64,000 nucleotides of DNA, taken from assembly GCA_963727255.1 (NCBI GenBank), contig CAVSFC010000002.1, positions 330,412 through 394,411 on the forward strand, read 5' to 3'. A model generated the notes under the pieces. The model saw only the letters and a list, made by a program, of their open reading frames with translations, did not search any database and was not told the DNA's origin. Positions 1 through 64,000 of the stretch are shown here, piece after piece. Both the position numbers and the translations under genes were made by a program. Numbering within the stretch: position 1 is the first letter of the stretch; every line of letters starts with the position of its first letter. The DNA is from an uncultured bacterium. GTDB lineage: Bacteria > Babelota > Babeliae > Babelales > Vermiphilaceae.

Positions 1-608
1 CTGCAAGAAAAGCTCAGAAGCGCGATCAAGAATCAAGCTGATTATCATTGCGAGGCTCAGGCAAAACTTCTTTAAGCAATGCTCTGATCGTGTAACCGGC
101 AGCGCATTTTTCGCCTGGAATCATCAAGAGATTTAGGCAAGAAGGCAAGCGTATCGCCAATCTTAACGGCAGCACCACCACGCTCACATTTATGAATGAT
201 TCCATGAATAATGGTGCCTTCTTTGTCTTTAAATTCTTCATAAACCGCTGAGCTTCAATTCTTCTGATGCTGTTGGCAATAACTTGCTTGGCGCGCAAAA
301 TCTCAATACGTCCAATTTTTCCATCAAAGGGAACCTTGATCGTTGTCGCCAAGCTCAGCCTTTTCGTCTAATAGCCCGTGCCTTGCGAAGGCTGATCTGC
401 CGATCTTCATCTTCAACAGTATTAACAACTTCTTTTTCGATCAAAATAACCATTTCATTGGTTTTTTTGTCGAATTCAACCTTAAGGGTAAGATCAGGAT
501 ATTTTTTTCATATGCAGCAAGCATTCCTTCGCAGACTATGCCACTTAAAATGTCTTTGTCTAGACCACGCTCTTCAACGAGTTCGTCAATAACTTCAGTG
601 AGTTTCAC
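1..608 (-). pseudogene. nusA: NusA transcription termination/antitermination factor, 5' ~600 nt (3' end runs off the window); frame interrupted by at least 5 single-base indels
   Basis: GTG at 608 with GAAGG about 9 nt upstream. Pieces in different frames read VKLTEVIDELVEERGLDKDILSGIVCEGMLAAYEK / KYPDLTLKVEFDKKTNEMVILIEKEVV..RQISLRKARAI / TIKVPFDGKIGRIEILRAKQVIANSIRRIEA / EEFKDKEGTIIHGIIHKCERGGAAVKIGDTLAFLPKS (S1 domain) / LMIPGEKCAAGYTIRALLKEVLPEPRNDNQL / LILDRASELFLQ. One break lies in a T7 run (502-508). Confidence 0.75.
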
Positions 609-920
609 TGTTAATTGCCTTCTAAATAGGAGTTGCTTGTTTGATGAAAATTGTGTTGTCGAATAAATTATAAAGATTTAATTATGACAATCGTACATAT
701 ACGTAAGTGTATTACAAACCCACGCTTTAGCGCAAGCTCAACATTATCAAGTTCTAGGTCGTCAATTTGAGCCTTCATTTCTGCCATCCGCCTTATTATT
801 ATATTTATATATATATTAATACTTATAATAATAATAGGTGAGCCGGTTTTTGGTGGATAACTTACCTTGATGGCCATATCTGTTTATTGATCTAATCAAG
901 CATTTCGAAGAGCATTGAGT

Positions 921-963
921 GGTGGATAACTTGGTGGATAAGTGGTGGATAACTTGTGGATAA
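921..963 (-). repeat. Array of four DnaA-box-like 9-mers spaced 11-12 bp apart (left arm of an inverted pair of arrays)
   Basis: ggtggataacttggtggataagtggtggataacttgtggataa. The reverse complement of 1066-1108 is nearly identical. Confidence 0.75.
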
Positions 964-1065
964 CTTTTTGTTGCGCTTGAAATTGCGCTTTGAATGATAG
1001 GCTTTTAAGGGGTTTTGCTGGCTAAGCGCCTTTCATGGCGATACTATTGGATGTTGCGCAATGAG

Positions 1066-1108
1066 TTATCCACCACTTATCCACCACTTATCCACCAAGT
1101 TATCCACC
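1066..1108 (+). repeat. Array of four DnaA-box-like 9-mers spaced 11-12 bp apart (right arm)
   Basis: ttatccaccacttatccaccacttatccaccaagttatccacc. Confidence 0.75.
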
Positions 1109-1624
1109 AGACACATATGAAATATCAGGATCGGGAAGGCATTTTTCTATTCAGCCAGAATACTTTTCTCCATTGTTGCAGGGGCTTGACGGCGTAGTTT
1201 GTATAATAAGAATCGTCAAAACAATAAAGACGACCAGATTTTGTGTATGTAAAACTGTATTAATTAGCCAAATAAATCAATTGTATTCATACAGGATTTG
1301 ATGAGGAGTGAGCGGTTAAATGCTCGTGCTTAATTTCAGTCTGAAAAATTTAATTGCAAGACTCATTTAAAACAAATTGTTTTTGCTGAATGTCATCATT
1401 CAGAGAGAAATATTTTAATATCTGAGCGGATGTTGCAATTCTTTTTGAATGATTTATTAAAAAGCATAATGCTTCTCTTTTTGTATTGAATCAGAAATGC
1501 AACACGGGTAAATCTGTTGCAAATTAGGGAGCAAGGTCCGCGTATAGCGTGTTGCATTTCTGCTGTAATAACTATCTGATCGGGATAAAGAATCATCTGA
1601 GTTTTAAAAAAATGAAACGTTGCG

Positions 1625-2212
1625 CTAGTTTTGGGCCAATTGGTATGCCTTTGCAATGTCTTCATACAGGGTATTAAGTTCCTTGGGATTTCTTAGAATA
1701 TAGGCTGGATGATAGGTAGGCATAATAATATATTCCGGGAGGTTAGCAGCGACAATCGGTTTGCCTCGAACGGTTGAGATTTTTATGTGATAATCATTGA
1801 GCAATCCTTGAAGCGCGGTAGCCCCTAAGCTGCAAATGATTTTAGGGCGAATGATTTTGATCTGATTAAAGAGCAAAAGATTGGTGCAGGTGAGCACTTC
1901 ATTTTCAAGGGGTTTGCGGTTATTAGGAGGTCTGCATTTTACTACGTTGGTGATGAATACTTGGCTTCTTTCAAGGCCTGCACATTCAAAAATCTTATCG
2001 AGCAACTTGCCCGATCTGCCTACGAATGGTTTTCCTAATCGGTCCTCATCCTGTCCGGGGCCTTCTCCAACAAACATGAGCTTGGCATCGGGGTTGCCTG
2101 ATCCAAATACTACATTGGTTCTTCCCAGTTTGCCTAACGGGCACTGGACGCATTTTATATACGGCGCATACAGTTTATTAAGAAGTTCTTGTTTATATGT
2201 TTTAATATCCAT
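1625..2212 (-). CDS. Uracil-DNA glycosylase, family 4
   Basis: 195-aa ORF. CVQCPLGKLGRTNVVFGSGNPDAKLMFVGEGPGQDEDRLGKPFVGRSGKLL and ITNVVKCRPPNNRKP...HPAYILRNP match the family-4 UDG signature blocks. Confidence 0.85.
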   Translation of the reverse strand: MDIKTYKQELLNKLYAPYIKCVQCPLGKLGRTNVVFGSGNPDAKLMFVGEGPGQDEDRLGKPFVGRSGKLLDKIFECAGLERSQVFITNVVKCRPPNNRKPLENEVLTCTNLLLFNQIKIIRPKIICSLGATALQGLLNDYHIKISTVRGKPIVAANLPEYIIMPTYHPAYILRNPKELNTLYEDIAKAYQLAQN

Positions 2213-2238
2213 CGCGTGAGTTTGCCTTCAAGTGAAAG

Positions 2239-2258
2239 CTCCCGGCAAAAACCGGGAG
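2239..2258 (-). terminator. Weak hairpin downstream of the C11 peptidase gene
   Basis: ctcccgg-caaaaa-ccgggag, 30 nt after the stop at 2288. Only a short T-rich tail follows on the minus strand. Confidence 0.3.
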
Positions 2259-2287
2259 CGAATATTTTAAGACTAGGTTATCGATTC

Positions 2288-3625
2288 TTATCCGTTTAAT
2301 AAATAGGCGGTTAGGAATTTTGTCCAGTTATTTTTTGCAAAGTTAGATTTTTTGTATGAAGGATGAATTTTTCTGTCTGGGAAGAAAATAGAAATTCCCG
2401 ATGCATACGGAAGATTTGAACCGCAGACATTTCTGATGACTACTCTTTTTATGATTCCCATGCCTTCTTGCAGTATTCGTATAATTTCCGAAGCGAGTAG
2501 ATTTGGATTTGGGAAAGTATCCCGTAACGCCTTAGAGAGATTTTTATAAAAATGAAGTAAATCAATATATGTTGGCTCATTAAAGTGAGTGCAGTTTCCT
2601 TTTCTTTTGCTATGAGCAAGTATATTTCTATAAACGCTTGCTTGATCGGTTGATAGTGCGCCCGTTAGTGCATCCCCCAATTGGCTTACATTTGCTTCAA
2701 GCTGATCAATAATAGCAAGATCAAGGGCCGATTGAGTGTAATCAACAAATCCCGGATGATTTCCGCTGGGCTTATATGCGGTTGCAAAGGCATCTACAAT
2801 ATGGGATGCAAGACCATGGGCATCGGGCGCTCCTCTCAGAAATGCCAGCAACGCTTCATCATATCTCCAGCCTGGCCCGGGCTCAACTTCCTGTGAGGCG
2901 ATTTGGATATTTGCAAACTGTTTAGTGATCTCTGCAACTTCGATCATTGCCATCAGGCATGCATCGAAGGCGATAATATCAAATTTTCTTCCGCCCAGAA
3001 TGGTATTCTTGATTTCTGAGAGAGCGGCCTCCAGTTTTTGATTGGTCAAATAATTGCCCGTGGTATCATCCCAGCAAATTCCTTTGGGATCATTAAGCGC
3101 TTCAATCAAATCAAGGAATCCTATAGTTCGATCAAGCTCAAAAACATTAGTATGGGAATTATACGTATAGAGCATTTTCGTATCAATTTGACGCCGGCCA
3201 TACGGATCAATAATTCCGGTGCCATGATTCCAGAGCACGAGCATATAGCGCTCTGCCGGATAATTAGTTATTGCCCAGCGGCACGCAGAAACAAGGGTTG
3301 CCGGGTCGCCGCTATCCATCGGAGTTTTTTCATTGGGAATCTCAACTTGGACCGGATTATTTTTTTCTACATAATAGCGGCGGGTTATTTTTTTGCTTCC
3401 ATGCATACGGATATCCAAATGAACGCAGAGATTTACATACTGATTCGATCCGATAAGCGACATTTGCTTAATATTTCGCGATGCATAATCGCGTAGATTG
3501 TTATCTGCGGCTGCATAGACAATAAATGTCCAGGGTTTTTTTTCTTTTGGATTAGTTGAACCAAATAGCAAAAATATGATGATAAAAAAATGAAAGAAAA
3601 TGCAATCTTTTAGCAAGCGTACCAT
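2288..3625 (-). CDS. Clostripain-like cysteine peptidase (family C11), membrane-anchored or secreted
   Basis: 445-aa ORF with an N-terminal hydrophobic segment. FIVYAAADNNL, LVLWNHGTG (His) and IIAFDACLMA (Cys) fit the C11 His/Cys dyad context. Confidence 0.7.
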   Translation of the reverse strand: MVRLLKDCIFFHFFIIIFLLFGSTNPKEKKPWTFIVYAAADNNLRDYASRNIKQMSLIGSNQYVNLCVHLDIRMHGSKKITRRYYVEKNNPVQVEIPNEKTPMDSGDPATLVSACRWAITNYPAERYMLVLWNHGTGIIDPYGRRQIDTKMLYTYNSHTNVFELDRTIGFLDLIEALNDPKGICWDDTTGNYLTNQKLEAALSEIKNTILGGRKFDIIAFDACLMAMIEVAEITKQFANIQIASQEVEPGPGWRYDEALLAFLRGAPDAHGLASHIVDAFATAYKPSGNHPGFVDYTQSALDLAIIDQLEANVSQLGDALTGALSTDQASVYRNILAHSKRKGNCTHFNEPTYIDLLHFYKNLSKALRDTFPNPNLLASEIIRILQEGMGIIKRVVIRNVCGSNLPYASGISIFFPDRKIHPSYKKSNFAKNNWTKFLTAYLLNG

Positions 3626-3701
3626 AATCCCTACTCCCCTTTAATGGTATATATGCCCTATACCTTAAGGTATTCAAAGTCGGAGGGATGGCACAATATT
3701 T

Positions 3702-4811
3702 TTATGAATAGCCCTGTTTTTTACGCGCTTCTATATGGTTAAACCACGCGAGCGCAAAGGTGAGTCCAAAGCTCAGTTGAAAATCGAGGAAGAATAATTG
3801 CAACGGATTTATGCACAATACTAATGCGGTCACTAAAACAACCAGATGAACATAATGGGAAGGAGATCGCGCTAACAAACACCATTTATAAATGAGGACC
3901 ATTAAGAGCGCACGTTCAAATGAGACACTCGACCAAGAAAGAACTGCATAGGTAAGAATAAGCATAATTAAAAACAGTTGCTTAAATAGGTAGGAAAGTG
4001 GCAGTAAGCTTAAAATAAAATGCCAAACAATCACAAAGATAACCAAATGTAAACCCGAACGGGCAAGATAATGGCTGGTTCCCCAAATCTTAAATGGTTC
4101 TTTCGTTGAATCCATTTGCTTTTTTACCGCAGTACGATTTCCAAGAAATATCGAAGAAAACAATTGGAATGTCTCGCGATTTATTTTAGATCGCAATGTT
4201 GCAAAAAGAGATTCTTTAAAATAAAACAACGAACGCATAAAACTAAAATTGGGCCGTTCTATGAGGGTATATTTTAGATTCTCAAGAAAAAGCGTTGCAG
4301 AAATTTTTTCTTTGGCCAGATAGGTGTTAAAAGAAGAATTCGAACTTTGTTTAAAGGCAACATCATTAATTTCAACGAGATCTCCGACCAAAAGATCGGG
4401 TTTATCTTTTATATACAATGCAATAGTTTCTCCGCATTGATGCCAAGTATCCTGTTTTTGTATTTGATCAGTTTCTATGATCATGCGAAATGAAAAGCGA
4501 GGATTTTGTATTTTTTCAATGCTGGAAATATATCCGTGCAAGGTAATGGCATCCTCTGCAACCAGATTAAGAAAATTCTTTTGAGTTTTTTGTTGCATGT
4601 AACAAAGAATTGATCCTGCAAGGAATGATAGCGCAACAATAGTATAGAGTGGCTTATTGTAGCCCTTGGCCCAACGATAAAAAATACCAAAAATAATAAG
4701 CAGTGCTGCTATACCAAGCTGTACCGAAAGCCAGACTCGCAGAAACTGGCAAGTGATACCCACCATCATGGAAAGCGTTACATGCGATAAATAATGAAGA
4801 CGCGGGAACAT
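3702..4811 (-). CDS. ComEC/Rec2-family membrane protein, short form (DUF4131-like OB region plus part of the competence domain; no metallo-beta-lactamase domain)
   Basis: 369-aa polytopic ORF. FNTYLAKEKISATLF..., FLGNRTAVKKQ..FKIWGTSHYLARSGLHLVIF resemble the ComEC core (..GxxHLLAISGLH..). Confidence 0.6.
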   Translation of the reverse strand: MFPRLHYLSHVTLSMMVGITCQFLRVWLSVQLGIAALLIIFGIFYRWAKGYNKPLYTIVALSFLAGSILCYMQQKTQKNFLNLVAEDAITLHGYISSIEKIQNPRFSFRMIIETDQIQKQDTWHQCGETIALYIKDKPDLLVGDLVEINDVAFKQSSNSSFNTYLAKEKISATLFLENLKYTLIERPNFSFMRSLFYFKESLFATLRSKINRETFQLFSSIFLGNRTAVKKQMDSTKEPFKIWGTSHYLARSGLHLVIFVIVWHFILSLLPLSYLFKQLFLIMLILTYAVLSWSSVSFERALLMVLIYKWCLLARSPSHYVHLVVLVTALVLCINPLQLFFLDFQLSFGLTFALAWFNHIEARKKQGYS

Positions 4812-4877
4812 AAAATGTGAGGTGAAATATTTTAAAATACCTATTGTGATGATGCCCTAGTCAAAGTTGTGAATCTA

Positions 4878-5900
4878 TTATCTATGATTTGCAAGAAGAG
4901 CCTTTACTTCTTGAATAAAAGGCGATTCTCCATTGAGAGATTCCATTCCAAAGACCATATCCAATACAGATGGAGACCTAGCAAAAGGCCGATAGTCTGG
5001 ATTTACACCATTTTTGAGAAATAGTTTTAAAAGATCGATATCTTCCTGTTTTATTGTTTTGCATGTTGCAAATATGGAACAGGGAGTTCCAATCTCAGTT
5101 ATTATGGCATAAGGATTAGCTCCATTTGCAAAGAGCATGTCAGCGATTTCAGTACAATAGGGAATTTTTTTATCCCATATTTGAACCAGGATTTCCAAGG
5201 GAAGCCTTCCCGCCGCATCTTTCTCATGCACCGTTTTAGGTGTCACGAATTTTTTTACTAAGGAAAGATCACAAAGCTCAAGCGCATGGGCAAGAGTTGT
5301 TGCTTTTGTTGCAAATAAAGCGGCAACCTTACTGAGTCCTTTGGTTTGATCTGGAGGCACGGTGCGAGCTACAGTCAAATTGAATGCTGCAGAGTTTTTT
5401 TCTTTTCGCTCCTTAAAAAAAGGATTTGCGCCTTTCGAGAGGAGAAATTCTAATGGTGGCAGATAGTCTTCGCGCATTGCGATACTTGTTGCAAATATTA
5501 TAGCAGAAATATTCTGGCCTGGTTTGCATCGATTTATAAACGCCTTTTTTTGAGTAAGAAATTCTAGAACAGGATTACTTGCTGCTGGGTTTTTTCGTTC
5601 AAAAGCATCGCAAAGAGCAGCTTGTAAGAGTGATGTCCCATTTTTATCCAGAGAATTTGGATCAATGCCTTCTTCATTTATTAGGTGTTGCAAACATATT
5701 AAATTGCTTCTCGATGCAGCAGTAAATGCGAGCGCTTTTAGCTGATTTTCTTCCGGCTCGGGAGTTGAAGTTCTTAAATCTCCGGCATTGATGAGTTTTA
5801 ATTTCATTTCTTTGTGTTTTTGTTCATCAACCATGCAAGAGAGCGAGAGCGTAAAAAGCGCAAATAGTGTTATAAAAATGGATATAGATTTTGTCTTCAT
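4878..5900 (-). CDS. Secreted divergent ankyrin-repeat-like protein
   Basis: 340 aa with a signal-like N-terminus (..TLSLSC|MVDE). Repeated DKNGTSLLQAAL, LLSKGANPF, DAAGRLPLEILV, LFANGANPY, FLKNGVNPDY. Paralogous to 11023-12126 and 12107-13240. Confidence 0.6.
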   Translation of the reverse strand: MKTKSISIFITLFALFTLSLSCMVDEQKHKEMKLKLINAGDLRTSTPEPEENQLKALAFTAASRSNLICLQHLINEEGIDPNSLDKNGTSLLQAALCDAFERKNPAASNPVLEFLTQKKAFINRCKPGQNISAIIFATSIAMREDYLPPLEFLLSKGANPFFKERKEKNSAAFNLTVARTVPPDQTKGLSKVAALFATKATTLAHALELCDLSLVKKFVTPKTVHEKDAAGRLPLEILVQIWDKKIPYCTEIADMLFANGANPYAIITEIGTPCSIFATCKTIKQEDIDLLKLFLKNGVNPDYRPFARSPSVLDMVFGMESLNGESPFIQEVKALLANHR

Positions 5901-5926
5901 AGTGGCTCAACTTAGTATGTTAATTT

Positions 5927-6232
5927 TTATTTTTTAAGAGTTTCTATGCGCTTTATAATATCAGAAACATCAACATTATGCGACTTTTCCAGATTTTTAA
6001 GGCGTTCTATAATCGATTTTCCGCTGGCATCGCTCAGTGTAGCGTTTTCTTTATCAAGAAGTGTATGCAAAAAATCAAAATTTTGATGATCAATTGCGGA
6101 AAAAATTAGATCCCTTATGAGCTCATTGGAATTTTGTCGTGGGCATCCAGGGCTGCTTATATCTCTATGTTCCGATGCATCAAGAGAGCAACTGCAAAAC
6201 AATATTAATACCAGTATCTTTACTATCATTAT
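5927..6232 (-). CDS. Small secreted hypothetical protein (start moved to the internal ATG with an AAGGGGGA RBS)
   Basis: MIVKILVLILFCSCSLDA signal-like N-terminus. The longer ORF to 6349 would overlap the upstream gene. Confidence 0.5.
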   Translation of the reverse strand: MMIVKILVLILFCSCSLDASEHRDISSPGCPRQNSNELIRDLIFSAIDHQNFDFLHTLLDKENATLSDASGKSIIERLKNLEKSHNVDVSDIIKRIETLKK

Positions 6233-6306
6233 CTGTCCCCCTTTTTTATTTAAAGTACAAAAATTGGGAACCAAAACGCAAAGATATTCCACTTTTCTGG
6301 GCTGTA

Positions 6307-7776
6307 TTATGGATTGTTTGAGCTTAAATCTCGGCGGCAGATTGGGCAATTGTTATTATTGCTCTGGCCAAGCTTTTTTAGGCAATCGCCGCAAAAAATA
6401 TGCTTACATTTTGTAACGCTGTCAGCAAAGTTTACAAAGCATACCGGGCAAACTGCATTGATTGTTTCAGGATCAATCTCATACTTAGCGATTAGTTGTT
6501 TTTTATAGGGGATGGGAGCCATTAAGAACTTTTCGAGAAGAAAAGGGTAATCGGTTAACAATTGTTTATCGGCGAATGCACAAATTATACTGAGTATTAA
6601 AGATGGTGGTTCGTTGGAGAGCACCGCAATGATTTTTTTGCAGCTAGCCTTATATACAAATGATTGAGACCCAGCAGCAATAGTATAATTATCGCCGCTT
6701 ATTGCTACCGTAGAAAAATGCTCACCTGGGGCATCGAATTGTGCTAGGCATGATTTATTTGCAAATTCTACTAACTTTACATGCCCATCCCAATGCCCGG
6801 TAACGGCATAATTTCCGCAACTACTTATTGCGGCCGCAATGATAGTCTTTAATTCTTTTGCGGTTTCTCCTTGACAATTTTCAGTCGATACCCGAACGAT
6901 TTCTTGGTTAGTTGCAAGAAGGCCGTATTTGCCATCAGGTGTAATATCAACGGAAACAAAATTTTTACGTTGACATTTAAAATCACTCAAAGTAGGTTTC
7001 TTATCCTTATAGTGAAATTTTTTCAATTTATTTTGATATGCGATCAACCCCCAGCTGCCATCATCGCTCATTGCAAATGCTATAGGAGTTTTTGAACGAT
7101 TAGGGAATGTATTTCTTTCCTTTCCATCACTTTTTACAATTTCTAGCTCCTCATCATAATGATGGAAGAGTGCGAATTTTCCACGAGATGTGAGAAGGAG
7201 CATTTTTACATTTTGTGAAAGTATGTCATTAGAACAAGTTGTGCCGGTATAGTTGTTATATTTACTCAGACAATTTTTTGAAGCTGTTAAAATAAGTCCC
7301 GGTTGATCCAAACATTTTGAGGCTATTACTGTTGACTTCAAGTAATTGATGGCGCAAACCAACCCTTTTTCCGTAAAATATGCCGATGTATTATTAGTTT
7401 TTGTAAGCGACATATGGCTGCCATCATGATCGAGCGATATTGATTGCGCTGGGCAGTTGATATGATAAAGTTGTGCGGAACCTGAATCAAAACTTTCTGA
7501 AATAGAAGTTGGCCCGATTTCTTCTTTTTGAATTTTCTGAACGTTTGCATTAACCAATCCGCTGATTTGATAGAACGTGCCTAGATATCTTTCAAGCAAG
7601 ATCTTGCTAATCTCCTGTTTTTTTTCATGAGAATCAGCACGTTGGCATAATTTTTCTAAATCCTGACCAAGTGGGAGAGCAAGCAATTCTTGTGCCAATG
7701 CTTCGGGAGTTTTGCTAGATTCCATAGCAAAAACTGAAGAACACACAAGAAGCACAATAAAAAAATAAGAAATCAC
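6307..7776 (-). CDS. Secreted WD40-like beta-propeller protein with a C-terminal C3HC4 RING finger (E3 ubiquitin-ligase-like)
   Basis: 489 aa, GTG start, signal ..SSVFA|MESS. Repeats include AMSDDGSWGLIAY, DITPDGKYGLLAT, SSCGNYAVTGHWDGHVKLVEF, AISGDNYTIAAG. C-terminus CPVCFVNFADSVTKCKHIFCGDCLKKLGQSNNNNCPIC = C-X2-C-X10-C-X-H-X2-C-X2-C-X11-C-X2-C. Confidence 0.75.
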   Translation of the reverse strand: MISYFFIVLLVCSSVFAMESSKTPEALAQELLALPLGQDLEKLCQRADSHEKKQEISKILLERYLGTFYQISGLVNANVQKIQKEEIGPTSISESFDSGSAQLYHINCPAQSISLDHDGSHMSLTKTNNTSAYFTEKGLVCAINYLKSTVIASKCLDQPGLILTASKNCLSKYNNYTGTTCSNDILSQNVKMLLLTSRGKFALFHHYDEELEIVKSDGKERNTFPNRSKTPIAFAMSDDGSWGLIAYQNKLKKFHYKDKKPTLSDFKCQRKNFVSVDITPDGKYGLLATNQEIVRVSTENCQGETAKELKTIIAAAISSCGNYAVTGHWDGHVKLVEFANKSCLAQFDAPGEHFSTVAISGDNYTIAAGSQSFVYKASCKKIIAVLSNEPPSLILSIICAFADKQLLTDYPFLLEKFLMAPIPYKKQLIAKYEIDPETINAVCPVCFVNFADSVTKCKHIFCGDCLKKLGQSNNNNCPICRRDLSSNNP

Positions 7777-7901
7777 AATGAGAACCTAATGTTTAAAAAC
7801 TATTTATTAAATCAATACTTTAAGATATAAGAGCATTGTTTGTCAAATAAGCAATGGTGCGGCATACTGATTAAAAATTCTTTTTTAAAATCGGGTTAAA
7901 A

Positions 7902-10535
7902 ATGTCTTCTATACAAAAACACATTCTATCTAATGGTCTTACTGTTTTAGTACATCCCCTACACACAATTCCCAAAGTTGCAGTTCAACTCTGGTATGAG
8001 GTTGGCTCAAAAGATGAAAAAGATGGCGAAAGAGGTTTAGCCCATTTGCTTGAACATATGATTTTCAAGGGCACCGACATTCTTTCTGAATCTGATATCA
8101 ATCTGATTGCGCATAAATTATCAGGAAATTGCAACGCCTTTACTGGCCATGATTATACTGGCTACCTCTTTGATTTTCCTAAGCAAAATTGGAAAATTGC
8201 GCTTCCATTGCTCGCTAACTGCATGCGAAAATGCACCTTCAAAGAAGATCTTTTAAATGCAGAATTAAAAGCGGTTATTCAAGAATTAAAGATGTATAAG
8301 GATGATTATCAAACAAGCTTATGCGAGCAGATGCTCAGTGCGCTTTTTAAAGAACATCCGTATCATTATCCGATTATTGGGTATAAGCAAGATTTATGGG
8401 GCATCAATCAGCAAGGCTTGCTTGCTTTTTATGCAAAGCATTATGTGCCCAATAATGCTACCTTAGTGATTGTTGGTGATATCGATGTGCAAGAAGCGAT
8501 CACTCTTGCTGAGCAAGCATTTAATGCAATACCCGCTGATCCTAATTACCATCGCGATACTTATAAGTATGTGCCCGATATGCGTGCCCATTCGGTGATA
8601 ATCAAACGAGACGTGCAACAACCAATTTTAATGTATGCATGGGTTGTTCCGGGCCTAAAAGCAAAGCAATCGCATATTATTGATGCGGTCCGCTGGATTT
8701 TTGGAGAAGGCAAAGGATCCCGCCTTTTTAAAAAAATTGTGGATGAAAAAGAGTTAGCAACCGATTTGCAGGTTGATTTATACGAGATGTTTGATCAAAG
8801 TGTATTCTTTATTCACATTGATCCGGTAGATGAAACAGTAATTGATACCATCTCTCAAATAATTAAGGATGAACTTGATCTCTTGCACAAAAATGGGGTT
8901 CAGGAGCATGAATTGCAGCGTGCTTGCAAGCAATCATTAATGGAACATTTGAGTCTTTTTGAAAACAATCAAAAGCTTGCCTATGAAATTGGTGCATCAT
9001 TTTTAGCAACCAAGAATGAAAAATCGCTTGAAGAATATCCGGCCTTACAAAAAAAGATTGATAGAAAAACAGTGGATCAGTTTTTTAAGGAGTATCTGCG
9101 CGGATCGATTATGAGCAAAGGAGCGGTGCTCCCGCTCAATGAACGTGAAATGGCCGATTGGCTTGCCTTGCAGGAGCAATCTGATAAAGAAGATGAGCGG
9201 ATTCTCTCGCGTAAAATACGTGAATCTACCGTTGAATGCGGGGTCTATGTTGAGCAGGTTATCGCGCAAGAGGCTGCATCATTTAAATATCCGCGTGCTG
9301 ATAAATCAACATTATCCAATGGGCTCATGCTTGTAACCCATTCAAATAAACAAACTCCAAAAATTGATTTAATGCTCGATCTAAAAGTGCGCCATTTTTA
9401 TGATCCCGAGGATAAGGAGGGGCTCATCAATTTTATGAGTACCATGTTGCTCGAAGGAACCGAGCGCTATACCGATCAAGAGCTTGCCGATGCTGCTGAA
9501 TCGCGAGGCATGGGCATTGATGTACGCGCAGGAATGCTTACAATCAGCACATTAAAAGAAGACTTTGAATTTGCGTTACATTTATTGGACCAATTAGTTA
9601 CTCAGGCAACATTTCCTGAAAAAAGCATAGAAAAAATACGATCCCAAATCGATGCTGATATTGCACAACTCTGGGATAGCCCGACAGAATTCGTTGCTCA
9701 ATTAGCACGAAAAGAATTATATAAGTATCATCCGTATCACAAAAATATTTTGGGCAGTGAAGAATCGATCAAAAAAATAAAACGTTCAGATCTGATCAAC
9801 GCCTATAAAAAATATAGCACCCCCTTGGGAGCACGCTTGGCCATAATCGGAGATCTTGAAGGCATCAATGTTAATGCTGTTGTGCAAAAGATGCTTGGCA
9901 ATTGGCAAGGTGCTTCAGTTCCGGATTTAGAATTTCCACAATTGCCTACAGTAACTAAAAAAGATTTAAACACCTCTATGAATCGTGATCAGACGGTGCT
10001 TTGTTTTGCCGGCCATTCTGTCTCGCGCCTCGATCCAAGATTTGATGCATTATTGCTTTTTGATCAAATTTTTACAGGCGGAGTTTTGGGTTCAATGAGC
10101 TCCTATCTTTTCCAGCTACGGGAACAAACGGGGCTCTTTTATACGATTGGCGGATCATTAGTGGCCGGTGCAGATGAGCAGCCAGGAATGGTTTTTTTGC
10201 GTACGATAGTTTCTAATGATCGCTTGGATGAAGCAGAGCGCTTGATTGAACAAGCAATAATAGAATGCAAAAAGCGTATTAATGATCTGGATATTGAGCA
10301 TGCGCGCAATGCGCTGGTGAATTCACTGGTCGATCATTTTGAATCTAATTATAGTATGGCAGAAGCATTTTTATTTCTTGATCGCTTTGGATTGCCTGCT
10401 GATTATTTTGATAATCGTTTGAAAAATTTAAAATTAATGAGTAATGGGCAGATAAAATCCGCAGTAGAAGAGATTCTTGATCCCAATCGGCTCATCCGAT
10501 TAAGAATAGGCAGATTAGCATTTAAAAATCGATAA
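7902..10535 (+). CDS. M16-family (pitrilysin/PqqL-like) zinc peptidase, two fused M16 units
   Basis: 877-aa intact ORF. Inverzincin motif GLAHLLEHMIFKGT (HxxEH). A second half-repeat begins at ..STLSNGLMLVTHSNKQTPKIDL. Confidence 0.9.
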   Translation: MSSIQKHILSNGLTVLVHPLHTIPKVAVQLWYEVGSKDEKDGERGLAHLLEHMIFKGTDILSESDINLIAHKLSGNCNAFTGHDYTGYLFDFPKQNWKIALPLLANCMRKCTFKEDLLNAELKAVIQELKMYKDDYQTSLCEQMLSALFKEHPYHYPIIGYKQDLWGINQQGLLAFYAKHYVPNNATLVIVGDIDVQEAITLAEQAFNAIPADPNYHRDTYKYVPDMRAHSVIIKRDVQQPILMYAWVVPGLKAKQSHIIDAVRWIFGEGKGSRLFKKIVDEKELATDLQVDLYEMFDQSVFFIHIDPVDETVIDTISQIIKDELDLLHKNGVQEHELQRACKQSLMEHLSLFENNQKLAYEIGASFLATKNEKSLEEYPALQKKIDRKTVDQFFKEYLRGSIMSKGAVLPLNEREMADWLALQEQSDKEDERILSRKIRESTVECGVYVEQVIAQEAASFKYPRADKSTLSNGLMLVTHSNKQTPKIDLMLDLKVRHFYDPEDKEGLINFMSTMLLEGTERYTDQELADAAESRGMGIDVRAGMLTISTLKEDFEFALHLLDQLVTQATFPEKSIEKIRSQIDADIAQLWDSPTEFVAQLARKELYKYHPYHKNILGSEESIKKIKRSDLINAYKKYSTPLGARLAIIGDLEGINVNAVVQKMLGNWQGASVPDLEFPQLPTVTKKDLNTSMNRDQTVLCFAGHSVSRLDPRFDALLLFDQIFTGGVLGSMSSYLFQLREQTGLFYTIGGSLVAGADEQPGMVFLRTIVSNDRLDEAERLIEQAIIECKKRINDLDIEHARNALVNSLVDHFESNYSMAEAFLFLDRFGLPADYFDNRLKNLKLMSNGQIKSAVEEILDPNRLIRLRIGRLAFKNR

Positions 10536-10555
10536 GTTAAAAAAAGGAGATTTCG

Positions 10556-10981
10556 ATGATAAACAGTCTAAGATTTTTGAAAATTTTTGGACTCGCCTAT
10601 CCATTTTTTATTTGCATGGATATTATTTGGATCGGTTTTATAATGAATGGCATTTATAAAGAAAAATTGTCAGCCATTGCTCGCATGAGCAACGGCGCAA
10701 TAAGGCCGAATATACCTGCATCATTACTAGTCTGGTTGCTTATTGTAGGAGGCTCGTTAGTTTTTGTTTTACCGCAGATAGAAAGTGCTCCTTTGATTCG
10801 GCAATTTATGTGGGGTGCATTCTACGGATTGATCCTTTATGGCGTATACGATTTAACCAACTTTGCCATTCTTTCATCGTGGCTGCTTTCTATTACCATG
10901 CTCGATTTGGCGTGGGGTATGTTTGCAAATGGCATTTTGGCTATTGCGCTTGTTTTTTTGAGCAAATTGATTCAGCACTAA
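10556..10981 (+). CDS. Small integral membrane protein (DUF2177-like, 4 TM)
   Basis: 141 aa with four hydrophobic helices. GGAG-type RBS 7 nt upstream. Lies 20 nt after the M16 stop, so probably co-transcribed. Confidence 0.55.
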   Translation: MINSLRFLKIFGLAYPFFICMDIIWIGFIMNGIYKEKLSAIARMSNGAIRPNIPASLLVWLLIVGGSLVFVLPQIESAPLIRQFMWGAFYGLILYGVYDLTNFAILSSWLLSITMLDLAWGMFANGILAIALVFLSKLIQH

Positions 10982-11022
10982 AAGCCAACGCGGATAATAA
11001 ACAATATACTTTATTTTTTCTC

Positions 11023-12126
11023 TTATAGAGTTTGAGTTTTTGTGTCTGTTTTTTTACGTGCAGAGTGTTTATTAAATAGTTTTACAACTTTTTGAGCAGG
11101 CTCTTTTTTGAGTTCATCCAGACATCCAAGACATTTGTCATCATCTTCAGGTGTAAAGCAAGTGCATTCATTTTTTTTGGTATAATATTTGATTGCGCGT
11201 TTTGCTGGAGTCTCAGAAAGATCATTTTCAGGGTCTGGGTTAAGCAGATGATTAGCTTTGTTTGCTAAAAATAGCTGAACAATATCAGTATCATTATTCT
11301 CTATTGCATAATCGATAGCGCAGAGCAGAGGCAAACATTTTCTATCCTTTAGAATTCCTATCTGATTAGCATTTGCCTGATTTTTAAAAAGAAGTTTTAA
11401 AATTTCGATGGTTTCTTGTTTAAGGTGCGGATAGCAGTTGCTGGTAACGCGGATTAAGGGTGTAATTCCTGTGTTATCGGGCACATTTACTAGTTCAGGC
11501 TTCAGAAATTTCTCAATCGTAGCAATATCATGAGTTTCCATTGCTTCATGAAGATTTTTTGCACGTTCACAAAAACGCTTTAAGACAAGCATTCGATTTT
11601 TCTGTTGTTCAGCTAGCAAATCTCTTGTGGAAACTGCAAAATTAGCAGCTGTCCCCCCAGTTGGAGTTTGACAATCTAAAAATGGATTGCCATTTTTTTC
11701 CAAAAGGTATTCAAGTGGACCAAAATTGCTATTGTAAATTGCTTCACCAATCGTATATAGCAATGCTGAACCATGTGCAAACGGTGCAAGTTTATCTATT
11801 TTTGCCCCTTTAGATAGTAAATAATCCGGTACCGATCTATCAAAATCCGATTTCCAGGCCAACTTTTCAAGTGCATGTGAGAGTAAATTCCTTCCACAAT
11901 AAACTGTGTTCACATTTTGTTCATTTACATATTCTTTTAATGTATTCAGGTCACATTCTTGTGCAGCTTGAATAATTTTTTCTCTCTGCAAATTAAGTGG
12001 TGATAAGATACTTTGCAAATCTGCATCGGGGCCAAGGTGGATTACGGTAACATTTTTTTCCATGCTGTTAGCAGAAAAGGAAATTAATAAAAATAAAAGG
12101 GGAAGGCTAAATTGAGTGATCTTCAT
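11023..12126 (-). CDS. Secreted divergent ankyrin-repeat-like protein
   Basis: 367 aa, signal ..SFSANS|MEKN. LLSKGAKIDK, LLEKNGNPFLD, DNTGITPLIRV, LFKNQANANQ, FLANKANHLLNP. Confidence 0.6.
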   Translation of the reverse strand: MKITQFSLPLLFLLISFSANSMEKNVTVIHLGPDADLQSILSPLNLQREKIIQAAQECDLNTLKEYVNEQNVNTVYCGRNLLSHALEKLAWKSDFDRSVPDYLLSKGAKIDKLAPFAHGSALLYTIGEAIYNSNFGPLEYLLEKNGNPFLDCQTPTGGTAANFAVSTRDLLAEQQKNRMLVLKRFCERAKNLHEAMETHDIATIEKFLKPELVNVPDNTGITPLIRVTSNCYPHLKQETIEILKLLFKNQANANQIGILKDRKCLPLLCAIDYAIENNDTDIVQLFLANKANHLLNPDPENDLSETPAKRAIKYYTKKNECTCFTPEDDDKCLGCLDELKKEPAQKVVKLFNKHSARKKTDTKTQTL

Positions 12127-13240
12127 AGATTCCTTTAAAAGGGTCGAATATTTCGGTTTGCGTATATTTCTGAAAAAGATCTAGAATATCATGAGCGGTA
12201 GATGCATTTTTTTTAATTTGCACTAGTTCTTTTTCTTTTTTTAAATCTTCTTCGGTCAAATTTGCAGCTCTATACGCAAGCTCATATGCGGTTGGGCCAA
12301 ATTGAGGCGCCAGAGAATATTTGGGATCTCCTCCATGCTCGAGTAGAGGAGGAATCATGCCGGAATCCCCTTGCTGAATCGATACAATAGTAGCGAAGGC
12401 AATTATAGTTTGATAGGGATATGCCATATTCGCTATACCTGCATTCGGCTTGGCCCCTTTTGCTAATAATTTTTTTATTATTTCTATTGTTGCGATTTTA
12501 TTTGATAGATCGAATCTGGAAACTGCCCTGAAAAGGGGAGTTTTTGCATCTTCATCCTTCTCATCATTTGCTATAGAATTTGCAAACTCCTCAACTTTTT
12601 CAACGTCGCAAGCAAGAACAGCCTGCCGCAATGAGGTAATTTTGCTTTTAAAGAATTTAAGTACCTCATTTGCTTGGGGGTATATTTTGGGGTAGTTCGA
12701 AAAGTGTGAAACTGTATCGAAGAGGCTTGGTTTATTTACTGATGCAATAAAAGGATCTGCGCCCTGAGAAATAAAAAAATCAAGTGCACGGAAATTGTGT
12801 GTTTTGCTTTTTGCTGAAAGTAATGCAGCATACTCAAAAGCAGTCATTGCTTGGCCTGGTTCGGTTATATAAAGATAAGCTCCATTATCTAAAAGAAAGT
12901 TGAGCGTTTTTTCTATTGGGGCATTTGTATCTTTAAAACTTCTTCGCAATGTAGCGAATATGATTGGCTCTGCTTTACTGTTTATTTGATTAATATTTGC
13001 TCTATTAACCAGCTTTTTTAATTTTTCGATATTGCAAGCAAACGCTGCCCGGGAGGCCTCTTTGAAGCGCAAATCTTCCAAATGATTTGACATATAATAA
13101 GTGTTTTGAAGATCTTCCTCGAATTCTTTAAAATTGCCGGTACTGGTAGTTCTTGACAAGCGTATAATATAATTAGGTTTTTCCATTGAAGTTATATCTG
13201 AAAAATAGAGTAAAATTAGGGGAATAAAAACAAAGATCAT
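12107..13240 (-). CDS. Secreted divergent ankyrin-repeat-like protein (start set at the ATG at 13240; the ORF-track start at 13285 is TTG)
   Basis: Signal MIFVFIPLILLYFSDITS|MEKP. LLDNGAYLYI, FISQGADPF, DEDAKTPLFRAV, LLAKGAKPNA, LLEHGGDPKY. Overlaps the next paralogue by 20 nt. Confidence 0.6.
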   Translation of the reverse strand: MIFVFIPLILLYFSDITSMEKPNYIIRLSRTTSTGNFKEFEEDLQNTYYMSNHLEDLRFKEASRAAFACNIEKLKKLVNRANINQINSKAEPIIFATLRRSFKDTNAPIEKTLNFLLDNGAYLYITEPGQAMTAFEYAALLSAKSKTHNFRALDFFISQGADPFIASVNKPSLFDTVSHFSNYPKIYPQANEVLKFFKSKITSLRQAVLACDVEKVEEFANSIANDEKDEDAKTPLFRAVSRFDLSNKIATIEIIKKLLAKGAKPNAGIANMAYPYQTIIAFATIVSIQQGDSGMIPPLLEHGGDPKYSLAPQFGPTAYELAYRAANLTEEDLKKEKELVQIKKNASTAHDILDLFQKYTQTEIFDPFKGIYEDHSI

Positions 13241-13323
13241 TAAAAACCCTCTAAAAATGAATTCTAAATATAGTAGACTAATCAATGATTAAAAAATTGT
13301 TGAGTATAATCAAGAGGTTTTCA

Positions 13324-16136
13324 ATGAATAATTGTATACTAAGAATAGCAAAAAATCAGCTAGTAATTATTTTTGGGTTAACATGCTTTAGCTTGACTGC
13401 ATTTACCGATATGAAAATTGAATCACCATCGCAAGATTTAATTATAAATAATCAGGAATATATGAATAGTATCCCCGAACAAAACCATCAGCCACATGTA
13501 TATAAAAGAGTGCTTGAAAATGGAATGACTATATTGGTCCGCGTAGTCCACACATTGCCCAAAGTTTCACTGCAAATTTGGTATAATGTTGGATCGAAAG
13601 ATGAAAAAACGAATGAAAAAGGAATTGCGCATCTGATTGAACATATGATCTTTAAGGGAACTAAGCTCCTCTCCGAATCCGATATTAATGTGATTACGCA
13701 TATGCTTTCAGGATCTACCAATGCATTTACTTCATATGATTATACCGGGCTATTTATTTAATATGCCGGTGCAAAATTGGCATCAAACATTAGGCCATAT
13801 TAGCTGATTGCATGCAGAATGTTACCTTTAAGGATGATCATTTAATTCTGAAATGAAAGCGGTAATTCAAGAATTAAAAATGTATCGCGATAATTATCCG
13901 CGACAGCTTAATTATGGAGTTGATGGCAGCATTATTCCCTGATCATCCATACCATTATCCGGTAATTGGGTTTAAGCAAGATCTGTTTGATGTGCATGCA
14001 GATCGATTGCGCGCATTTTATAAAAAACATTATTGGCCAAATAATGCAACATTGGTAATTGTTGGAGATGTTGATCCTGAAGATGCATTTGCTCAGGCAA
14101 AAAAATATTTTGAAAAAATTCCTGCAAATAAAAATTATAAAAAAGAACAATTTTATTTTAATAAAGATATTGTTTCTCATTCGGTAACTCTCTATCGTGA
14201 TGTACAAGCAGCCGTTTGCCGTGATTGGATATATGATTCCGGGAGCACAAACAAAGAATGAACATTTGCTTGATGTAGTTGCACTGATCCTGGGAGCGGA
14301 AAAGGATCGCGGTTATACCGAAAATTGGTTGATGAATTGCAGATGGTGACTGATTTGGGCGCTTATCCGTGGCTTCTTCTTTGAGCATGGGATTTTCTTT
14401 ATTATGTTTGAGCCAAAAAATGTTGCAGATATTCCGCAAATTCAGGAAATAATTCAAAAAGAGATCGATGAAATTATAAAAAATGGGCTTACCGATCAAG
14501 AATATACTCGTGCGCTTAAGCAAGCATTGCATGCAATTATTATAATTTGCTTGAAAGCATAGAAGCTCAAGCGCGTGAAATTGGAAAAGCCTATTTGGCA
14601 ACCGGCGATGAAAATTTTGCATTTCATTTCTTAGATAAACCAAAAAAAGAAGTAGAAACAGAGATAAAAAAACTCTTGGCAAATTATTTTAAACCATCAT
14701 TGATGAATATCGGTATTATTGTTGCCACTTTCTGAAGAAGATAAAAAAGAATGGGCAGCGATGCAAAAAAAATCTGATGAATATGATGCTAAATTTCTTG
14801 GCAGCACGGCCACGCACAACGCCGATTGAACCGCCATCATATGCAAAAAAAATTAAAGGTAAAAGAGGCGACTCATTTTGATTTTCCAAAATATAAAACC
14901 ATGATGCTCAATAATGGAATCAAGGTGCTTTACTATGATAATCCCAATACGCCAAAAATAGATTTAATTTTAGAATTTAAGGCACGAAATTATTATGATA
15001 GCGAAGCGTTGCCGGGCATTTATAATTTTGTTTCAACAATGTTGCTAGAAGGAACAAAAAAATATACTGCCACGCAATTGGTTGATGAACTTGAGATGCG
15101 CGGCATGTAATGTAAGTGTTTCTCCGGGCGTTATCGTTATGAGTATGCTTGCGGCTGATTTTGAGAAAGGGCTTGAGCTTCTTAGAAGAGATTATTGCAC
15201 AATCCACGATTTGATGAGAAAGAAATTGAAAAAGTTCGCGAGCAACTTCTTGCGGAAATAAAACATTTTTGGGATGATCCGCAGCAGCTTTTCAAATCAA
15301 TTGGTAGAAGAATATATCTATAAAGGTCATCCGTATTGCCAAAAATATTTTAGGCACGGAAGAGTCTATTAAAAAAATAACAAAAAAAGATCTGATAGAG
15401 TTTCATAAGAAATATTTTAGCCCGCGATGGAGCGCGCTTGGCAATTGTTGGTGATATTGGTTCTTATGATTTAAAAAATATTTTAGAAAAGACTATTGGA
15501 TCCATTGAAAGGGCCAGAAGGTTGAAGCGATTGAATTTCCCTGAATTGCAGCCAGTAAAGCCATGTGAAAAGATTCATCCGATTAATCGTGATCAAGCGG
15601 TGTTATGTTTTGCAGGGCTTTCTGTTGAACGTAAAAATCCTGATTTTGATAAATTTTTTATTTGATCAGATCTTTGGCGGCGGAGCACTTGGTTCATTGC
15701 ATTCGAAGTTATATCAATTGCGTGAGCAATCAGGCTTATTTTATACTATAAGCGGATCATTGATTTCAGGTGCAAATGAACAGCCGGGCATGGTGATTGT
15801 GAAAACAATTGTCTCGCTTGATCGTCTTGCATGAAGCAGAAAAAGCTATAAAAGATGTTATTGATAAAGCGGTTAATGAAATTATCTGATGAAGAATTTT
15901 TAGAAGCAAAACATGCGATTATAAATTCAATTGTGAATAATTTTGCAACCAATCAGGCATGGCTCAGGTTTTCTTAAGTCTTGATCGATATGGATTTCCA
16001 CCTGATTATTATGATACTCGAGCAGAAAAAATTTCTGGCTATTACACTTGATCAAATGAAAGAGGCAGTTAAAAAAGTGTTGCGCAATGAATCGATGTTT
16101 ACGCTTAAAGTGGGCAGATTGGAAGAGAAGAAATAG
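13324..16136 (+). pseudogene. Second M16-family peptidase (paralogue of 7902-10535) broken by >10 single-base indels
   Basis: Fragments in all three frames align colinearly with the intact copy. Examples: ..LENGMTILVRVVHTLPKVSLQIWYNVGSKDEKTNEKGIAHLIEHMIFKGTKLLSESDINVITHMLSGSTNAFTSYDYTG.., ..MKAVIQELKMYRDNYP.., ..FPDHPYHYPVIGFKQDLF..HYWPNNATLVIVGDVD.., ..GIKVLYYDNPNTPKIDLILEFKARNYYD.., ..FGGGALGSLHSKLYQLREQSGLFYTISGSLISGANEQPGMV.., ending ..FTLKVGRLEEKK*. The N-terminus carries a signal/anchor that the intact copy lacks. Confidence 0.8.
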
Positions 16137-16152
16137 ACGAAATAGTCTATAA

Positions 16153-17055
16153 TCATTGTTTAATGGGGCCGAGATTGACAAAATAACTGCTGCTCTTTTT
16201 GTAGGAGATAAAGTCCGAATTGTTTTCCAATCCCATTTTTTCAAGTGCGCGGCGGAATACCAGAAACAAAAAGTTCTTTAATAGATACAAGAAATTAAGA
16301 ACGGTTGCTTTATGATCGCAGTAATATTTTCGCATATAGATGCAATTCAAAGCGATCAAAAAAATTGCTCCACCACATAGTATTGTTTCACAAAATAGTT
16401 AGGATGGCGCGAATAGCGCCAAAGGCCTGAGGTCAATAATTTTTCCCTGTATTAAGAGGATATTTAAGAAATGAATAGAGTTGCCAATCGGCAATCGATT
16501 CAAATAAAAACCCGATTCCCCAAAGCAAGAGGCCGAGCAAATCAAGACTATTAAGCCGTGGCTGGGCATCCGAGGCATTAATCATGAACGAGTGGGATAG
16601 GCGATAATCAAACATCGGCAACAGGTTTGCGCGAGAAAAATATAGAAAATAGCTATAAACCAAATACTTATATTTCTTTAAGGCCACATAGTTTGAGTGC
16701 ATGCAGGGCTAAGATTCCACTGTTGTAACCATAGCGAGGATAGCTTCCGTTTTAGCACAATTTTTCGATGATATCTTTGATTATTTGTTCGTTGAAAGCC
16801 GCAATCCCCAGAAGATAACCAAGACATGTTCCCAGTGGCTTTCGAGGATGATATCCGAGGCTTGTAACAAAAAGTAGTGATCCAAGATTTTACCAATGAG
16901 ATAATACAAAACGCCAAGGCCCCCGCAAATCAAGGATATCCCATTTACAATGCTTGTATCATTATTACTAAATATGATTCGACAATAAAATTGCGCTTAT
17001 CATTGTAGATTACCATACACAAAGAGCAGATATTGCTATTGAAACTCAAAAGCAT
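16153..17055 (-). pseudogene. DUF1295 / steroid-5-alpha-reductase-like membrane protein, frameshifted several times
   Basis: ATG at 17055 with an AAAGGAG RBS. Frames read ..VLVIFWGLRLS.., ..LLGLLLWGIGFLFESIADWQLYSF.., ..GLWRYSRHPNYF.., ..LEKKMGLENNSDFISYKKSSSYF.. . These are the typical DUF1295 blocks in their usual order. Confidence 0.65.
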
Positions 17056-17095
17056 ATTGATTCTCCTTTAATAATTGTTAACATACTACGATAAA

Positions 17096-17914
17096 ATGCA
17101 GCCACCTTCAATCAACGATTTTAAAAAAATCATTTGGAACTATTATACAACGCAAGGCCGCCTGTTTGATTGGCGTCATGTTGATGATCCATATAAGGTA
17201 TTCATCTCAGAAGTAATGCTTCAGCAAACACAAACGGTTCGTGTTGCGCAAAAATATCCCCTTTTTATTGAAGCGTTTCCTGATTTTAAAATACTTGCAG
17301 ATGCTCCATTAAAAGAGGTGCTCCTGCAATGGCAAGGACTCGGTTATAATCGGCGTGGCATGTATTTGCAACGCGCTGCGCAAACCATTATTCAAGAGCA
17401 TGCTGGTATTCTTCCCAATGATCCGGAAGTTTTGATAAAACTGCCCGGGATTGGAAAAGCGACCGCTGCATCAATTTGCGCATTTGCTTTTAACTCGCCG
17501 ACCATTTTTATTGAAACCAATATTCGGGCTGTTTTTATTCATTTCTTTTTTGCAAATAAAGATTCAGTTCATGATCAGGAAATTATGCCACTGCTGGAAG
17601 AGAGTTTGGATAAGGAGCATTCAAGAGATTGGTATTATGCTTTGATGGATTATGGGGTAATGTTAAAAAAGACTCTGGTGAATCCAAGTAGAAAAAGCAA
17701 ACATCACGCTAAGCAATCTAAATTCGAAGGGTCTGATAGGCAAATTAGGGGCATGATTCTGAGAATTTTAACTCAGCAACAGGCCCCAATTTTATCGGAA
17801 GTTCTTATTGCGCTCACCAAAAAAGATTCCGTGCGTGTTTCAAAAATTATAGATCAGATGGTTAAAGATAAGCTAGTTTTAGTTACTGGCCCTCTAATAG
17901 AGCTAGGTATTTGA
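17096..17914 (+). CDS. HhH-GPD base-excision DNA glycosylase (MutY/EndoIII-like), with no visible Fe-S cluster cysteines
   Basis: VFISEVMLQQTQTVRVAQKYPLFIEAFPDF..LLQWQGLGYNRRGMYLQRAA..LIKLPGIGKATAASICAFAF. No C-X6-C-X2-C-X5-C motif downstream. ATG at 17096 preferred over the TTG at 17075. Confidence 0.75.
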   Translation: MQPPSINDFKKIIWNYYTTQGRLFDWRHVDDPYKVFISEVMLQQTQTVRVAQKYPLFIEAFPDFKILADAPLKEVLLQWQGLGYNRRGMYLQRAAQTIIQEHAGILPNDPEVLIKLPGIGKATAASICAFAFNSPTIFIETNIRAVFIHFFFANKDSVHDQEIMPLLEESLDKEHSRDWYYALMDYGVMLKKTLVNPSRKSKHHAKQSKFEGSDRQIRGMILRILTQQQAPILSEVLIALTKKDSVRVSKIIDQMVKDKLVLVTGPLIELGI

Positions 17915-18419
17915 CCAAGGCAGCGCTTTCAGCGGCTCTGTGTTCTTCGAGGCTGCAAAATTTTGCAGCGCATCCAGGATAATCGTAGACTGCATCTTTC
18001 ATCACGAGTCGTTCTTCATTTTTAGTGATTTCTATTCTCTCTATTTCTGCAATTTCTAATTCCATCGAGTGGGCAAGTTCCATAAGTTTTTCTTCTAAAA
18101 GTTGGTTAATTTTGAATTCTGTTTGTGGATTATTAGTTTTTAGTAGAGGTAAAGCATCGATGAATACCTGCTTTACACTTTCCAATTCCAATCTATCCCA
18201 GCTTCTTCGTTCTGGGGATCTTGATTTTGGACTTGCTTCCGCGCTGCTCGGTAAAGTACTGCTGCCGCTACTGTGCGCGCTTAGACTTGTCGATTCTCGC
18301 TCTTCAAATGCGATTTTCTTAATCGTAATACGTTCGCTAACTTGTGGTACTACCATTGCAAAAAAAACTGAATTAACCGTTAACAATAAAAATAAAAAAA
18401 TAGAATGAGTAAGATTCAT
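17883..18419 (-). CDS. Secreted hypothetical protein (Ser-rich linker, acidic helical C-terminus)
   Basis: 178 aa, signal ..NSVFFA|MVVP. Its 3' end overlaps the glycosylase gene by 32 nt (convergent). Confidence 0.55.
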   Translation of the reverse strand: MNLTHSIFLFLLLTVNSVFFAMVVPQVSERITIKKIAFEERESTSLSAHSSGSSTLPSSAEASPKSRSPERRSWDRLELESVKQVFIDALPLLKTNNPQTEFKINQLLEEKLMELAHSMELEIAEIERIEITKNEERLVMKDAVYDYPGCAAKFCSLEEHRAAESAALVKYLALLEGQ

Positions 18420-18491
18420 AAGGTGTCCTTGAAAAAAATTGAAATTCCTTAGTAAATTAAGGCTTTCTTACCTGGTTGTCAAATGAAAGGA

Positions 18492-19130
18492 TCAAAATTT
18501 ATGGGGAAATTGCTGAGTAATTGCCCGGTCTAATTCATCTGCGCTCGCCCGCGAAAGATCAAGATTGTTCTCAAAAAGAGCCAAAGATTGCCCCCAATTT
18601 TTATTATGCCATTCTTGCATACTTTGAATAAATGCTGATCCGGTTTTGGTAATCATTGAATCTGCAAAATCTGGAGCATTACTCCAATTAGGATTCAATT
18701 CTTGGAGATATTCAGCAAGAGAAGATGCTATTTTTGCTAGATCATTTTTAGCGTCATCTTGGAATTTTACCGCTGCCATTGCTTTATTCAAAATCGGTTT
18801 TTGTTTATCGAGTATTTCTGACACTTTCTGGCCCGCTGTGGTGCCGTAATAAGCCTTAATGATTGCTCCGATCTCTTGGTTGTTCTTTGATAATTTTTCT
18901 GCTGCTGCATCTTTATCAGCAATAAAAAAAAATGTTGATTTTAAATATTCATGGGTCCAAATTACATTGTTGCACAATAATTTGCGAAGCGTATGATTGA
19001 GTGTGCTTATTTTTTCTACTCGTTTGCCGATGCTTATCGAACAGAACTTTGAAGAAAACAAATAGCCGCAGGCAAAACCGAGCGCTAGTGCGATTAAACT
19101 GGAAAAAAATATCTTTGCATAATGAGTCAT
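18492..19130 (-). CDS. Membrane-anchored hypothetical protein
   Basis: 212 aa with a single N-terminal TM (FFSSLIALALGFACGYLF). No recognised domain. Confidence 0.55.
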   Translation of the reverse strand: MTHYAKIFFSSLIALALGFACGYLFSSKFCSISIGKRVEKISTLNHTLRKLLCNNVIWTHEYLKSTFFFIADKDAAAEKLSKNNQEIGAIIKAYYGTTAGQKVSEILDKQKPILNKAMAAVKFQDDAKNDLAKIASSLAEYLQELNPNWSNAPDFADSMITKTGSAFIQSMQEWHNKNWGQSLALFENNLDLSRASADELDRAITQQFPHKF

Positions 19131-19143
19131 AATAATTTTCGCC

Positions 19144-19848
19144 TTAGTGTAATTGTCTCAATAAAATTTCCAATTTCATTAATAATGGCTCTGTTGAAGA
19201 AAGAAAATCAATATAATTTTGAATGATTAACGTTGCCCCGAGGACTCTTTTGCTTTTTTCCATATCAGTAATGTCCAAATTTTTATTAAGTGCCAAAAAA
19301 TGGCCAAGTTTTGTACGCTCATCGGTATTAGCGGGGGGGGGATTAATTACTAGCCCATAGCGTCTCATTTCAGCTTTATATGCCCAAAAAATTTTAGATG
19401 CTAATTCACGGGGATCATTGTTTTTTTTAAAATTTTCTTGTGCTTGCGCAAGATTATGGTCTTTGCATATTTTTTCAAATATAACTTGTGAACAGTATTC
19501 TTTTGATGAGTTATCGAGAGCAAATAAATTCGGTATGACGTAATTATTGCCGTATTTGAGATCGGTTGCGAGGGCTTTAAAAGCGCGCAACGCATTATTT
19601 GCTTCGGGCGCTGCAGAAATACGGTTTATTTCTTCTGCAATTACCAGAGATTGTGCAAAAAGATCATGTACATGGGTATATTTTTCAAACAATTCTCTTT
19701 TGATAAGGAAATCGCGGAATAAGCCTTGTTCTACAATTGGATTGTGATTTGTTAATTCACTAATCCACACATCAAGATCGTTTTTTTCGCTTTCCATGCC
19801 ATTGAGCATTTGGATGCATATGAGAGATGCAAGAATAAATATGCGCAT
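19144..19848 (-). CDS. Secreted hypothetical protein
   Basis: 234 aa, signal MRIFILASLICIQMLNG|MESE. Confidence 0.55.
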   Translation of the reverse strand: MRIFILASLICIQMLNGMESEKNDLDVWISELTNHNPIVEQGLFRDFLIKRELFEKYTHVHDLFAQSLVIAEEINRISAAPEANNALRAFKALATDLKYGNNYVIPNLFALDNSSKEYCSQVIFEKICKDHNLAQAQENFKKNNDPRELASKIFWAYKAEMRRYGLVINPPPANTDERTKLGHFLALNKNLDITDMEKSKRVLGATLIIQNYIDFLSSTEPLLMKLEILLRQLH

Positions 19849-19936
19849 TGCTTCCTCTTTTTGGCAATCATAATACCCTTAAAGTAGTGTTTTTTGCCTT
19901 TGAGGTCAAATGCACAGAGCTCTTTTGATAGATTCT

Positions 19937-21397
19937 TTAAAATGTATTGAGAAACTCAACTGCCAAATTGTTATAGTTTTTTAGTACTGTTGGATTCATT
20001 CGCTTTAGATAAAAGCCCATTGCAGCTAGCCTTGCATTGGATGTAATTATTTTCCTATTTTTAAACACAAAATGCCAATAGAGTGCATCCCAGATCTGGC
20101 ACCAAGGCCCATTTGTATAGGTGCTCATTTTTCTAATATAATGTGATCCGGAAAAATATGGCTTAGTAATCATCAGTCCTCCATCTGCATATTGGCTCAT
20201 GCCATAAACATTGGGCACCATAACCCAATCATAGGCATCAATGAAAAGTTCCATAAACCAGCGATATGCTTGATTCGGATCTATATGGGCCAAGAGCATG
20301 AAATTGCCCAGAATCATTAATCGCTCGATGTGATGCGCATAAGCGGTATGCGTAATTTTTTTTATAGTAGTATCAACCGGATCGATGCCCGTGGTTCCGG
20401 TCCAAAAAGAGGAAGGCAATGTGCGGCTATGGCCAAAAAAATTACTTTCGCGCTGATATTCCCCTTTAACCAAATAAATACCCCGTACAAATTCTCGCCA
20501 GCCAATAATTTGCCTAATAAATCCTTCTAAAGAATTGAGTGGTGTTCGATGCTCTTTGGTGAATTCAAGCGTCGTTTGAATAACATATGCTGGAGTTAAG
20601 AGGCCGATATTCAATGAGGATGAAAGCAAAGAGTGAAATAAGAAGTGCTTTTGCGGATCTATTGCATCTTGATATGGCCCAAAATACGCAAGCCGGTGTT
20701 CCAAAAAATCATGCAGTGCTTTCTTTGCTTGAGCATGATTAGTTGCCCATATAAAATCGTCGGCCAAGCCGGGATTATGAGAAAAATGGTTGGTTATATA
20801 GTTGTGCGCCTCTTTCAAATTAGAGTCTTTTTTTGCATGAAAGATTTCTGGAGTTTGTATATTTTTAGAAAGCTTCTGCCGATTTTCAGCATCAAAGCTC
20901 CAACGCCCTCCAACTGGCTTTGGCCCATGCATCAAGATATTTAAGCGCTTGCGTTGCGCGATATAAAAGCTATTCATGAGATAATGGTCTTGATCTGGCA
21001 ATATATGCGCAAGCCATTGCCGATCGGCCAGAAAGCCTGGGCTTTCATGGATGCGCAAGCGGATGTCATGGATTTCGCACATTTTATTTAACCCTTGTTC
21101 AAGGCGATGATCGTCAAGAGTAGTGCATTCCAAGAGAGAAACTTCATTTTTTTTTAGCAGTAATTCAAATTCAGATTTATCAGAAAATTCAAGATAAAAA
21201 ACTCGATGTCCCTTTTCTTCCAAAAATTTCTGATAGCCCTTCATGCTTGCCCGATGCAATATAAGTTTTTGTTTATGAAAGTGAAATTCAGTAAAAAAAC
21301 GAGGATGCTCGATGAGGAACACCATACTTTTATGAGTCAAAGCCGGGTGATGCTCAAATAGTTGGTTTGGAAAGATGAGTACTGCGGTATGCTTCAT
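19937..21397 (-). CDS. Cryptochrome/photolyase-family protein of the COG3046 / PhrB-CryB ((6-4) photolyase-like) type
   Basis: 486 aa. AVLIFPNQLF, GGRWSFDAENRQKL, HSLLSSSLNIGLLTP, IRQIIGWREFVRG, HHIERLMILGNFMLL, DAYDWVMVPNVYGMSQYADGG, KPYFSGSHYIRKMS. Confidence 0.8.
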   Translation of the reverse strand: MKHTAVLIFPNQLFEHHPALTHKSMVFLIEHPRFFTEFHFHKQKLILHRASMKGYQKFLEEKGHRVFYLEFSDKSEFELLLKKNEVSLLECTTLDDHRLEQGLNKMCEIHDIRLRIHESPGFLADRQWLAHILPDQDHYLMNSFYIAQRKRLNILMHGPKPVGGRWSFDAENRQKLSKNIQTPEIFHAKKDSNLKEAHNYITNHFSHNPGLADDFIWATNHAQAKKALHDFLEHRLAYFGPYQDAIDPQKHFLFHSLLSSSLNIGLLTPAYVIQTTLEFTKEHRTPLNSLEGFIRQIIGWREFVRGIYLVKGEYQRESNFFGHSRTLPSSFWTGTTGIDPVDTTIKKITHTAYAHHIERLMILGNFMLLAHIDPNQAYRWFMELFIDAYDWVMVPNVYGMSQYADGGLMITKPYFSGSHYIRKMSTYTNGPWCQIWDALYWHFVFKNRKIITSNARLAAMGFYLKRMNPTVLKNYNNLAVEFLNTF

Positions 21398-22770
21398 ACA
21401 TTCTTAAACAGTAATTTGGCTTTTGAGCTTTCTTTTGCATGATCAACAATTGGGCGAGGATAGTTTTTTATTGATCCATTTTTCGAATTGTTCCACGTGT
21501 GAATAGTTTTGGCATCGACATTTTTCAATTCAGGAATCCATTGTTTAATATATTTGCATTCTTTATCAAATTTGATTTGCTGAAGCCACGGGTTAAAAAT
21601 CCTAAAATAGGGCTGCGCATCACAACCAGTTGAGGCGCTCCATTGCCAATTGCCATTATTAACGCAAGGATCATAATCAACTAATTGTTGTGCAAAGTAT
21701 CGCTCTCCCCACAGCCAATCAATATGCAAATCTTTCACTAAAAATGATGCAACAATCATGCGGACTCGATTATGCATCCAACCAGTTTCATTTAACTGGC
21801 GCATGCCCGCATCAACAATCGGAAAGCCGGTAGTGCCGGTGCACCATGCTTCAAATTCTGTTTTATTATTTTTCCAGGGCAATTTGTTGTATTTTTCATG
21901 GAATGCATGCCCGAATACTGATGGAAAATGGTAGGCAACATGAGTAAAAAAATCGCGCCAATATAATTGCCTCAATAGGGGATGATTAGGGCCCAATTTT
22001 TCTGCCATTTGCCAGTATACAGAGCGAATTGAAACGGTTCCAAATTTTAGATGTGCAGATAAAAATGATGTTGGCAATTCGGGAAAATCCCGAGTTTTGG
22101 CATAATCTTTAAGGGAATTTATTTTTTTGAGGATTGCCAATGCTTCAGAGCGGCCTCCCTTTATCCATATATTTTTATTCAACGTTGTTAGTATTTTTTT
22201 AAAAATCTCGGTGCCATGACTATCGGGTATAGATTTGCGATAGAAATTATCATGAACCGTGGCTTCAAGCTTTTCTACCGCCAAAGATAATGCGCGCTTA
22301 TAAAATGCAGTAAAGATTGAATAGGGGGTGCCCTTTCCGCTCAAAACCTCTTCTGGCTCATGCAGTAATAAATCATTGTTTGAAGAAAATACCGCACCAT
22401 TTTGAATGCATAGTTTCTCGAGCGTTTCATCCCGCTTGCGGCTGAAAGGGGTATAGTCTCGGTTAACAAATGCCGCATCAATATTTTGCGTAGAAATTAA
22501 TTTTTTGATTATTTGATGCGTATCGCCATAAAAGATATATAACTGGCTTCCCTTTTGTTTGAGCTGTTCATCGAGTTCATGCAGGCTCTGCAGCATGAAT
22601 TGAATGGAATTCATGCTGCGATAGGGATTTTTGCTGCCTATTTGGATTGGATCAAAAATAAAGCACGGCACAACTTCTTTACTTTCATGCAAAGCACGTA
22701 AGAGCCCGCGATTATCATAAATTCTGAGATCGCGGCGAAAAATAAATAACGATTTTTGGTGTTGCTTCAT
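21394..22770 (-). CDS. phr: Deoxyribodipyrimidine (CPD) photolyase, class I / DASH-like
   Basis: 458 aa. LFIFRRDLRIYDN, WRDFF, TGFPIVDAGMRQLNETGWMHNRVRMIVASFLVKDL, DYDPCVNNGNWQWSASTGCDAQPYFRIFNP. ATGA overlap with the downstream photolyase-like gene. Confidence 0.9.
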   Translation of the reverse strand: MKQHQKSLFIFRRDLRIYDNRGLLRALHESKEVVPCFIFDPIQIGSKNPYRSMNSIQFMLQSLHELDEQLKQKGSQLYIFYGDTHQIIKKLISTQNIDAAFVNRDYTPFSRKRDETLEKLCIQNGAVFSSNNDLLLHEPEEVLSGKGTPYSIFTAFYKRALSLAVEKLEATVHDNFYRKSIPDSHGTEIFKKILTTLNKNIWIKGGRSEALAILKKINSLKDYAKTRDFPELPTSFLSAHLKFGTVSIRSVYWQMAEKLGPNHPLLRQLYWRDFFTHVAYHFPSVFGHAFHEKYNKLPWKNNKTEFEAWCTGTTGFPIVDAGMRQLNETGWMHNRVRMIVASFLVKDLHIDWLWGERYFAQQLVDYDPCVNNGNWQWSASTGCDAQPYFRIFNPWLQQIKFDKECKYIKQWIPELKNVDAKTIHTWNNSKNGSIKNYPRPIVDHAKESSKAKLLFKNV

Positions 22771-22777
22771 GATAAGA

Positions 22778-23152
22778 TCAGTTTTTGGCAGGAGTTTTGG
22801 ATTCCAAATGGTCTATTAATTCTGGCATCTCATCGCTATCATAGAAAAAAGCATCGGGATTTGCTTTTATATTGCTCACTAAATTATAATGATTAACTGA
22901 AGCAGATTGTGATGGTTTAGGATTTGTTCTAAAACGTGATAATTTTCGCGCTGAAAGTGATTCGGTATTTTCATCAAATTCATGCCAGTCATCATGATCG
23001 TCATGATCTTTATATGTTTTAAGAGCTTGCGGTTTTTGTGTATCGGCTTCGATTGATTTTTTTTCTTCATCAAATTTTTTTTGGGTATCTTGATTCATCG
23101 TATGGCATGTGGCTGCAGATATCACCATTAAGATTGCTAATAAATTTCTCAT
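22778..23152 (-). CDS. Small secreted acidic/His-rich hypothetical protein
   Basis: 124 aa, signal ..SAATCHT|MNQD. Contains a KDHDDHDDWHEFDE stretch. Confidence 0.5.
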   Translation of the reverse strand: MRNLLAILMVISAATCHTMNQDTQKKFDEEKKSIEADTQKPQALKTYKDHDDHDDWHEFDENTESLSARKLSRFRTNPKPSQSASVNHYNLVSNIKANPDAFFYDSDEMPELIDHLESKTPAKN

Positions 23153-23257
23153 TGAGTTCCTTTTTCCTCTTTTACAATTAAATACTTTGTGCGTGTATTG
23201 AGCATAAGGCAGTTATCAAACATCCGCGACTATTATTTTTTTAAACATTTATTCTCG

Positions 23258-24130
23258 TTATATATTCAGCTGGGGTTGCGTTACAAATTGTTTTGGAAGA
23301 TATTCAGCTGGTTTTTCAAACATTCCGGCTAGCTCCATCGCACGGGCCAAGCGAGTGAGACCAATTCCAGCGCCAAAACGTTTAAACATATCAAATGATA
23401 AATATTCATCAAGCTCTTTAAGCACGCGCTCTCTGCCAAATCTATTAAAAAGCAGTTGCGAATATTTGCCTTGAGTCATGGCAAAAAAGCCTTCCCGCAT
23501 CTTTTCCTTATCGGTTTCGCGCTCTGCGCCCCCAATCGTTTCCATGCCATGCAATAAGACATCTATTTTATTATAAACTCCGTTGCCACTATATTTCATG
23601 TTCCAAAAAGGATGAGTGCGTGAAGGGAATTTTTCAAGACTTATAACGGTGCTAATTTCATTAGCCAGCACTGTTTCATGATGGGCTTCGATCGTTTCAG
23701 TCTCATATTTTTTGCAGGCATCTTCATATAAAATTGGAATTGGTTGCTCAAAACCTAAAAATAAAAGCAGCTCTTCTTCAAGTTGCTTGAGTTCATTAAA
23801 CCCTCCGTGCGATTCGAACTCAAACATCGGAAAAATGCGAAGATGGCGGCCTTCTATCGGATTTGGTTCATCCCGATAACTGGTTGTAACACAAAAAACC
23901 CCTTTCCAGTCAGGATTGAGGAGAATTTCATGCTCGAGCCACATCTGCCCAGTTTGCGGAAGGGGATATGGAGTATTATTTAAAGTGAATTCGGTAATGG
24001 TTCTCGGATCTTCACAGGCAGCCAAAATTGAAAGGCGAGATTGCGCAGGAACTTCTATGAACCCTTTTTTTTCTTGGAAAAAATAGCGCAACGCACGGAC
24101 CATAGAGTTATAATGAAGCGTGTTCTTCAT
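23258..24130 (-). CDS. Stand-alone class II aminoacyl-tRNA-synthetase-like catalytic core (AsnRS/AspRS-type; possibly archaeal-type asparagine synthetase A-like)
   Basis: 290 aa with no anticodon-binding domain. Motif-2-like TSYRDEPNPIEGRHLRIFPMFEFE, then GMETIGGAERETD, and motif-3-like FGAGIGLTRLARAM. Confidence 0.55.
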   Translation of the reverse strand: MKNTLHYNSMVRALRYFFQEKKGFIEVPAQSRLSILAACEDPRTITEFTLNNTPYPLPQTGQMWLEHEILLNPDWKGVFCVTTSYRDEPNPIEGRHLRIFPMFEFESHGGFNELKQLEEELLLFLGFEQPIPILYEDACKKYETETIEAHHETVLANEISTVISLEKFPSRTHPFWNMKYSGNGVYNKIDVLLHGMETIGGAERETDKEKMREGFFAMTQGKYSQLLFNRFGRERVLKELDEYLSFDMFKRFGAGIGLTRLARAMELAGMFEKPAEYLPKQFVTQPQLNI

Positions 24131-24277
24131 TTTCTTTCCCCTTTTTTTGAGAATTCGTTAAAAGACCACAAATTCCTCAAAATCTATCGGAAAAACGTTA
24201 ACCTTGTCAAAGGGATATAAAAGATTGTAAATTTTTCAGCTATTGATGCATAATTTTTTTAAAAAAAGGAGAAGAGT

Positions 24278-24739
24278 TTGAAAATTATAAGTAACCGCGT
24301 GAATTATGGAGTTCTTATTTTTATAAATGGGCTTTATGGAATGCAATCGCCTGAAACCAGCATTATCCATCAGCAGAAAAATGCTATTAAAACGCTTGCA
24401 TCTTCTGCGCAAAAAATTACAGAAAAGGATATCCGTGATGCCAGCAAATGTTTAGATGATTCACTGTTTGAAGAAACAATCGATGTAAAATTTCTAGAAA
24501 CTTTAAATGCGGCGCTTTTTAGGCTTGCACAAACTGCTATTGCTATGGATGAAGAAAAAATTAAAATTGCAAAAATTTTGACAGAAATGGGAGCAAGCCC
24601 TTTGGCGCAATTTTCTATTGAGGAAACTTTATCAATAGAAAAAGGATCTCAATATGCTCAAACATCACATAGTTTTCAATCGGATGCAAAAAGAGAAGCC
24701 AAAGGGAAGCTCAAAGAATATTTAGATTCGCTCAAATGA
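24278..24739 (+). CDS. Secreted hypothetical protein (TTG start)
   Basis: 153 aa, signal-like ..VLIFINGLYG|MQSP. Confidence 0.5.
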   Translation: MKIISNRVNYGVLIFINGLYGMQSPETSIIHQQKNAIKTLASSAQKITEKDIRDASKCLDDSLFEETIDVKFLETLNAALFRLAQTAIAMDEEKIKIAKILTEMGASPLAQFSIEETLSIEKGSQYAQTSHSFQSDAKREAKGKLKEYLDSLK

Positions 24740-24742
24740 AAA

Positions 24743-24768
24743 AAGGCTGAAGGAAATACTTCAGCCTT
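24743..24768. terminator. Bidirectional Rho-independent terminator between convergent genes (best for deaD on the minus strand)
   Basis: aaggctgaag-gaaata-cttcagcctt is a perfect 10-bp stem. An A6 run on the plus side (24739-24744) gives a T-tail on the minus strand. Confidence 0.6.
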
Positions 24769-24784
24769 TGAGATTCTAAATCAA

Positions 24785-26493
24785 TTAGTAGCGTCTACGG
24801 CCACGGTCGCCACCACGGCGTCCTCCACGATCACGATCACCTCTTCTTCCGCCACGGCGGTCACGAGGATTTGAGCCCCAATCATCATCTGAAACGGGTG
24901 CTACGGTGATGCGAGTTTTTTTGCCGTTGATACTTTTGCCCTTAAGTTTTTGCATTAAAGCTTCTGCCATTTCAGCAGGAAGTTTAATAAAGGTACGGCG
25001 TTTGATTACTTTGAGTTTTTCAAGGCTATCGCTATCAATGCCGCCTTCTTGAGCAAGGAAATCTGCAACATCTTCACGAGAGATACCATCATCGGTTCCC
25101 AAGTGAATCATGAGTTCTTGCAAGCCATCATCAGCAACGTGGCCATCTTCAAATGATTGGTTGCTGATGTTGGTAAAGTGAAAATCATCTTTTCTGGTTG
25201 CCGGGAAGAATTTTTCTGCCACTGTTGCAATTACAATATTAGTTAATTCTACTGGCTCAAAGCAGCGGACTGCTGCTTCAATCTCGGGCGCAACGGTGCT
25301 ATTTTTTTGTGCGAGCGTTTCAAGATAATCGCACGCTCTTTTGCAGATATACTTTTTGAATATCTTGAGCAGTTGGCACATCGATTGGGTTAATAATCAA
25401 TTTAAATTTGCGTTCAAGCATTTTAACATGGCGCAATTCATTTTTGCCACCAATGAAAGTGATTGCGATACCTTCTTTTCCTGCGCGGCCGGTTCTACCA
25501 ATACGGTGAACATAGCCTTCATGATCATTCGGAAGTGAATAGTTGATTACATGGGTAAGATCGGAAACGTCAATTCCGCGGGCAGCCACATCAGTTGCTA
25601 CCAAGATGTTAAATTCTTTATTTTTGAATTTTTTAATTACCGCATTTCGCAATCCTTGGCTCATATCACCATGGAGTGCATTTGCGGGATAACCGGCTGC
25701 TGCTAATTTTTCTGCTAATTCAGCGGTTAAAATTTTGGTTTGGCAGAAGATAAAGCCATAAAAGCTTGGATTGCTATCAATAAAGCGGCATAATGCTGCA
25801 AAGCGATTTCTATGAGGAACCATAGAAAAATATTGCTTGGTATTTGAAGCGCCAACTTGTTGTTTGCTTGCGCTCACGCTTACGGTGTTTTGCATATGTT
25901 CATGCATAATCTGATTAATGCCGGGTTTAACCGTTGCAGAGAAAAGCCAAATTTGGCGTTCATCCGGAGCTGCTGCTAAAATCTCATCCATTTCTTCTTT
26001 AAAGCCCATATCAAGCATGATATCTGCTTCATCAAGCACGAGTGTTTTTAAATGAGCAAGAGAGAGCGTTTTGCGATTTAAGTGATCATTAATACGGCCG
26101 GGAGTTCCGACTACAATATGAAGGCCCCTTTTGAGGGAGTTAATTTGATCACGCATTGAAGCGCCACCATAAATGGCATCAACAGCTGATGCCCATAGGC
26201 TGGGCAATCGGACGTAAACTTTGCATAATTTGGACCACCAATTCTCGGGTTGGAGCCACAATAAGAGCCTGAAGGCGTCTTATCTGCGGGTTAATACCAT
26301 GAATTAAAGGGATACCAAAAGCAAGGGTTTTACCCGTACCGGTTTGGGCTTGTCCCCAGAAATCGACTCTTTTGGAGCCTAAAAGCATAGGGATAGCTTT
26401 ACCTTGAATATCGGTAGGCTGGGTGAAGCCAAGACCATCAAGGGTAGTTAAAATTTGGGGATGTAAAGGGAGTTCCTTAAAGGAAGTAATCAT
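24785..26493 (-). pseudogene. deaD: DEAD-box RNA helicase (DeaD/CsdA-like) with a DbpA-type RNA-binding domain and RGG tail; split by two frameshifts (about 26185-26260 and about 25330-25380)
   Basis: Q-motif/motif I ..GFTQPTDIQ..AQTGTGKTLAF, PTRELVVQI, VLDEADIMLDMGF, LFSAT, ILVATDVAARGIDV, YVHRIGRTGRAG. C-terminus RDRRGGRRGDRDRGGRRGGDRGRRRY. The three ORF pieces overlap end to end. Confidence 0.85.
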
Positions 26494-26839
26494 AAATTAC
26501 TCTTATATTATTAGGGTTTATGGCCATTAAAGCCGCTTGTGATAGCGATTATCGACGATACTTATGCTGTTAAGCGCTAGGGCACCGCTATCACTGCCCT
26601 AATAGTATTATTACCACCCTAATACAGATAGAAAACTTTGTCAAGGCCAAAATGAGCTAGAATTAAGGCTTTTTGGGCTTTTTTTGAGTAAAATCAAGTA
26701 AGTTTTATGATTGTTGCAATTTGACAAATGTAAAACTAGGTTTTGGCGACTCCTGAGCGGTTTCGTCCTTATTAGACAAATGGCATATTGCTCAGTAAAA
26801 TTGCATGATTAATTAAATCTTAACCAACAGGATAATTTC

Positions 26840-27163
26840 ATGAAGAATCAAAATATAAAAACTCTTATTTTAGGCAGTGCGTTATTTGGATCAATCAGTT
26901 ATGCCATGGAGCTATCTGAAACCAATAACTGGACTATTAACTCTTTTAGTGAATTTGCAAATCGCATAAATGGCGTGAAAACATATCCGGAGCATTATTA
27001 TGATTTTACTCATGATGAACAAGGTAAGCTCATTGATGATAAAGATAAATTTAAGGAGAAAACAAAAGATTTAGATAGCGCATTAGATCAACAATTTGGG
27101 ATATTTCAAAAAAAATGCATAGAGCTCTTCTCTTGCAACAACAAGAAAGTGAAAAGCCGATAG
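26840..27163 (+). CDS. Signal-peptide-bearing ORF, probably the 5' part of the downstream phosphatase gene (joined by +1 A in the A8 run 27108-27115)
   Basis: MKNQNIKTLILGSALFGSISYA|MELS. With nine A's the frame reads ..FGIFQKKMHRALLLQQQESEKP.. into 27115-28689. Confidence 0.45.
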   Translation: MKNQNIKTLILGSALFGSISYAMELSETNNWTINSFSEFANRINGVKTYPEHYYDFTHDEQGKLIDDKDKFKEKTKDLDSALDQQFGIFQKKCIELFSCNNKKVKSR

Positions 27164-28689
27164 TTTCTTTGCAAGAATTGCTCAAAGCAGTCGATGAAAC
27201 TGCGGAAGTAGTTGGCGAGCGAGTAAGCAGTTCGCAATGGATAGATGCTGCTCTAGAAAAAGGTTTTTTTACCCAGCCGGTACCCAAGATTCGGTTTTCG
27301 CCAATACATTATAAATATTATGTGCCATTCGAAAAAACGCTTATTCTTGGTGATGATGAAACACCTGTTTTTTTTGGCGATCTGCATGGAGGAGCCAAAT
27401 CTTTAGTTGAGAGTATAAAAAAATATATTAATCCTGACTCATTCAAATTAAAAGATGAAAAAACTCACTTAGTCTTTCTGGGTGATTTAGTAGATTGCGG
27501 AACAAGAGGAACGGAAGTTCTTTATCTCTTGAATCGTTTATTAAAAGAAAATGAAAATGTGCATGTTATACGCGGTAATCATGAAGATATTCAGCTCAAC
27601 AACGAGCAAGGTTTTAGGGATGAATTAAAAATAAAATATCCAGGGATAGTAACCGAGGAAGTTGCAAATAAAATTGCACGATTTTATGATTTTCTTCCAA
27701 GTGCATTGTGGGTCGGGCAACGGCGATTTAGCCCAACGGCGCGCAGAATAATGCCACTATTGAAGCATTTTGTTGATTGGCGATTGGCTTGCCACGGTGG
27801 AATTGAATTAGGCGATGCAAATGTTGCTCAATTATTAGCAGCTACAAATAAAATCGCCTTTAAACATATTGGTCAATTAGCAGAGGATTCAGCTTTTGCA
27901 CATACTGTGATAATTGACCGAAAAAGTAATTTTGAAAAATTGCCAAAAAAACTCCAAAAAACAATTCAAGATGCTTTTAAGGGTAATGATATTCTTCAAC
28001 GACAATTACGCAAATTTATTCCGATCAGCCCTCAAAGTGGGTATGTGGAGCATAATGAAAAAGTTGGAGTTGGAGATAAAGAAATGGAAGTGCTTAGCCG
28101 AAATCCAAGATATTACGAAGATGGCAGCATGAGCAATGGGTACAATTGGAATCTTTTTAATGAAGATGAAGGCCATTATGCAACTCCTCTCTCTATTGTA
28201 GAACCCATGGCATATGCTTGGAAATATAATCAACTTTTTACAGCCTCTGTTTTTTCATTATTTGGTACTTGGCGCCATAGAATAGTGGGCATATTCCGCG
28301 GACATCAACATGTTAATAACACCAAAGAGTATAATCAATGGCCATTAATGGAGCAGATAATAAATAATAATGGTGTGTTTACTATGGGGCAAAAAACAAA
28401 TGAGCAAAATGCGGCCATAAAGCGCAATGCAATTACCACATTAGGTGTAGCTCCTGATACAGAATATGGAATTCCAGATAGACCGCATCCTAACTCGCCT
28501 AAACGCTACCCTGGGGTGTATTCATATACCGCTTTTAAATTAAAACCAGTTCATGGGTATCTATTCTCAACGTTAAAAGCAGAAAAAGTGAAAATTGATA
28601 TTTTGCCTCAGTATTTAATAGATGAGCAAATGGAAATTATGAATGATAACAAGCAAGTTGATCTGCTTAGTATGATTTCAAAGATGTGA
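27115..28689 (+). CDS. PPP-family (eukaryotic-like) Ser/Thr protein phosphatase / metallophosphoesterase
   Basis: 524 aa. GDLHGG, GDLVDCG (GDxVDRG variant), RGNHED, ACHGGIE, FRGHQH, in the canonical order. Confidence 0.75.
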   Translation: MHRALLLQQQESEKPIVSLQELLKAVDETAEVVGERVSSSQWIDAALEKGFFTQPVPKIRFSPIHYKYYVPFEKTLILGDDETPVFFGDLHGGAKSLVESIKKYINPDSFKLKDEKTHLVFLGDLVDCGTRGTEVLYLLNRLLKENENVHVIRGNHEDIQLNNEQGFRDELKIKYPGIVTEEVANKIARFYDFLPSALWVGQRRFSPTARRIMPLLKHFVDWRLACHGGIELGDANVAQLLAATNKIAFKHIGQLAEDSAFAHTVIIDRKSNFEKLPKKLQKTIQDAFKGNDILQRQLRKFIPISPQSGYVEHNEKVGVGDKEMEVLSRNPRYYEDGSMSNGYNWNLFNEDEGHYATPLSIVEPMAYAWKYNQLFTASVFSLFGTWRHRIVGIFRGHQHVNNTKEYNQWPLMEQIINNNGVFTMGQKTNEQNAAIKRNAITTLGVAPDTEYGIPDRPHPNSPKRYPGVYSYTAFKLKPVHGYLFSTLKAEKVKIDILPQYLIDEQMEIMNDNKQVDLLSMISKM

Positions 28690-28769
28690 ACGAATGATTT
28701 TAATGGATCGATTATAAATTTCAGAGCTTTGAAGAATTCTGACCGGACTTAAAACCCGGGCAAGTTTTT

Positions 28770-29033
28770 TCATTTATCTTTTCTTGGGCTTTGCGGGTCT
28801 TTCTCAAAAATGTCATCAATTTTTGAGCTGTTATCAGAGGCTTGCTTTTTTGCGGCCGAGATTTGTTCTGTATATAATTTTGCAATTTCATCTTGAGTCA
28901 TATGCTTTATACCGGGAAATGAATGGATCAATGAATCTTCCGGGACCGGCGGTTTAGCAGGAGGAAGTGAGGCTTTGCTCACGTTAGTTGCAAGCAGTAC
29001 GAATAGAGCCAAAATTTGATACTGAGTTTTCAT
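28770..29033 (-). CDS. Small secreted hypothetical protein
   Basis: 87 aa, MKTQYQILALFVLLATNVSKA signal. Confidence 0.45.
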   Translation of the reverse strand: MKTQYQILALFVLLATNVSKASLPPAKPPVPEDSLIHSFPGIKHMTQDEIAKLYTEQISAAKKQASDNSSKIDDIFEKDPQSPRKDK

Positions 29034-29170
29034 AGAATATCCTTTTTAGTGTAAAAATAGCGTATTTTATGCCCATTTTCAATTGGCTCATGCTGCAGAT
29101 AAAATATCTCAATGAATTTTTTTGGGTATAATAAAATAGAAAAAATAATCTTAACTTCCAAGAGATCACT

Positions 29171-56464: not shown

Positions 56465-57355
56465 GTGAATGTTTTAATGAAAAAACAGCTATTTCTTTGG
56501 TTGTTTTTATCATGTGTTGCATTTGAAATGCATGCATGGGAAAACTATACAACCACAGATAATAGTTGTAATGAATGCGATTTAGGAGGCTTTAGCATCC
56601 AAATTCAAGCCGGTATTGCTCCGGTTATTTGGTCTAAAAGAAACAACTTTAGTGTCATAAGTTGTAACTCATCGTTAGGGTGCCCTACTACGGCAAGCCC
56701 TGTTATTCCTTTGTTTGAAATGCCAAAATTCAATAAATTATTCAAACTTCCCTGGACGATTGGCGGCTTGATTGGATATTGGCTAAGCGATTGCGATCAA
56801 GTGTATATCGAAGGTAATTATCGTCAGGCAAAAGCTAAAAATAATTATACCATTGCTCCAACGATAACCCTTCCTCTTTTTGCACTTCAGCCGCAATTTG
56901 TATTTGGCACTACAACAAAATATAAATTCTATGATTTCTTTGTAGGCGCACGCCATTATTTTGATATGTGCTGGTGCGATTCATCATTTTTTCTAGGCGG
57001 GCAAGTAGGATTAGTTCATCATAAAGAAGTAGATTTCACGCTTACTGTTTCCTCGCTTACCAATACCTGTAATCCAGCGTATACCACCGGCTGCAATGTT
57101 CTTTTTGGAAAAAATACTCGAATTGCAGGTGGCGCGAGCATCGGATTTGACTATAGTTTCTGCGGTTGCTTTGGGTTTATAATAATGGCAGAATTCATTG
57201 CAACATGCGGTCCATGCGGAAATCAACTCATTACCTTTGCTCCGTGCACAGCGGATTTAGTATTGCCTGAATTAAGACCTGATGCCTTCATTGTTGGTAG
57301 TATTGGTAATGAATTTTATTTCCCTATTACCGTTGGCCTCGAATATAAATTTTAA
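56465..57355 (+). CDS. Cys-rich outer-membrane beta-barrel protein (porin/MOMP-like)
   Basis: GTG start 5 nt after AAGGAAGGAG. Signal ..SCVAFE|MHAW. Alternating beta-strand pattern, about 20 Cys, C-terminal ..ITVGLEYKF (terminal Phe signature). Confidence 0.6.
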   Translation: MNVLMKKQLFLWLFLSCVAFEMHAWENYTTTDNSCNECDLGGFSIQIQAGIAPVIWSKRNNFSVISCNSSLGCPTTASPVIPLFEMPKFNKLFKLPWTIGGLIGYWLSDCDQVYIEGNYRQAKAKNNYTIAPTITLPLFALQPQFVFGTTTKYKFYDFFVGARHYFDMCWCDSSFFLGGQVGLVHHKEVDFTLTVSSLTNTCNPAYTTGCNVLFGKNTRIAGGASIGFDYSFCGCFGFIIMAEFIATCGPCGNQLITFAPCTADLVLPELRPDAFIVGSIGNEFYFPITVGLEYKF

Positions 57356-57379
57356 TTAATTTTTTTAAAAGGAGTTTTC

Positions 57380-58045
57380 ATGAAATTATTTAATAAAAAT
57401 AAAGTATTCGCACTAGCAATACTTTGCCTGTTTGCTTCTCTCGTGCAAGCATCATGCCCAGTAACATGCCCAACCGGCGTAGGCTCTCCACGTTTTTGCA
57501 GCTTAGCAGTAACAGGAGCTTTAAGCGCAGGTAGCTTATGCGTTCAGGGAAATGAGTCAGTAGGTGGCAGCTTATCAGTATGCGGAACCGGAACCAGCTT
57601 TGTATCACTAACGGGTGGAGCGGGATTAACGGGCCCTATTCCTTTCTCAACCCTATCAGCATTCGGATTTGCTTATGATCCTGCTATTGCTCAAGCTGTT
57701 ACGGCCGGAAACAATACAGTCGATTTGACTCTCAGCAGCGCTCTCTTAAATACAACGTTTGCAGCAGATGCATTAACGCCGTTGATTTCTGGAATCTATT
57801 TAATTCGTTATATTGTTGATTTAAACCCAACTGATATCGGGGCTGCCGGTACATTCTCAATTTTTGTGAATGGCGCGACAGTTGCAGGTAGCCAATTTGC
57901 TGTAACTGCTACTGAAACCGGAGCAGTAGTTGGGCAAGCTGTTGTTGCTGTTGTTGCTGGGCAATCAGTTATTATTAATTTTGCTTCTGCCTCAGCTGGT
58001 ACAATAACAGGAACGGCATCATTGGCATTAGAAAAAATCGGCTAA
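57380..58045 (+). CDS. Secreted protein with a BclA-C-terminal-domain-like (C1q/TNF-like jelly-roll) domain and a Cys-rich N-terminus
   Basis: ..ISGIYLIRYIVDL.., ..FSIFVNGATVAGSQF.., ..ASLALEKIG* parallel Bacillus BclA ..TGFYKITVIAN.., ..IQVNGVPVPGTG.., ..ASIIIEKVA*. No collagen GXY repeats. Confidence 0.55.
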   Translation: MKLFNKNKVFALAILCLFASLVQASCPVTCPTGVGSPRFCSLAVTGALSAGSLCVQGNESVGGSLSVCGTGTSFVSLTGGAGLTGPIPFSTLSAFGFAYDPAIAQAVTAGNNTVDLTLSSALLNTTFAADALTPLISGIYLIRYIVDLNPTDIGAAGTFSIFVNGATVAGSQFAVTATETGAVVGQAVVAVVAGQSVIINFASASAGTITGTASLALEKIG

Positions 58046-58054
58046 GTTTTATTG

Positions 58055-58102
58055 TATACAAACAAAAAAACCCCGGAATTTCCGGGGTTTTTTTGTTTGT
58101 AT
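58055..58102. terminator. Bidirectional Rho-independent terminator between convergent genes
   Basis: tatacaaacaaaaaaaccccggaa/ttccggggtttttttgtttgtata is a perfect extended palindrome. The GC core (58071-58086) is flanked by A7 and T7. Confidence 0.85.
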
Positions 58103-58114
58103 AAGCGCTATACG

Positions 58115-58723
58115 TTACTTATCTTCAGATTTATTTTCCTCTCTAATTATAACCGGAATTTTGGTTATTGGCTTTTTACGTAACGGTATGCAAGCAACCA
58201 GTTTTTGCATTGCTTGATCATACTCAATGTGCGATTCTTCAAGCGCTATTTCGCTGCTTAGTCTTTGAGCGTTTTGGCAGTAACTGCTGATCAAAATCTG
58301 TGCTTTATTATTTTTTTGATCCTGTTGCTGTTTCATCAGATGATTAAATCCAACAGAAATTAAATGGCGATCAGTCTGAATTTGCAGGGATCCTACCGGA
58401 GTTGAGATTGTCATGGTATTAGTATCTTGATCCATGGATGCATCAAAAGTTTTTTCTTTAATATCAAGAGGGTAAATGCTGATTTCTAAGCAATTATTTG
58501 CTTTATTTTCATGGATTGTAAGTACGGGCGAATTGATATCATTATTTGGTGGAGCAGTGAACGCCATTTTCATCTCTTCATGCATGCGGTTCATGCGTTG
58601 CTCAAACCGCATCTGCATTTCATCGATCTCATTAATAATTTCTTCAAAAAATGATTTTGGTGCCGCAGCGCAGGCAGTGCCGATAAGTAAAGAAAGCAGC
58701 AATTGTTTATTAAGACTGAGCAT
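58115..58723 (-). CDS. Signal-peptide-bearing Hsp20/alpha-crystallin-like protein
   Basis: ..SPVLTIHENKANNCLEISIYPLDIKEKTFDASMDQDTNTMTIS.. and ..IEYDQAMQKLVACIPLRKK fit the ACD pattern (..vDi.E..d.y.l...lPG..ke.i.v.. / ..nGvL.i.lPK). N-terminus LLLSLLIGTACAAAP. Confidence 0.45.
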   Translation of the reverse strand: MLSLNKQLLLSLLIGTACAAAPKSFFEEIINEIDEMQMRFEQRMNRMHEEMKMAFTAPPNNDINSPVLTIHENKANNCLEISIYPLDIKEKTFDASMDQDTNTMTISTPVGSLQIQTDRHLISVGFNHLMKQQQDQKNNKAQILISSYCQNAQRLSSEIALEESHIEYDQAMQKLVACIPLRKKPITKIPVIIREENKSEDK

Positions 58724-58798
58724 ACTAATGCCTCCTATAGTTAAAGGTTAATGGTTGTGATTTCTATTATTATTAAGTAATAAATTTTTTTTAGAATT

Positions 58799-60085
58799 TC
58801 AAGTGGTTAGTGCCCTTAGCCGCTCTGAGTTAGGTGCCAGTTTCTTTGCAATACTCATTGCAGAAACAATTGCATTATTATGCGAATCGGCATCATGAGT
58901 ATAAAATCCGGCAATCCAAAGATTATGATCCCCTTGCAAAGATTCGAGTTCCTTTTGCCCGGTAAAATAGCCATAATTTACTATGGGATGGTAAAAATGC
59001 CTGAGATCATAGAGTGGGTGCGGCATCGGATTTTCTGCCGGAACTCCCACAGGATAGGTGATCCAACTTCTAAAAACTCCTACTTCTCGCATCCATGGTT
59101 TGCAAATAGTAAGGGCGCTGTTGATCCCATCATAGCGAATGTTCACCACTGCCCAATCGGCTTCATCTGGCGGCATCAATCGCCGATCTCCATGAATCGC
59201 GATCGTGGTATAAAAATATTCTACTAATGCCAGGGCTGCCCGAAAATATTCTGCATGGCCGATATTCTTAAGCAGCTCTTTTGCCGTCATTGCATTGGTT
59301 GCAATAATCAAATGATCAAAAGAATGGCGTTGGCCATTTGCTTGCGTGATATTGTATTGATTGTCTGCATAAGCGATGTCAATAATTTCTGCTGAATGAA
59401 TGATAGTAGTTTGCTTTAATTCTGCTACAAGTGCATTAATATAGGTGCTCATGCCCCCAACAACCTCATTCCACTGGGCAGCAGCAATATGAGCCGGCTC
59501 ATTGACCCGCGCCCATTTGATGATATCGTATGCGGCAAACTTTTTCATATCTTCGGGGCTCACTCCCCACGATGCGCCAAAAAAAGGATAGAGAAAATGC
59601 TCTTTAAATTCTTGAGTGAGCATAATGGTGTCGGCAAAATCGCTTAATGTGATTCCAATATCCTCCGTTGCCATAATATTTGCGCCTGCGCTAATAAAAT
59701 GGTTTAACTGCGTCAGATCAAAAAGTGTGTGCGGATTCAGCGATTGCCACGCGAGTGCACCATCATGAATTGGCGGCAATGATACTTTTTTGCCATTATG
59801 GGTATGATAAAAGGTATAGGTGAGCGGATATTTGCGCGTGGGGACGTTAAGGATCTCTAATAATCTATTGAACTGCGGAAACATCATGTCAGAAAAAAAT
59901 TCAACCCCCGCTTCAACAGGAATAGTTTTTCCCTTAATGGTTATTGGGACAGTGCAGACATGCCCGCCAAGCCGATCTTCTTTTTCAAAAATAGTAACAT
60001 GGTGATGTTGGTCAAGGAGCCATGCACTCGCGAGCCCCGATGCGCCGGCGCCAATAATTCCGATATTAAGTTTATTTTTTTCCAT
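58799..60085 (-). CDS. NAD(P)/FAD-dependent oxidoreductase (amine-oxidase fold, COG2907-like)
   Basis: 428 aa. Dinucleotide fold NIGIIGAGASGLASAWLL..VTIFEKEDRLGGH. Confidence 0.75.
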   Translation of the reverse strand: MEKNKLNIGIIGAGASGLASAWLLDQHHHVTIFEKEDRLGGHVCTVPITIKGKTIPVEAGVEFFSDMMFPQFNRLLEILNVPTRKYPLTYTFYHTHNGKKVSLPPIHDGALAWQSLNPHTLFDLTQLNHFISAGANIMATEDIGITLSDFADTIMLTQEFKEHFLYPFFGASWGVSPEDMKKFAAYDIIKWARVNEPAHIAAAQWNEVVGGMSTYINALVAELKQTTIIHSAEIIDIAYADNQYNITQANGQRHSFDHLIIATNAMTAKELLKNIGHAEYFRAALALVEYFYTTIAIHGDRRLMPPDEADWAVVNIRYDGINSALTICKPWMREVGVFRSWITYPVGVPAENPMPHPLYDLRHFYHPIVNYGYFTGQKELESLQGDHNLWIAGFYTHDADSHNNAIVSAMSIAKKLAPNSERLRALTT

Positions 60086-60135
60086 GCGAAAGACTTTTTG
60101 ATTACTCTAGCATGGCGATGTGAGGAAAATAAATA

Positions 60136-60696
60136 TTACTTCGGTAAATAGATCATTGAGCCCTTAGTAATATCCTCTTTGGTGAGATTCCCCTTTAATG
60201 CCAAACCCCGTTCATTGGAGGTCTTGCTCCAATCAAAAGGTAAAATTCCCTCAGCTGATCTAAATCCAAGAAGTGGCCCCGTTTGCGGCCCAAAGATATA
60301 ACCATTCGCTTCAATAGATGTTTTTCCGAAGAGCGATTTGAGCGTCTCTTTAAATTTCTCTTTTTCAGCCGGAAGCCCGACGCGAATGATAATTTTTTTG
60401 TTTGGCTTAATAATATAGGTGTCAATCCGATCGCCAGCAACTGGCATTTTGCCCAATTTTATTGCAATGATAGTTGGCTTGCTTGTGTCGATAGTTTTAG
60501 CCGGGGTCCATTTGCCTGGGCGCAATTCCTCAAATTTTTTATGGCTTGCCTCTTCGGGAGAATTGCTCACGCTGTAATAGAGCGGATCATTGTGTTTGTT
60601 CCAAAGCTCAAAGTTTGAATCAGCGATTAAAGGAAATGCAAAGCCACTCATGGATAAAAAGATTGCGATAAAACTATTTCTTATTATATGCTTCAT
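60136..60696 (-). CDS. Secreted hypothetical protein
   Basis: 186 aa, MKHIIRNSFIAIFLSMSGFAFPLIA signal. Confidence 0.55.
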   Translation of the reverse strand: MKHIIRNSFIAIFLSMSGFAFPLIADSNFELWNKHNDPLYYSVSNSPEEASHKKFEELRPGKWTPAKTIDTSKPTIIAIKLGKMPVAGDRIDTYIIKPNKKIIIRVGLPAEKEKFKETLKSLFGKTSIEANGYIFGPQTGPLLGFRSAEGILPFDWSKTSNERGLALKGNLTKEDITKGSMIYLPK

Positions 60697-60840
60697 ATTT
60701 TTTCCTTACTAAGGAATATTCCTATTTATTACTAAAATAGCAGATTGGCAATGAATAAATCAATAGTTTTTATAAATAGGAAATAAATAATACTCTACTC
60801 CCCAAAAAATTAAGACATAGATATAAGCATATAAAAAAAA

Positions 60841-60865
60841 AGGGAGCCGTGCTCCCTTTTTTTTT
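60841..60865. terminator. Orphan terminator-like hairpin in a divergent intergenic region
   Basis: A9 - agggagc-cgt-gctccct - T9. No annotated gene ends here. Confidence 0.45.
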
Positions 60866-60954
60866 ACTTTTTCAATAATTCTAATGCTGAACTAGCTAGC
60901 ATGTTTTACAATCTCTGATACCCTTATAAAAAGCGCATATAAACGGAACTTTTC

Positions 60955-61689
60955 ATGGATAAAAAAAATAAACCACAAGGCGAACTCATTTACGGGATTC
61001 ACCCGATTATCGAGGTGCTTAAGGCAAAACGCCGCAAAGTAATCTCAATTTACACCACGCGTCCAACTCCTAAGGCTTGGGCCAAAATTGAAAAATTATT
61101 GCCAGAACGGCCCATTCCCATTCAATATGTGAGCCGCGATGTTTTGAGTAATATGGCAAAGACTGATGATCATCAAGGGGTTGTTGCCTGGGTGCAACAT
61201 TTTCCTTTCCGCAGCAAGGCCTTTGATCCTGCTAAGCACAAATTCTTAGTGCTCCTTGATGGGATTCAAGATCCTCGGAATGTGGGAGCGATTTTGCGAT
61301 CTGCCTATTGCACGGGAGTTGATGGAGTAATTTTAGTAGAACGGTTTGCGGCTCCTTTAAATTCGGCCGCCTTAAAATCTTCGGCAGGCCTTGCAGAGCA
61401 TCTAGAAATCATGGTTGCTCAAACGACTCCCGCAATCATCCAAAATCTTAAAGCTGCCGGCTATACTATCTATTGCGCTGCTTTTGGCGGAAAAAATGCT
61501 CAAGAAGTTGCATTCGAGCAACCAATGTGCGTGGTTATTGGCAGTGAAGGGGAAGGGATTATACCGGCAGTCTTAAAAGCCGGAATTCAGGTTACCTTGC
61601 CCCAAAGAACGGCCGAAATTTCTTATAATGCCTCTGTTGCTGCAGGAATTTTGCTCTTTTTGATCGGAACCCAGCAGAAGAAAATCTAA
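60955..61689 (+). CDS. rlmB: SpoU/TrmH-family rRNA 2'-O-methyltransferase (RlmB-like)
   Basis: 244 aa. N-terminal L30e-like ELIYGIHPIIEVLKA. SpoU motifs LLDGIQDPRNVGAILRSAY, VVIGSEGEGI, LPQRTAEISYNASVAAGILLF. Confidence 0.8.
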   Translation: MDKKNKPQGELIYGIHPIIEVLKAKRRKVISIYTTRPTPKAWAKIEKLLPERPIPIQYVSRDVLSNMAKTDDHQGVVAWVQHFPFRSKAFDPAKHKFLVLLDGIQDPRNVGAILRSAYCTGVDGVILVERFAAPLNSAALKSSAGLAEHLEIMVAQTTPAIIQNLKAAGYTIYCAAFGGKNAQEVAFEQPMCVVIGSEGEGIIPAVLKAGIQVTLPQRTAEISYNASVAAGILLFLIGTQQKKI

Positions 61690-62888
61690 AAATGTATTAG
61701 AGTTTCCAAATCTAAGATCTCAGCGCTGCTGAAGGTGGGATGCCAGAGAAGATATTTGCTATCGGAGCTGCAAGAGCTTGTCCTGCTATTCGATTCAGGC
61801 TTGCGGATGCTTTTTAGTAAAATAATTGTCTTGGGGTTTACGATATCGATATCCTTCTCATCCTCAAGAATGAGATATTTTTCATCAGGAGAAAAATAGG
61901 TAGATTTGGGGGACCATTCCCTCAAAGTGACCAGAGATTTGATATCGGCACCGCTTTGTGCAGAGCATTTCCAGCACATAGAATCTTCTAGCATGATGCA
62001 CAGATCAAGATTTTTTGTTGAGGCTAAATGTCGGCCTGATTTCTCATTTTTTCTTCCCGCTGGAAAAATAAGCTCGCCTATCCCCTTATCATCTTTAATT
62101 TGAATTCGTGAGAAGTCAGGATTAAAAAGAAATGAGCTGAGACCAGCAGACAAACATTCATGGCTAATTTTTTTTAGGGCAGTAAAGTTCTTTGTTTCAA
62201 AAAAAGATAGTGTGATGCCATTTTTTATTATCAATTGCGTGCCTTCGGTATTAAAGAGTGGCGAGTTTCCTTCCAATGCTGCAATTTCTTTCTTGTTCTT
62301 CAAATTAATGATACTAACCACTTGATTATTTTTTTTTCTGATTTCACAAGCTACTAAACTGTCATCAGGACTAAAAATAGTTGAAAATTTATTTTTAACA
62401 AAGTAAGCATCGGAAGAATCTTTAAGGGCGAGAACTTCTTCTTCTGCTGAAATTTGATGAACTTCTAAACTATCTTTATTGGGCTGGTATACCACATATG
62501 TATCTTTCGGGCTAATGCCGGGGATATCAAAAAGTACTGTTTTATATGTTTTTAATAGTTTGCCCGAAATTGTACTCCAGATATGTAAATTATTTTCTGG
62601 GTAACGTGCGGTTTCCAGGCCCCAATAATAGTTGCCCTGCGGGCTAAATCTATGTGAAAGCAATTGTCGCCTGTTTATTTCAAGCGAATGTTCCCACTCG
62701 ATCTTATTTTGGCTTATTTTATAAAGTGCTAGTGCGTATTCAGTTGCTACCATCAATTGCGAATTTTTCGGATGCCAGCATGCATGATTGATTGATGATA
62801 GATAAGAATCAGACTTTAAGCGCTTCGGGGTTTTCTCCATTGCCATAAGCACAGGTGAAAAAATGAAGAGTAATAATACAATGTACAT
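61686..62888 (-). CDS. Secreted beta-propeller-like repeat protein (tandem paralogue 1)
   Basis: 400 aa, signal ..FSPVLMA|MEKT. Recurrent FSPQGNYYW, ISPKDTYVVY, FSPDDSLVACE, FNTEGTQLII, YFSPDEKYLILED, SSDSKYLLWHP. Confidence 0.6.
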   Translation of the reverse strand: MYIVLLLFIFSPVLMAMEKTPKRLKSDSYLSSINHACWHPKNSQLMVATEYALALYKISQNKIEWEHSLEINRRQLLSHRFSPQGNYYWGLETARYPENNLHIWSTISGKLLKTYKTVLFDIPGISPKDTYVVYQPNKDSLEVHQISAEEEVLALKDSSDAYFVKNKFSTIFSPDDSLVACEIRKKNNQVVSIINLKNKKEIAALEGNSPLFNTEGTQLIIKNGITLSFFETKNFTALKKISHECLSAGLSSFLFNPDFSRIQIKDDKGIGELIFPAGRKNEKSGRHLASTKNLDLCIMLEDSMCWKCSAQSGADIKSLVTLREWSPKSTYFSPDEKYLILEDEKDIDIVNPKTIILLKSIRKPESNSRTSSCSSDSKYLLWHPTFSSAEILDLETLIHF

Positions 62889-62899
62889 TTGGGTATGCT

Positions 62900-64000
62900 T
62901 TAAGGAATGTTTTGTTTATTTATGATACTATTGGGATTTTCCGCATTATTAGTTTCAAGATTTCCCTTTTTTTTGAGCTGCATGGAAAAGAAATTTATTG
63001 GTTTATACGTTTGCAAATCGATAACCTGAAGACTTGTGCTGGTCGGGTGCCAAACAAGATATTTACCATCAGAATTCACTGAGCTTGTTTTGATACTTGC
63101 ATCCTTCTGTAAAGATTTAAGTAATTTATTGGTTACAACATCTAAAATGCACAGATTCTTCAGGTCTTCAAGAATCAGATATTTTTCTTGTGAAGAGAAG
63201 TAACCAATTTTAGGTTTACATTCAACAGGAAGATGTTTAAAAACAGTTTCCTTGTAGATGCTATTTAGTTCTACCCTATCATAACGGATAAGATTACCAT
63301 TTCTCTGTATGATGCTTTTACCGAGATCTACTGAAGACGCTAAGACATCTTGATATGGAAAAGTATCTTGATATGTAAAAGTATTCTCCTTTTTTCCATG
63401 TGATTGATCAATTTTAAAAAGATACTCAGTTGGAATTCCGCGATCTGCATATCGGTTAGGTTTGAGCGCTTTTCTAACATGAAGAAAAGAAAAATCAGGA
63501 TTAAGAAAAGCAGCCGAAGGAATATCAAGTAAAGAATTGGTAAATTTTTTTAGCAAAGAAAATTTTTTAGTATCATAAAAACACAATGAATTATCCTTAT
63601 TTACCGCAAGTTCAGTGCCGCTGGCGTTAAATCGCGGTGAATTTCCTATTAATTTTGCATTTTCTTCTTTAGTTTTCAAATTAATAATATGAACCAACTG
63701 TTCCAGTACGGCGCAATGAATCTTCTCACTCGTATCTTTGCTTTCGCATGCAAGAAAAGTGTCATCAGGGCTAAAAACAATTGCAAATTTGTTCTTAGTA
63801 TATAAGGTTTTACCCGTATCTTTAAGGATGATGTGCGGAGCTTGTTCTGCTTTTCCGGAAATTTCATGAACTTCTAAAGTATCTTTATCTGGCTGGCATA
63901 GAACATGTGAATCGTGGGGACTTATAGGGTGAATATCCAAAAGTTCTGTTTTGTATGTTTTTAACAGTTTGCCCGAAATTGCACTCCATAGGCTTAAACT
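62900..64000 (-). CDS. Beta-propeller-like repeat protein (tandem paralogue 2), partial: 5' end beyond the window
   Basis: The ORF-track start at 63940 is a TTG inside an open frame. 63941-64000 continues SLSLWSAISGKLLKTYKTEL, colinear with ..HIWSTISGKLLKTYKTVL.. of 61686-62888. Also FSPDDTFLACES, YFSSQEKYLILED, NSDGKYLVWHP. Confidence 0.6.
   Translation of the reverse strand, partial: SLSLWSAISGKLLKTYKTELLDIHPISPHDSHVLCQPDKDTLEVHEISGKAEQAPHIILKDTGKTLYTKNKFAIVFSPDDTFLACESKDTSEKIHCAVLEQLVHIINLKTKEENAKLIGNSPRFNASGTELAVNKDNSLCFYDTKKFSLLKKFTNSLLDIPSAAFLNPDFSFLHVRKALKPNRYADRGIPTEYLFKIDQSHGKKENTFTYQDTFPYQDVLASSVDLGKSIIQRNGNLIRYDRVELNSIYKETVFKHLPVECKPKIGYFSSQEKYLILEDLKNLCILDVVTNKLLKSLQKDASIKTSSVNSDGKYLVWHPTSTSLQVIDLQTYKPINFFSMQLKKKGNLETNNAENPNSIINKQNIP

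Follow-up and report, generated by a model that had tools for sequence, protein, structure and literature searches.

A recurrent methionine at the signal-peptide junction of accessory exported proteins in Candidatus Dependentiae

In a 64,000-nucleotide stretch of DNA (the window) from an intracellular parasite of protists, a member of the phylum Candidatus Dependentiae (Babeliales), a methionine stands at the junction of signal peptide and mature protein in most N-termini that resemble signal peptides, and we confirm this as a genuine observation. With the open reading frames re-derived, 26 of about 34 such N-termini, defined by a basic n-region and a hydrophobic core (34-39 in total, depending on the criteria), read [L/I/S]-x-[A/S/G]↓M, where Met was counted when it directly followed a c-region with small or aliphatic residues at -3 and -1. 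The next residue is Glu, Gln or Asn in 21 of the 26. A preliminary description had given these counts as 28 and 22, and both are reproduced once a signal-peptide remnant (AKA↓MNIV, 53250) and the ORF at 62900-63940 are added (Table 1).

Form of the junction

Among the 26 window cases the -1 residue is Ala (10), Ser (6), Gly (4), Cys (1), Thr (1) or another (4), and the +2 residue is Glu (16), Gln (4), Asn (1), Val (2), His (2) or Lys (1). The +2 spectrum of the motif, with Glu at 54%, Gln at 18%, Asp at 11% and Asn at 5% (88% together) and nearly no hydrophobic residues, matches the NatB class (MD/ME/MN/MQ) to which the preliminary description had likened it. The junction residue is an ATG codon in every case; in the window it is residue 17-43 when counted along the longest ORF and stands 17-30 residues in when counted from the best start codon, and its position in Met-bearing signal peptides has a median of 20 (range 17-27). 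At 26840 the 107-residue ORF and a calcineurin-like phosphoesterase ORF (27115-28689) overlap in different frames, probably because a frameshift has divided a single gene.

Table 1. Window genes with a junction Met, and contrast genes. The arrow marks the junction; an ellipsis marks a sequence given in part.
Feature	Coordinates	Strand	Junction	Met codon	Remarks
Ankyrin protein	4878..5900	-	MKTKSISIFITLFALFTLSLSC↓MVDEQK	5832-5834	
WD40-like + RING protein	6307..7776	-	MISYFFIVLLVCSSVFA↓MESSKT	7723-7725	
Ankyrin protein	11023..12126	-	...LISFSANS↓MEKNVT	12061-12063	Signal peptide and Met kept in homologues P0002 (TSP↓MNSD), P0003 (IKA↓MDGS)
Ankyrin protein	12107..13240	-	...LLYFSDITS↓MEKPNY	13184-13186	
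Second M16 peptidase copy, N-terminal fragment	13324..13761	+	...SLTAFTD↓MKIESP	13411-13413	Fragmented
ORFan	17883..18419	-	...VNSVFFA↓MVVPQV	18354-18356	
ORFan	19144..19848	-	MRIFILASLICIQMLNG↓MESEKN	19795-19797	
ORFan	22778..23152	-	...ISAATCHT↓MNQDTQ	23096-23098	
ORFan	24278..24739	+	...FINGLYG↓MQSPET	24341-24343	
107-aa ORF with signal peptide	26840..28689	+	...GSISYA↓MELSET	26906-26908	See text
ORFan, C-terminal hydrophobic segments	29171..30580	+	...VSTNSTA↓MEIIDA	29231-29233	
ORFan	30588..31085	-	...MTVNIFA↓MQTLDE	31029-31031	
Small basic ORFan	35194..35559	+	...VTSSYA↓MQLQQN	35248-35250	Paralogue of 35617
Small basic ORFan	35617..36024	+	...SYLSICA↓MESSEN	35686-35688	
ORFan	36077..36505	+	...QTSFSMVS↓MEPAQA	36140-36142	
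Ankyrin protein	37952..38701	-	MKKLFIVASLLWPIQSHP↓MESQLL	38645-38647	
Ankyrin protein	38719..39984	-	MKKIFLSSLTFFTVSSITS↓MEIGSN	39925-39927	
Ankyrin protein	40005..40787	-	MKKFFFMSCILSAASLAG↓MQQEKD	40731-40733	
Ankyrin-array paralogue	40863..41534	-	MKKLFLISCTLFAISLQG↓MEKKQL	41478-41480	
ORFan	45461..46342	-	MRFYILSLFFLFKTSYM↓MEKPNL	46289-46291	Positional homologue L003:4601-5488 (24% identity), ILG↓MEIDD
ORFan	50450..51085	+	MKKSLSILFLLMHSCSFS↓MEVDPR	50504-50506	Family: L004 CIG↓MEVP, L128 AKS↓MQTI; one public L001 gene call begins at the internal Met
ORFan	51094..51831	+	MKKLIISFLLFAQTLCA↓MEHVAI	51145-51147	
ORFan starting MNIVEKEE	53190..53714	+	GFLLLTILVSLSAKA↓MNIV		Remnant in frame upstream, lacking a start codon past the stop; relative to 99%-identical L001, two single-base indels
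ORFan	53788..54639	+	MNCIRILCLLLLINCKTQS↓MEKPAQ	53845-53847	
Zinc-finger protein	54653..55090	-	...STGYSLSA↓MHIDQV	55031-55033	Orthologue in L136 (85% identical), SLSA↓MHTNQV
Cys-rich outer-membrane-like protein	56465..57355	+	...LSCVAFE↓MHAWEN	56528-56530	L003 orthologue AAG↓MQAFDG; L129 relative ALA↓SPGL
Beta-propeller protein	61686..62888	-	MYIVLLLFIFSPVLMA↓MEKTPK	62838-62840	Adjoins SpoU methylase gene
Paralogous beta-propeller gene	62900..64000	-			5' end beyond window; full-length 99.6%-identical copy L140:10001-11401 starts MYIVLLLFIFSPMLTG↓MEKL (TG↓MEKL)
Contrast: exported protein of the Dependentiae core (PNFELWNKH family)	60136..60696	-	...A↓Q/E/A...		Ordinary junction
Contrast: conserved exported protein	58115..58723	-	TACA↓AAPKS		Earlier 'Hsp20-like'
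Contrast: exported Gly/Ala/Thr-rich protein	57380..58045	+	LVQA↓SCPVT		Earlier 'BclA-like'
Contrast: signal-peptide protein	44952..45464	-	...FQSQA↓LTESE		
Contrast: clostripain-family (C11) peptidase	2288..3625	-	LLFG↓STNPKEKK		Hydrophobic N-terminus

The earlier statement that envelope-type proteins lack the motif stands for the two exported proteins at 57380 and 58115, and falls for the Cys-rich outer-membrane-like protein at 56465. The names 'BclA-like' and 'Hsp20-like' are dropped, neither protein having a Pfam match, and the Pal/OmpA-like gene of the window has a disrupted N-terminus.

Chance, relatives and family specificity

Chance is excluded as the source of the motif. The proportion in the window, 26 of 34, compares with 8% in a control set of 332 signal-peptide-like N-termini from other phyla (binomial P = 4e-22), and a small residue followed by M-[EQDN] occurs in 16 of 39 window N-termini against 3 of the 332 (P = 7e-15). 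With a cleavage predictor the excess was found again: using a crude, home-made -3/-1 heuristic blind to the +1 residue, Met fell at the predicted +1 position at 11 of 32 window sites, 11 of 33 in the close relatives L002-L005, 1 of 21 in L006-L009 and 0 of 104 control sites from other phyla (Fisher P ~3e-8). The contention that paralogy does not explain the pattern is likewise borne out, as BLAST sorts the 26 proteins into 19 unrelated families, and among the Met genes 5' DNA is shared by the tandem paralogues at 40005 and 40863 alone.

The motif was present again in every related contig fetched, in about 300 kb of Dependentiae DNA drawn mostly from two syntenic regions. The rule extends across Babeliales contigs, and the earlier view of the motif as a lineage-specific mark of exported proteins is supported. 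We found no published description of it in the literature.

Whether a protein carries Met depends on its family, accessory families having it and core envelope families lacking it. It is present in all members of accessory families against 5 of 43 members of families found at five or more loci (Fisher P = 4e-12), and in every window ankyrin, RING, propeller and zinc-finger protein with a signal-peptide-like N-terminus. All 12 members of the beta-propeller family, at 17-49% identity, have the Met, which is among only 7 invariant columns of their alignment; ankyrin paralogues retain it at 25-30% identity and positional homologues at about 24%. Among about 50 members of the PNFELWNKH family of core envelope proteins only 1 carries it, and none of about 10 orthologues of the 58115 protein has it. 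Since Met is invariant in accessory families and rare in core ones, it is selected in the former and is no general requirement of the peptidase; with core envelope proteins outside the rule, it is a property of a cargo class. Some non-effectors also carry it, namely the 56465 protein, the one PNFELWNKH member and an M16 copy.

A proposed host-compatible N-terminus and competing readings

We propose that these proteins have ordinary Sec-type signal peptides under a lineage-specific rule, [L/I/S]-x-[A/S/G]↓Met-[Glu/Gln/Asp/Asn], which would serve to produce a host-compatible N-terminus, a reading of the sequences to which we give a probability of about 0.5. The preprotein would be translated from the upstream start codon, with a Shine-Dalgarno site before it, and would presumably be exported by Sec; signal peptidase I is predicted to cut immediately before the Met, so that the mature protein would begin Met-Glu. 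Selection would keep the rule in accessory, fast-evolving, eukaryote-like secreted proteins (ankyrin, RING, beta-propeller, zinc-finger, phosphatase and many ORFans), most likely because proteins delivered to the host thereby acquire an N-terminus that looks native to a eukaryote, with an acidic or amide residue behind the retained initiator Met. The rule would also preserve the acidic early-mature region favoured by Sec export, and would avoid the bare +1 Gln, Glu, Asp or Ala left by the other signal peptides of the lineage.

With Glu, Gln, Asp or Asn as second residue the initiator Met is retained, and these residues define NatB substrates; NatB acts co-translationally, which makes it uncertain whether an imported protein would be acetylated. 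Under the classical Arg/N-degron rule a +1 Ala, Ser or Gly would be stabilising too, and escape from N-degrons is therefore not enough to explain the Met. A possible role of the rule is to label host-directed proteins or to shield them. Dependentiae ankyrin proteins mostly have signal peptides and are thought to be active in the host cytoplasm, and no secretion system other than type II has been detected (PMC4378268, PMC4776705, PMC6561590).

It is conceivable, although we consider it unlikely, that Met-[E/Q/D] is instead read on the bacterial side, in the periplasm after cleavage, as a tag for crossing the outer membrane by type II, vesicles or another route, while tagless proteins stay in the envelope. 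By analogy, lipoprotein sorting signals also sit at the very N-terminus; the motif does separate accessory from core envelope families, and type II alone has been reported, yet hundreds of signal-peptide proteins are presumed host-bound (PMC4378268, PMC4776705). Such a tag is difficult to reconcile with the GH81 glucanases of L130 and L132, probably secreted and likely true extracellular enzymes, which have no Met, and with the outer-membrane-like 56465 protein, which has it. Two residues also offer little information, and the type II machinery recognises its substrates in the folded state, no linear signal being known for them.

Rather improbable is a preference of processing only, in which the signal peptidase I of the lineage cuts best with Met at P1' and young, fast-evolving genes drifted to this optimum, the N-terminus having no further role. 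The sporadic Met in envelope families would fit, and a phylum-specific bias at P1' is already known from the Bacteroidetes Q-rule, with Gln at +1 (PMC5837995). However, it is the core, presumably abundant envelope proteins that hardly ever have Met, and the strong +2 bias together with invariance at family level points to a constraint on the product.

Start of translation and precedents

In the host-compatible reading the hydrophobic extension upstream of the Met is translated, and its sequence features indicate a genuine Sec signal peptide. A Shine-Dalgarno-like site precedes 35 of 50 signal-peptide starts (21 of 26 in the window), compared with 0 of 50 internal ATGs and 25 of 170 other internal Met codons. 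Upstream A content is 41% at signal-peptide starts and 44% at other genes, against 22% at the internal ATG, which lies in pyrimidine-rich sequence. The signal peptides have tripartite architecture, obey the -3/-1 rule and have Lys as second residue in 24 of 50; real starts of the lineage favour K, I, D or N there, and Glu is atypical. Homologues (P0056, P0002, P0003 and L136) conserve the peptide as an amino-acid sequence, and most independent public gene calls take it in. Met and non-Met classes have equal signal-peptide length, charge and hydrophobicity, and the twin-arginine motif is absent from both. It had been argued that an extension that was not conserved or not translated would make the Met simply the start codon; as the extension is conserved and shows the hallmarks of a signal peptide that is translated, this test fails to refute the claim.

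The same evidence disfavours the suggestion, improbable in our view, that the internal ATG serves as a second start, giving a cytoplasmic isoform that lacks the leader and matches the processed protein exactly. The residue is encoded by ATG every time, E/Q/D/N at +2 would retain the initiator Met and so make the isoforms identical, and some gene callers choose this codon (P0001, L001:5018, L129:4497, L134:6122); moreover, many genes of the lineage start without a Shine-Dalgarno site (found in only 32 of 110 non-signal-peptide genes), so its absence is no rigorous bar to internal initiation. Nevertheless, the sequence around the internal ATG does not resemble that of real starts, the same arrangement would be needed in at least 19 unrelated families, and no one-step secretion system able to use a cytoplasmic isoform has been reported (PMC4378268).

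Marginally less probable again is a frozen relic of gene birth, whereby host- or virus-derived genes were extended at the 5' end by a signal peptide while their former start codon stayed in place; enrichment in eukaryote-like and ORFan genes and the resemblance to a Met inserted ahead of the Q, E or D that would normally be at +1 would suit this, but the invariance of Met in the old syntenic propeller family and in divergent ankyrin paralogues, a +2 spectrum unlike that of real starts and the lack of a 5' cassette common to the genes do not. That translation truly begins at the Met and nowhere else, behind an untranslated AT-rich leader, as a few public gene calls beginning at ME might suggest, is effectively refuted by extensions that are open for 17-27 codons, led by a start codon with a Shine-Dalgarno site, equipped with basic n-regions and small -3/-1 residues, and conserved as protein in homologues.

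Among known systems the Bacteroidetes Q-rule comes nearest, the +1 residue being Gln there and Met in Dependentiae. The sorting-tag reading, unlikely as it is, would have its parallel in lipoproteins, with their +2 rule and lipoprotein export signal, in that their sorting signals lie at the very N-terminus, as does the Met motif of Dependentiae.

Organism and content of the window

The Dependentiae (TM6/Babelota), a widespread and largely uncultured phylum, live as obligate intracellular parasites in protists. The window has a G+C content of 38% and carries housekeeping genes (TyrS, ValRS, RuvA, YbeY, MnmE, alanine racemase and photolyases) with many small exported proteins between them. The nearest TyrS relatives in the genome collection are from uncultured MAGs (83-89% identity), followed at 66-71% by 'Candidatus Dependentiae bacterium' genomes, the complete Noda2021 genome among them, while TyrS of other phyla reaches at most 49%. 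The conserved exported protein at 60136-60696 has 52 homologues, of which a single one bears a taxon name, Candidatus Babeliales; for seven of the 52, contigs were fetched, and these share the gene order of the window. Metagenome contigs (L001, L137 and L140-L142) match parts of it at 99-99.6% identity. On the basis of the TyrS relatives, the 60136 homologues and these near-identical contigs, the organism is assigned to the Dependentiae. In members of this phylum signal peptides occur on as many as 44% of the genes, among them those for roughly a hundred ankyrin proteins per genome, and type II is the only secretion system found (PMC4378268; PMC4776705; PMC6561590).

Several genes of the window are broken into separate ORFs (see table). 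Compared with the 99%-identical contig L001 there are seven single-base indels, five of them within ValRS and the other two at 53328 and 53360, none in a homopolymer. Such indels point either to sequence or assembly errors in the window's source or to very recent decay; they account for the damaged N-terminus at 53250 and possibly for the disruption at 26840/27115 and in Pal. The ankyrin genes lie in two clusters, and the array of four is missing between the glycosyltransferase and mnmE genes in loci L006 and L007, and is therefore a lineage-specific insertion into conserved synteny. A GC-rich intergenic stretch contains a 93-nt repeat, the region of which folds somewhat better than shuffled sequence (z = -2.3) and has no Rfam match; the stretch may represent a repeated element or encode a small RNA.

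Coordinates of the features discussed (positions without a prefix are in the window; prefixes denote fetched contigs)
Feature	Location	Remark
Ankyrin cluster of three	4878-13285	flanks an M16 peptidase gene
WD40-like exported protein	6307-7776	C3HC4 RING finger at its end
Second M16 peptidase	13285-16244	several ORFs
DEAD-box helicase	24785-26493	2-4 ORFs
107-aa signal peptide + ME ORF	26840-28689	overlaps 524-aa calcineurin-like phosphoesterase ORF in another frame
GatB	31101-32503	2-4 ORFs
GC-rich intergenic stretch	34955-35185	upstream of 35194 gene
93-nt repeat	35018-35109	again at L140:8753-8845, 96.8% identity
Ankyrin cluster of four	37952-41534	head-to-tail array
MnmE	41536-42820	2-4 ORFs
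ValRS	46914-49422	2-4 ORFs; whole in L001, 871 aa
Damaged Met-class ORF	53250	signal-peptide remnant in frame, no start codon
Cut-off Met-class ORF	62900-63940	N-terminus beyond window; SPMLTG then MEKL in 99.6%-identical contig
GNAT, signal-peptide-like N-terminus	L140:106-630	
GNAT, signal-peptide-like N-terminus	L140:4806-5429	
GNAT, signal-peptide-like N-terminus	L129:342-1019	
GNAT, signal-peptide-like N-terminus	L132:492-1031	
AAA+ ATPase, non-Met class	L137:186-1217	
AAA+ ATPase, non-Met class	L137:4876-5994	
Gene call starting at internal ME	L001:5018-5599	
Gene call starting at internal ME	L129:4497-5771	
Gene call starting at internal ME	L134:6122-7402	
Gene call starting at internal ME		database protein P0001

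Occurrence and anatomy of the Met junction

All ORFs of the window were listed and their N-termini printed and inspected. In 26 genes a basic n-region, a hydrophobic core and a c-region ending in a small residue are followed directly by Met, and the next residue is E in 16, Q in four, V in two, H in two, and N and K in one each. Two more genes fit when damaged or cut-off genes are counted (53250 and 62900-63940), which brings the total to 28, and about eight signal-peptide-like N-termini of the window lack the Met. The manual count of 26/34 corresponds to a binomial P of 4e-22. Cleavage sites were all placed by heuristics of our own. One of them, a -3/-1 heuristic deliberately blind to Met, gave a +1 Met at 11/32 sites of the window and at 11/33 sites of the fetched loci L002-L005, as against 0/104 in Omnitrophota and Clostridia loci obtained as controls through the same TyrS query. 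With a looser definition, a small residue then Met no more than 14 residues from the hydrophobic core, the rate was 51% in the window, 45% in L002-L005, 29% in other Babeliales contigs, 18% in L006-L009 and 8% in the control N-termini (n = 332), where the Met mostly precedes hydrophobic residues, indicating a transmembrane helix. When E, Q, D or N is also required after the Met, 16/39 window N-termini qualify compared with 3/332 controls (P = 7e-15). In a metagenome scan with an alignment of an M50-like membrane protein (A1) the degenerate search pattern proved generic; 79 of the 80 loci were distant relatives, presumably from other phyla, and served as extra controls only. The preliminary description had reported such a Met at the predicted cleavage sites of unrelated secreted proteins, and both the count and the tabulation of +1 residues against background bear it out: the motif is a real feature, statistically overwhelming and evolutionarily conserved.

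The 26 proteins fall into 19 BLAST families and, one tandem pair excepted, share no 5' DNA, which rules out a shared 5' cassette and agrees with the earlier view that paralogy does not explain the motif. Pfam identifies seven ankyrin proteins, a WD40 protein with a RING finger, a beta-propeller, a zinc-finger protein, an M16 fragment and a likely phosphatase; the remainder comprises an outer-membrane-like protein and many ORFans. The WD40-RING protein may be a secreted mimic of an E3 ubiquitin ligase, and the overlapping ORFs at 26840-28689 are probably a single exported Ser/Thr-phosphatase-like gene broken by a frameshift.

Alignment of 57 cases on the Met shows small or aliphatic residues at -3 (L 32, S 18, I 18, A 11%) and small residues at -1 (A 42, S 19, G 19, T 9%), as expected of Sec-type signal peptidase I (SPI) sites. 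At +2, E 54, Q 18, D 11 and N 5% together put 88% of cases in the NatB dipeptide class (MD/ME/MN/MQ) to which the preliminary description had assigned them; K makes up 21% at +3 and P 19% at +4, and D, E, Q and P are enriched in the 30 residues past the Met. The Met stands at a median of residue 20 (80% range 17-27), giving a median signal-peptide length of 19 residues. The n-region is short and positively charged (median 2 K/R in 4 residues), the best 8-residue Kyte-Doolittle window reaches at least 2.0 in every case, and the h- and c-regions together have a median length of 15. In length, charge and hydrophobicity these signal peptides do not differ from those of other exported proteins. Twin-arginine, lipoprotein and type IV prepilin signals can be ruled out: RR occurs in 1/55 Met-class and 0/69 other signal peptides, +1 is Met rather than a lipobox Cys although L-x-[AG]-M is reminiscent of a lipobox, and the hydrophobic segment precedes the Met, with a polar or acidic mature start after it. 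Nor is +1 the Gln of the Bacteroidetes Q-rule; within the Met class Gln is frequent at +2, and the PNFELWNKH family (60136) often has it at +1.

Translation and conservation of the signal peptide

Start sites were compared for 50 motif genes from 15 Dependentiae loci by scoring a Shine-Dalgarno-like tetramer 4-17 nt upstream. It was present at 35/50 signal-peptide starts (21/26 in the window alone), at 0/50 internal ATGs and at 25/170 other internal Met codons. The second residue is Lys at 24/50 signal-peptide starts, whereas the internal Met is followed by E in 31, Q in 10, D in six and N in three of the 50; non-exported genes begin MK, MI, MD or MN. The signal peptide is also conserved as protein, as in the window sequence MYIVLLLFIFSPVLMA before MEK and its counterpart MYIVLLLLVFSPLLMA before MEK in a homologue of 54% identity. 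An orthologue at 85% nucleotide identity keeps 17/19 signal-peptide residues, and ankyrin homologues (38-49% identity) keep both the signal peptide and the Met while the residues after it are unalignable. The hydrophobic extension is a real signal peptide; the Shine-Dalgarno sites, the start context and the protein-level conservation rule out an untranslated extension, which, in the terms of the preliminary description, would have made the Met simply the true start codon. On the fetched contigs, most public gene calls extend over the signal peptide. Four calls (by JGI, ENA, NCBI and Logan) start at the internal ME and drop it, biasing secretome estimates for the phylum, which may therefore be too low.

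Clustering of 189 signal-peptide-like proteins from 16 Dependentiae loci shows that Met status is a property of the protein family. Families found in at least five loci have Met in 5/43 members, several of these calls being dubious. In the core PNFELWNKH family, Ala is followed by Q, E or A and then PNFELW in about 50 database members with one Met exception, and a junction Met occurs in 0 of about 10 members of the core 58115 family. In accessory families, the Met is present in every member. The beta-propeller gene beside the SpoU methylase gene (61686) keeps a small residue, Met and then E, D, Q or N in the window, in L005, L129, L130, L132 and L134, and also in L135, L140 and the database proteins P0056, P0060, P0079 and P0092; its contrast with the PNFELWNKH family gives a Fisher P of 4e-12. 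When ten beta-propeller sequences of 17-49% identity are aligned, the junction Met is among only seven invariant columns, and positional homologues of 45461, 50399 and 61686 at about 24% identity retain the signal peptide and ME. Searching 1.84 billion representatives with the 61686 protein as the single query sequence returned only about five true relatives, all with Met, the number being small because the family evolves too fast; a profile search with alignment A3 added only P0096. Conservation of the extension and the Met in orthologues, raised in the preliminary description, is thus found, and by these alignments the Met is under purifying selection in the accessory families.

The earlier statement that envelope-type proteins lack the motif largely holds for the core families but not throughout, as some envelope-type proteins do carry Met. 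The GH81 glucanases, likely truly extracellular, lack it. AAA+ ATPases with signal-peptide-like N-termini, of the non-Met class, are conserved across the Babeliales contigs L128, L130 and L134-L137; it is odd for an ATPase to be exported to a compartment without ATP. The same type was described in Babela as AAA + Ulp1-like proteins (PMC4378268).

Thus, in accessory, eukaryote-like proteins of a Dependentiae clade, the Sec-type signal peptides are genuine and conserved, and Met-[E/Q/D/N] is selected for where they are predicted to be cut.

Possible purpose of the Met and comparison with known systems

If signal peptidase I cuts directly before the Met, the mature proteins would begin Met-Glu and the like. 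The ordinary junctions of the lineage expose Q, E, D or A; Q, E, D or N at the N-terminus destabilises a protein in the cytosol of eukaryotes (N-degrons), and in sequence the Met-class junction looks like an ordinary junction with a Met put in front. Eukaryotes retain an initiator Met that precedes E, Q, D or N (the NatB class). Met before a bulky hydrophobic residue is itself a degron, and this combination is almost absent from the Met class. The purpose of the rule may therefore be a host-compatible N-terminus, as the preliminary description had proposed, and we give this a probability of about one-third. Three points speak against such a purpose: Ala, Ser and Gly would likewise stabilise a protein under the classical pathway, NatB acts during translation, and a few envelope-type proteins have the Met. 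The lack of Met in the extracellular-type GH81 glucanases favours it, as does the view that Dependentiae ankyrins with a signal peptide work in the host cytoplasm (PMC4378268; PMC4776705; PMC6561590). The main rival is a sorting tag read on the bacterial side.

A further reading, which seems to us unlikely, is that Met-[E/Q/D/N] serves Dependentiae effectors as an N-terminus dedicated to host delivery, a bacterial counterpart of the processed, acetylated PEXEL N-terminus of malaria parasites that would set stability or routing in the host. Once the protein had been exported by Sec and cleaved, N-terminal machinery would recognise its Met-acidic end, with host NatB, N-degron factors or bacterial NAT-like GNATs as candidates. 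GNAT acetyltransferases with signal-peptide-like N-termini are conserved beside ftsA/ftsZ in L140, L129 and L132, those of L140, a 99.6%-identical contig that continues the window, lying 5-10 kb past its right end. A profile built from four of them and searched against the PDB found archaeal Ard1 first (2e-13), then Naa50, Naa60, Naa30, RimI and Naa20 with other GNATs mixed in, so that the matches to N-terminal acetyltransferases are the best, yet under family cut-offs. In a lineage with secreted proteins of the NatB dipeptide class an exported NAT-like enzyme is suggestive, and it may be relevant to their Met-Glu N-termini. However, GNAT families cross-match one another, the junctions of these GNATs are themselves ordinary, and acetyl-CoA is not expected in the periplasm. 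A two-residue rule that parts accessory eukaryote-like cargo from core envelope proteins offers a sequence criterion for the effector set, and it bears on the route and survival of exported Dependentiae proteins in the host; if the host-delivery reading were true, the effectors of an entire phylum, most of it uncultured, could be read directly from sequence.

Another possibility is a dual start, with the internal ATG as a second initiation site yielding a leaderless isoform. An in-frame ATG does stand at the boundary of targeting peptide and mature protein, and only about 30% of other genes in the lineage have a Shine-Dalgarno site. However, the internal ATG has none of the start-site features of the lineage: besides the missing Shine-Dalgarno sites, the 20 nt before it contain 22% A (62% pyrimidine), whereas A makes up 41% ahead of signal-peptide starts and 44% ahead of other genes. 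The arrangement is moreover shared by no fewer than 19 unrelated families. GTG or TTG at the junction has 2-3 candidates against at least 39 ATG where start-codon use predicts about 16%, a difference that is not significant. A Kozak-like context at the internal ATG (purine at -3, G at +4) results trivially from having Ala or Gly codons at -1 and a Glu codon at +2 and is therefore not independent evidence. A simple preference of signal peptidase for Met is opposed by the many substrates of the same peptidase that do without it. These substrates, and the retention of Met by family under purifying selection in the beta-propeller and other accessory families, argue against a neutral relic of gene birth.

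We found no description of a +1 Met rule in the literature, where the Babela, TM6 comparative and Chromulinavorax papers give signal-peptide statistics only, although a prior description is possible; as far as we have found, this is a previously undescribed, lineage-specific rule for the residue that SPI exposes. Canonical Sec/SPI signal peptides (von Heijne -3/-1) agree with it in their n-, h- and c-regions, length, small -1 and -3 residues and acidic early mature region. Met at +1, by contrast, is rare at signal peptidase sites in general and stood at 0/104 control sites, whereas here it is the majority residue. In lipoprotein codes (the Lol +2 rule and the Bacteroidetes lipoprotein export signal) residues after the cut set the fate of the protein, as a sorting tag would suppose, but these have an invariant lipidated Cys at +1 and use signal peptidase II, whereas a +1 Met cannot be lipidated. 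PEXEL/HT of Plasmodium (RxLxE/Q/D), which lies 15-30 residues after the signal peptide, is cleaved by plasmepsin V in the ER and N-acetylated to leave an x-E/Q/D N-terminus. Like the oomycete RxLR, it is a short extra motif behind an ordinary signal peptide that marks host-delivered proteins; both belong to eukaryotic parasites, stand away from the cut and have no homology to the Met rule, and are functional analogies only. The predicted Met-rule N-termini fall in the dipeptide class of NatB substrates provided that the cut precedes the Met, but NatB acts on nascent chains at the ribosome and Met-rule proteins would arrive folded.

The nearest precedent is the Bacteroidetes Q-rule, likewise a phylum-restricted first mature residue after a normal Sec/SPI signal peptide, one that the peptidase itself does not need and that is thought to serve exported-protein stability. 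SPI exposes Gln at +1 in most substrates, and its cyclisation to pyroglutamate stabilises extracytoplasmic proteins; it was shown to play no part in sorting (PMC5837995; PMC10653852). The Met rule differs in its residue and phylum, in also constraining the second position (E/Q/D/N), in that glutaminyl cyclase chemistry is impossible on Met, and in its span: the Q-rule covers most SPI substrates, whereas the Met rule applies to accessory eukaryote-like families and passes over the core envelope families. After the Q-rule, it would be the second phylum-fixed residue exposed by SPI.

Follow-up and report, generated by a model that had tools for sequence, protein, structure and literature searches.

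Mimicry of ubiquitin ligases by bacteria is well known and mostly involves injected U-box, HECT-like, NEL or F-box proteins. Among these, LubX, GobX and RavN of Legionella, NleG of EHEC and AvrPtoB of Pseudomonas have zinc-free U-box or cryptic RING-like folds and rely on type III or type IV secretion for injection. In eukaryotes, COP1 (RFWD2), TRAF7, RFWD3 and PRP19 carry an N-terminal RING or U-box and a C-terminal WD40 region, usually with a coiled coil between them, and WDSUB1 has the order WD40 then U-box (not RING), together with a SAM domain. The characterisation of zinc-type RING E3s of bacteria is just beginning. SneRING (SNE_A12920) of Simkania negevensis has been found experimentally to be an active bacterial RING E3 that works with UbcH5b; it is a protein of 25 kDa with an N-terminal RING followed by an alpha/beta domain, its zinc ligands are atypical, His and Asn standing in for Cys and His, and its E2-contact position is a Ser (PMC12591485).

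The phylum Dependentiae has few cultured members, and Sec and type II are the only secretion routes reported from it. For Babela massiliensis, a RING finger domain protein was reported in one sentence, with no architecture given, and proposed as an E3; signal-bearing ankyrins (most of its ankyrins) and WD40 proteins were also reported, and type II was the only secretion system detected (PMC4378268). In Chromulinavorax, signal peptides are present on 44% of the CDS and 78% of the ankyrin proteins. The initial annotation of the DNA described here regarded canonical RING fingers as rare in bacteria; they are indeed uncommon, but a RING had already been noted in Babela massiliensis and the RING E3 of Simkania is active.

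The gene analysed here lies in a stretch of 64 kb (the window, by which we mean the whole stretch of DNA analysed) and encodes a protein with the domain order leader, helical domain, 7-bladed WD40-type propeller, helical linker and C-terminal RING-HC, hereafter the RING-propeller protein. Its full-length AlphaFold2 model, with the family alignment as input, has a pLDDT of 84.3 and a pTM of 0.81. The features of the gene are:

6307..7776, minus strand: whole RING-propeller gene, 489 aa, GTG start (ORF list)
7726..7776, minus strand: signal-peptide-like leader, aa 1-17, MISYFFIVLLVCSSVFA (hydrophobicity, family alignment)
7723..7725, minus strand: Met18, leader/mature junction, invariant in 13/13 sequences of alignment A1
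7534..7707, minus strand: N-terminal helical domain of 4-5 helices, aa 24-81 (AF2)
6643..7500, minus strand: seven-bladed WD40-type beta-propeller, aa 93-378 (AF2, Foldseek, phmmer)
6484..6639, minus strand: helical linker of 5 helices from propeller to RING, aa 380-431 (AF2)
6337..6450, minus strand: RING-HC, aa 443-480 (regex, Pfam, PDB sequence matches)
6334..6336, minus strand: Arg481, directly after the last zinc ligand, invariant in alignment A2 of the intact members

The C-terminus (aa 443-480) reads CPVC-X10-C-K-H-IF-C-GD-C-X11-CPIC, with C443, C446, C457, H459, C462, C465, C477 and C480 as zinc ligands, and is the sole match in the six frames of the window to the RING-HC pattern C-X2-C-X9-39-C-X1-3-H-X2-3-C-X2-C-X4-48-C-X2-C. 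Five Pfam RING models exceed their curated cut-offs: zf-C3HC4 (PF00097; E=2e-8, 34.3 bits vs 21), zf-C3HC4_2 (33.3 vs 27), zf-C3HC4_3 (31.8 vs 27), zf-RING_2 (31.4 vs 27.3) and zf-RING_UBOX (29.6 vs 25.2). Prokaryotic RING models remained below threshold (Prok-RING_4, 21.6 bits vs 27; NCBIfam RING_SCO0854, NF041916, 12.6 vs 600). Using phmmer against PDB sequences, the RINGs of RING2, TRIM21 and RNF4 were matched (E 6e-8 to 6e-7), and the family profile matches RNF4 (E 2e-21), RING2 and RNF8. The AF2 model of the C-terminal part (aa 380-489), which contains no metal, has a pLDDT of 80; its top-50 Foldseek matches are all RING domains, the best of which superpose at 1.2-2.0 Å over 42-49 columns, and include the active E3s c-Cbl, RNF20/40, RNF168 and TRAF6. 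The textbook C-terminal C3HC4 RING of the initial annotation is borne out by the regex, the Pfam models and the PDB sequence matches, and two of the checks that it had proposed, an HMM search for zf-C3HC4/zf-RING and an AlphaFold model, placed the protein above the curated cut-offs and on solved RING domains.

A hydrophobic residue before the second Cys is a usual E2 contact (PMC12591485). The predicted E2-contact positions of this RING are V445, L469 in the central helix and P478-I479 in the CPxC loop; in the relatives, V445 is replaced by Ile in most and L469 by Trp in half. None of the eight zinc ligands varies among the 12 intact members of the family, and P478 and R481 are likewise invariant in the 12 relatives, at an overall identity of 22-30%. 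R481 corresponds in the alignments to the Arg of the RNF4 motif CPTCRKK, a position that we take, from knowledge of RNF4 and BIRC7, to be the 'linchpin' of active RING E3s. Judged from its residues, the RING appears to carry all that is expected of a catalytically competent RING E3, hydrophobic contacts and linchpin Arg alike.

The propeller spans about 286 aa with 28 strands plus a closing strand in the AF2 model. Foldseek searches against PDB pair it with WDR5, G-beta and 5yzv, a WD40 domain from a bacterium (TMt, the TM-score normalised to the target, 0.63-0.78; E~1e-17), and an exhaustive phmmer search matched canonical WD40 proteins of 10-18 repeats with E down to 9e-33. The Pfam WD40 model PF00400 is below its cut-off for the RING-propeller protein alone (23.6 bits vs 27, one repeat, aa 312-335) and matches six of the 13 family members (best E 2.5e-8). 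The WD40 assignment is secure because of the exhaustive HMMER matches to multi-WD40 proteins together with the fold. The proposed WD40 check was therefore negative with PF00400 and positive by phmmer and fold, and the 'about 400 residues' of WD40 blades that had been described, among which TGHWDGHVKLVEF is present at aa 326-338, are a real propeller of shorter length, flanked by helices. Its suggested potential to bind substrate is supported in silico by the fold and by Foldseek, and we presume the propeller to be the substrate-binding module; in alignment A1, no conserved substrate-binding site is evident, since the conserved propeller positions are mostly structural Gly and Asp. Two propeller-like ORFs at 61686-63940 were considered as paralogs and rejected (BLASTP E>0.5).

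The N-terminal helical domain (aa 24-81) has no Pfam match and belongs to no known family; its model is confident over aa 21-70 (pLDDT 85-94) and drops to about 59 over aa 71-90. In the family profile, the linker shows a weak alignment to the helix ahead of the RING in RNF8. We also considered whether the protein might span a membrane between its propeller and its RING, like ligases of the RNF43 or RNF13 type, and rejected this because the only hydrophobic stretch is about 11 residues long and amphipathic in the relatives.

The same architecture recurs in about 12 distant relatives (22-30% identity). Alignment A1 comprises 13 family sequences, and RING ligand conservation was scored on the 12 intact members. 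RING models match 12/13 of them; in P0003, the C-terminus has decayed and the whole RING is lost. The alignment is without any conserved stretch of 7-10 columns. The family was recovered only by exhaustive HMMER search: a word-indexed homology search returned nothing but the query when run with the whole protein, and only P0001 and P0048 when run with the family alignment, and a scan of the genome collection with the RING-propeller protein found no relative. Among the top search matches, there was no full-length eukaryote-like relative. The contigs examined for full-length relatives, those of P0048, P0007 and P0021, are all bacterial, and the relatives lie on contigs of 459 kb to 1.6 Mb beside MreB, KsgA, TLC translocase and ComEC.

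The genome that carries the gene is that of a Babeliales (Dependentiae/TM6) bacterium, in which the genes next to it have bacterial housekeeping functions and identities of 76-83% to Babeliales-type MAGs; in silico evidence supports an obligate intracellular, host-dependent life inside protists. Taxonomy and synteny were obtained by scanning the genome collection with the neighbouring M16 peptidase. The RING-propeller protein is 99.6-99.8% identical across three independent assemblies (ENA, JGI and Logan), and the ENA and JGI assemblies, which are independent, place the gene beside the same bacterial neighbours. It is an intron-free ORF of unremarkable GC content. The surroundings of the gene are:

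4812..7901, no strand: variable slot of 3.1 kb, from ComEC to M16 peptidase (genome comparison)
4878-5900, minus strand: signal-bearing ankyrin-like ORF in this slot
5927-6229, minus strand: 100-aa signal-bearing ORF in this slot
7784..7788, minus strand: Shine-Dalgarno-like AGG(T), 7-8 nt upstream of the GTG start (sequence)
7817..7846, minus strand: promoter-like site TTGACA-18-TAAAGT (10/12; consensus scan)

The two closest genomes, L006 and L004, lack the RING gene and have an empty slot of ~76 bp; in L008 and L011 the slot holds unrelated secreted ORFs, and in L017 a RING-propeller relative. This relative is 26% identical to the RING protein, compared with 57-76% for the slot neighbours. 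The difference, together with the absence of the gene from the two closest genomes, suggests a fast-diverging gene with effector-like evolution. A recent foreign insertion was rejected because the GC content is ordinary and a relative occupies the same slot of a more distant genome. The promoter-like site lies in the 125 bp that separate the gene from the divergently oriented M16 peptidase gene and is no more than suggestive, because the number of such sites in the region does not exceed the shuffled expectation.

The leader is strongly hydrophobic, with Kyte-Doolittle means up to 2.8, and ends in V-F-A. It resembles a Sec signal peptide in these respects, and this much of the Sec signal in the initial annotation holds, but a basic n-region is absent, which counts against export. 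An equivalent leader is found in most family members, and seven of the 11 leaders of relatives have a basic n-region. The longer members P0156, P0158 and P0159 carry the leader, although the representatives of their clusters were called from the internal Met or a later start. Met18 is followed by Glu or Asp in most family members. For the RING gene, the duplex with the anti-SD is -3.6 kcal/mol before the GTG start and -1.6 before the internal ATG. Before the upstream starts of 18 genes with such a junction, Shine-Dalgarno-like pairing averages -4.9 kcal/mol, and before the junction ATGs it averages -0.05 kcal/mol, weaker than before random internal ATGs (-2.6). This pairing, which precedes the upstream start and is absent before Met18, supports translation of the leader.

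The same junction of signal peptide and Met-Glu/Asp recurs in another 15-18 ORFs of the window, many of them effector-like. When envelope proteins were compared for the junction Met, most candidates had no Pfam annotation, and a C11 peptidase was the only example lacking the Met. A shared DNA 'leader cassette' behind the junction was rejected, as four leaders compared by eye had no obvious nucleotide similarity.

In our view, the RING-propeller gene probably encodes a RING E3 ubiquitin ligase that a protist-dwelling Babeliales bacterium exports as an effector. We infer its cleavage and export, host delivery, E2 use, ligase activity and target as follows. The N-terminal leader would take the protein through Sec, and in the host cytosol the C-terminal RING-HC would dock a host E2~ubiquitin via V445, L469 and P478-I479, with Arg481 keeping the E2~Ub conjugate closed and reactive. 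The seven-bladed propeller, buttressed by the two helical segments, may hold a host protein or another effector to which ubiquitin would be transferred. Against this model stand the 7-Cys zinc finger and 13 further Cys, which would need to cross the periplasm unoxidised, and the lack of an evident conserved substrate-binding site in the aligned propellers.

The leader bears on two other readings. If the protein started at Met18, it would be cytoplasmic and serve a bacterial process such as a ubiquitin-like conjugation or defence system; the residue is invariant, gene callers began several relatives there, and the T-rich stretch upstream, read by eye, is open in all three frames. We find such a start very unlikely in view of the Shine-Dalgarno pairing before the upstream starts and its absence before the junction ATGs, the basic n-region with which seven of 11 leaders open, and the fact that neither here nor in L013, L015 or L017 does the gene adjoin one for an E1, an E2, a Ub-like protein or a JAB protein. 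An envelope or surface protein of the bacterium is also conceivable, with the leader as an uncleaved signal-anchor or periplasmic signal and with propeller and finger in a structural or ligand-binding role that has no link to ubiquitin. Beta-propellers are frequent as periplasmic modules, the leader is without a basic n-region, and the Pro at -1 in P0156 (SIP/M) and P0158 (IFP/M) makes a poor signal-peptidase site. This remains improbable, however, because the RING fits eukaryote-type E3 models better than prokaryotic ones, a Cys-rich zinc site is ill-suited to the periplasm, E2-activating residues are conserved without a bacterial E2 nearby, and the two closest genomes do without the gene.

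An exported protein might also act without catalysis, its RING being a decoy or scaffold for a host E2 or RING partner and its propeller tethering the complex in the host. The RING fold and the E2-contact residues are all that a decoy needs, but the arginine after the last Cys serves activation of E2~Ub rather than simple binding and is invariant despite a family identity of 22-30%, and the decayed P0003 lost its entire RING instead of keeping a partial one; we think a decoy rather improbable. That both domains are typically eukaryotic could point to an assembly error or contamination that put a eukaryotic gene on a bacterial contig. The independent ENA and JGI assemblies with the same gene and bacterial neighbours, the intron-free ORF of ordinary GC and the relatives on bacterial contigs beside housekeeping genes refute this for practical purposes.

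A more speculative extension of the ligase reading, which we regard as doubtful, is that the RING-propeller protein is one of many Babeliales effectors sharing a dedicated export or processing code: a Phe/Leu-rich leader with a small residue at its end and then, invariably, Met plus an acidic or amide residue. If it were true, the cleaved effector would start with Met-Glu/Asp like a fresh eukaryotic cytosolic protein, and the junction could mark cargo for release past the periplasm or shield the effector from host N-terminal degradation signals. In that case, it would be a zinc RING E3 delivered by Sec and type II secretion; to our knowledge, bacterial E3 effectors are all injected by type III or type IV systems. 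As a real sorting or processing signal, the Met-Glu junction would provide a simple sequence rule to list the effector repertoires of Dependentiae.

Other genes of the window had been read as further evidence of host ubiquitin manipulation. The ankyrin proteins at 37952-41534, described as F-box-like, contain ankyrin repeats only, with no F-box or PRANC match even at E<=10, and the C2HC fingers at 54653-55090 reach only a sub-threshold match to zf-C2HC_2 (23.8 bits vs 27). As neither claim is supported, the window has one clear ubiquitin-related gene and not the proposed cluster.

The architecture had been described as that of a eukaryotic E3 ligase. The RING-propeller protein and the eukaryotic RING/U-box-WD40 ligases do have the same two modules and a presumed common logic, in which the propeller takes the substrate and the RING or U-box the E2. 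Their order is nevertheless reversed relative to COP1, TRAF7, RFWD3 and PRP19, with different intervening elements, and the phmmer match to COP1 among PDB sequences is confined to the RING (aa 426-481). We found no evidence of orthology with COP1, TRAF7, RFWD3, PRP19 or WDSUB1. Giant-virus BTB/POZ-WD40 proteins such as Mimivirus R739 and R786 are comparable as WD40 propeller proteins of ~490 aa with a module that plugs into a host E3, from agents that infect amoebae, and their propellers match that of the RING protein (Foldseek E~1e-11). Theirs is an N-terminal BTB, a Cullin-3 adaptor, rather than a C-terminal RING, and they need no export signal.

With LubX, GobX, RavN, NleG and AvrPtoB, the protein would share the combination of a recruiter of host E2~Ub and a target-binding domain. 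It differs from these injected effectors by its zinc-type RING-HC, its Sec-type leader and its lineage, for which only type II secretion is reported. The Babela proteins are from the same phylum and are likewise Sec-signal-bearing, eukaryote-like proteins proposed to tamper with host ubiquitin. SneRING is similar as a eukaryote-type RING in an obligate intracellular, amoeba-infecting bacterium, and by analogy we propose that the Dependentiae protein may use a host E2 of the UbcH5 type. Compared by description, the Dependentiae RING is canonical C3HC4 and C-terminal, with hydrophobic contact and linchpin Arg, shares its polypeptide with a WD40 propeller and a Sec-type leader, and comes from another phylum. 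With this protein, two questions become testable: which host proteins are ubiquitinated by Dependentiae parasites, and by what route a zinc finger exported through Sec gets into the host cytosol. The RING-propeller family has not been described before but belongs to a kind of effector that is already known, so that it is not categorically new, and by its sequences it appears to be a compact canonical example, a propeller joined to a RING with every catalytic hallmark.

The 489-aa protein encoded at 6307-7776 (hereafter the RING-propeller protein) ends in a C3HC4 RING finger, contained in its last 47 residues (CPVCFVNFADSVTKCKHIFCGDCLKKLGQSNNNNCPICRRDLSSNNP). The ligand spacing is exactly that given in the initial annotation, and this C-terminus is the single match to the RING-HC pattern in the six frames of the whole window. 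The profile search and structural model proposed there also bore out the RING. Five Pfam RING models exceeded their curated cut-offs (zf-C3HC4 at 34.3 bits, cut-off 21, E 2e-8) and phmmer matched the RINGs of RING2, TRIM21 and RNF4 among PDB sequences at E 6e-8 to 6e-7; the protein scores below the thresholds of prokaryote-specific RING models. In a separate AlphaFold2 model of aa 380-489 (pLDDT 80), the top 50 PDB matches in Foldseek were all RING domains, with best superpositions of 1.2-2.0 Å over 42-49 columns on c-Cbl, RNF20/RNF40, RNF168, TRAF6 and MEX-3C.

An exhaustive HMMER search over 1.84 billion representative proteins retrieved about 12 full-length relatives and three fragments. 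The relatives have 448-530 aa, 22-30% identity and share its layout, and AlphaFold2 run on the family alignment gave a confident model (pLDDT 84.3, pTM 0.81) with the following parts.

aa 1-19: leader, a hydrophobic helix modeled at low confidence
aa 24-81: small helical domain
aa 93-378: seven-bladed propeller, 28 strands plus a closing strand
aa 380-431: linker of five helices
aa 441-485: RING

Foldseek matched the propeller to WDR5, G-beta and one bacterial WD40 domain (TMt 0.63-0.78, E~1e-17), and the numerous sequence matches outside the family are canonical multi-repeat WD40 proteins. The blades described initially span about 286 rather than 400 residues. The suggested WD40 profile search left the single protein just below threshold (23.6 bits, threshold 27) but recovered 6 of 13 relatives at E<=1e-3. 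We consider the domain assignment secure.

The gene is 99.6-99.8% identical at the protein level in independent ENA and JGI assemblies, in the same bacterial neighborhood, and is also found on a short Logan contig; in this region, the ENA contig and the window share 100% DNA identity. These independent assemblies rule out an assembly accident. The gene is flanked by bacterial housekeeping genes (those for two M16 peptidases, ComEC, C11 peptidase and UDG, with NusA and IF2 farther along the ENA contig). Identity of the adjoining M16 peptidase to its counterparts is 83% and 76% in two MAGs, and 38-51% in MAGs named Candidatus Babeliales or Dependentiae. The window is AT-rich (GC 35-44%), shows no compositional break at the gene and carries many ankyrin-repeat ORFs, consistent with published genomes of Dependentiae (TM6), a group of obligate intracellular parasites whose hosts are amoebae and other protists (PMC4378268 among other sources). 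Positions 1001-13000 are 99.3-100% identical to the ENA contig, and positions 1-1000 and ~13700-18000 only 84-96%, with many indels. The second M16 peptidase (13285-16133) is broken across several frames in the window and is an intact 944-aa ORF in the ENA contig. To judge from these comparisons, the divergent stretches look like low-quality or mosaic source assembly, not biology.

What lies between ComEC and the M16 peptidase varies among Babeliales; in the window, this slot (4812-7901) holds three ORFs.

4878-5900, minus strand: 340-aa signal-bearing ankyrin-like ORF (Ank_4, E 5e-10), also directly downstream of the RING-propeller gene in the same inserted block
5927-6229, minus strand: 100-aa signal-bearing ORF without a family match, directly downstream of the RING-propeller gene in the same inserted block
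6307-7776, minus strand: RING-propeller gene, 489 codons, GTG start

Neither of the closest genomes, L006 and L004, has this 3.1 kb; only ~76 bp separate ComEC from the peptidase there (L006 9941-10016). In L017, a genome farther removed, the slot at 6001-7593 encodes a RING-propeller relative, P0021, that is only 26% identical, versus 57-76% for the flanking M16, ComEC, C11 and UDG proteins. Unrelated signal-bearing ORFs occupy the slot in L008 (8751-9935) and L011 (4217-5026). Host-interaction genes typically diverge fast, vary in presence and sit in variable slots, and the RING-propeller gene is typical of them in all three respects. The ankyrin-like protein of the slot is ~28% identical over ~250-260 residues to two ankyrin-like ORFs past the M16 gene.

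The N-terminus (MISYFFIVLLVCSSVFA), where a bacterial Sec signal was initially proposed, is strongly hydrophobic with a V-F-A end, but has no basic residue. Relatives have equivalent leaders, with Lys or Arg near the start in 7 of 11; for relatives whose gene calls begin at the internal Met or farther in, a longer sequence from their cluster has the leader upstream. Translation signals were examined because the T-rich leader region is open in all three frames. The GTG start follows an AGG motif by 7-8 nt, and the 125-bp spacer shared with the divergent M16 peptidase gene contains a promoter-like TTGACA-18-TAAAGT. Anti-Shine-Dalgarno pairing averages -4.9 kcal/mol at the upstream starts of 18 leader ORFs of the window (-3.6 kcal/mol for the RING-propeller gene) and is absent from the junction ATGs of the same ORFs (mean -0.05), against -2.6 for random internal ATGs. 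Since upstream starts pair and junction ATGs do not, the leader is, judging from these signals, translated. Signal peptides occur on most ankyrins of Babela (PMC4378268) and on 44% of the CDS of Chromulinavorax, and it is partly from this published abundance that we infer probable cleavage and export.

The initial annotation linked the RING to F-box-like ankyrin proteins and C2HC fingers; neither identification was upheld. The ORFs concerned, and a further propeller-like pair, are listed below.

37952-41534, minus strand: run of four signal-bearing ORFs, three of them ankyrin-repeat proteins and one (40863-41534) without a family match
54653-55090, minus strand: signal-bearing ORF of 145 aa in which C-X2-C-X11-H-X4-C occurs twice
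61686-62888 and 62900-63940, minus strand: two adjacent propeller-like ORFs with weak THOC3-type beta-propeller matches (E 6e-7 and 5e-5)

Neither F-box nor PRANC was detectable in the ankyrin run, even at E<=10, and zf-C2HC_2 matched the 145-aa ORF at 23.8 bits, below 27. BLASTP detected no paralogy between the propeller-like pair and the RING-propeller protein.

At least 18 effector-like ORFs of the window share a Phe/Leu-rich signal-like leader followed directly by Met and usually then Glu, Asp or Gln (for example ...SVFA/MESS, ...SANS/MEKN and ...LQG/MEKKQ). They include the RING-propeller protein, ankyrin proteins, the C2HC-like ORF, several ORFans and only one of the propeller-like pair (61686-62888), and lie at 4878-5900, 6307-7776, 11023-12126, 12107-13285, 17883-18419, 19144-19848, 29171-30580, 30588-31085, 37952-41534, 45461-46342, 50399-51831, 53788-55090 and 61686-62888. 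A strict [ASGCTP]-M-[EDQN] within residues 12-40 occurs in 15 of 50 window ORFs (1.8 expected, P~1e-9), and the junction Met is invariant across the RING-propeller family. Among the Babeliales loci compared, the motif is present in L004, L006, L009, L013, L015 and L017 and absent from L008 and L010-L012; it is not seen in housekeeping ORFs or in the C11 peptidase, itself signal-bearing. We rejected the junction Met as an alternative start site, as no Shine-Dalgarno pairing precedes the junction ATGs. The junction may reflect a rule, specific to this lineage, for how effectors are cleaved or sorted; a dedicated export code combined with a zinc RING E3 delivered by Sec and type II secretion seems doubtful.

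Within a family otherwise 22-30% identical, the eight zinc ligands, the Pro of the final CPxC and the Arg directly after the last Cys are invariant. This Arg aligns with that of RNF4 CPTCRKK, the 'linchpin' that, as work on RNF4 and BIRC7 has established, keeps E2~ubiquitin closed and reactive. A central-helix position, presumably corresponding to c-Cbl Trp408, is occupied by Leu in this protein and by Trp in half of its relatives. Preceding the second Cys is Val (Ile in most relatives), and a hydrophobic residue there is a conserved E2 contact of RING domains (PMC12591485). The family profile matches RNF4 (E 2e-21) and RNF8 (E 6e-14), the latter alignment taking in the helix before the RNF8 RING. 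Purifying selection acting to keep a ligase function would produce such conservation, although this does not prove activity. Nine of 12 intact members end in Pro a few residues past the RING (…SSNNP, …LNTP, …SAQP, …HQKP; window 6310-6312), which suggests a function for the C-terminal tail. In one relative (P0003, ENA, 448 aa), the leader, propeller and linker remain but every RING ligand is gone, which reflects either decay of the copy or an assembly frameshift.

Probably, the protein would leave the cytoplasm through Sec and be released by a type II system or vesicles; the propeller would then hold a host protein, and the RING would bring host E2~Ub to ubiquitinate it. Difficulties for this exported ligase are its uncharged n-region, the need for a Cys-rich zinc domain to cross the periplasm, and its entry into the host cytosol. 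An envelope or surface protein without a ubiquitin link is unlikely given the RING, and a non-catalytic E2 decoy or scaffold, which would share the E2 contact, is quite improbable beside the invariant Arg. A cytoplasmic protein begun at Met18 and acting in a bacterial system is very improbable on the start signals. Eukaryotic contamination is practically negligible, further family members lying on bacterial contigs of 0.46-1.6 Mb next to MreB, KsgA or TLC ATP/ADP translocase. We retain the exported ligase, with its putative ligase function regarded as plausible.

The eukaryotic E3 architecture noted initially applies to the modules only: COP1, TRAF7, RFWD3 and PRP19 combine the same two, but their order is reversed here and the protein shows no full-length homology to them, and it therefore lies outside these families. 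BTB-WD40 proteins of giant amoebal viruses, whose propellers match at E~1e-11, are a close ecological analogue. The Babela genome paper already named a potential E3, 'a RING finger domain protein', beside WD40, F-box and secreted deubiquitinase-like proteins (PMC4378268), so the general idea is not new. Family members are named only 'hypothetical protein' or 'WD40 repeat protein' at source, and our literature search found no paper on a leader-helical-WD40-helical-RING family, which appears undescribed. The predicted action resembles that of LubX, NleG and AvrPtoB, which are bacterial effectors of the RING/U-box kind, and of Simkania SneRING, a RING E3 whose activity was demonstrated in 2025 (PMC12591485). 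The RING-propeller protein is a new family and architecture inside this known effector class.
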